A stretch of DNA of 64,000 bases, taken from positions 4,340,001 to 4,404,000 of the forward strand of contig CATNEN010000025.1 in the NCBI GenBank assembly GCA_950097015.1, read 5' to 3'. The position numbers and the translations under genes are program-made. This DNA comes from Macrostomum hystrix. Its lineage: Eukaryota; Animalia; Platyhelminthes. A model generated the notes under the pieces. The model did not search any database. It saw only the letters and a program-made list of their open reading frames with translations, and had not been told where the DNA came from. Shown in pieces: positions 1 through 64,000 of the stretch. The number at the start of each line of letters is the position of its first letter. The first letter of the stretch is position 1.

Positions 1-125
1 AGAGAACTCGCCGACGCCAACAGAATTGATAGCGGCAACGCGCAGACAGTAGGCGGTGCTGGGAGCCAGTTTGATCAGTTTGAATTGACGCTGAGCACCG
101 CGGTAGACTTCACTAAACTCAGGCT
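1..125 (-). CDS. FNDC3: FNDC3-family gene, internal exon (FN3 domain); gene continues beyond left edge
   Basis: After ttcag acceptor the minus strand reads (E)PEFSEVYRGAQRQFKLIKLAPSTAYCLRVAAINSVGVGEFS, a typical FN3 C-terminal half (Y-x-x-R-V-x-A-x-N-x-x-G). Phase 1 matches the donor at 1373. Confidence 0.85.
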
Positions 126-144
126 CTGAATTTTTGGGAGGGCG

Positions 145-345
145 TTTGAGTCGCTAGAGAAGGATTTGAGTCGCTAGATAAGGATTTGAGTCGCTAGAGA
201 AGGATTTGAGTCGCTAGATAAGGATTTGAGTCGCTAGAGAAGGATTTGAGTCGCTAGAGAAGGATTTCAGTTGTTAGAGAAGGATTTGAGTCGTTAGAGA
301 AGGATTTGAGTCGTTAGAGAAGGAGTTGAGTTGTTAGAGAAGTCT
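145..345. repeat. 20-bp minisatellite (GAGTCGCTAGAGAAGGATTT)n in FNDC3 intron
   Basis: Tandem copies read directly. Confidence 0.9.
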
Positions 346-827
346 TTCAATCGTTAACGAAACTATTTAACGACAGATTTCTCATTTTCCATGACGACAT
401 GTCCTTTCAACAGTGGTGAAATGTGCTATATTTCACTGAGGTCTTTTCCCAAGCATCACAGAATAATGCAAATAATAAAGTTGATACTGTCCTAAAAACC
501 AGACATAATGGATCCGGCCTCCCTAATCCTATTTTCCAGAAAGCTGGCTGCCTGCCATAGTCAAAAAAAGGATCAACGAATAGCGAGAGGAAATTTGAAA
601 CGCAGGCCCGGTTGCAAAAGATTCAAAATAAAAGCCACATTTTTTCAAAGCGGCTGCAAAAAAACGCCCGGCATAGAAATGGAATATCTATACAGACGGT
701 TCGAAGCAAACACAGCGATTTCTGCTCACTCTTTGCTTATCCTCGTGTGCAGCAAAAAGCGTAACACTTGGTGGTTAGGTTACCACTATATCCAAAACAA
801 TTAATAACAGAAAGTCTGTAAACAGAC

Positions 828-1265
828 GATTAACAATCGGTAAACAGACGATTACCAATCGGTAAACAGACGATTACCAATCGGTAAACAGACGATTACC
901 AATCGGTAAACAGACGATTACCAATCGGTAAACAGACGATTACCAATCGGTAAACAGACGATTACCAATCGGTAAACAGACGATTACCAGTCAGTTAAAC
1001 AGACAATTACCAATCGGTAAACAGACAATTACCAGTCTGTTAAACAGACAATTACCAGTCTCTAAACACACAATTACCAGTCAGTTAAACAGACAATTAC
1101 CAATCGGTAAACAGACAATTACCAGTCTGTTAAACAGACAATTACCAGTCTCTAAACACACAATTACCAGTCTGTTAAACAGACGATTACCAATCGGTAA
1201 ACAGACAATTACCAACCTTTGAACAGACAATTACAAATCTGTTAAACAGACAATTACCAATCTGA
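828..1265. repeat. 22-bp minisatellite (TAAACAGACGATTACCAATCGG)n
   Basis: Tandem copies read directly; more degenerate towards the 3' end. Confidence 0.9.
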
Positions 1266-1372
1266 TAGACAGACGTAAAATCAATACCTTAAATAGACGA
1301 TAACCAATACACAAAACTAGATTCAATATAAATAAATATATATATATAAGATCAGAGTTCACTGCTGCTCAC

Positions 1373-2392
1373 CTGAGCCCGGCGCATTACGGGCGCACTC
1401 CAAGGAATAGGCGACCACTTTTGCGCCGTTGTCTTCAGCAGGAGGCGACCAGCGCACAGACAGGCCGCTTTTAGTTCGCCCAAACTGTTGCGGCGGCGAG
1501 GGCGCGGCCGGGGCGCTGCACAGGGTGCAGAACGCCCTTGGCTGGGTAAATCTGCCACGCAGCGAGTCCACCTTAGCCAGAGCTTTGATGTGGTACTCGC
1601 GATTCGGCTTCAAATCTTGCAGGCTGATCTCCTCGGCCTGGCCGTCGAAGACGCGATTGTAGGCTGCGTCGGAGCCGGACTCTGAGAGATGAAGCTCGAA
1701 GTTCAGGCTGGGATAGAAGGCCTCGGGCAGACAGTCAGCTGACGGCGGGAACAGGTGAATTAAGGCACTTCTAAGCTGGATCTCCGATACCTGGGGCAGC
1801 TTGATGCTGGCTAGGGCCTGGCGCAGAGCCTCTTCGGTAATGTTGGCCTGCTGCAATAGGCTGCGCAGATCCGGTTGCGAGTCGGCGACAGCGGAGACTG
1901 CAGCTTCGTTTGTTGATGCTGTCGAGGATGGCGTTGACGAGGTGGGTGCAGTCGACGGGACCTGCTGGGACCCTCGCTGCTGCTGCTGCTGCTGCTGCTG
2001 CCGGCGTTGTCTTGGCGGAAAATCAGGGAACTCGTCCACTGATGACGAGCTGTCACCGACGCCATTCTCGGGAGTGTTGCGAACCAGATTCTGCTGCTGC
2101 TGCTGCTGCTGATGCTGCTGCTGCTGATATTGTGCATACTGCTGCTGCTGCTGCTGCTGCTGCTTTTGGTGCTGCTGTTGCTGCAAAAGCTGCGGCATTG
2201 GCTGCTGTTGCTGCTGGTGTGATGAGTGGTGCTGCTGTTGGTAGTGGTGCTGCTGCTGTGGCAGCAACTGCGGCTGCTGCTGATGCTGCTGATGCTGATT
2301 TGACGAGGAATAGGCCAGACGGGGCGCTTGATGCGCCTGTCGACCCAGATGGCCGTAGCCGCTGTACTGACCGTTGTCACCGTTTAGAGAGC
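1373..2392 (-). CDS. FNDC3: FNDC3-family exon: polyQ low-complexity region followed by FN3 domains
   Basis: Acceptor ttttag|GC at 2392, donor G|gtgag at 1373. Encodes polyQ tracts, then LKPNREYHIKALAKV and PAAPSPP...SGLSVRWSPPAEDNGAKVVAYSLE (FN3 motifs). Confidence 0.85.
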
Positions 2393-3016
2393 CTAAAAAT
2401 GGAGAGGTAGAAATAATTGATTAACGCAATTAAAGCAGGAACTCGGTTAATGTGTGATCAACTCATAAATCATTTTACTCGAGATAAGACCTATAACTCT
2501 CGCCAGATTATAACACCCTTAATAAGGCTTTCTAAGCCGAAAACACGATTTTTGAACAGGAAATAACTATCCTTACGCCTACTAATTAACATACATTATA
2601 ATATAATTAAGACAAAGCCAAAGGCAAATTCTATACGATCTCTATAAAATCCTAATTCGCAATCGATAAAAAATTCCGACCAGTCATCCACCGAAATCTA
2701 AAAATATCCCCCGTTCTATAATCCGCAGTGTAGAAACTCCCAGAAATATTTATTCCAGGGAAGTGGCGGCGACTGTGACCGATGGCGCGAAATTCTCTAA
2801 CCCTTTAGGTCAAGCAAAGGTCAACCCGAAGCTAACCCGAACCCGTATGCCAGCGCGTATATTATTCCAAAAAATATTGCGCATTATAATACGTATTTAT
2901 TTAGCTAAGGGCATCAAATCAAACTGCAAGACAGTGCAGCTTAAATTACCACAGATGGCCACCTGCCCTAAGTCATTGCCGCTACACTTAACGCGCTGAT
3001 TGGACAGCGAATATTG

Positions 3017-4765
3017 GTGGGTGGGGTTTGTGGGGTATGGGTCAGGCTTGTTGGGTGGGTTTTGTGGGGTATGGGTCAGGCTTGTTGGGCGGAGTTTGTG
3101 AGGTATGGGTCAGGCTTGTTGGGTGGGGTTTGTGGGGTATGGGTCAGACTTGTTGGGCGGAGTTTGTGAGGTATGGTTCAGACTTGTTGGTCGCTGTTTG
3201 TGGGGTATGGGTCAGACTTGATGAATGGAGTTTGTGGGGTATGGGTCAGGCTTGTTGCATGGAGTTTGTGGGGTATGGGTCAGGCTTGTTGCATGGGGTT
3301 TGTGGGGTATGGGTCAGACTTGATGAATGGAGTTTGTGGGGTATGGGTCAGGCTTGTTGCATGGGGTTTGTGGGGTATGGGTCAGGCTTGTTGCATGGAG
3401 TTTGTGGGGTATGGGTCAGGCTTGTTAAATGGGGTTTGTGGGGTATGGGTCAGGCTTGATGAATGGAGTTTGTGGGGTATGGGTCAGGCTTGTTGCATGG
3501 GGTTTGTGGGGTATGGGTCAGGCTTGTTGGGTGGGTTTTGTGGGGCATGGGTGACGCTTGTTCAATGGGGCTTGTGGGGTATGGCTCGGGCTTGTTGGGT
3601 GGGGTTTTTGGGGTATGGGTCGGGCTTGTTGGGTGGGGTTTGTGGGGTATGGGTCAGACTTGATGAATGGAGTTTGTGGGGTATGGGTCAGACTTGATGA
3701 ATGGAGTTTGTGGGGTATGGGTCAGGCTTGTTGCATGGGGTTTGTGGGGTATGTGTCAGGCTTGTTGGGTGGGGTTTGTGGGGTATGGGTCAGGCTTGTT
3801 GCATGGGGTTTGTGGGATATGGGTCAGGCTTGATGGGTGGGGTTTGTGGCGTATGGGTCAGGCTTGTTAGGTGGGGTTTGTGGGGTATGGGTCAGACTTG
3901 TTGGGCGGAGTTTGTGAGGTATGGGTTAGGCTTGTTGGGTGGGGTTTGTGGGGTATGGGTCAGGCTTGTTGGGTGGGTTTTGTGGGGTATGGGTCAGGCT
4001 TGTTGGGCGGAGTTTGTGAGGTATGGGTCAGGCTTGTTGGGTGGGGTTTGTGGGGTATGGGTCAGACTTGTTGGGCGGAGTTTGTGAGGTATGGTTCAGA
4101 CTTGTTGGTCGCTGTTTGTGGGGTATGGGTCAGACTTGATGAATGGAGTTTGTGGGGTATGGGTCAGACTTGATGAATGGAGTTTGTGGGGTATGGGTCA
4201 GGCTTGTTGCATGGGGTTTGTGGGGTATGGGTCAGGCTTGTTAAATGGGGTTTGTGGGGTATGGGTCAGGCTTGTTGCATGGAGTTTGTGGGGTATGGGT
4301 CAGGCTTTATGAATGGGGTTTGTGGGGTATGTGTCAGGCTTGTTGGGTGGGGTTTGTGGGGTATGGGTCAGGCTTGTTGCATGGGGTTTGTGGGGTATGG
4401 GTCAGACTTGTTGGGCGGAGTTTGTGAGGTATGGGTCAGGCTTGTTGGGTGGGGTTTGTGGGGTATGGGTCAGGCTTGTTGGGTGGGTTTTGTGGGGTAT
4501 GGGTCAGGCTTGTTGGGTGGGTTTTGTGGGGTATGGGTCAGGCTTGTTGGGTGGGGTTTGTGGGGTATGGGTCAGGCTTGTTGGGTGGGTTTTGTGGGGT
4601 ATGGGTCAGGCTTGTTGGGTGGGTTTTGTGGGGTATGGGTCAGGCTTGTTGGGTGGGGTTTGTGGGGTATGGGTCAGACTTGTTGGGCGGAGTTTGTGAG
4701 GTATGGTTCAGACTTGTTGGTCGCTGTTTGTGGGGTATGGGTCAGGCTTGTTGGGTGGGTTTTTG
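3017..4765. repeat. 34-bp G-rich minisatellite (GGGTGGGGTTTGTGGGGTATGGGTCAGGCTTGTT)n
   Basis: About 50 tandem units with variant blocks; source of all G/V/W/C-rich ORFs at 3028-4883. Confidence 0.95.
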
Positions 4766-5747
4766 GGCATGTGTGGGTAAAATTTATGTTTGGATCTATT
4801 TTCGTTTTTACTACTTAGTTAGTATACATTTTCTGTCTAATTCTTACCTATTTTTCTGTAACGACACCAAGCTATTTTGTTAATGACTGAAACTGAAACA
4901 GCATTTAACTCAGGAGTTTTATAAACCGGAGCCGTGTAGCGCATTCATTTATTCAGCATTTTTTCAAAGGATTAAGGAGTTTCGACAAAAAACTTGTCGA
5001 TTGGGATTAAGCGAGGAGGAGAGAGGGTGAAAAGAGAAAATGAGACGCGAGGTAGGAGGAGGAGCGAAAATTGAAGAGTAGGGCGCCGCCGCCACAACCG
5101 GTTGGGGTTGCCATGCTAGGAATCTATGCCATTTGAGCATATAAGCCAGCTATGACTGGTATAGCACAGTAGAGGCAATTGGGTAACTGTTGGGTGCGTG
5201 TTCCGAGGCTCGTGTTGCACAGCCAAACATTAATAATAATAGTAGAACTAATAAAATTATAAAGTTTAAGTCAAGCAATCGAAGAAATGGTGAGCTACAC
5301 AAAATTATATAGCTTGAACTGCTTGAGCTATCCCAGTACGAGGTCTGAAGTTCGAATCTGTACTGTTAACAAAGACGTATTTTTTCACTTTTAGAGAGGA
5401 ACCTAGGCGGGGCATTGTTTGGGCTTTGACTAATAAAAGTGAAACGCAACACAGGCTTACGGCATGCCACTTAAACAGCCGGAGCATTTAGGGTTGCTTT
5501 AAATAAATGCACTTGTGATTGACTAAATATGACCCAGACAGAAATGTGTGTCGCATCGCTGAGCCCCTAATCCTCCAGTCATGACACTGACGATTTATTC
5601 TAGTGCACTCAGTGCATGCTCTCGCTCTTATTTCAAAAAGAGCTTAAGTTGTCGCGAAATCTAAATACTAGAAGTCATCAATGACGACCAACTTATATAC
5701 AGATTTCTAGCCATAATAGGAAACCACTGCATAAACTAGCTAATTAG

Positions 5748-5967
5748 CAATCAATCAATCAATCAATCAATCAAGCAATAAAAAATCTATCAATTAATAA
5801 ATCAAACAAACACTCAATCAATTATTCAAGCAAGCAAGCGAGCAACCAAGCCATCGATTGATCGATCAATCAATTAATCAGTTAATTAATCAATCAATCA
5901 AGCGATTAATCAATCAAGCAAGCGAGCGATTGAGCAACCAAGCAACCAAGCAATCGATCGTTGGTCG

Positions 5968-6016
<49 letters not shown>

Positions 6017-6125
6017 GCAAGCAAGCAATCAATCAATCAAGCAAGCAATCAATCAATCAAGCAAGCAAGCAAGCAATCAAGCAAGCAATCAATCAATCAA
6101 TCAAGCAAGCAAGCAATCAATCAAT

Positions 6126-6156
<31 letters not shown>

Positions 6157-6201
6157 TCAATCAATCAATCAAGCAATCAATCAAGCAAGCAAGCAATCAA
6201 T

Positions 6202-6264
<63 letters not shown>

Positions 6265-6265
6265 A
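5748..6265. repeat. Compound (AATC)n/(AAGC)n microsatellite
   Basis: Read directly; explains the INQS/KQAS ORFs. Confidence 0.95.
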
Positions 6266-7003
6266 CAGCGAGACAAATCAAGTACGACGTAAGTACGAGT
6301 AATTAGATCGTATGCGAACTACGACATACATAAAATGCACTTAAGACTAGAAAGTGGGATTAGGCAATCGGTAATTTTTTTCGGTCGAGACAGATCAATT
6401 TTAATGCTCGCTGGTAGTGGCAGTTCTTCTGACAGCAAGGACACAAATTTAAGCAGGCTTCTAGTTCAGTTGTACTTAAAAAGGCATGATAATAAATGCC
6501 ACGAGCCGCAGTTGATGCGGCAGACATTGTAAAATATAATAATATAATAAATACAGGCCATGATCCTATATTAGTCTAGGCTCCCAGAAGCCCACTAGAC
6601 AAGAAAAAACACACAGATTAAGAGTGCGCACGGCACTATGATTATTATAACAGAAGATTGTGTATTTAGGGAGGCTACATGCTATAATAGCACCGAAATC
6701 GGTTGGTAAGGTTGAATTGGCGAATAACGGGAGAGGTAGGAAGGCCAGGGTTAGAGGGGAGGATGTTTTAAACGGCCCAGACAGTGGAATCGCCCAAGTT
6801 CCCTTATTCGTATTCGGACAGTGTAATCCAACAAGAGTTCCGGTGCAAGAATTTCGATATGGAAGGAAGGTGGAAGGAAGGAAGGGATGGGAGGTGAGAG
6901 CTACAGTACAAGTACTATGGAAACTTTCGCTGACCAACAAACAATAATAATAATAATTGCAGGAGGGCTGTGGGCAATTGCACATCATTTGGTGACACTA
7001 GAC

Positions 7004-7620
7004 CAGGGGTTGGCAAACTCCGGCCCGCGGGCCAGATGCGGCCCTCGAAGCTCCCAAATCCGGCCCGTTGCCCCTTCCAACACCTATAGTATCATCTCAT
7101 CTCTCATCTCTCCCGTGTCTCATCTATCCCGTGTCTCATCTCTCCCGTGTCTCATCTATCCCGTGTCTCATCTCTCCCGTGTCTCATCTATCCCGTGTCT
7201 CATCTCTCCCGTGTCTTATCTTTCCCGTGTCTCATCTCTCCCGTGTCTCATCTCTCCCGTGTCTCATCTATGCCGTGTCTCATCTCTCCCGTGTCTCATC
7301 TCTCCCGTGTCTTATCTTTCCCGTGTCTCATCTCTCCCGTGTCTCATCTCTCCCGTGTCTCATCTCTCCCGTGTCTCATCTCTCCCGTGTCTTATCTCTC
7401 CCGTGTCTCAATCTATCCCGTGTCTCATCTCTCCTGTGTCTCATTTATCCCGTGTCTCATCTCTCCCGTGTCTCATCTCTCCCGTGTCTCATTTATCCCG
7501 TGTCTCATCTCTCCCGTGTCTCATCTCTTCCTTATATCATATTTCTATAATCAAAGCGGCCCGCTGTCGTCTTTTAGATTCTCTCTTTGGCCCGCCAGCT
7601 AATAAGTTTGCCGACCCCTG
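7004..7620. mobile_element. Non-autonomous hAT-type MITE with internal 16-bp minisatellite
   Basis: TIRs CAGGGGTTGGCAAACT (7004) and AGTTTGCCGACCCCTG (ends 7620); exact 8-bp target-site duplication CACTAGAC at 6996-7003 and 7621-7628; interior is (GTCTCATCTCTCCCGT)n at ~7090-7530. Confidence 0.9.
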
Positions 7621-8184
7621 CACTAGACTGATCGTAAAATCAAGTTCTCTAGACTCAAAATAAACTCAAATTGTTTAGACTTGGCTACCTGACTTAGTAC
7701 TATAATAACCAAGCTATGACGGCTAAAATGATAGTAAATTATGATTAGATTATAAAAAACACAAAACGATTCAAAGTGCCTACCCGTCTATCACTGCGTC
7801 CACAAGCATATGTGAAGTGTTTAACTATTCCAAGGTTGCAATATAGATCTTCTTTTAAGCCTTAAAAGCAGTCGACAGTCTTATAATAGCTAGGGAATTA
7901 GATGGGGCCTCGTCAGCTTCATTCCTACAGTTCCCCTCATGCCATACCACAATCTCCCATGTCTGCGATCCTTTTAAACAATTTCTTCAACACTTAGCCA
8001 ACCTTCTTGCGCTCTCTTGTCGCAAAAGTGTTCCTTAACCTGAATCTTTGCCCAAGCCCATATACCACTGATTAGCACCCGGGTTTTGGCATCGCTACAC
8101 TAATGGGTTATGAACAAATATTGTGGCAATCTTATGTATTCTATTATGTAATGAATCTATTTAAGTTTGGCAGCGAGGGGGTCG

Positions 8185-8480
8185 GGGGCAGGGCGGTTAA
8201 CGCGTTTGCCTCTCGCACCAAGGTCCCTAAGCTCGATTCCGCGGCGAAGCCACACTTATTTGGGACGCAGCCGCGGAGAGAAGGCTTGGTGGCTTGTCGC
8301 GCAATTTGTGCCCTTGATGGCCAACCTCCAAGGCACAGTGAAGTATACACTGCCTGGCTATGAGAAAGTCTGAGCAGATGTACACACCTGCTCAGACATG
8401 CCTGCGTACAGTATCTGAGTGCGTGTGTGCTCAGGAGTCAGCGAAATGGGCAGAATTGCCTCCTCGCTGGCTGCGTTAAG
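8185..8480 (+). mobile_element. tRNA-derived SINE, family A
   Basis: Degenerate tRNA-like head (ggttaacgcgtttgcctctcg...agctcgattcc); body closely matches the reverse-strand copy at 19190-19490. Confidence 0.7.
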
Positions 8481-9083
8481 TTCATGATGAGTCTAAGGAA
8501 ATTCTGTTGATAATTATTCAAGTCTAGAGTACTAAAGTTTATCAGGAGCCAATGAAGAGCAGAAGAGGTAAACAATATTACTCATTTAGATAGATGGCAG
8601 TGGTAAAGGAATCCCGTTTCCCTTACCTAGAAATTGCCACAGCCTCGACCAATAATAAAAAATGGCTGGCCAATTCCTCCAGCGATTCCCAGATTTGGCA
8701 AGGTTCCAGGAAACACGCAGATGGGAACATCTGCAGTTGAAGTCGCCCCCTATTAAAAAAACGGTCATTCGGTACAGCCGCACCGAGACAGACAAAATGC
8801 CGAGGAACCTCGGGAGGCCAAACAGGGCAGCAGATGGGAAGATAGTAGGGCGATTAGCAAGACTCGGCCGCTAAGATGAAAATTGGCGCGAATCGGCTAA
8901 TAAAGAGCGATAACTCTATAAAAGACAAAGCAGGTTAGCTTAGCGGGGCAGAACTGCATTTTTCAGACAAAATAAAGCGTAGACGACAGTAAGATTTCCT
9001 GTCTGGGAATAAGAAAATTCTATACTTGTAATTATCCAAATAGCCTTATTTGGTCTGGTTAAAGAGATTCCATTTTATCTTAC

Positions 9084-9110
9084 CTCGGGGTGATCCTCGT
9101 TTTCGTCTGA

Positions 9111-9156
<46 letters not shown>

Positions 9157-9266
9157 AACGAGTGGAGGCGGCTGCTGCTGTTGCTGCTGAGCACGCCGAG
9201 TTTTTAGTCGATTCTGCAGCTTGCTCTTGTGCCGCTCGGCTCTGTCGTCCATCATTAGTGAGGAAG
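9084..9266 (-). CDS. FNDC3: FNDC3-family exon (basic coiled segment plus polyQ)
   Basis: Acceptor ctccag|CT, donor G|gtaag; reads MMDDRAERHKSKLQNRLKTRR. Phase 1-1 fits the neighbouring exons. Confidence 0.75.
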
Positions 9267-9461
9267 CTGGAGAAATGGCGAATAGAGGAATGAGTTTTTA
9301 TCACACTGGCCGGATTACAATTAGACGCGTTCTAACAGTATTTCAATTCGAGTACTGGTGGCTTGCAACCGGTTCTAACAGGCCCGAACAACCTGTGTTT
9401 TAAACAGGTTTTTTTTCACCTGCCTAGTAACTGAAGTTTGCAGTTTCTACTGGTCTAGCAA

Positions 9462-10015
9462 CCGGTGTTTTTATTGGTCTAGCAACCAGTGTCTTACTGG
9501 TCTAGCAACCAGTGTCTTACTGGTCTAGCAACCAGTGTCTTACTGGTCTAGCAACCGGTGTCTTACTGGTCTAGCAACCGGTGTTTTTACTGGTCTAGCA
9601 ACCGGTGTTTTTACTGGTCCAGCAACCGGCGTCTTACTGGTCTAGCAACCGGTGTTTTTACTGGTCCAGCAACCGGCGTCTTACTGGTCTAGCAACCGGT
9701 GTTTTTACTAGTCTAGCAACCGGTGTCTTAATGATCTAGCAACCGGTGTCTTACTGATCTAGCAACCGGTGTCTTAATGATCTAGCAACCGGTGTCTTAC
9801 TGATCTAGCAACCGGTGTCTTACTGATCTAGCAACCGGTGTCTTACTGATCTAGCAACCGGTGTTTTTACTAGTCTAGCAACCGGTGTCTTACTGATCTA
9901 GCAACCGGTGTCTTACTGGTCTAGCAACCGGTGTCTTACTGATCTAGCAACCGGTGTCTTACTGATCTAGCAACCGGTGTTTTTACTGGTCTAGCAACCG
10001 GTGTCTTACTGGTCT
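9462..10015. repeat. 23-bp minisatellite (TACTGGTCTAGCAACCGGTGTCT)n
   Basis: Tandem copies read directly. Confidence 0.9.
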
Positions 10016-12039
10016 GATAAAATGATAATACTTACAGAAACTGTGACGATTAAAAATGACTTCTGATATGCAAATAAAACAAAGAACTACATAATTAGCC
10101 AGAGTACAATCAGAGTTGAAATAGAAAAAAAACTTTACAAAAATGTAAAATAGCATCAGAGGTTTTGATTATATTGATTAAAAACAGCTGACAATGTAGA
10201 TTTTTAGCTGAGCGGGCGCACATAGTGCGGCAAGGCTGGAGTGAGAGGGTCTGTACTCCAGTGTACACTATAAGCTTTCTTGATTTAAAGAAAGAGAGAG
10301 AGAGAGAGAGAGCAAAGTAGGGCAAGGCAGAGAAAATACTTTGAGCAAACAAGTAAGCTAGAAGCATATTGCCGTGAGCGCGGCTACTTGTGTCCGCAAA
10401 GCTAGTCATTGGAATAAAGGGCCAGAGATATGGTAAATAGGGCGTGTTGCTGGGTGGAAATTGATAAGTACTCTGCTGATATTGCACAGGTGACAAGCCA
10501 AGATTTCACTATATAGTTGGGGGTGTAGGCGCGCCGCTAGACGCGAGAAGTTCAGAGAAGAGAGAAAGAGAGGGAGAGAGAGAGAGCAGGAAGGCGAGAA
10601 GGAAGAGGAATAACTTGTGCACTCAGACGAACATTTCATTTGCATAATAATTTTAACATACAAAAAACTTTATCTAACTCGATAGAAAATGTCACTACTA
10701 CAGAATTTAGTATTTCGTTACAGCAGTCTAAAGACGTCCGCGGCAAACTCCACGAGTTCAGACGCGTGTTTAAGCCGGTGAAAGAGCCAATATTTGAAGA
10801 CTATGCGTGTCAATCATACACTTTATATTAATAGCTGCCTGAGGCCAGACAATAGATGCAGGGGCTGTGGCGAAAAGGAAGTGCAAAAGGCTGGGATATA
10901 TTGGGCCTTTGGTTTTCAAAAAATAAAGGTACGCTACTCCCTGTCACTCCAACTATAACCTGTTCTATAATTCGCCGAATAGAAAAATCTAGAATCTGAT
11001 TCAAGTTACGAGTAGAAATAATACTTCCATCCACACGATTAGATACAGATACTAGATATTGTGTTATCATGTGTCAAACTGTAAGTGACAGCCGTTTGCA
11101 CATGATATGAAAATAGCGAATTCGGCAACGCCAGCAGAAATTTGTCAGCTTCAACCCAGGTCGCTGGCAACTGTCCATAGCCGCACGCCATAGGGTAATC
11201 ATCTCATTAGGAATGAGAGCCACACACAAGCCAATCTAATTGGGGTCCTATATTAGGGACGCATAGAAACTGCAAGCGCCTGAGGTGGCAATGACGGGGG
11301 AGGACAGATTAAAGAGGCCTCTTGAGAGAAGCAGTATAAAGAGCCGAATAGTGTAAAAAAATAGGCCTATTTTTAGCACAGCAGCATATTGCTTAGACCG
11401 TCTCTGCAATAGCGACAGTGGCAGCAGCAGTAGCATCAGAAAGGTAAAGTAAAACATAGGTGAATAGAAAGGGCAGGAAAGCCCCGCAAAGAATCTCAGA
11501 CGATGCGATTTTCCAGTCGTCCTTCATCCAGCCTAGAAAAAAATCTTCGCCTTCCCGAATACGAGACGGTCGGTAGCGGAGATGGGATCAACGGCCGACG
11601 CACAAGTGGGGGGGGAAAAGAAACAGTAGCCAAGGATAGGCATTAGTAGAGAGGGTGGCATGGTTGCTGAGGATGTGGGGCAAGATACATGTATATGCGA
11701 TCGGCGGATCCGCCAAAATGCTAAATTTGGCAAGCATATCAGCACGGCCTCTTGTCAGGTCAGACTATAGGCCTCTCCATCCTATCCCTACTTACCTGTC
11801 CGAACCATGCCAGTGGGCCGGGCCAGTTTCATTCAAGGAGAATTTCCAACCAAATATTTATCACGCCTCTTAATTTCCATTTAGTAGCAGCTCATAGTTG
11901 ACGCCTTGTCAATATTTTTTTCTAATTCTTAGCCTCAAATAAACATTTTTGAACGATTACACGATTAGAATCACATTTGGTCTCATACGTGTTGATAAAA
12001 ACAGCAGAAAAACATTTAAAAAAATTATAGGCCACTCAC

Positions 12040-12853
12040 GTCCTCCCAGACTGTTGATAGCGCCACCCGGAGACGACTGAGGCGAGATGACTAAAGTGCA
12101 AGGAATCGAAGACAAGCCGCCGCTAGCCACGCCGCCACTGATGGCCTGAGGGGAGGAGCTAACCACATAGTGCTGCTGCTGTGTAAGCTGCTGCTGCTGC
12201 TGCTGAGGTGGTGGCGGCGGAGGCGGAGGAGCCATAGCGGCCGGAGCAGGCAGGAGGTGGTGCAGAGCAGTGTGCGGATAATAGACCGGGCCGGGAGAAG
12301 GATGCGGAGAGGGTGCGTGCTGCGGCGACAGTATAACGTGTGTTAGGATGCCGTTCTCGTCTACAATCTGTTGCACTAGATGACCCGGGGGAACCTGCAT
12401 AGGCATTGGCAGAGGCGGTCCGCTATTTGACACCATGCGTACCGTGGCCGGACCCCGGACGTGCTGAATCTGATCACCGACTCGCACACAGAAAGTCTCG
12501 CCGGCGCCAACGTGCACCATGACAATGTGCTCGCTGCCAGCGCTAACTGGCAAAGCTCGCAACTGCGGCGGCAGTGGCAGCATCTGGGGGAGCGGCTGCG
12601 GCGGCAGAGACTCCGGCATGAGCAGGCTGGTTGGCCTCACTGGCGGATGCTGCATTGGCGGTTGAATTGACGAGGCCTTCTCGTGAAAGTCTAAGTCTCC
12701 AGCGCTTATTTGCTCGGCCATTGTTGTCTCCGGATAGGTCGAATAGCCGGCCTCAGTAATAGTTGGAATGTAGACATTTTCGGCATTGACAACTGGGCCA
12801 GCATCTGCTTGGCCATTGTTGCCGGCGGCGGCTTCATCGCCGTTGGCTTGCAT
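12040..12853 (-). CDS. FNDC3: FNDC3-family first coding exon (Pro-rich N-terminus)
   Basis: ATG at 12853, donor C|gtgag at 12040. Contains VHVGAGETF...VRGPATVRMVSNSGPPLPMPMQVPPGHLVQQIVDENGILTHVILSP, which I recognise as the conserved FNDC3A/B N-terminal motif. Confidence 0.85.
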
Positions 12854-14129
12854 GTGGAGCGCTTATTGTGGGCGCAAGCTAAATTTGATGATCAATGCTC
12901 TAAATATTTTTTTAGCTACAGCAGCAAGGCTATTAGGACTGTGCCACTGGCTGTTAGTTTAGCCTGTAGCTGTGATAAGCCGCTGTAAATAAAATCAGAA
13001 AATTTTAATTTTTTGTCATTTCGATTTAGTTTCATTTGTCGTTTAATTTAAAAGCTTTCATACTCCATATGACACACACATACAAGTACTTTTTTATTAC
13101 TAAATATCTTATACTTCAATATTGAATATAAGTTCACTTTAATAATGAATTACAATACAAAATTTTGTGAGCAGATAAAGTAAAAGTTATTGACTAAAAT
13201 AAAAATGTAAATAAACTAACTAGCAAATATAATTTGATGTTTAATTATTCGATTGCTAAAATAATAATAAAAGAGCTGGTATTGAGGTACTGTTTGCAGT
13301 AAAAGTATTTTTTATATTTCAAATAAGCTACTTTGATGCCACTTTTACTACTAAAGAATGGTACCAAAGTTAACTAAAGTGTGATTTGTTAATTTTTCAT
13401 ACATATGCTTACATTATATAACTGTGTTCTAATTCTAGTTTCTGATGATAAACTTTGTTAATTGTGTTATACTTACCTTTTAGGAGTTAGTAATTAAAAT
13501 ATTATGGGCAACAAAAAATTAACTCAATAAAACCATTAGAGATCATCTGTAATTAATGGATAATTTTTCATTAGGTATACAAAATATATACAAATACAAA
13601 TACTAACACAAATACAAAAGAGATATACAAAACAATAATACTAATCTAATGTCTATCAGTTTGACTGATATTTAAAATCAGCAGACTGAAGCCAAGCATG
13701 AACTGATCTCAATAATATGAGTAAACTGTGAACAGAAAAAAATGGCAAAAAACTGTTATAAGAACATAAGCCAGTTATAAAGCTTTTTAGACAAATGCAA
13801 TAATCACAAGATAAAGTGCTGAGAAATAATACCTCAACCATGTTGCATTGAGCAAAAAAGAGTTTGGCTTAACTATCTAAAGGAAAACAGTAGCATGCAT
13901 AAGATTAATTTTAGGTGAATAAAATATTTGAAAAAACACATTTTTGAAATAAACAAAGGCATTAAAACAAAAAATGAAATATTGAAATTTAAAGAGAAAA
14001 TTAAAACTGACCAAAAGAAGAATAGCTATTGTGTTTTTGCATTCTAACTATGGGCCTCAGGGCAGTGGCTTTTTTATCTTGCTTTAAATATGCTTTCTAT
14101 GAAGTCCACAAAACTTTCTGTTAATTCTG

Positions 14130-15350
14130 TGCTTTCCTGTGTCATTAAATACACAATTTTGTCATCAGCTGTTAGGCTTTCAAAATTTCGAAACAGTACC
14201 TGCCACTTTCTCTATGAAATAATTTCTAATTGGAACATAAATGGACCAATCACATCTAAAGAGAATATGAGTTTCGTTCTCTACCTTGACTGCTACATTT
14301 TGGACATGTTCTGTTTTCATAAGCGATTTTTGCTCTTACAGTGCGCAATGTCTCACAGGCCAGTTTGTGGTTTCCTAGACGAAATTGGGACATTGTGCGC
14401 CTTTGTTCTGGGTTAGAGATTATTGTTAGGTACTTTTCTCGGGTGAAATCTTTCTTAAATGTGTAAAAGAAGTGGCTGAGCTTGGCTGATTTTTCTATCT
14501 TCTGAGTCCAGTGCCTTTGAAACTCTGACTCAAAGTTCTCTCTGTGTTTTGATGGACTTAGTTTTTCTAGTCTGTTGACAATTCCGCATTACTTCACTAT
14601 TATTTTTTCGCCAATGCCAACATCGCTATGTTCTGTATCTGCCACCAATTTTGCAATGATGGAGTCTGGTCAGCTCCAAACTGAGGACCAGTATTGAAGG
14701 CTTCTTTTTGAATACTATATAATAGTGGTAGTCTTCCTAATTCAGACCAAGAACCATTGCTGTCAGTGTTTGGACTAACTTGCAGAATTGACTTGCTGAT
14801 TCTAAAATTAATTCTCTCTATAAGGTTCCAATCCCAAGTAGGCCTAACCCAGTTTCCAAGAGACAAAAGCTCCCAAGGCCTCTGATGCATAGAGAACTAT
14901 GCTTTCAATCATAGTTGTGCTAAATAAGATGAGCTGTTTGTATTTTACTCTCTGAAATCCCACCAACTTTCTCTGAAGCATTATTGGATATCCACTTTTT
15001 TACCTATTTCTATGGCATGAGTATCTATTGAACCCTTCATGTTCATTTGAAACCTAAGATATTTCCACTGCTGTACGGGTTGAACCAGTTGACCATGTAA
15101 AATCAGTCTATGTTTTGCCCTTGAGTGGAGATTGCAGCTCAGAAGCTTTGTCTTCTCAGTGTTTATAATTATTTCTAATTTATGAGTATTGCAAAACTCT
15201 CCTACTTTGTCGAGGCCTTTTTGTAATTCTGTCAGGTCTTCACCAAAAATGACTAAATCGTCACAATAAATCAGGTTGTTTACTTCTTCATTCAATATGG
15301 AGGTATGGCTTTGAAATGAGTTTTTTAGAATTGTGTTTTTTTGCATTAGG
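14130..15350 (-). mobile_element. Decayed non-LTR retrotransposon (3' part of ORF2: RT thumb and C-terminal CCHC region)
   Basis: LIYCDDLVIF (YADD-like), INTEKTKLL, WKYL; further 3' KYLTIISNPEQRRTMSQFRLGNHKLACET...RTCPKC and, after a frameshift, VENETHILFRC. Contains stops and frameshifts. Confidence 0.8.
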
Positions 15351-15987
15351 CCTAATTAGTGTGTGTAGGTGTTTCCTAGAAAGACTCTTGAAATAAATGA
15401 AGATACACATGTAAGAGGGCCCTCTTAAATTCAAGATATAGAAAAATCTGAGCTTGACTTCACGTACAACGATATGAGATGATACAGAGAAAAAATTATA
15501 AACAAAATCAGCTAAGGCGTATATATAATATATAAAGCTGCCAAATAAAATGTTATAAAATAGCAAATGTTCAAGAAACGAACTGACTCTATCGGTAATT
15601 TTTTTATAACTACATAATAGGCTATTATGACAGTAATTGTCAGTCATTATAAAAATAATTATAGGATGATTATAATCAAAAACAGTCATTTGTAAATTTA
15701 TAAAATAATATTTTTTCTAGGCTATTAGTTTTTACATTTTAAAATTGTTCAACTTTTGGTCTCGTGCTTGAACAAACAAACTTTTATAAGCTGTGTTGTA
15801 AAATTAGGTTTTTGGTTTACCATATTGGTGTCATATAATGTTTTTGCTCACTATTTTTGTCGCTAGGGTACTATTTTTCCGCTATAAAACAATTGTCGAT
15901 TTTCTGTTTTTAAAACCGATTAGTTCTTAGAAACACATTAGAAGTTTTTGCTCTCTTTACTTTTTGTTCCTTTTCGCATGTCAGTAA

Positions 15988-16067
15988 ATGGCTAATTTCG
16001 GACTATTGTTATGGTTTTTTACGCTCTTTGTGTCGCATTGCTGCCTTGTGAGTAATGCAGATGAAAG
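15988..16067 (+). CDS. POFUT2: POFUT2 exon 1 (signal peptide)
   Basis: MANFGLLLWFFTLFVSHCCLVSNADE, then AG|gttcgt donor; phase 2 matches exon 2. Confidence 0.7.
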
Positions 16068-16940
16068 GTTCGTATATGAATTCAACAATCTTTTTTATGG
16101 CCATGTACGCTGTCGTTTTTCGTTAGTATCATTCTTGGTTACATTTACAATATTTTGTTTTTAGGTAGTCAGTTCTATAGATAACTAATTATTGTTCCCT
16201 TTTAACTCTTCTCTGTTAATCCATATTCTAAAACCTTTAAGGTATCTTGATATTAAATGTATATGTTTTCTTAACTTTATTCTGTAATTAAAAAACTCAC
16301 CCACTTTTAATTTAAGTTCTCATGGTTCTGTTTAATTTTTTTGTTGCATTGAGATAATAACAATAAGTTACGCAAGTGTAACTCTGTTATTTTGGGCATG
16401 TGAAATTGATAAATAATTCAATTTAGCTGGCTAAATTAGCAGTAAAATAAATGCAGTAACTAGCAAAAAAGAAATGCTTTTAGAAAAAGGTTTAGGACAA
16501 AATAGCTTGGACCTGTTAGTTGTTTATTTTAGTAAGCATGTTGTGTACACAAATTCTAAACATATAGTATGCTCACATTCATTTAATATACAATTGAGAA
16601 TCTAGTGACTAGTGACACAAGTAATAAGTTGAATGCAGAATAATATATCCGTTTATCAAGTGGCATTTATTGGTGTAAACCTGACAATATATGTAAGCTT
16701 TGTTACATTTTTGTGTATTGGGCATTAGGTTTAGTTATAGTTTATTGCCTCAGTCTAGAACAATAGAGTAAGACTACACTAGACACAGTACATCATTATG
16801 TTTCTTGCTATACTCTTGCTATAAGCACACAAATATATGCATATCTATAGTTAATTGTTTGTAAAGAAAATATCATAATTTGAGTATTTTAATTTATTAA
16901 ATATAACCCAGAAGCTCATCTTTTCTGATTTTAGAAGCAG

Positions 16941-17021
16941 CTACTTGCTATATGATGTGAATTATGGTGAAGGCTTCAACTTAAGGCGTGATGTTTACAT
17001 AAGATTTGTCAACCTTGTCAG
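16941..17021 (+). CDS. POFUT2: POFUT2 exon 2
   Basis: YLLYDVNYGEGFNLRRDVYIR signature; alternative acceptor possible at 16935. Confidence 0.9.
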
Positions 17022-17108
17022 GTACAAATACAGTTGACTTTTTGCTACCTTATTTCTAAACTAATTCTAAGCTTTATTTGAAAATTATAACTTTCTTATC
17101 AAATATAG

Positions 17109-17284
17109 ATTTCTGAATTCGCACCAGTCACACAGAAAATGGAGCCTGGTTCTTCCCCCATGGGGCCGACTGCATCACTGGTTCAACAATCATAGCTTGG
17201 AGCGCCTGCCTTGGTCGACCTTCTTTGATGTGCCCAGCTTGAATCTGTTTGTGCCAGTGTTGGAATTTCATCAGTTTTTAATTG
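17109..17284 (+). CDS. POFUT2: POFUT2 exon 3
   Basis: WSLVLPPWGRLHHW...LPWSTFFDVPSLNLFVPVLEF; GT-AG sites with consistent phases. Confidence 0.9.
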
Positions 17285-17384
17285 GTGCGCACATGACTAC
17301 TAGCATAGTTAGGCGAGGCTGGTCAGTAGTAGCTATATCAGAACTCAACAATAATAGTTTATAATGCAAATATATATATTTTAG

Positions 17385-17509
17385 AAACAGGTGGAGCTCC
17401 GATTGACAAGGCCTACTATCTGCAGAGCCTGCCATTCAGCAATGGCCAATGGGTCGAGCGGGTGGAGCTGCAACCGTGCCAATCAACGCACTCATACTAC
17501 TACTCGTCC
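17385..17509 (+). CDS. POFUT2: POFUT2 exon 4
   Basis: TGGAPIDKAYYLQ...WVERVELQPC; GT-AG sites with consistent phases. Confidence 0.85.
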
Positions 17510-17651
17510 GTAAGTAGTAGTTGACTAAATTTTAGCGCGTTCTGCTACCCAGTAGCTGTTTAGACTTCAGATTTTTTGCAATAATTTAAATACTGAATTA
17601 ACTCTAATCTGTTTTGTATTATCCAATAGTTAATTATCTATAGTTTTTGAT

Positions 17652-18495
17652 CATCTGATAGTGGATTAACTATAGTCTGCATTGTCTGATAGTGGATTAA
17701 CTATAGTCTGCATTGTCTGATAGTGGATTAACTATAGTCTGCATTGTCTGATAGTGGATTAACTATAGTCTGCATTGTCTGATAGTGGATTAACTATAGT
17801 CTGCATTGTCTGATAGTGGATTAACTATAGTCTGCATTGTCTGATAGTGGATTGACTATAGTCTGCATTGTCTGATAGTGGATTGACTATAGTCTGCATT
17901 GTCTGATAGAGGATTAACTATAGTCTGCATTGTCTGATAGTGGATTAACTATAGTCTGCATTGTCTGATAGTGGATTAACTATAGTCTGCAATGTGTGAT
18001 AGAGGATTAACTATAGTCTGCATTGTCTGATAGTGGATTAACTATAGTCTGCATTGTCTGATAGTGGATTAACTATAGTCTGCAATGTGTGATAGTGGAT
18101 TAACTATAGTCTGCATTGTCTGATAGTGGATTAACTATAGTCTGCATTATCTGATAGTGGATTAACTATAGTCTGCATTGTCTGATAGTGGATTAACTAT
18201 AGTCTGCATTGTCTGATAGTGGATTAACTATAGTCTGCATTGTCTGATAGTGGATTAACTATAGTCTGCAATGTGTGATAGCGGATTAACTATAGTCTGC
18301 ATTGTCTGATAGAGGATTAACTATAGTCTGCATTGTCTGATAGTGGATTAACTATAGTCTGCATTGTCTGATAGTGGATTAACTATAGTCTGCATTGTCT
18401 GATAGTGGATTAACTATAGTCTGCATTGTCTGATAGTGGATTAACTATAGTCTGCATTGTCTGATAGTGGATTAACTATAGTCTGCATTGTCTGA
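17652..18495. repeat. 31-bp minisatellite (TCTGATAGTGGATTAACTATAGTCTGCATTG)n in POFUT2 intron 4
   Basis: About 27 near-identical units. Confidence 0.95.
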
Positions 18496-18555
18496 TGATG
18501 TCAGAGGAAAAAAGTCAATTCACATCTGAGCTCCCATTCCCTTCCTTCCCCCCAG

Positions 18556-18686
18556 TCTGACGAGCTCTGGTTCAGTTGGATGTTCGGCTACGCTGAGCGG
18601 CAGCCAATCAGGGAGTTCGCCTGCTTGGGCGTGCAAGCCGAAGCTAAGACTCTGATGGACTTTGTGCTGAGCCTTGGCTCGGTCAG
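18556..18686 (+). CDS. POFUT2: POFUT2 exon 5
   Basis: SDELWFSWMFGYAE...FACLGVQAEA; ccccag acceptor, gtgag donor. Confidence 0.85.
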
Positions 18687-18770
18687 GTGAGAAAACCGCT
18701 CGTTTAGCTGGTTTCTGCGCGTATCTTCATCAACCAGTTTATATATTCGTACCATGGCGCTGCCTTCCAG

Positions 18771-18843
18771 AAGTGTCTTGTTTGACAAAGGCGAGTCGGT
18801 GATTCACGGCAGATACAGCGAGTGGAGTCCCGAGTGGTGGACT
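18771..18843 (+). CDS. POFUT2: POFUT2 exon 6
   Basis: SVLFDKGESVIHGRYSEWSPEWWT; ttccag acceptor, gtaag donor. Confidence 0.85.
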
Positions 18844-18921
18844 GTAAGCAATTGAAATCACTGCTGCATTATCTAGTGTCTGCAGTTGGCTAACCTTTTT
18901 TTTTCGTCTACAATTGAAAAG

Positions 18922-19047
18922 GCCAGGCGCAGCATGGTGTTCTCGGCTCGACTGCGCTTCATTGCCACAGAGTTTCGAGAGCGGTTGCTAAACTCCTCGG
19001 ATCTGGCAGATCGGACTGTGCGGCCAAGCGATTGGCGGAGTCTCATG
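18922..19047 (+). CDS. POFUT2: POFUT2 exon 7
   Basis: ARRSMVFSARLRFIATEFRE (RRSMVF motif); phase 0-0. Confidence 0.85.
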
Positions 19048-19189
19048 GTTGGGCTGTGATATCTGCCAGCTTTGGGATCGGGAAGCAATTGTCTGCGGAA
19101 CAGTCGAGATGACTCCTGATACCTTGAAGCTGGGGTTAATAAGTATTAATGATTGCAGGAGGGCTGTGGGCTCTGTGCGCACCATTTGG

Positions 19190-19490
19190 TGACCCGCAGC
19201 CAGCAAGGAAGCAATTCTGCCATTTCTCTGAATCCTGAGTACACTCACTATAGGGTGTGCACATCTGGGCCATCTGCCCTGACTTTCTCATCGTCAGGCA
19301 GTATACACTTTCACTGTACCTTGGAGGTTGGCCCTTAAGGGCCTAAATTGCACGACAAGCCCCCAAGCCTTCTCTCCGCGGCTGCAGCCTCAAATAAATG
19401 TGGCCCCCGCCGCAGAATCGAGCTCAGGGACTTTGGCACGAGAGGCAAACGCGTTAGAGCGCTCAGCCACTCACCCACTAAGGTGGGGTT
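19190..19490 (-). mobile_element. tRNA-derived SINE, family A, in POFUT2 intron 7
   Basis: Reverse complement matches 8185-8480 (ctaacgcgtttgcctctcg...gagctcgattc...ccaacctccaagg...gagaaagtc). Confidence 0.7.
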
Positions 19491-19538
19491 GGCTCACCTT
19501 TCATAGTCAACAGTCTGAGCATCCATCCCTGTCCGCAG

Positions 19539-20075
19539 GCTGCTGAAGGCTCAGCACTGGGCGGTCCCTACCTGGCTGTCCACCTGCGCCGCAACGACTT
19601 TCTTCGCGCTCATCCGGAGGCGACGCCGTCGTTCGCCTCGGCCGCCAAGCAGCTGCTGCGGCGCGCCCGCTCGCTGGGTTTGACCGTCGTCTTCCTGGCC
19701 ACAGACGATCCGCAGGCCGAATCCCAGCTGGCCAAGGAGCTGCTGGATGCCGGAGCTGCTGATGTTCGTCTAGTACGCTACTCGCCAACGTCGGCTAACT
19801 CTACACCGTTGACAGACGGTGAGCTGGCCGTTCTGGATCAGATCATCGGGTCGCACGCTCGCCACTTCATTGGAAGCCGGGCTTCAACATTCACCTTGCG
19901 GCTAATTGAAGAGCGCTCAATTCTGGGCTTCTCTCGCGAGTCTATCGTGGAACTGTTCTGCGTTGACGGCGATAATGACGGCTGCGAGCCGGGTACCTAC
20001 TGGGCCCCGCAGTTTGAGCCGCAGTTCTCCCTGCCCAATGACCAGCAAGCTGGTGTTGTCAGGGAAGACTTGTGA
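19539..20075 (+). CDS. POFUT2: POFUT2 terminal exon (GDP-fucose protein O-fucosyltransferase 2)
   Basis: GSALGGPYLAVHLRRNDF, VFLATD, LDQII...HARHFIGS..STFTLRL.EER.ILGF; ends VVREDL*. Joined CDS is 1329 nt = 442 aa plus stop. Confidence 0.92.
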   Translation, partial: AAEGSALGGPYLAVHLRRNDFLRAHPEATPSFASAAKQLLRRARSLGLTVVFLATDDPQAESQLAKELLDAGAADVRLVRYSPTSANSTPLTDGELAVLDQIIGSHARHFIGSRASTFTLRLIEERSILGFSRESIVELFCVDGDNDGCEPGTYWAPQFEPQFSLPNDQQAGVVREDL

Positions 20076-20149
20076 CGAAAAGCTTACTCTATTACGTATT
20101 GTGGGCCACTATGATAGCACAAATGCTGGTTTTTTTACTTCAAGAGCGG

Positions 20150-20710
20150 GGAGAGACGGAGAAGAGAACAGGCTGAGAGGGAGAGGAGAGTGGGGAGAGA
20201 GGTAAATGAGAGCGGGGAGAAGGAGATGAGAGCGGGGAGAGAGGGAGAGGAGAGCAGGGAGAGAGGGAGATGAGAGCGGGGAGAGAGGGAGAGAGGGAGA
20301 TGAGAGCGGGGAGAGAGGGAGAGGAGAGCAGGGAGAGAGGGAGATGAGAGTGGGGAGAGAGGGAGATGAGAGCGTGGAGAGGGAGATAGAGAAAAGTGGG
20401 GTTAATGGGTGAGGAGAGTGTGGGGTTAATGGGTGAGGAGAGTGTGGGGTTAATGGGTGAGGAGAGTGTGGGGTTAATGGGTGAGGAGAGTGTGGGGTTA
20501 ATGGGTGAGGAGAGTGTGGGGTTAATGGGTGAGGAGAGTGTGGGGTTAATGGGTGAGGAGAGTGTGGGGTTAATGGGTGAGGAGAGTGTGGGGTTAATGG
20601 GTGAGGAGAGTGTGGGGTTAATGGGTGAGGAGAGTGTGGGGTTAATGGGTGAGGAGAGTGTGGGGTTAGTGGGTGAGGAGAGTGTGGGGTTAATGGGTGA
20701 GGAGAGTGGG
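20150..20710. repeat. GA-rich repeat followed by 24-bp minisatellite (GTGGGGTTAATGGGTGAGGAGAGT)n
   Basis: Read directly; explains the GLMGEESV ORF. Confidence 0.9.
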
Positions 20711-21587
20711 TAGATTGAGGGGGGTAAGTGAGGGAGAGGAGAATAAATTTTAGGTAATCATCAGACTGATATTAAAATGATAAAAGCACACTCGCTAGAC
20801 TTTCGGTAACAGGACTCACAATGTGTTGGTATTTTATGAATTGTATTCTTTGTCATTTTTGTGTCACATTAGCAGTTTTCTGGTTAAGGCTTTCAGTTGC
20901 GCTTCATTTATTGATTTATTCTTTTTGTTATGCTTTTATTTCACTAAAGAATTTAGTATATTTGAGTTAATTATTTTACTAGTCAGTAGTCCAACGAGTC
21001 TCCCTTGAGCGTGACCTAAGTGCTCACTTAAAAGTGCCACAGAATAGTCTCACAGCATTACTGGACCGCGTTTGTATTGTTATTTTACATGCCTGTTTGT
21101 TGGTTTATATGAAAGTAATTCCCTTTTCTTTAATTGCAGATAGCCCTGTTTTGTAATTACAAGTTTGTCTGACTGTATTTCTGCAGATCAAATAAACGAT
21201 TATACGTCACGTGTCACTTGTTCTCTGAAAAGTTTTCTCATTGTTATTCCCGAGCAGACTGTGGTCAGTAGCTCTATGCCCGGATCACTCAAGATTGTGG
21301 ACTTGATTCTCCTAACTAATTTAAACTAATTTGACCATAGACTATGCTTTCAGTCATTGCACATGTAGCTATTGTCTGACAGTAATCGAATCGGACAAAG
21401 AAGGGTAGAGTTAAAATCAGTAATATGAAATTGAGTTTATTAAGTTTATCTAGTTATAAAGCTATTATCAAGTATGATCGATAAATGGGGGGGGGTGAAA
21501 CACTGACTCCGAGGGAAGAACAGGCCTACATTAATTTAGGGCAAGACTCTACAAGGCACTGACAAAGTGCTGGTGAAACTGTAGGCT

Positions 21588-22115
21588 TCAATTCTTTCTT
21601 TTAAGCAGCGGCATCACGCTGAAAATTCCTCTGGGCGGAGCCGGGGAGGCGACTGGGGCGGCGCCCGATTTCTGCAGCCGAGCAAGCTGACGCTGGCAGG
21701 CCTCCAGCTGGGCTGCCAGTTCAACATTCTGGTGTACCTTCTCAGCCATGTCGGCCTCCCAGTCGGCGAGGTCCGCCTTTAGGGCGGCGATTTGCACCGC
21801 GGCCGCTTCGGCTGCCTCGCGATTGTCGCCACCGCCTCGCCGGCAGCGTGAGCAGACGGACTCTACGATCTCCGCTGCTTCAGCCGTCCGCTCGGCCACG
21901 TCGTCTGCCACTTCGTCTTCGTCTTCTTCGACGTCGACAGCCTCGTCGAAGCGGTGCCTACCGGCAATTCCTCCGTCTAGAGCTGTCGCCGAAACGCATG
22001 AAACAGCCGCGGCTGACTTAAGCGTCGCAGCCGCGGCTTGAGCTTCGCGGAGCTCCTCGGCTCGCCTGTGAAGCTGCTCGCGCAGGCGGGCGTTCTCGTC
22101 CTCCAGGGCCCCGAC
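21588..22115 (-). CDS. Coiled-coil protein, terminal exon
   Basis: Acceptor cag|GTC at 22115 (phase 0); heptad-rich VGALEDENARLREQL and IAALKADLADWEADMAEKVHQNVELAAQLEACQRQL; AATAAA on the minus strand at 21436-21441. Confidence 0.75.
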   Translation of the reverse strand, partial: VGALEDENARLREQLHRRAEELREAQAAAATLKSAAAVSCVSATALDGGIAGRHRFDEAVDVEEDEDEVADDVAERTAEAAEIVESVCSRCRRGGGDNREAAEAAAVQIAALKADLADWEADMAEKVHQNVELAAQLEACQRQLARLQKSGAAPVASPAPPRGIFSVMPLLKRKN

Positions 22116-22202
22116 CTGACGTTGCAACGTGGCGGTCAAGGGAAGATTAGCAGGGGCAACTACATATGCACAATGGTGATGTCACTACCATTTCCCTTCA
22201 CT

Positions 22203-22537
22203 GAGCAGCCCGATGCTACTCACTCCTAACTTCTGAGCAGCCGATGCTACTCACTCCTAACTTCTGAGCAGCCGATGCTACTCACTCCTAACTTCTGAGC
22301 AGCCGATGCTACTCACTCCTAACTTCTGAGCAGCCGATGCTACTCACTCCTAACTTCTGAGCAGCCGATGCTACTCACTCCTAACTTCTGAGCAGCCGAT
22401 GCTACTCACTCCTAACTTCTGAGCAGCCGATGCTACTCACTCCTAACTTCTGAGCAGCCGATGCTACTCACTCCTAACTTCTGAGCAGCCGATGCTACTC
22501 ACTCCTAACTTCTGAGCAGCCAATGCTACTCACTCCC
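22203..22537. repeat. 31-bp minisatellite (GAGCAGCCGATGCTACTCACTCCTAACTTCT)n filling the coiled-coil gene intron
   Basis: About 11 near-identical units. Confidence 0.95.
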
Positions 22538-22579
22538 AGATCTCCTTCATTTGTAGTAAAAACAAGCTAAGATGATGAC

Positions 22580-22957
22580 CTGAGCATGAGCAGCCACTGA
22601 TTCGTCTCGCAGCTCAGCAATCTGCTGCCCATAGAATTCCTCGTAGGCATTGGAAACATCAGCCAGACTCTCCATCAGGTAGATGCTGAGCTTCACTAGC
22701 GACACCGGCGTAGCTGCTGCGGTCGCCTGCGCTCTGTCGTCGCCATGTTGGCCATCTGAAGCCGCCCTGCTGGCGGAAGCTGTCGCATTCAGCAGCCGCT
22801 CGGCGACGTCGCTAGCTAGCCAGTCGGCCTGACAATCTGGCGGGAACTCGCTCTCGGCCTTGCTCAGGTAGTCTCGCAATCTAGACTCAACTTCGTCAGC
22901 TAGGCGTTTCGGTTCAAGAGTGCCATCATAGTCTTGCTTTTCCTCCTGATTTTCCAT
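22580..22957 (-). CDS. Coiled-coil protein, upstream exon (start uncertain)
   Basis: MENQEEKQ...IAELRDESVAAHAQ with CAG|gtc donor, phase 0, joining in frame to 22115. The frame is open further upstream, so an earlier exon is possible. Confidence 0.7.
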
Positions 22958-23944
22958 GCCTTGGGGTCTGTGCAATGCGCTTTTGTGCACTCCCGTCTTC
23001 CTTGCAGTCTCACTGTTGTTTAATAGCCAAACGTTTTCGTGCGTTTTAATAATCTAGCCGCAACTGGATGGTACTGCGGAGTCTCTATTCTGCGCTCGCA
23101 ATGGACTCGATAAATTTTCTATCTTCTAACTAAACTGACGCCAAGCATGACTCACTGTTCTCTATATTTTTTATATCTTCTATTTTTCTTTCCAAGCGTA
23201 AGTACAGTGGCAGCTGTGCATCAAGCAGTGAGCGGTCCCACCTCCACAGTGAATACAGAGCAGAGTGAAGACAGTCTGACAGATATCTCATAAAACTTAT
23301 GCGCACCTGCAGTAGATTTCGCTACTGCATGTCGATGCCTTTAACTTCACACAGACTTGCATTCCAGTGCGCATTTATTATGTTATGATTTTCTGAAGTA
23401 ACTGTAACTATCTTGCCCTCATACGAGTATATACGAATTTTATTAAGGTCGGTTTATCGGACCAATTCTTTCATAAAGAATTTTTTATAAGGACAGTTTT
23501 TTTCAGTTAAGATGTTATATTCAGTATCTGAATATGCTAAATGCTTCCAACTCTATTTACATGACACTCGGCAAAGATGAAATCTCCAAACAGACTGTGT
23601 TACGCAATGGACGATTAAACTCTCGCCAGTTTTGGGTTTCCGATAGAGGATTAAATCTCGCCTGTTTTTCTTTATCCCAATATAAAATAATTTTTTGTAT
23701 GTTTGCCGTAACTAAATAAAACAATATATTCATTAAAAACTCTGAATCACGTGGAAATAATTAAGCACAGAATGGTATTAACTAATATATCTAAGCAGGT
23801 ACCACAAACGCTCGAATTGATTTAACTAGCTCTATATAGACTAAAACTTTAAGTCTATTATACCCAAAAAGTTTAGCTTAACCTCGCGAAAGTTTCAAAA
23901 CACAAGGTAACTGAATCTCAAGGGTTGGCAGGCCCGTGTTTCTC

Positions 23945-24510
23945 CTACATCAGATAGACAACTAGCCGGTCAGCGTAGCCACTTCCCACTCTGCTGGGCG
24001 CGTCCTGGATATAGTTGTAGATTAGTACCGGCACAGAGCCCTTGAAGCCCTCGCTGATCCATGGGCAGGCGTCATCTTTGTCCGAAACGACGAAGAAGCT
24101 GCGCTCACTGTCGCAGCCACCGCCAGCGCTGCTAATGGAGAAGTGCCTCTTCCTGGACGCATCGCCCTCAAGCGAGAATTGGCTGAATTCTGTTCTACCG
24201 ATCCAGAAGGGGTAGGAGGACTCGAGTCTCTCCTTTGAGAACCAGTTGTCACGCGTCAGCTTGTCTGTGTCTCTGGCAACATTGAAAATCACCTGCGACA
24301 CGACGCTGTTCCCCTCACGCATTTCAGCAACCATTCTGGACTTGCCCGACTGCTTCACAGTCAGTGCCAGCTGGTCAAGGAGATCCGACCGATAAACTGG
24401 CGGCAACGAGCCGTCTGTGGGCATCTTGAAGTCTTGCCTGTGTGCAAAAACGTTCAACGCCTCCCTCCCGATGTTGGCTTCGATGGTGAACAACAGCTGC
24501 TTGTACTCCT
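23945..24510 (-). CDS. Modular secreted protein, left copy, module 12 (terminal, ends VYLM*)
   Basis: tgtag|AG acceptor; the 182-aa ORF is identical to that at 61353-61901. Confidence 0.88.
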
Positions 24511-24602
24511 CTACAATGTTGCAAAAGGTATAAATTCAAGTTTGTGCAGTGCATAATAAGAGACCAGCAAGACAAAATACTCCTCAGGGTAAAAAAGCTC
24601 AC

Positions 24603-25214
24603 CAAAAACGATAAATTTCTTAAACTCAGCACGCGGATCATTAAACTCGTTAGACAAATAGATGAGCATTCTATCAGCGTATCCCGCACTCTCATGGAAA
24701 GGCCGACCTTGCTCTCGGTTGTAAACAAGAGTCGGAGCGGAGCCTCGCCAACCTCGAGTGACCCAGTCGCAATGGCCTTGATAGTCCGACACCATGATAA
24801 AGCCCGCATCTCTCTCACAGCCGCCGTAATTGTTGCTAATGAAGAACCTTCGCTTTTGGCCCACTTCACCGTCCAGAGAAAAGTAATTAAACTCCTTTCT
24901 GCTGATTGGGTACGGATACGAAGACTCAAGCCTGAGCAATGAGAACCAGTTCTCCTTGTTTAGCTTGTCAGTGTCGGTGGAGACATCAAATACAACTTGC
25001 GACACGACCTGATCGTCTTTACGCATTTCCAAGATCATCTTTTTCATTCCTGACTCCCTCACAGCCCGTGGCAGCTCGTCCATCAGATCGGATCTGTAGA
25101 CTGGAGGCAGAGATCCGTCAGCCGGCATCTTGAAGTTTTGTTGATGTTTGAGTGTCTCCAGCGCTTCCATGTGCACGTTCGGAACAATGGTGAACAACAG
25201 CTGCTTGTCTTTTT
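24603..25214 (-). CDS. Modular secreted protein, left copy, module 11 (X-type)
   Basis: 612-nt phase 1-1 exon; ttccag acceptor, gtgag donor. Confidence 0.88.
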
Positions 25215-25444
25215 CTGGAAACCAAGCGGAAAGCTACGAGCTATTAACAAGTATTCTCCCTTATCAAATTCAAATAAGAATTTTATTAGCCAATAAATGA
25301 TTAAAATATCTTTAAAACAAGCGTGGCGATTCCCAAAAAGATTCAGACAAATAATTATTTAGGGCGTGACTCTTCTAGAACCAATCGTTTCATGCACACA
25401 TACACTATTCCCATTTAGGCACTACGCTCGTAAACAAAACTTAC

Positions 25445-26059
25445 CGAACAAAATTTCTTGTTTGAATTCCGCGCGAAGATCTCTCACAGAGTCCGTCAGG
25501 TAGAGCAGGAACCGATCGGCATAGTCGACTCCACTTCTGAAAGTTGTCGTCCGGTACCTGTTGTAGATGAGAACTGGTGCCGAGCCCTTCCAGCCCTCGT
25601 TGGCCCAGCTGCAAACATCGCGTCTGTCGGAAATCACCCAGAAGCCACGGTCATTGTCGCATCCGCCTCCAGAGAACGCTACGAAAAAGCCCCGCTTCTG
25701 ATTCGGGTCCCCGTCAATTGTGAAATGGCTGAAGCGCTGCTTTGCCTCGATGCGGAACGGGTAGGATGACACAAGTCGAGAGTGCGAGAACCAGTTCTTC
25801 AGGGTGATCTCGTCAGTGTTGTCGGACAGATCAAACACCATCTGTGCAACCACCTGGTCGTTCTTGATCATCTCGCCGACCATCTTTGTCTTTCCTGTCT
25901 TCTTCACAGTGAGAGCGAGTTGATCGAGCAGGTCCGATCTGTAGACACGAGGCAGAGATCCGTCAGCGGGCGCTTTGTAGTTCTGTTGGAAGGAGTACGT
26001 CTGCACCGCCTCGGTCTGGATGTTCGAAGTGATCGTGAACAGCACCTGCTTGTTGCCGT
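25445..26059 (-). CDS. Modular secreted protein, left copy, module 10 (E-type)
   Basis: 615-nt phase 1-1 exon; tttcag acceptor, gtaag donor. Confidence 0.88.
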
Positions 26060-26192
26060 CTGAAAATTAACATTTTTGTTGTTGACGTTGAATGTAGGTA
26101 CAATTTAAACATGAAATCCATTCGCTTGTGGCAATTTAAAAGCATAATGGGTAATCGTTCTGGTGCAATAAACGCGTTGCTGTAAATCCTAC

Positions 26193-26804
26193 CAACAATG
26201 AGCGGCCTCTTGAACTCCTCTCTGAGATCGGGCATCTCCTTGGCCAGGTAGATAATGAGTCTGTCGGCGTACCCCGCCGCCTCGTGGAAAGGTCGACCTT
26301 GCTCTCGGTTGTAAATCAGAATCGGAGCAGTTCCTCGCCACCCTCGAGTGACCCAGTCGCAATGACCGTGAGCATCTGACACCATGATGAAGCCAGTCTC
26401 TCTCTCGCATCCACCGTACCGATTGTTGATGAAGAACCTTCGCTTCGAACCGACCTCGCCATCGAGAGAGAAAAAGTTAAACTCACTCCGATCCACTGAG
26501 TACGGATACGTCGACTCAAGTCTTTGTCTAGTAAACCAGTTCTCCATAGTGAGCTTTTCAGTGTCTGTGGACACATCGAACACGATTTGCGACACGACCT
26601 GATTATCTTTGCGCATTTCTACGACAATGTTTTTTGCAGCAGATTTTTTAACTGTCTGAGACAGCTTGTCCAAAAGATCGGATCTGTAGACTGGAGGCAG
26701 AGATCCATCGGCAGGCATTTTGAAGTGTTGCTGATGCTTGTATGTTTCTAGGGCTTCCATGCGTACGTTCGGAACAATGGTGAACAGCAGCTGCTTTCCT
26801 TTCT
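26193..26804 (-). CDS. Modular secreted protein, left copy, module 9 (X-type)
   Basis: 612-nt phase 1-1 exon; ccttag acceptor, gtagg donor. Confidence 0.88.
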
Positions 26805-26921
26805 CTAAGGAAAATTGGGGAAAGAATTTAAACTAATAATGCCTTTAAACGATTAATCCACAGGTTACAACTGTCTCCTTAAAATCAGTTTGCTAGGAAT
26901 CCAGGCAATTTTCTTTCTTAA

Positions 26922-27556
26922 CAGCAAGCCAACTTAACTTAACTTAACTTAACTTTCTTAACAGCAAGCCATTTTGCCGCCCATTTGTATATCAAGGTAT
27001 TTAAACGATGTCCCCTGAAAAATTAGTTTGGAAGCACCCGATTGCTAACATCATTGGGTGGTGACTGACTAGTAGCCATATTAGGCGAGGGTGTACTGTG
27101 GTTGTGCTGCGGCAAATATTTTGGCTTGATCAATGAAATTGGGGAAATTAGGTCCTTCGGGTGGTCCATAGTGGCCTAGTTTTACCCTTTGTAGCCCTTC
27201 AAAGTCCAGCAAAACCGTCTAGGTAAAGGTAGGTGACCACCAAAGACGAAGATTAAGCAGGCACATTCGGGTGGCATGCTATAAGTTTGAAGGACTGGCA
27301 AGGCCGCACTAAGGCGCAATGCTAATTCGTGTATATGGGTGTATGAAATACGCTAGCGCATAGTGGGAAAAATCTGGCATTCTGCCAGAACCGTTGAATA
27401 TCTCGACGGTCTTAAGAGCTGGCAACTTGATTCTTGTTCGTGAAGATGCGCAACAAAAATTTGGCGCATGTTCTCGAGTTTTGTGTGCTTTCGATGCTCT
27501 GCTCAGATGCTTCAAAAAATTGTCGAAGGGGAAATCCCCCCTTGGTATTTCTACTG
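26922..27556. mobile_element. Copy-specific 635-bp insertion flanked by TTAA
   Basis: TTAA at 26918-26921 and 27557-27560; absent from the matching intron of the right copy (959 vs 323 nt). Termini only weakly inverted (CAGCAA / CTACTG). Confidence 0.5.
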
Positions 27557-27763
27557 TTAAGGCACCCTAATAGCCTCTCATGGGTGTTGAACATGGGCAG
27601 AGTTTGTGAATTTTTGCCTCGGGGAAACCGAAATAGAAGTCCAATCAGTACCCCTTGAAGTTGTTAAGCTCTCGATTGTAAACTTACTTTCTTATGCTTC
27701 ACTTTTCACAAATACAAAGTCAGAAATTAGCATGGTAATCAACAGACGGGAAAGCGTCCTCAC

Positions 27764-28375
27764 CGAAAAATACTTCCTTCTGAAAGTCGGAGCGAAGATC
27801 CGGCACCTCCTTGGCCAGGTAGATAATGAGTCTGTTGGCGTATCCAGCAGTCTCCTGGAACGGTCTTCCCGGCCTGCTGCTGTAAATCAGAGTCGGAGTA
27901 GAACCTCGCCACCCTCGAGTGACCCAATCGCAATGACCGTGAGCATCTGACACCATGATGAAGCCAGTCTCTCTCTCGCATCCACCGTACCGATTGTTGA
28001 TGAAGAACCTTCGCTTCACTCCAACCTCGCCATCGAGAGAGAAAAAGTTGAACTCACTCCGATCAACTGAGTACGGATACGTAGACTCGAGTCTGTCTTT
28101 GGAAAACCAGTTCAGACTGCTCAGCTCGTCTGTGTCGGTGGACACATCAAACACGACCTGTGAGACGACCTGATTGTCTTTGCGCATCTCGACGACCATT
28201 TTTCTCCTTCCTGACTCCCTCACAGCCCGCGGCAGCTCGTCCATCAGATCGGATCTGTAGACTGGAGGCAGAGATCCGTCAGCCGGCATCTTGAAGTTTT
28301 GTTGATGTTTGAGTGTCTCCAGCGCTTCCATGTGCACGTTCGGAACAATGGTGAACAACAGCTGCTTGTCTTTTT
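27764..28375 (-). CDS. Modular secreted protein, left copy, module 8 (X-type)
   Basis: 612-nt phase 1-1 exon. Confidence 0.88.
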
Positions 28376-28605
28376 CTGGAAACCAAGCGGAAAGCTACGA
28401 GCTATTAACAAGTATTCTCCCTTATCAAATTCAAATAAGAATTTTATTAGCCAATAAATGATTAAAATATCTTTAAAACAAGCGTGGCGATTCCCAAAAA
28501 GATTCAGACAAATAATTATTTAGGGCGTGACTCTTCTAGAACCAATCGTTTCATGCACACATACTCTATTCCCATTTAGGCACTACGCTCGTAAACAAAA
28601 CTTAC

Positions 28606-29220
28606 CGAACAAAATTTCTTGTTTGAATTCCGCGCGAAGATCTCTCACAGAGTCCGTCAGGTAGAGCAGGAACCGATCGGCATAGTCGACTCCACTTCTG
28701 AAAGTTGTCGTCCGGTACCTGTTGTAGATGAGAGCTGGTGCCGAGCCCTTCCAGCCCTCGTTGGCCCAGCTGCAAACATCGCGTCTGTCGGAAATCACCC
28801 AGAAGCCACGGTCATTGTCGCATCCGCCTCCAGAGAACGCTACGAAAAAGCCCCTCTTCTGATTCGGGTCCCCGTCAATTGTGAAATGGCTGAAGCGCTG
28901 CTTTGCCTCGATGCGGAACGGGTAGGATGACACAAGTCGAGAGTGCGAGAACCAGTTCTTCAGGGTGATCTCGTCGGTGTTGTCGGACAGATCAAACACC
29001 ATCTGTGCAACCACCTGGTCGTTCTTGATCATCTCGCCGACCATCTTTGTCTTTCCTGTCTTCTTCACAGTGAGAGCGAGTTGATCGAGCAGGTCCGATC
29101 TGTAGACACGAGGCAGAGATCCGTCAGCGGGCGCTTTGTAGTTCTGTTGGAAGGAGTACGTCTGCACCGCCTCGGTCTGGATGTTCGAAGTGATCGTGAA
29201 CAGCACCTGCTTGTTACCGC
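28606..29220 (-). CDS. Modular secreted protein, left copy, module 7 (E-type)
   Basis: 615-nt phase 1-1 exon. Confidence 0.88.
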
Positions 29221-29878
29221 CTGAAAATAAATAATGTGTTTTTGCATATAAATATACTTCATGCTTCGACTCGTGGACAAAGATATTAAAGCTCGTTTAG
29301 GAGTAGAGACTTTCTGCTAAATCAAGCGGTACTGTTTGACGAAATTGGTTACAGTTTTTCGTGACACTTCCCATTCACGAGTTCATATCTCTGAAAAGGA
29401 GGATAGGGTAGAAATGGTATTTTTTACTATACAAATCGATGCTTTCGGTAGTCAGCTTGATTCGGAAGCCAGCCACGTTCAAGTTTGCACTCCTGCCGTC
29501 GTTCACAATGTTGCCGAAGCTATTGAAGCGGCGCTTGGAGCCCTTCAGACCAGCGCGACGGCGGTTCCGGTGGCGGGTTGCGTCTGCATAAGTGACACGT
29601 CGATAGACCAGTGTTCTTCCTCACACCCGACTTTGCAATCGCTTCACCGTCAGGGGCTGAGAAATCCGGATGTATGTTGAGCTTATTCTCGACTCCGCTA
29701 ATCCTCAACCTGGGTCACGGCAAGTGTCTTTCAACGTCTTGCTCAATTTTTCGGTGCATCCCGGACGCGGAGCGGAAATGATCATCCGCAACGTATATAT
29801 TATAGACCCAGCAACAAAGTCAATACTTCACAAGCCTGCACATCACAAAAATTCCCTATCCTCTTCCACAGCGCTTAC

Positions 29879-30490
29879 CCACAATGAGCGGCCTCTTGAA
29901 CTCCTCTCTGAGATCGGGTACATCCTTGGACAGGTAGATAATGAGTCTGTCGGCGTACCCCGCCGCCTCGTGGAAAGATCGACCTTGCTCTCGACTGTAA
30001 ATCAGAGTCGGAGCAGATCCTCGCCACCCTCGAGTGACCCAGTCGCAATGACCGTGAGCATCTGACACCATGATGAAGCCAGTCTCTCTCTCGCATCCAC
30101 CGTACCGATTGTTGATGAAGAACCTTCGCTTCGAACCAACCTCGCCATCGAGCGAGAAAAAGTTGAACTCACTCCGATCAACTGAGTACGGGTATGTTGA
30201 CTCAAGTCTTTGTTTAGAAAACCAGTTCTCCTTAGTGAGTTTTTCAGTGTCTGTGGACACATCAAACACGACCTGCGACACAACCTGATTGTCTTTGCGC
30301 ATCTCGACGACCATTTTTCTCGTTCCTGACTCCCTCACAGCCCGTGGCAGCTCGTCTACCAGATCGGATCTGTAAACTGCAGGCAGAGATCCGTCAGCCG
30401 GCATCTTGAAGTTTTGTTGATACTCGAATGTCTCCAGGGCTTCCAAGTGTACGTTCGGAACAATGGTGAACAGCAGCTGCTTGTCTTTTT
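29879..30490 (-). CDS. Modular secreted protein, left copy, module 6 (X-type)
   Basis: 612-nt phase 1-1 exon. Confidence 0.88.
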
Positions 30491-30640
30491 CTGAAAAGCA
30501 AGGGAGATACAAAAAACTAAGCTTATCTTGAATCCACAAGTCACTTCTGTAAAAAGTGACCTTAGAAAACTTGTATTATTAAACATACGAGCTAGTTTCC
30601 TGCTCATTGTTTTAAAAAAACTTTTTTTGTTTTCGCTCAC

Positions 30641-31255
30641 CAAATATAATTGGTTTCTTAAACTCTGGGCGCAGGTCCTTTACATTATCTGTCAGGTAGA
30701 GCAGGAACCGATCGGCATAGTCGACTCCACTTCTGAAAGTTGTCGTCCGGTACCTGTTGTAGATGAGAACTGGTGCCGAGCCCTTCCAGCCCTCGTTGGC
30801 CCAGCTGCAAACATCGCGTCTGTCGGAAATCACCCAGAAGCCACGGTCATTGTCGCATCCGCCTCCAGAGAACGCTACGAAAAAGCCCCGCTTCTGATTC
30901 GGGTCCCCGTCAATTGTGAAATGGCTGAAGCGCTGCTTTGCCTCGATGCGGAACGGGTAGGATGACACAAGTCGAGAGTGCGAGAACCAGTTCTTCAGGG
31001 TGATCTCGTCGGTGTTGTCGGACAGATCGAACACCAACTGTGCAACCACCTTGTCGTTCTTGATCATCTCGCCGACCATCTTTGTCTTTCCTGTCTTCTT
31101 CACAGTGAGAGCGAGTTGATCGAGCAGGTCCGATCTGTAGACACGAGGCAGAGATCCGTCAGCGGGCGCTTTGTAGTTCTGTTGGAAGGAGTACGTCTGC
31201 AACGCCTCGGTCTGGATGTTCGAAGTGATCGTGAACAGCACCTGCTTGTTGCCGT
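30641..31255 (-). CDS. Modular secreted protein, left copy, module 5 (E-type)
   Basis: 615-nt phase 1-1 exon. Confidence 0.88.
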
Positions 31256-31388
31256 CTGAAAATTAACATTTTTGTTGTTGACGTTGAATGTAGGTACAAT
31301 TTAAACATGAAATCCATTCGCTTGTGGCAATTTAAAAGCATAATGGGTAATCGTTCTGGTGCAATAAACGCGTTGCTGTAAATCCTAC

Positions 31389-32000
31389 CAACAATGAGCG
31401 GCCTCTTGAACTCCTCTCTGAGATCGGGCATCTCTTTGGCCAGGTATATAATGAGTCTGTCGGCGTACCCCGCCGCCTCGTGGAAAGATCGACCTTGCTC
31501 TCGACTGTAAATCAGAGTCGGAGCAGATCCTCGCCACCCTCGAGTGACCCAGTCGCAATGACCGTGAGCATCTGACACCATGATGAATCCAGTCTCTCTC
31601 TCGCATCCACCGTACCGATTGTTGATGAAGAACCTTCGCTTCGAACCGACCTCGCCATCGAGAGAGAAAAAGTTAAACTCACTCCGATCCACTGAGTACG
31701 GATATGTCGACTCGAGTCTTTGTCTAGTAAACCAGTTCTCCATAGTGAGCTTTTCAGTGTCTGTGGACACATCGAACACGACTTGCGACACGACCTGATT
31801 ATCTTTGCGCATTTCTACGACAATGTTCTTCTTTCCTGACTGCTTCACAGCCCATGGTAGTTCGTCCAGCAAGTCAGATCTGTAGACTGGAGGCAAAGAC
31901 CCATCAGCCGGCATCTTGAAGTTCTGCTGGTGCTCGAAGGTGTCATGGGCCTCCATGTGTACGTTCGGAACAATGGTGAACAGCAGCTGCTTGTCCTTCT
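31389..32000 (-). CDS. Modular secreted protein, left copy, module 4 (X-type)
   Basis: 612-nt phase 1-1 exon. Confidence 0.88.
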
Positions 32001-32104
32001 CTGCAATTTGATTCGATTTGTTTTTACGTAATATTTTTTACCTTTCGCTCAGAATATATTTTTGTGCGTTAGATTATTCATGGCATAGCATTTTTTGAAC
32101 TTAC

Positions 32105-32719
32105 CGAATTCAATCGGCTTCTTGAACTCCTTTCGCAGGACATCAACAGTATTGGTGAGGTAGATTACAAAACGGTCTGCGTAGTCCACACCACTCCGGA
32201 ACGTCGTTGTGCGATACCTATTGTAGAGGAGCACTGGAGCGGCGCCCAGCCAGCCCTCAGAGCCCCAGCTGCATTGATCTTTCTTGTCAGACACGAGCCA
32301 GAATCCCAGGTCATTGTCGCAGCCCTTTCCCGTGTCCGTTACTGCGAAGTTTCTGCTCATCGATTTGTCACCGTCGATGCTAAAGTAGTTGAGATGAACC
32401 TTTTTAGAAATCTGGTATGGGTAGGCTGACTCTAGTCTGTCCCTAGAGAACCAGTTCGTCAGGGTTAGCGAGTCTGTGTCGGTTGAAACGTCAAACACTA
32501 GTCGGGCGACAACATCATTGTCTTTGCGCATTTCGGCGATCATCTTTTTCCTTCCCGAGCGCTCAACAGTCTTAGCCAGCTGGTCCAGCAGATCCGAGCG
32601 GTAGATGAGCGGCAGCGATCTATCATCTGGGATCGGGTAGTCTTGCTGGTGCTTGAACGTGTCTAGAGCCTCCTTTCCGACTCTTGACGTGATCGTGAAC
32701 AATATTTGCTTATCATCAT
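32105..32719 (-). CDS. Modular secreted protein, left copy, module 3 (E-like)
   Basis: 615-nt phase 1-1 exon. Confidence 0.88.
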
Positions 32720-32790
32720 CTGAAATGTAGTTTAAGTTGCAGAAATCTCCAATTGTTTCTGAATGCAAACACAGGATTTTAATAACGCAC

Positions 32791-33402
32791 CGACAACAAA
32801 CGGCCGCTTGTAGTCCCATCGCCTGTCCTCTACTTCGTGCGTGAGGTACACCAGCATGCGGTCGGCCGAATCTACTCCCTGGTGGAAGGGCCGGCTCTGA
32901 AGCCGGTTGTACAGCAGCAGCGGAGGTGAGCCCCGCCAGTAGCGCCTAGCCCAGTCGCAGGTGTCGTGAGAGTCAGAGATGGCGATGAAGCCCGCATCGT
33001 TCTCGCAGCCTCCGTAGTTGTAACTGATGTAGAAGCGACGCTGCACCGTCTTGTCCCCTTCTAGCGAGAAGAAGTTAAACTTGCTCTTGTCTATTAGGTA
33101 GGGGTATGAGGACTCCAGGCGGTCGGTTGAGAACCAGTTCTCAATGTTTAGACTGTCCGTGTTCTTGCTCACATTGAAGACCACTTGTGCCACCACAGAA
33201 TCAGCTTTGACCAGCTCCACCACCATCTGCGTCATGCCCGAGTCCTTTACAGTCCGCGGCAGATCGTCCAGCAGGTCCGATCGGTAAAGCACTGGCAGCT
33301 TGTCATCGATTGGAGATCTATAGTTCTGCTGCTCGGTGAAAGTCTCAAGAACGCTCTTGTGGATGTTGGCCTTGATCGTGTACAGAAGCTGCTTTCTTTC
33401 GG
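32791..33402 (-). CDS. Modular secreted protein, left copy, module 2 (X-like)
   Basis: 612-nt phase 1-1 exon. Confidence 0.88.
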
Positions 33403-33533
33403 CTGCAAGGGAATGAGTCAATGCGTGACTTCGAAATGCATGATGTAAAATGAATATTTTAAGGCTGATATTTCATATGCGATCTGTGCTCGAAAGAGGT
33501 AACTTAAAAGGTAACCAGTAATGAAAATAGCAC

Positions 33534-34157
33534 CATGGAAAAAGGGCGTCCTGAACTCGGCTCGAAACTCGTCCACTGTGTCTGTGAGGTACACGAGGAA
33601 CTGGTCCGCAAACGCGGCGCCCTGCTGCATGGTGCGGTCCTTGAATCGGTTGTAGACAAGCACTGGAGCCAGGCCCTTCCAGGCTTTATGGGCCCAGCCG
33701 CAGGGGTCCCTAGCGCCGGACAGGAACCAGAAGCCGCGGTCGCGTTCGCAGCCCTCGTTGCTGATTGCGATTAAAAAGCTGCGCGATAAACTCGCGTCGC
33801 CTTTGACGGAGAATTTGAAAAACTTTGCCGCGTCTTCGAGCTTATAGGGCCAGGCGCCAACTAGGCGAGACGGCGAGAACCAGTTAAACTGATCGACAGT
33901 GTCCGTGTAGTCGCCGATGTCGAAAACGACGCGCATCACGGCGGCTCTATCGACGCGCATCTCGGCCACAATGTTTTTTTTGCCAAGTCGACGAACGGCG
34001 CCAGGCAAGTCGTCGAGAAGGTCGGACCGGTACACCGCCGGTAGCGGCTCATTCGGCGACGGGGCCGGTCGGTTTCCGTTGCCCCTGGTGATGAACGCCT
34101 TCTGCGGGTCCTCGCCGATGTTGCTACGGATGGTGAAGAGTAGCGTCTTGTCGTCCT
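33534..34157 (-). CDS. Modular secreted protein, left copy, module 1
   Basis: 624-nt phase 1-1 exon beginning (x)DDKTLLFTIRSNIGEDPQKAF; the acceptor catgcag has a weak pyrimidine tract. Confidence 0.82.
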
Positions 34158-35254
34158 CTGCATGGTTGGTGCAAGGTTCGATTGAGATGTCATTCAGCGA
34201 ACAATAAACCTATAGCTCTCTGGTGTGATTAGAAATTGATGATATCATTTTTGCCATAGAACCCACTTCACTGTTGCAAGTCGCTGAACTCTCCGACGCT
34301 TAACTAAAGGACGCTTCATTCTCGACTACTTTAGTTCATACATTTTCAAATTTGATGATTTTGGTGGGTGTGGCGCCCCCCCCCCTTGTCCATGGACCGA
34401 GCAGCCTTTGGATGCGCCACGCAAGAGTAACTCAATGTGCTCAATAGAGTCAACCATAAAGAGAATGGTTGATGTATCATTTCTGCCATATAAAATTGAA
34501 CCACTGACATTATGGACCGAAATTGAACTTTATACCTTAATTATATTTCATATATTTTAGTACAACCAATCTTAACAAGAGGAGAGTGACACCAAAAAAA
34601 TGTCTAGTAAATTTTTGGAAATAAGCCCGCCTTATCTTTCACTTTAAATGAAAATATTGCTAGCATTTTACTGACGTTTCTAACAATTTCTGGTTGCTAA
34701 AGCAGTATTTTTAAGTCATGAAAGTCTCAAGTGAGGAATTGAAGGCCGCCAACTTCTCACCCTGCAGGGTTAGAGCATAGATAAGCTGAGTAGCAAGACG
34801 AGCGAAACATGTTTTTAACCATGGCAACGCATTTTGTGTCAAGAATTTTGTGTCGCCAAAATGTTTGAGCGCAAAAACAGATTAAATTCGTTTTAGGAGC
34901 GTCTTTTCGATTAATCATCTCTAGTGCTTAAAGTCAATGCCGACGATAAGATCAACAGGTACCTTTTTGTTCTGATTTAGCTATAGTCAATGTATAAGAA
35001 TTTTTTGTGTGGCCGTTTCATTCTTTGAAATGGCCACATGCTTGAATTGCCATTAATCGTAACCATTAATCAGATTGCGTCACTCAGAAGCGATAAGTGT
35101 TGAAAACAGCCTTTTCAGTTATTGACTTGCCGGTGGACAGGGCTTTTTAGGCTGACCACTGTAACGAAACTTTTTTCAGCTTCTATCTTGACTCTAAACT
35201 ACTCGTAGATTGGGTTTAAAGATACTATTCATGGGTGCAATAAATGCACAATGA

Positions 35255-35380
35255 AGGGATTGTAGTAATCACTTGAGGGTCGGGGGTTCGACTCTTGATT
35301 CCACTAGAACGATTTGAGTCACTGAGCTCTTACGAGCGTAAATTGGTATTAACTCCCCCAGTCCATGGACTGAACAGCCG
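35255..35380 (+). mobile_element. tRNA-derived SINE, family B (internally deleted copy)
   Basis: ggttcgactcttgattcc head and cccagtccatggactgaacag end shared with the copies at 46462 and 51150. Confidence 0.55.
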
Positions 35381-35570
35381 TACGCAGCCTTCAAATGCGC
35401 CGCGCAATAGCTGCGGCTGTGCTGTCGGCTGCACATCTGGCCCAATAGGGGCAGGTGCAAGCAGTTATTAATTTGACTTCGAGCTGCATGTATACATCTC
35501 AACGTCATCAGTCCCTATGGGCTAACCCAGCAGTGGAGCAACGATTTGTGTCCACGAAAACAGTACTCAC

Positions 35571-35667
35571 CGAACGTGAAGCCATCGGCGGATGCGACGT
35601 CAGCAGCCTGAGCAGTGGCTGCCACCCACGCGAACACAATCAGGCAGATCAGTCGTAGGCCAGCCAT
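35571..35667 (-). CDS. Modular secreted protein, left copy, exon 1 (signal peptide)
   Basis: MAGLRLICLIVFAWVAATAQAADVASADGFTF plus G|gtgagt phase-1 donor; hydrophobic core and AxA cleavage motif; same reading in the right copy. Confidence 0.85.
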
Positions 35668-36389
35668 TGTTTCTGCTGACCGCAACAAAAGTCCACTGCT
35701 AGATTTTGTAGGAAAACTTTATGGCTAAGTTATGCAGTAGATTGATCCGTACCATGTGAACAAAGCGAAGGAAATTAGAAATTACCAAAACTTTGACGAA
35801 CGCTTGCTGTCCTCAAAGTCAGCAATGACAGTCAGACAAGAGCGGCTCTCTTATCAATTAAAACTGAGACCCGAGGCGAAAGGTCTTTAGCGAATCGTTT
35901 AAATGCGCTTTGAATTAACGCTACCGGATTTTACGCAAAACGACTTAAACAAATTAAAACGTTTGCGCATGTTAAAAAATGCTGACAATAAGATGTAGCT
36001 CGTAGCACTGTTATTCTTTTAACTTATCGAGAAGAATATGTTTGTTGATAAATTTAACACATCGATAGAAAATCAAGGTTAAAATTTTCAAATTCTCTGA
36101 GCGTTATTGCTTTTATGGATGAAATGTTCGTCTCGATACTACTATTAGCACTAGTATGGTGATTTGCACGAGCGCATTTGCGCTTACATTTAAGGCATCG
36201 CTAATAAATTCTTCTTAAAGACAAGTAACTTGCTAGTGTTTTTGATATAAGAGATTGTGAACAAAATAAACGCGGCACAATAGGTCCCTGGAATGTCGTC
36301 TGGTACGGTCAGTACCTGGATCACACAATGGAGATCGAGGACATGGGTCATTGTACAGCGCAGCAGATCCCGCTGTGGTCTTCTCTCCG

Positions 36390-36912
36390 CGTCATTCCTC
36401 GGGATCAGGCACGATGTGCGAATGGTCCATGAAATGGTCAAGAATGCGGTTCATGACGCCAGTGACCTCGGCCGCAACACAACGACCGTCAGGGCCAAGA
36501 ACCTTACCGCTCGGTGCTCTCCAAGCGAACAGCATGACCTTTTCATTGGGCTGGTGCGAAAGTCCTCAGCTGGAAAAGCTGGCGTGTCCGTTAGTTGCGT
36601 GAAGCTTGCAATCAACGGCGCCGATGGTGCATTCGCGGGTCTTCAAGTCGGGGCCAGCTGCAGTGATGGACTGGCGGGCGTCCTCGACGGCAACGCGCTG
36701 ACGCTCATCCAAGAGACGCGCAATGCCTTCTTCGCGTCACCGTGGGCCTTAATCGTCTTTGGAGCCGCTCGATGTTCCGCCGTGCTTGCTTGATTGTCGG
36801 GTTGCTCTGAAAGACTGGCAGCGATCGCTCCGCCGGCAGAATCAGCGGGACCGCCTTTGTCTGCATGAGCTCTTAAGACACTGCTGATGTCAGCGTACTC
36901 AGCAGTTCTGAT
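36390..36912 (-). pseudogene. GC-rich coding-like island, possibly a disrupted exon of an unidentified gene
   Basis: Acceptor ctcgtag|ATC opens IRTAEYADISSVLRAH... to a TGA at 36643. An overlapping frame reads GIARLLDERQRVAVEDARQ...*...MNRILDHFMDHSHIVPDPEE* with one internal TGA. No family recognised. Confidence 0.3.
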
Positions 36913-36924
36913 CTACGAGTGCAA

Positions 36925-37110
36925 AGACACATCCCACAATCCCGAATCCCTCATAGACACACCCCACAATCCCGAATCCCTCATAGACACATCCCACAAT
37001 CCCGAATCCCTCACAGACACATCCCACAATCCCGAATCCCTCATAGACACACCCCACAATCCCGAATCCCTCACAGACACATCTCACAATCCCGAATCCT
37101 TCAAAGACAC
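36925..37110. repeat. 30-bp minisatellite (GACACATCCCACAATCCCGAATCCCTCATA)n
   Basis: About 6 units read directly. Confidence 0.9.
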
Positions 37111-37764
37111 CCCACAATTCAGTATCCCGGATAGACCCACCCGAAGTGAAGAATTCCGATAAAAATATAATACTTAGATTGTAGATTTTTAATTCCTCTA
37201 CAATTATAGCCTTGTCAAGAGGTTTGCAAAGATAATAAAAAACAAGCCTATTCAAAAAGTTTCACAATCTTAGTGTGCTCGTAATTACATAACAGACAGA
37301 GTTTAAAGGTAATTTCGTGGCCAGATATTAGCTTATTGCAAGCAAAGCATTAGATTGTTATCACTGGAGTCGGAGTTAGAACTCTGCTCGTATATTCTGG
37401 CTGTAACAAAGACCTTGCTTTATTACGCCAGTTAAAAGGGCGGCGTTTTTTTAATAGGCTGATAAATTAGCTGGCATTGCAGAAGCTGTTTGACACAAAA
37501 TATTTTTGCGACAGTCGGCTAGATCCCGAAGCCTTTCCGGTTAAAGCTAATGCTGTTTAGCCAGTGTAAAAGCTTTCCAATATGGAATTCAATTACACTT
37601 TAATGCAGTTATTTTACGCAACAAAACTCTTTTCTACATTTTCAATACATTTCCAAATCCTTCTAATCACATTCTAACCATTAAAATCTCATTCCAGTCC
37701 TTGTAACCACACTCGAATCTTTGAAATTCCATTCCGGGATTCAAATCCCATTCCAAAAACTGAA

Positions 37765-38482
37765 ATCCCATTCCAGTCCCTCTAATCCCATTCCAATCCT
37801 TCTAATCCCATTCCAGTCCTTCTAATCCCATTCCAGTCCTTCTAATCCCATTCCAGTCCTTCTAATCCCATTCCAGCCCTTCTAATCCCATTCCAGTCCT
37901 TCTAATCCCATTCCAGTCCTTCTAATCCCATTCCAGTCCTCCTAATCCCATTCCAGTACTCCTAATCCCATTCCAGTCCGTCTTTCTAATCCCATTCCAG
38001 TCCTTCTAATCCCATTCCAGTCCTTCTAATCCCATTCCAGTCCTTCTAATCCCATTCCAGTCCTTCTAATCCCATTCCAGTCCTTCTAATCCCATTCCAG
38101 TCCTTCTAATCCCATTCCAGTCCTTCTAATCCCATTCCAGTCCTTCTAATCCCATTCCAGTCCTCCTAATCCCATTCCAGTCCTCCTAATCCCATTCCAG
38201 TCCGTCTTTCTAATCCCATTCCAGTCCTTCTAATCCCATTCCAGTCCTTCTAATCCCATTCCAGTCTTTCTAATCCCATTCCAGTCCTTCTAATCCCATT
38301 CCAGTCCTTCTAATCCCATTCCAGTCCTTCTAATCCCATTCCAGTCCTTCTAATCCCATTCCAGTCCTTCTAATCCCATTCCAGTCCTTCTAATCCCATT
38401 CCAGTCCTTCTAATCCCATTCCAGTCCTTCTAATCCCATTCCAGTCCTTCTAATCCCATTCCAGTCCTTCTAATCCCATTCC
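37765..38482. repeat. 20-bp minisatellite (CTAATCCCATTCCAGTCCTT)n
   Basis: About 35 units read directly. Confidence 0.95.
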
Positions 38483-39044
38483 AAATACTAATCCAATTCA
38501 GACAATTTATCAAATTCCTACAGCATTTATCCCGTTTCATTCCGATGTTCACAATCCGATTCTCAGCAGAGGCAGTCAGTTGTGCCCTGTGGAAGTATAT
38601 AAAACTAGAATCTGTCGAATTTTGCCAATTATAATATTTCAGTCTCTAGTCGTCGTAAATTTTTCCTCCAGAATAGACGTCTGTTTACTTTCTAATTAAT
38701 TGATGAGGTGCACAAGGCGTCACTTTGAAGCATTATTGTTTTGCCAAACGGTTGATGTATTAGTTACTGTTTATGGCCGCGATTTCCTGCATGACTCTCG
38801 TACGAGGATAATAATTTGCCTAACTTAATCTTTCTATCCAATCTAACAATAGCTTTAACCTCGCACGTCTACAGATCACGTGGGAGAAAATATTGTTTTG
38901 TCTCCAACGGTTTTTTTATTCAAAAAAAGCGCCCATATGCATTCGAAACAAAAATTATCCCACACGCATCTCCACATTTATTACGCGTTTTTCCATTTCA
39001 AAATATTTCCGTAAATAATTTCCCTATTCCCTTATCCCCACCCA

Positions 39045-39312
39045 ACTTTCCCATCAAGCTTTCCCATCCCGCTTTCCCATTCACCTTTCCCATCCAGCTT
39101 TCCCATCAAGCTTTCCCATCCCGCTTTCCCATTCACCTTTCCCATCCACCTTTCCCATCCACCTCTCCCATCAAGCTTTCCCATCCAGCTTTCCCATCAA
39201 GCTTTCCCATCCCGCTTTCCCATTCACCTTTCCCATCCACCTTTCCCATCCACCTCTCCCATCAAGCTTTCCCATCCAGCTTTCCCATCCAACTTTCCCA
39301 TCCACCTTTCCC
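39045..39312. repeat. TTTCCCATC-based degenerate repeat
   Basis: Read directly; explains the 38816-39463 ORF. Confidence 0.85.
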
Positions 39313-39399
39313 CGTCCGCCTTTTACTCGTCAATATTTGCAAAATCGGCACGGAATTCTCCATTCTAGCGAATTCCCCAAGCAATCTTTCATTTATCCG

Positions 39400-39445
39400 C
39401 GCCGCTATTGGTCAGAACCAGCCTCCACCGCAGCCAATGAGAGCT
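39400..39445 (+). promoter_or_regulatory. Paired CCAAT boxes upstream of Irx (putative NF-Y promoter)
   Basis: ATTGG at 39407-39411 and AGCCAATGA (CCAAT 39434-39438), 130-160 nt upstream of the proposed ATG at 39564. Confidence 0.4.
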
Positions 39446-39563
39446 CGTCTCGACGAGCTTTAGCAGGCACAATGGGCTAAAATTGCCTACAAGAGTTCCA
39501 TTTAGCAATTCCCAATCTAGATTCAGACAGACTGAGTTCATAACAGGAGCAAACCCAAACTCA

Positions 39564-39696
39564 ATGAACATCGCCAAGAAGAACGGCTGCGGCTGGCAAA
39601 ATCATTTGTCTGAGCAACCGCCGCCTCTACCAGACAATCAGAAGTCGGTTTGTGAATCTCTAATGCGGCCTGCTCTGACCGATCCAGAGGAGCCGG
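39564..39696 (+). CDS. Irx: Iroquois homeobox gene, probable exon 1
   Basis: MNIAKKNG...TDPEEP plus G|gtgagt donor; phase 1 joins in frame to 40223. Confidence 0.6.
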
Positions 39697-39728
39697 GTGA
39701 GTTCTAGATCTAAAATACATACTGAAAA

Positions 39729-40167
39729 TGAGACAGGGGAGATGGACCGGGGAGAGATGAGACAGGGGAGAGATGAGACAAGGGAGAGATAAGACACGCG
39801 AGAGATGAGACAGGGGAGAGATGAGACACTGGAGAGATGAGAAAGGGGAGAGATGAGACAGGGGAGAGATGAGACAGGGGAGGGATGAGACAGGGGAGGG
39901 ATGAGACAGGGGTGAGATGAGACACGGGAGAGATGAGACAGGAGAGGGATGAGACAGGGGTGAGATGAGACACGAGAGACATGAGACAAGGAAGAGATGA
40001 GACAGGGGAGGGATGAGACAGGGGTGAGATAAGACACGAGAGACATGAGACAAGGAAGAGATGAGACAGGGGAGGGATGAGACAGGGGAGGGATGAGACA
40101 GGGGAGAGATGAGACACGGGAGAGATGAGACAGGGGAGAGATGAGACAGGGGAGAGATGAGACAGGG
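39729..40167 (-). repeat. 16-bp minisatellite (GTCTCATCTCTCCCCT family), reverse orientation, Irx intron 1
   Basis: (GAGACAGGGGAGAGAT)n is the reverse complement of the arrays at 7090-7530 and 40843-41410. Confidence 0.9.
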
Positions 40168-40222
40168 TAGACAGCTATAGTAGTATGGCAAAGTTTACTG
40201 CTCTTTTTGAAATCTCACCCAG

Positions 40223-40593
40223 TTACGGAGTCTACATACTGGCGCAACGTCGACTGGTCGAACTTCGAGTATTTCCACCAACTGGCCACAGCCGGCGATC
40301 AGCAGCTTCATGATCCTGGTCTCCGCGCCGTTTTCAGGGCAGCCCACAGGGTGCAGTACGAAAGTCGATCTGACGAGAGTCTCAGGCCGACGCTGCCACC
40401 GTTGATTCCGCTGCGCCAGCCGACGTCGCTGCTTCCGCCGCAGTGGCGCCAAATTTATTGTCGCAGGCGGTCGGCGAGCAAGGAGACAACCGGTTTGCTG
40501 AAGGCATGGCTCAGCCAGCACCTGGAGAATCCTTATCCCACAAAGGCAGAGAAAATCATGCTGGCGGTCATCACCGCGATGACTCTAACTCAG
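40223..40593 (+). CDS. Irx: Iroquois homeobox exon 2 (TALE homeodomain helices 1-2)
   Basis: [44 protein letters not shown]|; cccag acceptor, CAG|gtgac donor. Confidence 0.92.
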
Positions 40594-40757
40594 GTGACTA
40601 TCACACCTGTGATAAATGTTAACTAATTTAAACACATTCTATCCTGTAATTTACCGCACAATCACATTGTTAGAAGCTCATGCGTGTTGGACGAGTTAAA
40701 ATTTGAAGCTTGTCGGCACACAAAAGTGAAAATATTTTGAAAATTAAACTTTAGATT

Positions 40758-41450
40758 CAGGGGTCCGCAATCTCCGGCCGTTGGCTACTTGAAGAAGCTC
40801 TTTAATCCGACCCTAATGACCCTTTCAACACCTACTCCGCACTGTCTCGTCTCTCCCCTGTCTCATCTCTCCCGTGTTTCATCTCTCCCCTGTCTCATCT
40901 CTCCCGTGTCTCATCTCTCCCCTGTCTCATCTCTTCCTTGTCTCATGTCTCTCGTGTCTCATCTCACCCCTGTCTCATCTCTCCTCTGTCTCATCTCTCC
41001 CGTGTCTCATCTCTCCCCTGTCTCATCCCTCCCCTGTCTCATCTCTCCCCTGTCTCATCTCTCCCGTGTCTCATCCCTCCCCTGTCTCATCCCTCCCCTG
41101 TCTCATCTCTCCCCTGTCTCATCTCACCCCTGTCTCATCTCTCCTCTGTCTCATCTCTCCCCTGTCTCATCTCTCCCCTGTCTCATCCCTCCCCTGTCTC
41201 ATCTCTTCCTTGTCTCATCTCTCCCGTGTCTCATCTCTCCCCTGTCTCATCTCTCCCCTGTCTCATCTCTCCCCTGTCTCATCTCTTCCTTGTCTCATGT
41301 CTCATGTCTCTCGTGTCTCATCCCTCCCCTGTCTCATCTCTTCCTTGTCTCATCTCTCCCGTGTCTCATCTGTTCCTTGTCTCATCTCTCCCTTGTCGCA
41401 TCTCTCCCGTCAGGACATGGATCTGCGAGGCATATAAGTTTGCGGACAGC
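40758..41450. mobile_element. Degenerate relative of the hAT MITE with 16-bp minisatellite, Irx intron 2
   Basis: Left end CAGGGGTCCGCAATCTCCGGCC and right remnant ATAAGTTTGCGGAC resemble the 7004-7620 termini; same internal array at 40843-41410; no TSD found. Confidence 0.6.
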
Positions 41451-41554
41451 TATCAGCTTGTTGAAAATTCAATATTTTTTTGCGAATCGAATGGACTTGC
41501 AAGAAGATTCAGAAAATCTTTTTCGCAAACTTGGCCTTCGCTCCCCACCCCAAG

Positions 41555-42064
41555 GTTTCCACCTGGTTTGCCAACGCTCGCCGACGCCTAAAGAAAGAAA
41601 ACAGGATGACCTGGGCACCTAGAAACAGCATGGAGATCGGCGAGGACGACCTGGATGACGAGAAGGACGATGTTGAAGAATTCGATGTTGGGGAGTCTAC
41701 AGGGGCGGCGGTGGCGGCAGCGGCGGCGAAGTCATCGGCAGTCGCCGACAAGCCGCGGATTTGGTCTCTCGTGGACACGGCGACCAGAGCGGAGCGTCCG
41801 ACTCCGCCGGAGCCGCCGACGCTGGACTTCCTGCGCCAGCACTTGCTGCCGCCGCCACGCCTGCTGGCTGCTCCGCCGCGGTGGCCGCCGCCTTTGACTT
41901 GTACGCGCTCGGAGGAGCCAGAACTGTCTTCGGGGTTCAGCAGCGGACCGCCGGCTAGGCCGAATTTGCCGCATCTGGTGCCGCTGCCGCTGCCGCTGCC
42001 GCTGCCGCTGCCGCTGCCGCTTCCACCGCTGAAGCTGCACAGCTGTCCTGACGGCCAAGTCTGA
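41555..42064 (+). CDS. Irx: Iroquois homeobox exon 3 (helix 3, acidic stretch, IRO box)
   Basis: [24 protein letters not shown], acidic [13 protein letters not shown]-box [12 protein letters not shown]. Confidence 0.92.
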
Positions 42065-42656
42065 CTGACTAAAAGTTGGAATCAAAGAAATGCTATAAAA
42101 ATGTGTTAAATGACCTTCGGACAATATTTTTTGCGCTAGTTAGAGCACGTGCTCATGAACTTTGATCTCATCATTTTTAGGGAAAATTTTGAAAAAATGA
42201 TGGCTTACCCTGCCCGCATTACCACAGGTGTTAGTTAAGAATGCATGTGGATAAATTCTTCAATTTATTTTAATGCAATTTTGCGTGCTAAATATTTACC
42301 AAAATAATTGTTGCGTCCAGTCTCCTGCGCTCGCTAAATTTGCCAATTAGTCGGTCGTTAAGTCCCGTTTGAGCTGCTTCTCAAAGCGATGCAGAAAAAG
42401 TCGCAGGTGCAATTCAACCAACTTTGGCTTTGGCCAACTAACGCTTTCGCTTGGCCTAATCAGCGAACGATTTCTGCAGCAGGCGAAACAAATTCATACG
42501 AAAATCGGAAAATATTTCAGGCTTTTTCGAATCCTAAACTGTTTTCTTTAGCTTTGCAATTTGGTTTGCAAATTAAGGTACAGAAAATACGAGAAAATAA
42601 ATGATTAAGCTAAAGGTGCGCAAGTACCTACTCGTAAAAAACTAGAGTTATATAGA

Positions 42657-44890
42657 TGTCGAGTTTGTGAGTTTCGAGTTTGTGAGTTTCGAGTTTGTGA
42701 GTTTCGAGTTTGTAAATTTCGAGTTTTTAAGTTTCAAGTTTGTAATAAATGTCGAGTTTGTAATAAATGTCGAGTTTGTTATAAATGTCGAGTTTGTAAT
42801 AAATGTCGAGTTTGTTATAAATGTCGAGTTTGCTATAAATGTCGAGTTTGTTATAAATGTCGAGTTTGTTATAAATGTCGAGTTTGTTATAAATGTCGAG
42901 TTTGTTATATATGTCGAGTTTGTAATAAATGTCGAGTTTGTTATATATGTCGAGTTTGTAATAAATGTCGAGTTTGTTATAAATGTCGAGTTTGTTATAA
43001 ATGTCGAGTTTGTTATATATGTCGAGTTTGTTATAAATGTCGAGTTTGTTATAAATGTCGAGTTTGTTATAAATGTCGAGTTTGTTATATATGTCGAGTT
43101 TGTAATAAATGTCGAGTTTGTTATAAATGTCGAGTTTGTAATAAATGTCGAGTTTGTTATAAATGTCGAGTTTGTTATAAATGTCGAGTTTGTTATAAAT
43201 GTCGAGTTTGTTATAAATGTCGAGTTTGTTATAAATGTCGAGTTTGTTATAAATGTCGAGTTTGTTATATATGTCGAGTTTGTTATAAATGTCGAGTTTG
43301 TTATAAATGTCGAGTTTGTTATATATGTCGAGTTTGTTATAAATGTCGAGTTTGTTATAAATGTCGAGTTTGTTATAAATGTCGAGTTTGTTATAAATGT
43401 CGAGTTTGTTATAAATGTCGAGTTTGTAATAAATGTCGAGTTTGTAATAAATGTCGAGTTTGTAATAAATGTCGAGTTTGTTATAAATGTCGAATTTGTA
43501 ATAAATGTCGAGTTTGTTATAAATGTCGAGTTTGTTATAAATGTCGAGTTTGTAATAAATGTCGAGTTTGTTATAAATGTCGAGTTTGTAATAAATGTCG
43601 AGTTTGTAATAAATGTCGAGTTTGTAATAAATGTCGAGTTTGTTATAAATGTCGAGTTTGTAATAAATGTCGAGTTTGTAATAAATGTCGAGTTTGTAAT
43701 AAATGTCGAGTTTGTTATAAATGTCGAGTTTGTTATAATTGTCGAGTTTGTAATAAATGTCGAGTTTGTAATAAATTTCGAGTTTGTAATAAATGTCGAG
43801 TTTGTAATAAATGTTAAGTTTGTTATAAATTTCGAGTTTGTAATAAATGTCGAGTTTGTTATAAATGTTAAGTTTGTTATAAATGTCGAGTTTGTAATAA
43901 ATGTCGAGTTTGTTATATATGTCGAGTTTGTAATAAATGTCGAGTTTGTTATAAATGTCGAGTTTGTTATAAATGTCGAGTTTGTTATAAATGTCGAGTT
44001 TGTAATAAATGTCGAGTTTGTAATAAATGTCGAGTTTGTAATAAATGTCGAGTTTGTAATAAATGTCGAGTTTGTTATAAATGTCGAATTTGTAATAAAT
44101 GTCGAGTTTGTTATAAATGTCGAGTTTGTTATAAATGTCGAGTTTGTAATAAATGTCGAGTTTGTTATAAATGTCGAGTTTGTAATAAATGTCGAGTTTG
44201 TTATAAATGTCGAGTTTGTAATAAATGTCGAGTTTGTTATAAATGTCGAGTTTGTAATAAATGTCGAGTTTGTAATAAATGTCGAGTTTGTAATAAATGT
44301 CGAGTTTGTTATAAATGTCGAGTTTGTTATAATTGTCGAGTTTGTAATAAATGTCGAGTTTGTAATAAATTTCGAGTTTGTAATAAATGTCGAGTTTGTA
44401 ATAAATGTTAAGTTTGTTATAAATTTCGAGTTTGTAATAAATGTCGAGTTTGTTATAAATGTTAAGTTTGTTATAAATGTCGAGTTTGTAATAAATGTCG
44501 AGTTTGTTATAAATGTCGAGTTTGTAATAAATGTCGAGTTTGTTATAAATGTCGAGTTTGTAATAAATGTCGAGTTTGTAATAAATGTCGAGTTTGTAAT
44601 AAATGTCGAGTTTGTTATAAATGTCGAGTTTGTAATAAATGTCGAGTTTGTAATAAATGTCGAGTTTGTAATAAATGTCGAGTTTGTTATAAATGTCGAG
44701 TTTGTTATAATTGTCGAGTTTGTAATAAATGTCGAGTTTGTAATAAATTTCGAGTTTGTAATAAATGTCGAGTTTGTAATAAATGTCGAGTTTGTTATAA
44801 ATGTCGAGTTTGTAATAAATGTCGAGTTTGTAATAAATGTCGAGTTTGTTATAAATGTCGAGTTTGTTATAAATGTCGAGCTTGTAATTG
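42657..44890. repeat. 18-bp satellite (GTCGAGTTTGTWATAAAT)n, about 120 units
   Basis: Read directly; generates the 785-aa INVEFV and 739-aa KLDIYY ORFs. Confidence 0.97.
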
Positions 44891-46461
44891 TTGAGCTTGT
44901 TATAACAGTTGAGTTTGTTTGGATTGTCGAGTGTATGGTGGGTCACGTTAGTTACATAATGTCAAGCGTTCATTGTGTCGAGCTGTGCATATTGCGCCTC
45001 TTAAGTCTACGCGATCGAGTTTGAAAAATCGTCTTTTTGTGAAGTCAGTTTAAAGTTACAAGTTTGTGTCCTTTCTTTAAAAAACAATGTGAACTGTCTC
45101 AAGTAAAAGTGCGTAGCAGTTATTACAGTGTTTTAATTAAACGAGGTACCATATTGAAGCCGAGTGGAAGTCGTGACGGAAGTGAGTATGAGAAAACGCG
45201 CATCCATTCGTGTGCTTTGCGGCTCCGATGCGAGGCCCAATTTCATTTGTGCAGCCACTCTACTAGCCGTCACTGTCAGTCAAGACTAAGCAAAAATGAG
45301 CTTAGCTACACCTGCCGAGAAACGGTATGGATTTTAATATACCTAACAAGGGAAGCAGGATTACAATGATAATGCTTGCGCATAGCACTTCTTTTGACAC
45401 GTTTATAGTGTGTATACACACAAACACACACACACACACAGTGCTTCAGTGGACAAACCATTTGCTTCCTGCGTTTTGAGTTGGCCTTGTACGCGTGTGT
45501 GTGTGTGTGTTTGTGTTAATAGTGTGCGTGCGGCTTTACAATTTGTTAGAGGAAGAAAACAGACGATTGGAATCGAGGCGGGAATGAGTAGCGAATGAAA
45601 GCTTTCGCGTCAGTGTTTGCGCAGTGGAGGTGACGACCGTGACAATGCTGCTGCTTCTGGTGCTGTAACAGTCGCTGAAGTGTAAGAAGCGATTGTGAGA
45701 AAGCAATAATCTCACTTGTTTCCCATAATAGTCTGATATTGCCTATTGCGTATAGGATTTGAAGAAGTGTCAAACTTGTAGCAGCGTAAAACAGTTTTTT
45801 GTTACTTGAATTGTTTACACTTCATATATGAGACAGTTGGGTGTATTACTCTGGACTCACAAGAAGTAGATTGAAGGCACTCGTTGGGACTCCATGCACA
45901 ATGTCAGCATGGTAGCTAACTTTGACTAAAAACGATAGAGGAGGACAGATAGGAGGGCTTGAGTTAGCTGTCAATCCGAGTGGCCTACTTAAACCGGCGA
46001 CAATCAGCTTACACACATTCCGGAGCGCTTCAGTTCCAAACACACTTACACATGTCCCGCATGCCCCGATCTAAGCTGTTAGGAATCCCTGCCGCCACAG
46101 ATCAGTACTATAACACTTAGGCATAACAATTCCTTGTTGTCGGGTTTATTTGGTAAAGAGCTAAATCCACTCTCGGAGTTACACAAAGCGAGAGAGAGGG
46201 CGAGTGGCGAGCGGCGACCCCCGGGCCTCAAGTGTCTAGCGCGAGTGGAGTGGAAAATTTCCACAGACAAAGCGGCGCCCATCACAGTTGGCAGGGATCC
46301 GGAACGTGGGACGCCTGCATTGGCAGATCTATATACTGCCACTTGAGTGCAGAATTGCACAGTGTAAATGCGTATAGAGAATATGCAAAGCGCAGAGTAT
46401 TTCACAATTATTCTTACAGTTTTCAGAAGTACTGGAAAATAGTCATTGCTCAAGCCTATTG

Positions 46462-46660
46462 GGGGTTGTAGCCTAGTGGTTAGAAGGTATGCGGTTCGAT
46501 TCCCGACTTCTACCAATCAGTTTTTGTCCTTTAGAAAGTCATTTAGCTTTGCATCGCTCCTTTCACCCAGTAGTAAAATTGGTGCCAGCATCGTAGCCTC
46601 TATCGGTAATGGCGTACTCCCAGTCCATGGACTGAACAGACATAAACAGCTTGCATAGCT
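46462..46660 (+). mobile_element. tRNA-derived SINE, family B
   Basis: A-box TAGCCTAGTGG and B-box GGTTCGATTCC; 3' cccagtccatggactgaacag shared with the 35255 and 51150 copies. Confidence 0.65.
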
Positions 46661-46914
46661 TGGCCTAGTACTCGTAGAGCATTGGTTCAATGAACTCATT
46701 TTTTCCTATCGATTTCTTTCGTATTATGCTTCTTACTGTAAGATCTAATTCGTATTTTCGTATTTATTAAATGCAGCTGGTAACTATACTCAACTTAAAC
46801 CACTTTTAGCGAAATCCAAAAATGACTGTACTTTTAAAGATGTAAATTACCACAGAATATAAGAGGTTCGGTCCATGCCGATTCGGCAAAGTGAAGTGAA
46901 GTAACGTGAAGTGA

Positions 46915-47500
46915 AGTGATCATTCAGTTCCAAAGTGATCCTTCAGTTCCGAAATGATCCTTCATTTCCGAAGTGATTCTTAATTTCTGAAGTGATCCTT
47001 CAGTAACGAAATTACCCACAGTTCCAAAGTGATCCTTCAGTTCCAAAGTGATCCTTCAGTTCCGAAGTGATTCTTTCAGTTCCGAAGTGATTCCTTCAGT
47101 TCCGAAGTGATTCCTTCAGTTCCGAAATTATCCTTCATTTCCGAAGTGATTCTTCAGTTCCAAAGTGATCCTTCAGTTCCGAAGTGGTTCTTCAGTTTCG
47201 AAACTATCCATCATTTCCGAAGTGATTCTTCAGTTCCAAAGTGATCCTTTAGTTCCGAAGTGATCCTTCAGTTCCGAAATGATCCTTAATTTCTGAAGTG
47301 ATTCTTCAGTTCCGAAGTGATCCTTCAGTTCCGAAGTGATTCCTTTAGTTCCGAAATTATCCTTCATTTCCGAAATTATCCTTCATTTCCGAAATTATCC
47401 TTCATTTCCGAAATTATCCTTCATTTCCGAAATTATCCTTCATTTCCGAAATTATCCTTCTCTTCCGAAGTGATCAATCGGTTCCAAAGTGATCCTTTAA
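46915..47500. repeat. 20-21-bp degenerate minisatellite (TTCAGTTCCGAAGTGATCC core)
   Basis: Read directly. Confidence 0.85.
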
Positions 47501-47984
47501 TTTCCGAAACAATCCCATTCAGCAGAAAAAAGATTTTTTCTGTTCCGAAAAAAAGTATTTTTAGCGTTACATCATAAATTTAGTTAACTCTGTACTGGCG
47601 CAGTGCGTTAGAATCGACATCTTACTTTAAAAACTAAAAAAGCAGCAGAAATGCAAAGACACAGAAGCAAATGCAGCAGGAAAACTTGGAATTGAGTCAG
47701 GGCAGAATGTTTTGCTCAGGACAGTGAGTATGTAGGCTGCTACAGATCCGTGTGGCTTCTGTTTTATCTGCTTCAAAGAATGCTTCTGAAAATCAATAAG
47801 CAGCTTGCAATTCGAGAATTACAAGCAATGACTAAACTTTTGAAGAATTTTAGATTCTAAATAATTATGTTGCATTTTAAATGTACAGCTTGCTCAAATG
47901 CCAATAGCATTGCGTTTTCTGCTAACGCGTTAAACCAGCTGAAATTGTATTCGCTTGAGTCTAACTAACAAGTGTTCTGTCAGA

Positions 47985-50097
47985 CACGGGAAAACATACG
48001 AGAGTTAATCCTCTACTGGATAATAGAAAACAAACGAGAGTTAATCCTCTATTGGATAATAGAAAACAAACGAGAGTTAATCCTCTATTGGATAATAGAA
48101 AACAAACGAGAGTTAATCCTCTATTGGATAATAGAAAACAAACGAGAGTTAATCCTCTATTGGATAATAGAAAACATACGAGAGTTAATCCTCTATTGGA
48201 TAGTAGAAAACATACGAGAGTTAATCCTCTATTGGATAATAGAAAACAAACGAGAGTTAATCCTCTATCTGGATAGTAGAAAACATACGAGAGTTAATCC
48301 TCTATTGGATAATAGAAAACAAACGAGAGTTAATCCTCTATCGGATAATAGAAAACAAACGAGAGTTAATCCTCTATTGGATAATAGAAAACAAACGAGA
48401 GTTAATCCTCTATTGGATAATAGAAAACATACGAGAGTTAATCCTCTATTGGATAATAGAAAACATACGAGAGTTAATCCTCTACTGGATAGTAGAAAAC
48501 ATACGAGAGTTAATCCTCTATTGGATAATAGAAAACATACGAGAGTTAATCCTCTACTGGATAGTAGAAAACATACGAGAGTTAATCCTCTATTGGATAA
48601 TAGAAAACAAACGAGAGTTAATCCTCTACTGGATAGTAGAAAACAAACGAGAGTTAATCCTCTATTGGATAATAGAAAACAAACGAGAGTTAATCCTCCT
48701 ATCGGATAATAGAAAACAAACGAGAGTTAATCCTCTATTGGATAATAGAAAACAAACGAGAGTTAATCCTCTATTGGATAATAGAAAACAAACGAGAGTT
48801 AATCCTCTATTGGATAATAGAAAACAATACGAGAGTTAATCCTCTATTGGATAATAGAAAACATAACGAGAGTTAATCCTCTATCTGGATAGTAGAAAAC
48901 ATACGAGAGTTAATCCTCTATCTGGATAGTAGAAAACAAACGAGAGTTAATCCTCTACTGGATAATAGAAAACATAACGAGAGTTAATCCTCTATCTGGA
49001 TAGTAGAAAACAAACGAGAGTTAATCCTCTACTGGATAGTAGAAAACATACGAGAGTTAATCCTCTACTGGATAGTAGAAAACAAACGAGAGTTAATCCT
49101 CTATTGGATAATAGAAAACAAACGAGAGTTAATCCTCTATCGGATAATAGAAAACAAACGAGAGTTAATCCTCTACTGGATAATAGAAAACAAACGAGAG
49201 TTAATCCTCTATTGGATAATAGAAAACATACGAGAGTTAATCCTCTATTGGATAGTAGAAAACAAACGAGAGTTAATCCTCTACTGGATAATAGAAAACA
49301 TACGAGAGTTAATCCTCTACTGGATAGTAGAAAACAAACGAGAGTTAATCCTCTATTGGATAATAGAAAACAAACGAGAGTTAATCCTCCTATCGGATAA
49401 TAGAAAACAAACGAGAGTTAATCCTCTACTGGATAATAGAAAACAAACGAGAGTTAATCCTCTATTGGATAATAGAAAACATACGAGAGTTAATCCTCTA
49501 CTTGGATAATAGAAAACATACGAGAGTTAATCCTCTACTGGATAATAGAAAACAAACGAGAGTTAATCCTCTACTGGATAATAGAAAACATACGAGAGTT
49601 AATCCTCTACTGGATAATAGAAAACATACGAGAGTTAATCCTCTATCGGATAATAGAAAACAAACGAGAGTTAATCCTCTACTGGATAGTAGAAAACAAA
49701 CGAGAGTTAATCCTCTATTGGATAATAGAAAACAAACGAGAGTTAATCCTCTACTGGATAGTAGAAAACATACGAGAGTTAATCCTCTACTGGATAATAG
49801 AAAACAAACGAGAGTTAATCCTCTACTGGATAATAGAAAACATACGAGAGTTAATCCTCTATCGGATAATAGAAAACATACGAGAGTTAATCCTCTATTG
49901 GATAATAGAAAACATACGAGAGTTAATCCTCTATCGGATAATAGAAAACATACGAGAGTTAATCCTCTATCGGATAATAGAAAACATACGAGAGTTAATC
50001 CTCTATCGGATAATAGAAAACATACGAGAGTTAATCCTCTATTAGGATAATAGAAAACATACGAGAGTTAATCCTCTATCGGATAATAGAAACATAC
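47985..50097. repeat. 36-bp satellite (ACGAGAGTTAATCCTCTATTGGATAATAGAAAACAA)n, about 58 units
   Basis: Head-to-tail units with no spacers; scattered single-base insertions. Confidence 0.97.
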
Positions 50098-50857
50098 GAT
50101 CATTCATAGGAAGCAGATACAAGGCTCTTCTTTTGATATAACTCACAAAATATGTTGCTTCGATGAATTTTATAAAGATTTATTCATGAATAATTGATCT
50201 TCATACTATTTTAGTTTCTGTATCATGCAGCAATTATAGTCTGAAGCTAACTAGTGACTAACTTGAATTCTAGAATCTTTGTTTAATCGAATACATAGAT
50301 ATTTATTAGCAATTAATTATTAGCAATATCATTAAAAATAGTTGGCTATGATTGTATGCCCAACTCACTGCTATATCATCGATGTCATCTTCTAGTGGTC
50401 CTTGGCTAGAACGCTCAGAGAATTTGAAAATATTTTACCTTGATTTTTCATCGATGTGCATGTTAAATTTATTCATGAAAATATTCTTTTCGATAAGTTA
50501 AAAGAATAACAGTGCTACGAGCTACATCTTATTGTCAGCATTTTTTAACATTCGCAAACATTATAATTTGTTTTAAGTCGTTTTGCGTAAAATCCGGTAG
50601 CGTCAATTCAAAGCGCATTTAAACGATTCGCTAAAGACCTTTCGCCTCGGGTCTCAGTTTTAATTGATAAGAGAGCCGCTCTTGTCTGACTCTGTCATTG
50701 CTGACTTTGAGGACAGCAAGCGTTCGTCAAAGTTTTGGTAATTTCTAATTTCCTTCGCTTTGTTCACATGGTACGGATCAATCTACTGCATAACAATTAG
50801 CCATAAAGTTTTCCTACAAAATCTAGCAGTGGACTTTTGTTGCGGTCAGCAGAAACA

Positions 50858-50954
50858 ATGGCTGGCCTACGACTGATCTGCCTGATTGTGTTCGCGTGGG
50901 TGGCAGCCACTGCTCAGGCTGCTGACGTCGCATCCGCCGATGGCTTCACGTTCG
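50858..50954 (+). CDS. Modular secreted protein, right copy, exon 1 (signal peptide)
   Basis: MAGLRLICLIVFAWVAATAQAADVASADGFTF plus G|gtgagt. Confidence 0.85.
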
Positions 50955-51149
50955 GTGAGTACTGTTTTCGTGGACACAAATCGTTGCTCCACTGCTGGGT
51001 TAGCCCATAGGGACTGATGACGTTGAGATGTATACATGCAGCTCGAAGTCAAATTAATAACTGCTTGCACCTGCCCCTATCGGGCCAGATGTGCAGCCGA
51101 CAGCACAGCCGCAGCTATTGCGCGGCGCATCTGAAGGCTGCGTACGGCT

Positions 51150-51345
51150 GTTCAGTCCATGGACTGGGGGACACCACACCACCCTCAATTACCCCAGCTG
51201 ATGCTGGTTACCCATTTAACAGCTGCGTGAACTGAATCAATGCAAAGTAAAGTGTCTTGCTGAATGGCACAAACTGCTCCACTGGAATCAAGAGTCGAAC
51301 CTCCGATCCCTCAAGTCATTAGTCCGCATGGCTACACCCCTTCGT
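51150..51345 (-). mobile_element. tRNA-derived SINE, family B, in intron 1 of the right copy
   Basis: Reverse strand: tRNA-like head, then agcaagacactttac...cagctgttaaatgggtaaccagcatc body, ending ccccagtccatggactgaacag. Confidence 0.65.
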
Positions 51346-52452
51346 TGTGCGTTAATTTCGATATACTGATAGCGTTAATTTAGCATTAGTATTGGCAATC
51401 TATAAACATAATCTAGTTTGAAGACTAGAGAAAAGCTGCAAAAATGTAATCAAAGGAGGTCAATTAGTCTCGCCAACGTCTAGCACTACAGTTAATCAAT
51501 AACTGATAAAAACCGTTTTTTAACACTTATCGCTTCTGGGTGACGATAAAGGTTAGGATTAGAAAAATGCAAGCGAATGACCAGAGAGGTTTCTAAGAAT
51601 GAAACGGCCACACAATAAATTCCTATACTTTAACTAGTTAAAGCAGAATAACAAAATGCCGTCAGTCGTCTTATCGTCAGTATTGATTTCCAGCATTAGA
51701 GACTAGTAATCGATAAGACGCTCCTAAAACGCAATTTAATCTGTGGGTTTTCACTCCACGTTTTGGCGCCCAAAAATTCTTGACGCAAGGTGCGTTGCCA
51801 TGGTTGCAAAAATGTTTTGCTCGTCTTGCTACTCAGCTTATCTATTCTCTCACCCAGAGTGAGAAGTTAGCGGCCTTCAATTGCTTAACTGAAATTTTCG
51901 TGACACAAAATCTGCTTTAGCAACCAGAATTTATTGGCCTCTTAGAAAAGTCAGTAAAATGCGAATAAAAGATTATTTGAACTGACAGACAAGGTCTATT
52001 AGCAAAAATGTGATAGAAATTTACCTTGGCGGCACTCTCGCTTTGATAAGATTAGTTCTACAGTAGTTAAATCCACATACATAGTTCAGTTTCGCTCCAT
52101 AATGTGGATGGTTAAATTTAAGCAGAAATGGTTAATTGATTTAGGCAGAAATGACTCCTCAACAAGTGTGTCTCAATGTACAGCCAAGAGACGCAGCGGC
52201 ATCTATTGTCTATGGGCTAGGGTGGGGAGGCGCGACACCCACTGAAATTTTTACTTCCCATTTTACAGCTGAATAATCTGAAGTAGTCGAGAATGAATCG
52301 TCCTTTAGTTAAGCGTCGGAGAGTTCAGCGACTTTCAACACTGAAGTGGGTTCTATGGCAAAAATGATATCATCAATTTCTAATCACACCAGGGAGCTAG
52401 ATTTATTTTTCGCTGAATGACATCTCAATCGAACCTTGCACCAACCATGCAG

Positions 52453-53076
52453 AGGACGACAAGACGCTACTCTTCACCATCCGTAGCAACATCGGCGAGG
52501 ACCCGCAGAAGGCGTTCATCACCAGGGGCAACGGAAACCGACCGGCCCCGTCGCCGAATGAGCCGCTACCGGCGGTGTACCGGTCCGACCTTCTCGACGA
52601 CTTGGCTGGCGCCGTTCGTCGACTTGGCAAAAAAAACATTGTGGCCGAGATGCGCGTCGATAGAGCCGCCGTGATGCGCGTCGTTTTCGACATCGGCGAC
52701 TACACGGACACTGTCGATCAGTTTAACTGGTTCTCGCCGTCTCGCCTAGTTGGCGCCTGGCCCTATAAGCTCGAAGACGCGGCAAAGTTTTTCAAATTCT
52801 CCGTCAAAGGCGACGTGAGTTTATCGCGCAGCTTTTTAATCGCAATCAGCAACGAGGGCTGCGAACGCGACCGCGGCTTCTGGTTCCTGTCCGGCGCTAG
52901 GGACCCCTGCGGCTGGGGCCATAAAGCCTGGAAGGGCCTGGCTCCAGTGCTTGTCTACAACCGATTCAAGGACCGCACCATGCAGCAGGGCGCCGCGTTT
53001 GCGGACCAGTTCCTCGTGTACCTCACAGACACAGTGGACGAGTTTCGAGCCGAGTTCAGGACGCCCTTTTTCCATG
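52453..53076 (+). CDS. Modular secreted protein, right copy, module 1
   Basis: 624-nt phase 1-1 exon. Confidence 0.82.
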
Positions 53077-53207
53077 GTGCCATTTTCATTACTGGTTACC
53101 TTTTAAGTTACCACTTTCGAGTACAGATCGCATATGAAATATCAGCCTTAAAATATTCATTTTACATAATGCATTTCGAAGTCACGCATTGAATCATTCC
53201 ATTGCAG

Positions 53208-53819
53208 CCGAAAGAAAGCAGCTTCTGTACACGATCAAGGCCAACATCCACAAGAGCGTTCTTGAGACTTTCACCGAGCAGCAGAACTATAGATCTCCAA
53301 TCGATGACAAGCTGCCAGTGCTTTACCGATCGGACCTGCTGGACGATCTGCCGCGGACTGTAAAGGACTCGGGCATGACGCAGATGGTGGTGGAGCTGGT
53401 CAAAGCTGATTCTGTGGTGGCACAAGTGGTCTTCAATGTGAGCAAGAACACGGACAGTCTAAACATTGAGAACTGGTTCTCAACCGACCGCCTGGAGTCC
53501 TCATACCCCTACCTAATAGACAAGAGCAAGTTTAACTTCTTCTCGCTAGAAGGGGACAAGACGGTGCAGCGTCGCTTCTACATCAGTTACAACTACGGAG
53601 GCTGCGAGAACGATGCGGGCTTCATCGCCATCTCTGACTCTCACGACACCTGCGACTGGGCTAGGCGCTACTGGCGGGGCTCACCTCCGCTGCTGCTGTA
53701 CAACCGGCTTCAGAGCCGGCCCTTCCACCAGGGAGTAGATTCGGCCGACCGCATGCTGGTGTACCTCACGCACGAAGTAGAGGACAGGCGATGGGACTAC
53801 AAGCGGCCGTTTGTTGTCG
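53208..53819 (+). CDS. Modular secreted protein, right copy, module 2
   Basis: 612-nt phase 1-1 exon. Confidence 0.88.
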
Positions 53820-53890
53820 GTGCGTTATTAAAATCCTGTGTTTGCATTCAGAAACAATTGGAGATTTCTGCAACTTAAACTACATTTCAG

Positions 53891-54505
53891 ATGATGATAA
53901 GCAAATATTGTTCACGATCACGTCAAGAGTCGGAAAGGAGGCTCTAGACACGTTCAAGCACCAGCAAGACTACCCGATCCCAGATGATAGATCGCTGCCG
54001 CTCATCTACCGCTCGGATCTGCTGGACCAGCTGGCTAAGACCGTTGAGCGCTCGGGAAGGAAAAAGATGATCGCCGAAATGCGCAAAGACAATGATGTTG
54101 TCGCCCGACTAGTGTTTGACGTTTCAACCGACACAGACTCGCTAACCCTGACGAACTGGTTCTCTAGGGACAGACTGGAGTCAGCCTACCCATACCAGAT
54201 TTCTAAAAAGGTTCATCTCAACTACTTTAGCATCGACGGTGACAAATCGATGAGCAGAAACTTCGCAGTAACGGACACGGGAAAGGGCTGCGACAATGAC
54301 CTGGGATTCTGGCTCGTGTCTGACAAGAAAGATCAATGCAGCTGGGGCTCTGAGGGCTGGCTGGGCGCCGCTCCAGTGCTTCTCTACAATAGGTATCGCA
54401 CAACGACGTTCCGGAGTGGTGTGGACTACGCAGACCGTTTTACAATCTACCTCACCAATACTGTTGATGTCCTGCGAAAGGAGTTCAAGAAGCCGATTGA
54501 ATTCG
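53891..54505 (+). CDS. Modular secreted protein, right copy, module 3
   Basis: 615-nt phase 1-1 exon. Confidence 0.88.
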
Positions 54506-54609
54506 GTAAGTTCAAAAAATCCTATGCCACACATAATCTAACGCACAAAAACATATTCTGAGCGAAAGGTAAAAAATATTACGTAAAAACAAATCGAATC
54601 AAATTGCAG

Positions 54610-55221
54610 AGAGGGACAAGCAGCTGCTGTTCACTATTGTTCCGAACGTACACATGGAGGCCCATGACACCTTCGAGCACCAGCAGAACTTCAAGATGCC
54701 AGCTGATGGGTCTTTGCCTCCAGTCTACAGATCTGACTTGCTGGACGAACTACCATGGGCTGTGAAGCAGTCAGGAAAGAAGAACATTGTCGTAGAAATG
54801 CGCAAAGATAATCAGGTCGTGTCGCAAGTCGTGTTCGATGTGTCCACAGACACTGAAAAGCTCACTAAGGAGAACTGGTTTTCTAGACAAAGACTCGAGT
54901 CGACATATCCGTACTCAGTGGATCGGAGTGAGTTCAACTTCTTCTCCATTGACGGAGATGTCGGAGCGAAACGAAGGTTCTTCATCAGCCATCGGTATCC
55001 CGGATGTGAGAAAGACGCTGGCTTCATTGTGGTGGCTGATGCCAAAGACGGTTGCAACTGGATCAGTCGAGGCTGGCAAGGATCTGCTCCGATTCTGATT
55101 TACAACCGAGAGCAAGGTCGACCTTTCCATGAGACCGCTGGTTACGCTGACAGACTCATTATCTACCTGGCCAAGGAGATGCCCGATCTCAGAGAGGAGT
55201 TCAAGAGGCCGCTCATTGTTG
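54610..55221 (+). CDS. Modular secreted protein, right copy, module 4 (X-type, SHRYPGC cassette)
   Basis: 612-nt phase 1-1 exon. Confidence 0.88.
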
Positions 55222-55353
55222 GTAAGATTTAAAGTGAGACGTTTATTGCACCAGAACCATTACCAATTATGCTTTTAAATTGGCAAAAGCGAAGTAATTC
55301 CGTGTTAAATTGTACCTACATTCAACGTCAACAACAAAAATGATAATTTTCAG

Positions 55354-55970
55354 ACGGCAACAAGCAGGTGCTGTTCACGATCACTTCGAACATCCAGACC
55401 GAGGCGGTGCAGACATTCTACTCACCACAGAACTACAAAGCACCCGCTGACGGATCTCTGCCTCGTGTCTACAGATCGGACCTGCTCGATCAACTCGCTC
55501 TCACTGTGAAGAAGACAGGAAAGACAAAGATGGTCGGCGAGATGATTCAAGAACGACCAGGTGGTTGCACAGATGGTGTTCGATCTGTCCGACAACACCG
55601 ACGAGATCACCCTGAAGAACTGGTTCTCGCACTCTCGACTTGTGTCATCCTACCCGTTCCGCATCGAGGCAAAGCAGCGCTTTGACCATTTCACAATTGA
55701 CGGGGACCCGAATCAGAAGAGGGGCTTTTTCGTAGCGTTCTCTGGAGGCGGATGCGACAATGACCGTGGCTTCTGGATGATTTCCTGACAGACGCGATGC
55801 TTGCAGCTGGGCCAACGAGGGCTGGAAGGGCTCGGCTCCAGTTCTTATCTATAACAGGTACAGGACGACAACATTCAGAAGTGGAGTCGACTATGCCGAT
55901 CGGTTCCTGCTCTACCTGACAGATAATGTAAAGGACCTGCGCCCAGAGTTTAAGAAACCAATTATATTTG
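55354..55970 (+). CDS. Modular secreted protein, right copy, module 5 (E-type) with two +1 insertions as assembled
   Basis: 617 nt vs 615 expected; extra T at ~55546 and ~55786 relative to sister modules. Confidence 0.7.
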
Positions 55971-56121
55971 GTGAGCGAAAACAAAAAAACGTTTTTTTAA
56001 AACAATGAGCAGGAAACTAGCTCGTATGTTTAATAATACAAGTTTTCTAAGGTCACTTTTTACAGAAGTGACTTGTGAATTCAAGATAAGCTTAGTTTTT
56101 TGTATCTCCCTTGCTTTTCAG

Positions 56122-56733
56122 AAAAAGACAAGCAGCTGCTGTTCACCATTGTTCCGAACGTACACTTGGAAGCCCTGGAGACATTCGAGTATCAACAAAA
56201 CTTCAAGATGCCGGCTGACGGATCTCTGCCTGCAGTTTACAGATCCGATCTGGTGGACGAGCTGCCACGGGCTGTGAGGGAGTCAGGAACGAGAAAAATG
56301 GTCGTCGAGATGCGCAAAGACAATCAGGTTGTGTCGCAGGTCGTGTTTGATGTGTCCACAGACACTGAAAAACTCACTAAGGAGAACTGGTTTTCTAAAC
56401 AAAGACTTGAGTCAACATACCCGTACTCAGTTGATCGGAGTGAGTTCAACTTTTTCTCGCTCGATGGCGAGGTTGGTTCGAAGCGAAGGTTCTTCATCAA
56501 CAATCGGTACGGTGGATGCGAGAGAGAGACTGGCTTCATCATGGTGTCAGATGCTCACGGTCATTGCGACTGGGTCACTCGAGGGTGGCGAGGATCTGCT
56601 CCGACTCTGATTTACAGTCGAGAGCAAGGTCGATCTTTTCACGAGGCGGCGGGGTACGCCGACAGACTCATTATCTACCTGGCCAAGGATGTACCCGATC
56701 TCAGAGAGGAGTTCAAGAGGCCGCTCTTTGTGG
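56122..56733 (+). CDS. Modular secreted protein, right copy, module 6 (X-type)
   Basis: 612-nt phase 1-1 exon. Confidence 0.88.
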
Positions 56734-57374
56734 GTAAGCGCTGTGGAAGAGGATAGGGAATTTTTGGATGTGCAGGCTTGTAAAGTATTGACTTTGTTGC
56801 TGGGTCTATTATATATACGTTGCGGATGCTCAGTTCCGCTCCGCGTCCGGGATGCACCGAAAAATTGAGCAAGACGTTGAAAGACACTTGCCGTGACCCA
56901 GGTTGAGGATTAGCGGAGTCGAGAATAAGCTCAACGTACAGATTTCTCAGCCCCTGACTGTGAAGCTATTGCAAAGTCGGGTGTGAGGAAGCACACTGGT
57001 CTATCGACGTGTCACTTAAGCAGACGCAACCCGCCACCTGAACCGCCGTCGCGCTGGTCTTAAGGGCTTTAAGCGCCGCTTCAATAGCTTCGGCAACATT
57101 GTGAGCGACAGCAGGAGTGCAAACTTACCGTGGCTGGCTTCCGAATCAAGCTGACTACCGAAAGCATCGATTCCAGACGCTAAAAACCGTATCTTTAATC
57201 TATCAACTCTTTACAGAGATTTGATCTTATGAATGCCTGTCAAAAAACTCTAGTCAATTACGTCAAGCAGTGCCGGTTTATGCAGCATAAAGTATTTAAT
57301 CCTAAACGAGCTTTAATATCTTTGACCACGAGTGGAAGCATGAATTATAACAAAAAAACTTTATTTACTTTCAG

Positions 57375-57990
57375 ATGGCAACAAGCAGGTGCTGTTCACG
57401 ATCACTTCGAACATCCAGACCGAGGCGGTGCAGACGTACTCCTTCCAACAGAACTACAAAGCGCCCGCTGACGGATCTCTGCCTCGTGTCTACAGATCGG
57501 ACCTGCTCGATCAACTCGCTCTCACTGTGAAGAAGACAGGGAAAGACAAAGATGGTCGGCGAGATGATCAAGAACGACCAGGTGGTTGCACAGATGGTGT
57601 TCGATCTGTCCGACAACACCGACGAGATCACCCTGAAGAACTGGTTCTCGCACTCTCGACTTGTGTCATCCTACCCGTTCCGGATTGATCCGCAGCAGCG
57701 ATTCCACCAATTCAGCATTGATGGAGATGCCGCGAGGAAGCGGGGCTTCTTCGTGCTGTTCCCGGATAATGGCTGCGATAACGACCGGGGCTTTTGGATG
57801 ATCGCTGATAGGCGGGATGACTGCAGCTGGGCCAACGAGGGCTGGAAGGGCTCGGCTCCAGTTCTTATCTACAACAGGTACCGGACGACAACGTTCAGAA
57901 GTGGAGTCGACTATGCCGATCGGTTCCTGCTCTACCTGACGGACTCTGTTAAAGATCTTCGTTCAGAGTTTAAACAAAAAATAATGTTTG
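57375..57990 (+). CDS. Modular secreted protein, right copy, module 7 (E-type) with one +1 insertion as assembled
   Basis: 616 nt vs 615 expected; extra G in the G-run at ~57541. Confidence 0.7.
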
Positions 57991-58254
57991 GTAAGTTCTT
58001 TCCAGAAATTTTGTTTCGCGCAAAATGTAAATACGCTCGCAGCTTGTGTTGTGCTTTAAACTATTTTTTCTATTACTCGCACCCAAAAGAATTTATACTC
58101 TTAATTTTAGCCTAAATGTTTTATGAGCATCGCAACGCTTTATTAAAAGATGCTATTAAGATTTCTTTTAAGTCACGTCTTATTATATTTCTTATTTGAA
58201 TTTGATAAGGGAGAATACTTGCCAGTCGCTCGTAGCTTTCCGCTTGGTTTCCAG

Positions 58255-58866
58255 AAAAAGACAAGCAGCTGTTGTTCACCATTGTTCCGAACGTGCACAT
58301 GGAAGCGCTGGAGACACTCAAACATCAACAAAACTTCAAGATGCCGGCTGACGGATCTCTGCCTCCAGTCTACAGATCCGATCTGATGGACGAGCTGCCG
58401 CGGGCTGTGAGGGAGTCAGGAACGAGAAAAATGGTCGTCGAGATGCGCAATGACAATCAGGTCGTCTCACAGGTCGTGTTTGATGTGTCCACCGACACAG
58501 ACGAGCTGAGCAGTCTGAACTGGTTTTCCAAAGATAGACTCGAGTCTACGTATCCGTACTCAGTTGATCGGAGGGAGTTCAACTTTTTCTCTCTCGATGG
58601 CGAGGTCGGAGTGAAGCGAAGGTTCTTCATCAACAATCGGTACGGTGGATGCGAGAGAGAGACTGGCTTCATCATGGTGTCAGATGCTCACGGTCATTGC
58701 GATTGGGTCACTCGAGGGTGGCGAGGATCTGCTCCGACTCTGATTTACAGCAGCAGGCCGGGAAGACCGTTCCAGGAGACTGCTGGATACGCCGACAGAC
58801 TCATTATCTACCTGGCCAAGGAGGTGCCGGATCTTCGCTCCGACTTTCAGAATGAAGTATTTTTCG
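58255..58866 (+). CDS. Modular secreted protein, right copy, module 8 (X-type)
   Basis: 612-nt phase 1-1 exon. Confidence 0.88.
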
Positions 58867-59189
58867 GTGAGGACGCTTTTCCGTTTGTTGATTACCATGC
58901 TTATTTCTGACTTTGCCTTTGCAATTAGTATTATTCAAAGCAAAATACTTTAGTCAAAACTTAATGAAAGCCAAATGAACAGCAATTGGTGCTAATTGGG
59001 CTTTAAGTTCTGCTTCCCGACGTGAACATTCAAGAACACAGCATTTGTCAAACACTCATAAAGGCTATTTTAGTGTTTTAAGAAAGCTAACTGCCTGGAT
59101 TTCTAGCACTTTAATTCCGTGGAGACAGTTGTAACCTTAAAGAGCAAAATTAAACAAACATTTTTAATTCTTTCCCCAATTTTCCTTAG

Positions 59190-59801
59190 AGAAAGGAAAG
59201 CAGCTGCTGTTCACCATTGTTCCGAACGTACACATGGAAGCCCTGGAAACATACAAGCATCAGCAACACTTCAAAATGCCAGCCGATGGATCTCTGCCTC
59301 CAGTCTACAGATCCGATCTTTTGGACAAGCTGTCTCAGGCGGTAAAAAAATCTGCTACAAAAAACATTGTCGTAGAAATGCGCAAAGATAATCAGGTCGT
59401 GTCGCAAGTCGTGTTCGATGTGTCCACAGACACTGAAAAGCTCACTAAGGAGAACTGGTTTTCTAGACAAAGACTCGAGTCGACATATCCGTACTCAGTG
59501 GATCGGAGTGAGTTCAACTTCTTCTCCATTGACGGAGATGTCGGAGCGAAACGAAGGTTCTTCATCAGCCATCGGTATCCCGGATGTGAGAAAGACGCTG
59601 GCTTCATCGTGGTGGCTGATGCCAAAGACGGTTGCAACTGGATCAGTCGAGGCTGGCAAGGATCTGCTCCGATTCTGATTTACAACCGAGAGCAAGGCCG
59701 ACCTTTCCATGAGACCGCTGGTTACGCTGACAGACTCATTATCTACCTGGCCAAGGAGATGCCCGATCTCAGAGAGGAGTTCAAGAGGCCGCTCATTGTT
59801 G
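59190..59801 (+). CDS. Modular secreted protein, right copy, module 9 (X-type, SHRYPGC cassette)
   Basis: 612-nt phase 1-1 exon. Confidence 0.88.
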
Positions 59802-59934
59802 GTAAGATTTACAGCAACGCGTTTATTGCACCAGAACCATTACCAATTATGCTTTTAAATTGCCAAAAGCGAAGTAATTCCGTGTTTAAATTGTACCTAC
59901 ATTCAACGTCAACAACAAAAATGTTAATTTTCAG

Positions 59935-60549
59935 ACGGCAACAAGCAGGTGCTGTTCACGATCACTTCGAACATCCAGACCGAGGCGGTGCAGACATTCT
60001 ACTCACCACAGAACTACAAAGCACCCGCTGACGGATCTCTGCCTCGTGTCTACAGATCGGACCTGCTCGATCAACTCGCTCTCACTGTGAAGAAGACGGG
60101 AAAGACAAAGATGGTCGGCGAGATGATCAAGAACGACCAGGTGGTTGCACAGATGGTGTTCGATCTGTCCGACAACACCGACGAGATCACCCTGAAGAAC
60201 TGGTTCTCGCACTCTCGACTTGTGTCATCCTACCCGTTCCGGATTGATCCGCAGCAGCGATTCCACCAATTCAGCATTGATGGAGATGCCGAGAGGAAGC
60301 GGGGCTTCTTCGTGCTGTTCCCGGAAAATGGCTGCGATAACGACCGGGGCTTTTGGATGATCGCTGATAGGCGGGATGACTGCAGCTGGGCCAACGAGGG
60401 CTGGAAGGGCTCGGCTCCAGTTCTTATCTACAACAGGTACAGGACGACAACATTCAGAAGTGGGGTCGACTATGCCGATCGGTTCCTGCTTTACCTGACG
60501 GACTCGGTAAAGGATTTACGCGTGGAGTTTAATCAAAGGATTATTATCG
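59935..60549 (+). CDS. Modular secreted protein, right copy, module 10 (E-type), GC donor
   Basis: Exactly 615 nt if the donor is G|GCAAGT at 60550. Confidence 0.85.
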
Positions 60550-60631
60550 GCAAGTAACAAGTGTTTTTGTCATTTGTATTTTATTCAGTTTTAATGTTGT
60601 TTCTTTAAATTGTGCGTTTCTGACTTTTTAG

Positions 60632-61243
60632 AGCCTGGAAAGCAGCTGCTGTTCACCATTGTTCCGAACGTACACTTGGAAGCCCGGGAGACATTCGAGT
60701 ATCAACAAAACTTCAAGATGCCGGCTGACGGATCTCTGCCTCCAGTCTACAGGTCCGATCTGGTGGACGAGCTGCCACGGGCTGTGAAGGAGTCAGGAAT
60801 GAAAAAGATGATCTTGGAAATGCGTAAAGACGATCAGGTCGTGTCGCAAGTTGTATTTGATGTCTCCACCGACACTGACAAGCTAAACAAGGAGAACTGG
60901 TTCTCATTGCTCAGGCTTGAGTCTTCGTATCCGTACCCAATCAGCAGAAAGGAGTTTAATTACTTTTCTCTGGACGGTGAAGTGGGCCAAAAGCGAAGGT
61001 TCTTCATTAGCAACAATTACGGCGGCTGTGAGAGAGATGCGGGCTTTATCATGGTGTCGGACTATCAAGGCCATTGCGACTGGGTCACTCGAGGTTGGCG
61101 AGGCTCCGCTCCGACTCTTGTTTACAACCGAGAGCAAGGTCGGCCTTTCCATGAGAGTGCGGGATACGCTGATAGAATGCTCATCTATTTGTCTAACGAG
61201 TTTAATGATCCGCGTGCTGAGTTTAAGAAATTTATCGCTTTTG
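60632..61243 (+). CDS. Modular secreted protein, right copy, module 11 (X-type)
   Basis: 612-nt phase 1-1 exon. Confidence 0.88.
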
Positions 61244-61335
61244 GTGAGCTTTTTTACCCTGAGGAGTATTTTGTCTTGCTGGTCTCTTATTATGCACTGC
61301 ACAAACTTGAATTTCTACCTTTTGCAATATTGTAG

Positions 61336-61901
61336 AGGAGTACAAGCAGCTGTTGTTCACCATCGAAGCCAACATCGGGAGGGAGGCGTTGAACGTTTTT
61401 GCACACAGGCAAGACTTCAAGATGCCCACAGACGGCTCCTTGCCGCCAGTTTATCGGTCGGATCTCCTTGACCAGCTGGCACTGACTGTGAAGCAGTCGG
61501 GCAAGTCCAGAATGGTTGCTGAAATGCGTGAGGGGAACAGCGTCGTGTCGCAGGTGATTTTCAATGTTGCCAGAGACACAGACAAGCTGACGCGTGATAA
61601 CTGGTTCTCAAAGGAGAGACTCGAGTCCTCCTACCCCTTCTGGATCGGTAGAACAGAATTCAGCCAATTCTCGCTTGAGGGCGATGCGTCCAGGAAGAGG
61701 CACTTCTCCATTAGCAGCGCTGGCGGCGGCTGCGACAGTGAGCGCAGCTTCTTCGTCGTTTCGGACAAAGATGACGCCTGCCCATGGATCAGCGAGGGCT
61801 TCAAGGGCTCTGTGCCGGTACTAATCTACAACTATATCCAGGACGCGCCCAGCAGAGTGGGAAGTGGCTACGCTGACCGGCTAGTTGTCTATCTGATGTA
61901 G
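61336..61901 (+). CDS. Modular secreted protein, right copy, module 12 (terminal)
   Basis: tgtag|AG acceptor; ends VYLM*; no TM or GPI tail. Confidence 0.88.
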
Positions 61902-62789
61902 GCCTGCCAACCCTTGAGATTCAGTTACCTTGTGTTTTGAAACTTTCGCGAGGTTAAGCTAAACTTTTTGGGTATAATAGACTTAAAGTTTTAGTCTATA
62001 TAGAGCTAGTTAAATCAATTCGAGCGTTTGTGGTACCTGCTTAGATTTATTAGTTAATACCATTCTGTGCTTGATTCTTTCTTTGAGATTCTTTCAGATT
62101 TTTTAAATAACTGTGAATATTTTTTAGTTATTTACCATCTTTTAGAGACTAATTTTTTTATAAATTTTCGAATGATTAAGAAAATTAATTTCAAATATAT
62201 ATGCATAAAATTTCTGTCCCTTATTAATTTTTAGTTCCATGAATGACCTTGTGAGTTTTAATTAGCATTTCGGCGTCACTGTCAAGATTTTAAGTGCCGA
62301 ATATCAATATTATCATTGAAATGAATAGTCTATGGGCTCTGATTAAACAAACCGATAGTGGGTGCAGGTAGTATCTGTTGTGTTGTCATTCGAGTTTCGA
62401 CGTCAACGTTGTTTTCCCTAATCAATCTAGCTCAGACAATTTATTCTCAGTCTCAGATCTGTTCCAAGTAAGTTAGTCGTTCGCACCCAGGCTCTGAAGC
62501 GCACCCTTGGGCGCTGCGTTTTGTTACCTGAGAGCGTATACATTGTTGGTGCTGTTGTGTTGAATCTAAGTCGATTTGTTCAATTTAAGAGCTGTATCTT
62601 CGTAACATTTTAACGGTGCTTTTTCCCCAATCAAAGGTAGGTAGGCTTTCTTTTTTTTCATAGCAAAGGAGCAAAGAAATATGTTACTGTAAAATATAAG
62701 AACTACCGTTACATGAAGGGCTGCGGTGAGACCACATACATTAATGGTGTAGCAATGAAGAGACGGCTTCGAAGCTTTTCGTGCAGTTT

Positions 62790-62960
62790 ACATCCGTAAG
62801 GGCCAGGCCTCAAGGCACAGGGAGAGTATACACTGCCTGGCGATTAGAAAGTATATGTTCACATGCAGTGTGCCTGCTGCGTGCAATTGCATGTTACACG
62901 TGCAGTTAGTTGCTTTCGGCTTAGTGAAGTGGGGCCAGAATTGCAACTTTGCTTGCAAGT
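62790..62960 (+). mobile_element. Partial SINE family A body
   Basis: ctcaaggcacag...agtatacactgcctggc...agaaagt matches 8330-8370; no head seen. Confidence 0.5.
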
Positions 62961-63013
62961 AGTGGCAGCTTAAGTCACAGCAGTCTGGGGAGCTAACATT
63001 GTTTGCCTTTCAG

Positions 63014-63197
63014 ATGCTAAGCAACAACTGACAAACCTTTGCGTTGGCAAAGCTGGTGGCTTGGATTCTCTCAAGTGGCGTCTTGGCGGCTACGCCTGTG
63101 GCTTCCGCATCGAGCAGCTCGAGTGCGCCCTAGTTCAGCGGCTTCTACAGCGTAGCCGTCAGCGTCCACCTCTGATCGTCTCGTATATCAGGATCTG
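63014..63197 (+). CDS. Possible exon of an unidentified gene
   Basis: GC-rich island with ctttcag acceptor and TG|gtaatc donor; open frame AKQQLTNLCVGKAGGLDSLKWRLGGYACGFRIEQLECALVQRLLQRSRQRPPLIVSYIRI. No family recognised. Confidence 0.3.
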
Positions 63198-64000
63198 GTA
63201 ATCAGGATGCTTATTAAAAATATTGCTTTACATTTTCCCATCCCAAATTCGTATTTATATAGTGACCTAAGAAAAGGTCACGCCCTTTTAAGTCTTTTAA
63301 TACAGTGAATCGCATGGCATATCAAGTTTTCTTTCGACACAGAATACTCTGAACTATATAAAAAGGGCATTCAAAACTGCTTGTCATGTAGATATGATAG
63401 CCCGGGTCATTGAGTTATCGAAAACAATTCTCACTATTATGCAAGTTGGAACCTGCAATTTTTGCCTTTATCGCGCTTTATCAGAAAGTAGATTTTGCTT
63501 TACACTTCGTGCCCAGGCTCTGGAGCGTACCATATGACGCTGCCTTTTTATATCTTGACAGTGTAGTATATAGTTGTTATATGAGTGGCTCTGTCAGAGT
63601 TTATATAGGTTCAGATCAAGGACAATTTACTCCTTGTGCATAGTGCATCTCTCAGAGAAGTCGGTAGATTTGATTCTCAGCCCAAGGGATGCTGTTTGTG
63701 ACTTTCCCTAATGATGCACTTAACCTAGCTACAAAATGGCTTCATGCAGTATCTGGGGTAGAAACTTAGATTGTTTTGGGGAGGCCGCTTAAATTTGTTC
63801 GATGCATAGGAAATTAAGCATTTCTCTTCGCGTCTCAATTTGGTCTTTGTTGCATTAAATTAGTGAGATCTTTGCCCTTGGCTGTTTCCGAAACTTTCAT
63901 TATTACAATCGTTGACTCAATCTCTTGAACTGTATTTTTTAGCTTCATAGGGATTACTGAATATTTTAAATTCCAACAAAAATTTAGTCCAGAACCGCGG

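What the first reader, a model, noticed from the sequence alone, without database searches (positions are those of the whole stretch)
23945..61901. Twin divergent genes encoding ~2,470-aa secreted 'beads-on-a-string' proteins built from 12 copies of one unnamed domain
Seen: each arm has a signal-peptide exon (35571-35667 minus; 50858-50954 plus) followed by 12 exons in the same order, each one domain. The left copy splices into an uninterrupted 7419-nt CDS (2472 aa). There is no TM or GPI tail and no other domain type. Inference: a multivalent extracellular binder (mucus, adhesive, lectin-like or immune recognition protein). The ORF track fragments it, so automated annotation may miss it.
Basis: partly seen in the sequence, partly recalled or inferred. 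Interest (0 to 1): 0.85.

Follow-up and report, generated by a model that had tools for sequence, protein, structure and literature searches.

The report
Twin flatworm genes, twelve fibrinogen-like modules
Two head-to-head copies of a transcribed, spliced Macrostomum (flatworm) gene each encode a secreted protein of about 283 kDa made of twelve copies of one unnamed module, which is a distant, stripped-down look-alike of the fibrinogen-type lectin domain and whose function is untested.

Summary
The left gene (minus strand, 35667-23945) has 13 GT..AG exons. These are a signal-peptide exon and 12 phase-1 exons of 612-624 nt (the last 566 nt), one domain each. They join into a 7419-nt CDS of 2472 aa. 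Transcript contigs from two studies carry the exact junctions of exons 1 to 7.

The right gene (50858-61901) has the same 12 modules. In the assembly it carries three 1-bp insertions and one GC donor. RNA contigs with right-copy alleles lack the two exon-6 insertions, so these are probably assembly errors or polymorphisms.

- **Family:** The domain has no Pfam match but is not an orphan. A profile search found 533 relatives in other Macrostomum genes, amphioxus, a crinoid, molluscs, corals and Myxococcota.
- **Link to fibrinogen:** In many relatives the module follows the short fibrinogen-like 'YCD..GGGW' piece.
- **No sequence link:** A profile-profile comparison with canonical fibrinogen domains found nothing.

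The best reading is a multivalent extracellular binder or scaffold. Lectin activity is untested, and a mucin-like nature is not supported. Public M. lignano models of the orthologue are fragmentary and misnamed. I rate it a new variant of a known kind, of moderate interest.

The parts
35571..35667 (-). Left gene exon 1: start codon at 35667 and signal peptide, 97 nt, phase-1 donor GTGAGT
   Evidence: RNA contigs begin at 35728 and join 35571 to 34157.
33534..34157 (-). Left exon 2, domain 1 (unique type)
   Evidence: Junctions on both sides are seen in RNA contigs.
32791..33402 (-). Left exon 3, domain 2 (unique type)
32105..32719 (-). Left exon 4, domain 3 (unique, B-like)
31389..32000 (-). 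Left exon 5, domain 4 (A type)
30641..31255 (-). Left exon 6, domain 5 (B type)
29879..30490 (-). Left exon 7, domain 6 (A type)
   Evidence: The 5' junction is seen in RNA.
28606..29220 (-). Left exon 8, domain 7 (B type)
   Evidence: The junction is inferred from GT..AG, phase and the M. lignano model P0176.
27764..28375 (-). Left exon 9, domain 8 (A type)
26193..26804 (-). Left exon 10, domain 9 (A type)
25445..26059 (-). Left exon 11, domain 10 (B type, 99% identical to domain 7)
24603..25214 (-). Left exon 12, domain 11 (A type). This domain was the one modelled.
23945..24510 (-). Left exon 13, domain 12 (terminal type) and stop codon
   Evidence: It is 89% identical to the C-terminus of M. 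lignano P0176.
50858..50954 (+). Right gene exon 1 (signal peptide), identical to the left exon 1
52453..55221 (+). Right exons 2-5 (52453-53076, 53208-53819, 53891-54505, 54610-55221), open frames
55354..55970 (+). Right exon 6, with two 1-bp insertions in the assembly (55546 and 55786). Both are absent from RNA contigs that carry right-copy alleles.
56122..56733 (+). Right exon 7, open frame
57375..57990 (+). Right exon 8, with one 1-bp insertion at 57539 in the assembly (not checked against reads)
58255..61901 (+). Right exons 9-13 (58255-58866, 59190-59801, 59935-60549 with a GC donor, 60632-61243, 61336-61901 with stop)
36105..50410 (.). Spacer between the divergent genes. It holds minisatellite arrays (for example 42737-44919 with period 18, and 47990-50099 with period 36) and two TALE-homeobox-like exons. 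It is not part of the duplicated arms.

Best explanation
The region is an inverted segmental duplication in a Macrostomum genome, with about 12.3 kb per arm and the 5' ends facing each other. It holds two copies of a gene for a secreted protein of about 283 kDa with near-neutral charge. After a 21-residue signal peptide, the protein is nothing but 12 tandem modules of about 190 structured residues. Each module is joined to the next by a conserved linker of about 15 residues, and each sits on its own symmetric phase-1 exon, so the array grew by exon duplication.

The modules fall into three unique N-terminal types, alternating A and B types, and a distinct terminal type. Copying within and between the two genes keeps some modules nearly identical.

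The module belongs to a widespread, unnamed extracellular family. In its single-domain form in other phyla and in Myxococcota, it follows the short fibrinogen-like 'YCD..GGGW' piece. It most likely corresponds to a strongly diverged B+P part of a fibrinogen-related domain that here stands alone without the A part.

Shown: gene structure, splicing, transcription of both allele types, secretion signal, family range.

Inferred: the protein acts outside the cell as a multivalent binder or cross-linker, with twelve equivalent sites on one chain, of a glycan or matrix ligand.
For: - **Gene model:** 7419-nt open CDS.
- **Splicing:** six junctions are exact in RNA contigs from two studies. A 2012-nt contig runs from the 5' UTR to exon 4 with 0-2 differences per exon.
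- **Right copy:** right-copy alleles appear in a spliced contig without the exon-6 insertions.
- **Selection:** dN/dS between the copies is 0.25.
- **Conservation:** the M. lignano orthologue has the same A/B/terminal types at 71-89% identity.
- **Family:** 533 profile hits, often alongside Sushi, EGF, TSP1, ZP or PAN domains.
- **A-part link:** relatives carry PF00147 positions about 5-60, COLFI 23-70 or NF040941 immediately before the module.
- **Model:** pLDDT 94.7, pTM 0.90.
- **Exon boundary:** canonical fibrinogen-type exons in this genome often begin at Pfam position 40-42.
Against: - No Pfam match for the window's domains.
- Foldseek gave nothing significant.
- hhalign of the family against canonical Macrostomum fibrinogen-type B+P parts gave probability 0.4%.
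- No calcium or sugar-site motif could be recognised, so ligand binding is pure inference.
- The expressing tissue is unknown.
- Junctions 7-12 and the third right-copy insertion (57539) were not checked against reads.
- The runs are labelled RNA only by guess; their RNA nature rests on the intron-less contigs.
Confidence: 0.6

Rival explanations
1. The protein is a structural secretion product, such as eggshell, rhabdite or gland-granule matrix, or extracellular matrix. In this reading the modules self-associate and do not recognise a ligand.
For: The protein is very large, uniform and near-neutral. N-glycosylation sequons are strongly depleted, 1 against 12.9 +/- 3.4. Contig word depth is high in small whole-animal runs. 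The linkers are conserved.
Against: There is no low-complexity, cross-linking-residue or Cys-rich signature typical of such materials. Relatives are mosaic proteins with recognition-type partners such as PAN, Sushi and TSP1.
Confidence: 0.25
2. Only the left copy is functional. The right copy is a young pseudogene, with three frameshifts and a weakened donor.
For: The assembly shows 1-bp insertions at 55546, 55786 and 57539, and GT changed to GC after exon 11.
Against: Spliced RNA contigs with 11/11 and 15/16 right-copy alleles over exon 6 have no gaps at the two exon-6 sites. Exon 1 and the 440-nt upstream region are conserved. dN/dS is 0.25. GC-AG donors with the ..GCAAGT context are used in animals (general knowledge).
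Confidence: 0.25
3. The inverted duplication is an assembly artefact, with two haplotypes or a chimeric read laid out as a palindrome. There would then be only one locus.
For: The two arms are 88-100% identical exon by exon. Both allele types could be alleles in an outbred sample.
Against: There is a 14.3-kb non-palindromic spacer with distinct satellites and homeobox exons. Divergence is mosaic, with different module homogenisation in each arm. Intron content differs between the arms.
Confidence: 0.08
4. The module is a TLDc-type domain, or an unrelated fold that only superficially resembles both TLDc and fibrinogen domains.
Against: TLDc proteins are intracellular V-ATPase partners (titles), whereas this module is secreted with a conserved Cys pair. 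There is no Pfam TLDc hit. Fewer residues align (113-125 against 130-157). The sequence link of relatives is to the fibrinogen A part.
Confidence: 0.07

Closest known systems
Fibrinogen-related domain (FReD; Pfam PF00147; ficolins, intelectins, angiopoietins, tenascin, invertebrate FREPs)
   Same: Both are extracellular. Single-domain relatives of the module start with a bona fide FReD A part and GGWT strand. The model aligns to FReD B+P parts from exactly that strand onward. A Cys pair is followed by an aromatic strand near the C-terminal third. This genome also holds more than 111 canonical FReD exons.
Unnamed 'GGGWT + C-terminal module' proteins of amphioxus, corals, molluscs, a crinoid and Myxococcota (auto-named 'Fibrinogen C-terminal domain-containing protein' or 'uncharacterized')
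   Same: They share the same C-terminal module: E down to 1e-62 with the family profile and TM 0.75-0.78 between models.
   Different: Those proteins have one to four copies, combined with the GGGWT piece, PAN/Apple, Sushi, EGF, TSP1 or ZP domains. The Macrostomum gene is a pure 12-copy array.
[quoted passage not shown]
   Same: They are giant secreted repetitive proteins of the same genus.
   Different: Mlig-ap1 and Mlig-ap2 consist of Lys/Arg-rich repeats, vWD, C8, TIL, EGF, LDLR and TSP1 domains, plus 221-255-aa repeats of a different, basic composition. None of these is present here.
TLDc domain (Oxr1, NCOA7, TBC1D24)
   Different: TLDc domains are intracellular. There is no sequence link and no disulfide pair, and fewer residues align.

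Membership tests
Fibrinogen-related domain (PF00147) | Match to the Pfam Fibrinogen_C profile above its cut-off | tested here: not met
   No PF00147 hit for six window domains at E up to 1, nor for Macrostomum paralogues.
Fibrinogen-related domain (PF00147) | N-terminal A part with a disulfide and the YCD..GGGW(T) motif | tested here: not met
   Each window module starts at the strand that follows this motif (..KQLLFTI..), directly after the previous module's linker. The motif is present only in distant single-domain relatives.
Fibrinogen-related domain (PF00147) | Sequence homology of the B and P parts | tested here: not met
   hhalign of A2 against A4 (16 canonical FReD exons of the same genome) gave probability 0.4%. 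The PDB profile search matched FReDs only through the A part.
Fibrinogen-related domain (PF00147) | FReD fold (B+P arrangement) | tested here: inconclusive
Fibrinogen-related domain (PF00147) | Calcium site and ligand pocket in the P part | not testable with these tools
TLDc domain | Sequence match to the family and an intracellular context | tested here: not met
   No Pfam hit. The protein has a signal peptide and conserved Cys pairs.
Mucins / mucus glycoproteins | Long Pro/Thr/Ser-rich, heavily glycosylated regions | tested here: not met
   At most 14 S/T/P in any 50 residues, and 1 N-glycosylation sequon in 2451 residues.
Macrostomum adhesive proteins Mlig-ap1/ap2 | KR-rich repeats with vWD/C8/TIL/EGF (ap1), or vWD/TIL/LDLR/TSP1 with 221-255-aa basic repeats (ap2) | tested here: not met
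   None of these domains occurs in the window gene. The protein's pI is 6.8. The ap1/ap2 description is from PMC6410801.

The most novel reading that the evidence does not exclude
The module would be a previously unnamed, ancient extracellular domain family, shared by cnidarians, molluscs, echinoderms, cephalochordates, flatworms and Myxococcota. It would be a far-diverged offshoot of the fibrinogen-related domain that can fold and function without the A part. Macrostomum would have built from it, by exon duplication and ongoing gene conversion, a new kind of giant 12-valent secreted recognition or cross-linking protein, kept as an expressed divergent gene pair.
Probability: 0.4. Interest if true: 0.6.

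Novelty: new variant of a known kind. Interest (0 to 1): 0.5.

Why it matters
- The finding gives a clean, RNA-supported full-length model for a large, apparently abundant Macrostomum transcript. Public annotation holds the M. lignano orthologue only as misnamed fragments.
- It defines a domain family of more than 500 representative-cluster proteins that Pfam does not cover. Automatic names call these proteins 'fibrinogen C-terminal domain-containing' on the strength of about 50 N-terminal residues only.
- If the module is a diverged fibrinogen-type B+P unit that works without the A part, that widens the known range of this lectin superfamily.
- It offers a natural 12-valent scaffold to test for glycan or matrix binding in a flatworm where RNAi and in situ methods exist.
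- The locus is also a clear example of exon-wise concerted evolution within and between duplicated genes.

Tried and rejected
- **Pfam** on window domains, Macrostomum paralogues and single-domain paralogues gave only noise.
- **PDB sequence search** with the family profile found nothing.
- **Foldseek against PDB** with both models found nothing significant. The first, shallow model (12 paralogues, pLDDT 69.7) was replaced by one built on a 120-sequence alignment.
- **hhalign** against canonical fibrinogen-type exons found no similarity.
- **Fibrillar collagen C-propeptide (COLFI):** only the A-part region of relatives matches it, and no collagen C-propeptide chain appeared among the structural matches.
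- **Mlig-ap1/ap2 identity** was rejected on domain content.
- **Literature searches** for Macrostomum with fibrinogen, gland or secretory markers found no description of this gene.
- **Rfam and tRNA scans** of the window were empty.
- **Spacer ORFs of 739-785 aa** (42667-45024, both strands) are artefacts of an 18-bp satellite.
- **Joined protein not submitted:** All searches used single exons by reference. The join was made only inside scripts, to check frame, length and composition.
- **Limits on reads:** only one reads call of up to 6 kb was available.
Full report
**What is there**

The window is eukaryotic. Earlier notes of this scan and my protein hits place it in the flatworm genus Macrostomum. 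The assembly has 220 Mb in 42 contigs.

On the minus strand, a signal-peptide exon (35667-35571) is followed by 12 exons of 612-624 nt, the last being 566 nt with the stop at 23945. Every intron is GT..AG and phase 1.

The only hydrophobic segment is the N-terminal signal peptide, which has an AQA motif before the likely cleavage site. The C-terminus is not a membrane or GPI-type tail. The mature protein has 2451 aa, about 283 kDa and pI 6.8. Each module has two Cys spaced 16 residues apart. There is no Ser/Thr/Pro-rich region. There is one N-glycosylation sequon, where 12.9 +/- 3.4 are expected from shuffles.

All searches used single exons by reference.

**Expression**

One reads call was allowed, on 29850-35750. 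Contigs of three runs of one study and one run of another skip exactly the predicted introns: 1413, 131, 71, 104, 133 and 150 nt. On the plus strand all skipped pieces read CT..AC, which is GT..AG for the gene.

One 2012-nt contig runs from 35728 (61 nt of 5' UTR) through exons 1-4, with 0-2 differences per exon. The runs are labelled RNA only by guess. Intron-less contigs at high word depth in runs of about 47 Mb are what RNA gives. Six of the twelve junctions are therefore seen directly. The other six rest on canonical sites, phase, and the identical module-to-module joins in M. lignano protein models.

**The twin**

The arms 36105-23754 and 50410-62081 are an inverted duplication with the 5' ends facing each other. 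They are separated by 14.3 kb of non-palindromic spacer, which is full of minisatellites and holds two TALE-homeobox-like exons.

The right copy has the same 12 modules in the same order, and its exon 1 is identical to the left one. As assembled, it has three problems:
- single-base insertions at 55546 and 55786 (exon 6);
- a single-base insertion at 57539 (exon 8);
- a GC donor in place of GT after exon 11.

However, a spliced RNA contig over exon 6 carries right-copy alleles (11 of 11 in one study, 15 of 16 in the other). It has no gap at either exon-6 insertion site. So a right-type copy is transcribed. Those two frameshifts are more likely consensus errors or private mutations than an old pseudogene state. 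The third insertion lay outside the stretch I could lay reads on.

Divergence between the copies is mosaic:
- exons 1-4, 7, 9 and 13 are 98.5-100% identical;
- exons 5, 8, 10 and 11 are 88-91% identical;
- overall dN/dS is 0.25.

Module types, in order:
- Modules 1-3 are each unique (module 3 is B-like).
- Modules 4-11 run A, B, A, B, A, A, B, A.
- Module 12 is a distinct terminal type.

The three B modules of the left copy are 95-99% identical to each other, while two of the right copy's B modules (7 and 10) are 87-89% to them; its B module 5 is 93-97%. This shows homogenisation by copying within one gene.

The M. lignano orthologue shows the same A, B and terminal types (71% and 89% identity for B and terminal modules). 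The architecture therefore predates the split of the two species.

**What the module is**

Pfam gives nothing for it. A profile of the 12 modules, searched against 1.84 billion cluster representatives, found 533 proteins at E up to 1e-3 and 14 at E up to 1e-30.

The closest hits are Macrostomum lignano models. They are fragmentary and carry spurious names such as 'Peptidase S9', 'TSPc' and 'MULTIHEME_CYTC'; the longest are 2137 and 2048 aa.

More distant members come from amphioxus, a crinoid, a scallop and other molluscs, corals and Myxococcota. There the module sits beside Sushi, EGF, TSP1, fn3, ZP or PAN/Apple domains.

In many single-domain members, the module is directly preceded by about 50 residues that match three profiles:
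- Pfam Fibrinogen_C, positions about 5-60;
- COLFI, positions 23-70;
- in bacteria, the 46-residue NCBIfam model NF040941, 'fibrinogen-like YCDxxxxGGGW domain'.

A profile of such full-length members hits only fibrinogen-superfamily chains in the PDB: intelectin-type lectins, tenascin, fibrinogen beta and gamma, angiopoietin-2, FIBCD1, tachylectin-5A and MFAP4. It does so only through that N-terminal piece.

The window's modules start exactly at the strand that follows the GGGW motif. '..LLFTI..' aligns with '..GGWTMVFKI..'. They therefore lack the A part.

**Fold**

With a 120-sequence alignment, AlphaFold2 gives a confident model: pLDDT 94.7 and pTM 0.90. Residues 1-189 are structured, and a linker of about 15 residues has lower confidence.

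All fibrinogen-type alignments begin at the GGWT strand of the target (gamma 189, beta 247, L-ficolin 115). The independent sequence evidence puts the module's start at the same point.

Against this:
- a profile-profile comparison with 16 canonical fibrinogen-type exons of the same genome found no similarity (probability 0.4%).

I therefore treat 'diverged fibrinogen-type B+P unit' as the most likely origin, at roughly 60-65%, and not as an established membership.

One supporting detail is that many of the more than 111 canonical fibrinogen-type exons of this genome start at Pfam position 40-42, so the A part is on a separate exon there too.

**Family in this genome**

There are 64 module matches:
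- the twin gene, which is the largest member;
- clusters of two to five modules on other contigs;
- single-exon genes for secreted proteins of about 300 aa, with a Cys-containing N-terminal part and one C-terminal module. Pfam finds no domain in these either.

**How it most likely works**

Shown: a signal peptide, twelve equivalent compact modules on short conserved linkers, no membrane anchor, transcription and correct splicing, purifying selection, and conservation across Macrostomum species.

Inferred: the protein acts outside the cell as a multivalent binder or cross-linker. The ligand is unknown. A glycan is suggested only by the fibrinogen-like ancestry and by the recognition-type partner domains in relatives. 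A structural, self-assembling role is the main rival. The near absence of N-glycosylation sequons and the uniform composition fit that rival at least as well. A mucin-like role and identity with the known adhesives Mlig-ap1 and Mlig-ap2 are rejected.

**Novelty and verdict**

- The domain is not an orphan, but it is unnamed and uncharacterised everywhere.
- The 12-copy array without the A part appears, on present data, only in Macrostomum.
- I found no paper describing it.
- It is a new variant of a known kind and of moderate interest.

Noticed in passing
window 35355-35457 (left intron 1) and 51050-51171 (right intron 1): A dispersed repeat of about 117 nt lies here. The first look found 1246 candidate copies in the genome, and the 38 scored copies outside this locus are 93-96% identical. 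RNA contigs pile up on it (word depth about 2000) and run off into many other loci. No Rfam or tRNA match.
   Followed up: partly
window 40207-40626 and 41480-42064 (+): Two open frames in the spacer between the twin genes match the two halves of a TALE-class homeodomain (Pfam Homeobox_KN positions 1-30, E 5.7e-10, and positions 17-40, E 0.0028). A 16-bp minisatellite lies in the putative intron. This may be a homeobox gene between the twins.
   Followed up: no
window 42737-44919: An 18-bp satellite (121 copies, 94% matches, GC about 32%, strong GC skew) produces false ORFs of 739-785 aa on both strands. Seven more minisatellite arrays (periods 13-36) fill the spacer, including a 36-bp array of 58 copies at 47990-50099.
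   Followed up: partly
own genome, many contigs (for example C5:1841507-1842172 and C38:22514416-22514976): The genome holds more than 111 exons matching the canonical fibrinogen C-terminal domain. Many start at Pfam position 40-42, so the A part sits on a separate exon. This is a large expansion of fibrinogen-type genes.
   Followed up: partly
window 1359-2267 (-): An open frame with a fibronectin type III match (E 1.7e-6), probably an exon of an unrelated neighbouring gene.
   Followed up: no
proteins P0022, P0154, P0163, P0169, P0170, P0174 (Myxococcota / 'Deltaproteobacteria' MAGs): Bacterial proteins carry the same module after the NF040941 GGGWT piece, together with myxobacterial Cys-rich repeats. 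This family is otherwise found only in animals. The direction and age of any transfer were not examined.
   Followed up: no

Follow-up and report, generated by a model that had tools for sequence, protein, structure and literature searches.

Mosaic module exons in an inverted, duplicated 12-module gene of Macrostomum hystrix probably reflect ectopic gene conversion

The 64,000-nt window of Macrostomum hystrix DNA analyzed here harbors two head-to-head copies of a 12-module gene, and in both copies some module exons are mosaics, one part of which follows its position in the gene and another the gene copy in which it lies. This pattern is very probably the work of ordinary ectopic gene conversion, or patchy concerted evolution, in the duplicated gene.

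Results

Two collinear gene copies in inverted orientation

The locus is a 12.3-kb inverted duplication, the arms of which are collinear, with 12 modules each in identical order, and are separated by a unique 14.3-kb spacer. A fold-back or palindrome artifact was considered and rejected because this spacer is not palindromic. Each gene copy has a signal-peptide exon followed by 12 modules of one exon each, with phase-1 introns between them, and the splice sites of all exons are phase 1-1 (cag/.. and G/gtaag, with the slash at the exon border). The encoded protein is secreted and is made up of 12 tandem modules of ~205 residues behind a signal peptide, with one module per phase-1/phase-1 exon. 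Exon borders were obtained from tblastn and splice-site reading, and exon 1 from the signal-peptide ORF; exons were analyzed singly. In what follows, L and R designate modules of the left and right gene copies, respectively, and M a module position.

Inverted arms: 23754-36105 and 50410-62081
Spacer between the arms: 36106-50409, unstranded, 14.3 kb, non-palindromic, mostly satellite arrays
Left gene copy: 23945-35667, minus strand, modules from 34157 to 23945
Left exon 1 (signal peptide): 35571-35667, minus strand
Left modules, minus strand: L1 33534-34157, L2 32791-33402, L3 32105-32719
Left modules, minus strand: L4 31389-32000, L5 30641-31255, L6 29879-30490
Left modules, minus strand: L7 28606-29220, L8 27764-28375, L9 26193-26804
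Left modules, minus strand: L10 25445-26059, L11 24603-25214, L12 23945-24510 (stop included)
Right gene copy: 50858-61901, plus strand, modules from 52453 to 61901
Right exon 1 (signal peptide): 50858-50954, plus strand
Right modules, plus strand: R1 52453-53076, R2 53208-53819, R3 53891-54505
Right modules, plus strand: R4 54610-55221, R5 55354-55970, R6 56122-56733
Right modules, plus strand: R7 57375-57990, R8 58255-58866, R9 59190-59801
Right modules, plus strand: R10 59935-60549 (GC-AG donor), R11 60632-61243, R12 61336-61901

Intron lengths are unlike between the arms (954 versus 318 nt; 225 versus 77 nt). The module exons are direct repeats that lie 0.75 to 5 kb apart and are 75 to 90% identical, and some stretches are invariant from module to module. 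A genome-wide search returned no other copy of these modules above ~70% nucleotide identity, and the remaining family loci in the genome are far more diverged.

Transcription and splicing

Spliced RNA contigs, in which GT..AG joints are seen, confirm the joints 55220/1>55353/4 and 55969/70>56121/2, as well as R3>R4 and R8>R9. All modules are in-frame spliced, expressed exons, and none is a silent donor. Right M5 and M7 appear frameshifted in the assembly, which carries 1-nt insertions at 55546 and 55786 (R5) and at 57538 (R7). Both R5 insertions are missing from each of the four public runs compared, among them a spliced RNA contig that is exact in every other respect, and are most likely residual assembly indels; the reading of right M5 as a pseudo-exon was rejected, since reads lack both of its frameshifts. 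For distance calculations only, codons at the three insertions were masked as N/X. As a by-product, this comparison indicates that the M. hystrix assembly retains some indel errors in repeated exons.

M4 and M9 change affiliation within the exon

A first-pass annotation of this DNA held that module N-halves track position and C-halves track gene copy. Every string that it quoted is found at the position claimed, and the discordance that it described in M4 and M9 is real, as judged from quartet sites, separate trees, and AU tests. Among L4, R4, L9, and R9, exon nucleotides 5 to 173 contain 37 sites that unite positional partners and none that unite same-gene partners; nucleotides 259 to 539 contain 44 same-gene sites and no positional ones. 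The two classes show zero interleaving, and the chance of so perfect a separation is P about 1e-22.9. Separate trees of the two segments are discordant, as the annotation had predicted, with (L4,R4) at 97/99 and (L9,R9) at 100/99 in the N-segment tree, and (R4,R9) at 100/99 in the C-segment tree, where L4 and L9 group with M6. The opposite groupings are rejected by AU tests (p 1e-29 to 1e-104), and the exchanged segments differ from their alternative by 13 to 16% across 300 to 450 nt.

As a general rule, the tracking of gene copy by C-halves is too broad, in that it holds for M4, M9, M7, and M10 and fails for the other modules. The A cassette FINNRYGGCERET..., listed for the left gene, is carried by right M6 and M8 too, and the B cassette IEAKQRF..., likewise listed for the left gene, is found in right M5, with 95 to 98% nucleotide identity to L5, L7, and L10. 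M1 to M3, M6, M8, the C-half of M11, and M12 are purely positional (98.5 to 100% identity between arms). The gene-copy rule is therefore limited to M4, M9, M7, and M10. Mosaics beyond those listed in the annotation are also present; the first ~130 nt of L11, for example, equal L8/R8.

Exchanged tracts run across introns and into neighboring exons

Tracts were located by 100-nt window scans and block alignments and are given below with their partners.

Right tract 1a: 54783-55442, plus strand, R4 nt 174 through intron 4 to R5 nt ~89
Right tract 1b (partner of 1a): 59363-60023, plus strand, R9 nt 174 through intron 9 to R10 nt ~89
Left tract 2a: 30696-31827, minus strand, L4 nt 174 through intron 4 to L5 nt ~560
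Left tract 2b (partner of 2a): 25500-26631, minus strand, L9 nt 174 through intron 9 to L10 nt ~560
Left tract 3a: 28231-29215, minus strand, whole L7 exon, 225-nt intron 7, and first ~145 nt of L8
Left tract 3b (copy of 3a): 25070-26054, minus strand, L10, intron 10, and first ~145 nt of L11
Right tract 4a: 57464-57882, plus strand, R7 nt ~90-507, the "right" B cassette
Right tract 4b (partner of 4a): 60024-60441, plus strand, R10 nt ~90-507

Tract 1a, the left breakpoint of which lies between 54782 and 54868 and the right end between 55442 and 55517, has 2 differences from 1b in 449 exon nt. Tract 2a is 98.7% identical to 2b and is composite, with L4 nt ~400 to 500 being 99 to 100% M6-type. 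Tracts 3a and 3b have 5 differences in 985 nt, and intron 10 is 225 nt long in the left gene versus 77 nt in the right. Tract 4a differs from R10 at 3 places, counting the 1-nt insertion at ~57538. Tract ends sit in the most conserved stretches, nt ~174 to 258 in A-type exons and nt ~90 to 250 in B-type exons, which is why the mosaics resemble a split of N-half versus C-half.

Segmental gene conversion, as the annotation proposed, is supported by these sharp breakpoints, by near-identity that spans synonymous sites and whole introns, by the module number and order kept in both arms, and by donors that all lie in cis. The further idea that conversion rewrites a probable binding loop does not match the tracts, which extend past the Cys–Cys segment and past exons; this segment is, moreover, predicted by a structure model to be mostly core β-strand. 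A donor outside the locus for the cassettes found only in the right gene was considered and rejected, since none is present at the DNA level in the genome.

Because the module exons are similar direct repeats, they could pair ectopically in DNA repair or meiosis, which would lead to non-reciprocal gene conversion. We infer that an inverted segmental duplication of the 12-module secreted-protein gene occurred in M. hystrix and that each arm then gathered its own set of tracts, 0.4 to 1.1 kb long and with introns included. In the right gene, M4 would have been homogenized with M9, and M7 with M10. In the left gene, an M6-type C-half may have overwritten M4 and M9, and an M5-type loop M7 and M10; here M7, intron 7, and the head of M8 would also have overwritten M10, intron 10, and the head of M11, a block copy in which a 77-nt intron was probably replaced by the 225-nt intron. 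The "right-only" cassettes would then be old module lineages, kept in the right gene and erased in the left. The direction of these events was judged from similarity and from the Macrostomum lignano outgroup, itself homogenized, and the process was presumably neutral or mildly homogenizing rather than selected.

Cassettes are old and under purifying selection

Between cassette types, dS is 0.6 to 2, compared with ~0.05 to 0.1 in untouched arm segments and ~0 to 0.03 inside tracts. The loop segment has an ω of 0.09 to 0.29, with no elevation, in a pairwise test, in which values below 1 are compatible with a few positively selected sites; in old pairs, dN of this segment is no higher than that of the remainder of the module. 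The R4/R9 C-half branches outside every other A-type C-half, including those of M. lignano, the array of which is likewise homogenized. The alternative cassettes are old and under purifying selection. The left gene is down to a single B cassette and no longer carries the R4-type A cassette; variants have been lost, not gained, and the net effect of the exchanges is homogenization.

These values bear on the suggestion, made in the first-pass annotation, of combinatorial diversification, according to which gene conversion is used or selected to reshuffle the ligand-binding half and creates combinatorial diversity from one paralogue to the other and perhaps among individuals. In keeping with such a role, the protein is a multivalent secreted one, the two genes end with different module sets, and the disulfide-bounded segment lies within the exchanged segments, as does a variable tip with indels across the wider family; contigs from other runs also vary at 54868, 54872, and 54882, beside a breakpoint, and these sites could be polymorphic tract ends. 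The tracts, however, take in introns, whole modules, and the conserved N-parts of the following exon, and the age of the cassettes, the low ω, the ordinary divergence of the loop segment, the loss of variants by the left gene, and the expression of every module in the absence of silent donors all speak against it. We regard this reading as unlikely, and just as unlikely a version in which the genes encode multivalent, lectin-like secreted proteins whose old C-half cassettes are kept by selection and dealt out by conversion to each paralogue, possibly to each lineage or individual. Adaptive combinatorial diversification of the binding loop is unsupported. If true, it would amount to a germline, population-level combinatorial repertoire whose building blocks are exons of a metazoan domain not described before.

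Assembly and unequal crossover

Read correction, consensus, polishing, or a retained haplotig might instead have generated the mosaics or the second arm in its entirety. The assembly was made with canu on PacBio data and then processed with Arrow, Pilon, and Purge Haplotigs, and its authors mention assembled haplotypes; linkage across each breakpoint was read from this one canu/Arrow/Pilon assembly, and short-read-derived contigs (Logan) end at 54783 to 54812, within a shared 86-nt stretch at the R4 junction. Breakpoints lie inside stretches common to several modules, where a consensus could switch copies, and the two R5 insertions, absent from all runs compared, are of a kind with such error. 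Nevertheless, the divergence of the exchanged segments from their alternative, with no interleaved sites, is much larger than polishing or consensus mixing would yield, and both cassette types are present in DNA and RNA contigs from independent studies. The arms, moreover, lie 4.3 Mb inside a contig, with a unique, non-palindromic spacer and differing intron lengths, and the DNA came from a highly inbred line (F about 0.998). An artifact of this kind is very improbable.

Least probable of all is that single unequal crossovers made the shared blocks, for example by re-duplicating M4–M5 as M9–M10 in each arm: such events are common in tandem arrays, and M4–M5 and M9–M10 are two-module units with a shared intron, but the two arms agree exactly in module number (12) and order, a single crossover would alter module number, and the N-part of M9 is positional (L9/R9 96 to 98% identical) and yet stands at a dS of about 1.35 from that of M4. 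M9 is therefore older than the arm duplication. A double unequal exchange would have the same outcome as conversion.

The module domain

The module represents an extracellular domain that is widespread in metazoans and has neither a Pfam model nor a clear solved fold. A Pfam search of the modules and 50 family members gave zero matches, a PDB sequence-profile search with the module gave nothing meaningful, and Foldseek against the PDB gave nothing at E≤0.001. Like the fibrinogen-related domain and TLDc, which are possible structural relatives, the module is β-rich, ~200 residues long, and has a disulfide-closed segment near the C-terminal half, and its language-model neighbors include clusters auto-named fibrinogen C-terminal. 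VIA-align superpositions were weak, with Z 3.7 to 4.4 for the fibrinogen-related fold (120 to 155 residues, rmsd ~4 to 4.8 Å), including Z 4.1 to 4.4 for fibrinogen, intelectin, and ficolin, and, in effect level with these, Z 4.7 to 5.1 for TLDc, values below 8 being common by chance. At the sequence level, FReD (PF00147) membership was rejected on an hhalign probability of 0.4% against the genome's own FReDs and on the lack of a Pfam match.

Discussion

Ectopic gene conversion among the module exons would place this locus beside mammalian gene pairs (PMC2720389), Caenorhabditis paralogues (PMC3966223), and mosaic tandem paralogues (bioRxiv 10.1101/2025.10.29.685298). As in ectopic conversion and concerted evolution elsewhere, sharp tracts of near-identity lie within old, diverged copies, different parts of the sequence yield discordant trees, introns take part, copy number is kept, and the outcome is mainly homogenizing yet includes new mosaics. 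Unlike in those cases, the exchanging units in M. hystrix are exons of one 12-module gene, and they exchange independently in two inverted copies. This gene family is undescribed.

Snail FREPs, sea-urchin Sp185/333, and lamprey VLR assembly represent recognition or antigen families that diversify by recombination. With these, and with the polymorphic mucins of Schistosoma mansoni (PMC2576457), a further family of this kind, the M. hystrix gene has in common a secreted repetitive protein, tandem exons that recombine, and mosaic "element patterns." In contrast to those families, its cassettes are old and conserved, with no sign of hypervariability or positive selection, and with no sign of silent donors, somatic change, or many expressed variants.

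The locus thus offers a very clean, exon-resolved case of patchy concerted evolution among tandem module exons after gene duplication, in which one ancestral array was probably overwritten differently in each of its two copies and tract ends coincide with the best-conserved stretches. The locus carries a caution as well, since the loops here are old lineages surviving in one copy: "paralogue-specific loops" need not mean fast or adaptive evolution.

Organization of the two module genes

The DNA of the window is eukaryotic and carries an inverted duplication whose arms flank a 14.3-kb spacer. In each arm, a coding unit of ~600 nt is repeated 12 times in collinear order. Every unit is bordered by ...cag upstream and by G/gtaag or G/gtgag downstream (the slash marks the exon end) and forms one exon; all introns are therefore in phase 1, with a single module of ~205 residues per exon. 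A conserved upstream exon in each arm encodes a typical signal peptide and ends in the same phase as the modules, and a stop codon is reached at the end of module 12; on this structure, the two genes are head-to-head copies encoding a secreted 12-module protein. The closest protein matches are multi-module proteins of M. lignano, with ≤89% identity. We denote the module exons of the left gene (minus strand) L1 to L12, those of the right gene (plus strand) R1 to R12, and module positions M1 to M12.

Features of the locus (window positions)
about 7095–7540: array related to the 16-nt satellite unit
23754–36105: left arm of the inverted duplication
35571–35667, minus strand: signal-peptide exon, left gene
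39728–40171 and 40842–41408: spacer satellite, 16-nt unit, in opposite orientations
42737–44919: spacer satellite, 18-nt unit, 121 copies
47990–50099: spacer satellite, 36-nt unit, 58 copies
50410–62081: right arm of the inverted duplication
50858–50954, plus strand: signal-peptide exon, right gene

The spacer is not palindromic and is rich in satellite arrays, which dominate positions 36925 to 50099; its long ORFs are artefacts of these repeats. Identity between the arms ranges from 100% (exon M2 and intron 2) and ~99% (M5–intron 5–M6) to 89.6% in intron 6, 84% upstream of M1, and 78% in one block, an unevenness that points to an older duplication in which the arms still convert each other, to exons held under purifying selection, or to both. 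Intron 8 measures 954 nt in the left gene (26805–27763) versus 318 nt in the right (58867–59189); for the extra ~640 nt of the left copy, which may have been inserted, the rest of the window holds no match. The R10 intron is apparently of the GC–AG type (exon ...ATCG/GCAAGT, 60549–60556), where left module 10 has G/GTAAG.

A mosaic of positional and same-gene similarity

The first-pass annotation proposed that module N-halves track position (the same module number across arms) and C-halves track gene copy; all peptide strings that it quoted are found in the window. In a sliding nearest-neighbor scan of the nucleotide sequences, L4 and R4 are mutually nearest over exon nt 1 to 200, past which R4 is 98 to 100% identical to R9 and L4 is nearest L9 and M6; L9 and R9 behave symmetrically. 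Within the quartet L4/R4/L9/R9, 37 sites favor positional pairing (nt 5–173) and 44 favor same-gene pairing (nt 259–539), with zero interleaving (P about 1e-22.9). The N- and C-segments give discordant, highly supported maximum-likelihood trees, the concordant alternatives being rejected by AU tests (p 1e-29 to 1e-104). The B-type modules (5, 7, and 10) follow this pattern too: R7 equals R10 across nt ~90 to 507 and L5, L7, and L10 are alike across nt 250 to 500, the final ~55 nt still being positional. Within the assembly, the mosaic is real and highly nonrandom.

As a general rule, however, the C-half proposal holds only for M4, M7, M9, and M10 and not for M1 to M3, M6, M8, M12, and most of M11, which are plainly positional (98.5–100% between arms). 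The “left” cassette (alternative C-half) of the A-type modules, which include M4, M6, M8, and M9, is also present in R6 and R8, and the “left” B cassette in R5. Further mosaics exist, such as the first ~130 nt of L11, which together with the preceding intron equal L8.

Exchanged tracts extend through introns

Scanning both arms in 100-nt windows, introns included, revealed that the exchanged stretches disregard exon borders and the Cys–Cys segment. In the right gene, a stretch that starts at R4 nt 174, takes in the rest of that exon and intron 4, and reaches ~90 nt into R5 matches R9–intron 9–R10, with two differences in 449 exon nt between R4 and R9. In the left gene, L10–intron 10–L11 is matched by a block made of all of L7, the 225-nt intron after it, and ~145 nt of L8 (five differences in 985 nt); since intron 10 of the right gene is only 77 nt, the left intron itself was replaced. 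L4 into L5 is 98.7% identical to L9 into L10 from nt 174 on, an inner piece of this stretch being 99 to 100% M6-type. Tract ends sit where several modules are identical (A-type nt 174–258; B-type nt ~90–250).

The site separation, the discordant trees, and the near-identical tracts, introns included, all support segmental gene conversion. Single unequal crossovers could be rejected as the source of the exchanges, since both arms retain exactly 12 modules, a count that implies nonreciprocal conversions or double exchanges. The best explanation of the mosaic is that the tandem module exons underwent ordinary ectopic gene conversion, independently in the two inverted gene copies.

Public reads and assembly accuracy

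The M. hystrix SR1 assembly was built from PacBio reads with canu, polished with Arrow and Pilon, and passed through Purge Haplotigs (PMC10468722). We compared contigs from four public runs with positions 54500 to 56300. Spliced contigs in three of the four carry the GT..AG joints 55220/1 to 55353/4 and 55969/70 to 56121/2, as well as R3-to-R4 and R8-to-R9 junctions, and confirm the exon model and transcription. Both cassette types are represented: some contigs are left-type, agreeing with L4 and L5 at all variant sites, and others have the right-type cassette. Contigs stop at 54783 to 54812, within 86 nt common to all four modules of the quartet, and so cannot confirm the linkage of N-half to C-half.

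Single-nucleotide insertions frameshifting module exons in the assembly
55546: R5
55786: R5
about 57538: R7, outside the region covered by the runs

Both R5 insertions are missing from the DNA and RNA contigs of all four runs, including an RNA contig otherwise exact to the R4 C-half and R5, and are therefore probably residual indel errors of a polished long-read assembly in repeated exons.

Age of the cassettes and selection on the loop

Pairwise divergence of the loop segment (module residues 96–150)
L4 versus R4: dS 0.75, dN 0.17, omega 0.23
L9 versus R9: dS 0.61, omega 0.29
L10 versus R10: dS about 2, omega 0.09
Untouched arm segments: dS 0.05–0.10

The mosaic had also been read as adaptive, combinatorial diversification of a probable binding loop. 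This reading is unlikely and lacks support: the tracts ignore the Cys–Cys segment, the cassettes are old, loop omega is 0.09 to 0.29, and dN in the old pairs is not above that of the rest of the module. When M. lignano modules are added to the tree, one-to-one orthologues are seen for M1, M2, M3, and M12, whereas the C-half of R4 and R9 forms a branch outside every other A-type C-half of the two species. Together with the loop divergence, this placement indicates that the “right-only” cassettes belong to old lineages of modules that the right gene has kept and the left gene has had overwritten; rapid diversification did not produce them. In M. lignano the orthologue (proteins P0151, P0152, and P0002) is likewise a multi-module array and is homogenized in this tree too; several of its modules share identical N-halves or identical C-halves, so that patchy homogenization of the same kind is at work there. 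No other copy above ~70% nucleotide identity was found in the genome (220,453,370 bases, 42 contigs); the remaining loci of the family, far more diverged, are multi-module loci on five other contigs, C7 (8139432–8143421), C3, C9, C29, and C39.

The module as a candidate domain family

Neither the modules nor any of 50 relatives has a Pfam match, and a PDB sequence search with the module was negative. When 1.84 billion representatives were searched with a profile, 528 proteins were retrieved at E ≤ 1e-3; they include amphioxus proteins that also carry EGF, fn3, and ZP domains, SVEP1-like proteins containing Sushi repeats, and others bearing TSP1 or PAN domains. These partners mark the module as a widespread metazoan extracellular domain. 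AlphaFold, given a 50-sequence alignment, returned a confident β-rich model (pLDDT 93, pTM 0.88), in which the stretch between Cys 127 and Cys 143 (each kept in ≥90% of members) is predicted to form a core strand with a short variable tip. Foldseek found no solved relative, and an exhaustive structural search gave only twilight matches to TLDc (Z 4.7–5.1) and to fibrinogen, intelectin, and ficolin (Z 3.7–4.4). ESM-Atlas places the module near clusters from molluscs and cnidarians, some of which bear the automatic name fibrinogen C-terminal; profile–profile comparison with the fibrinogen-type domains of this genome was negative. Exons of that type (PF00147) number at least 74 genome-wide. Lacking both a Pfam model and a clear solved fold, the ~200-residue module (any module exon, e.g., 27764–28375) represents a candidate new domain family, whose role might reasonably be guessed to be lectin-like or one of recognition.
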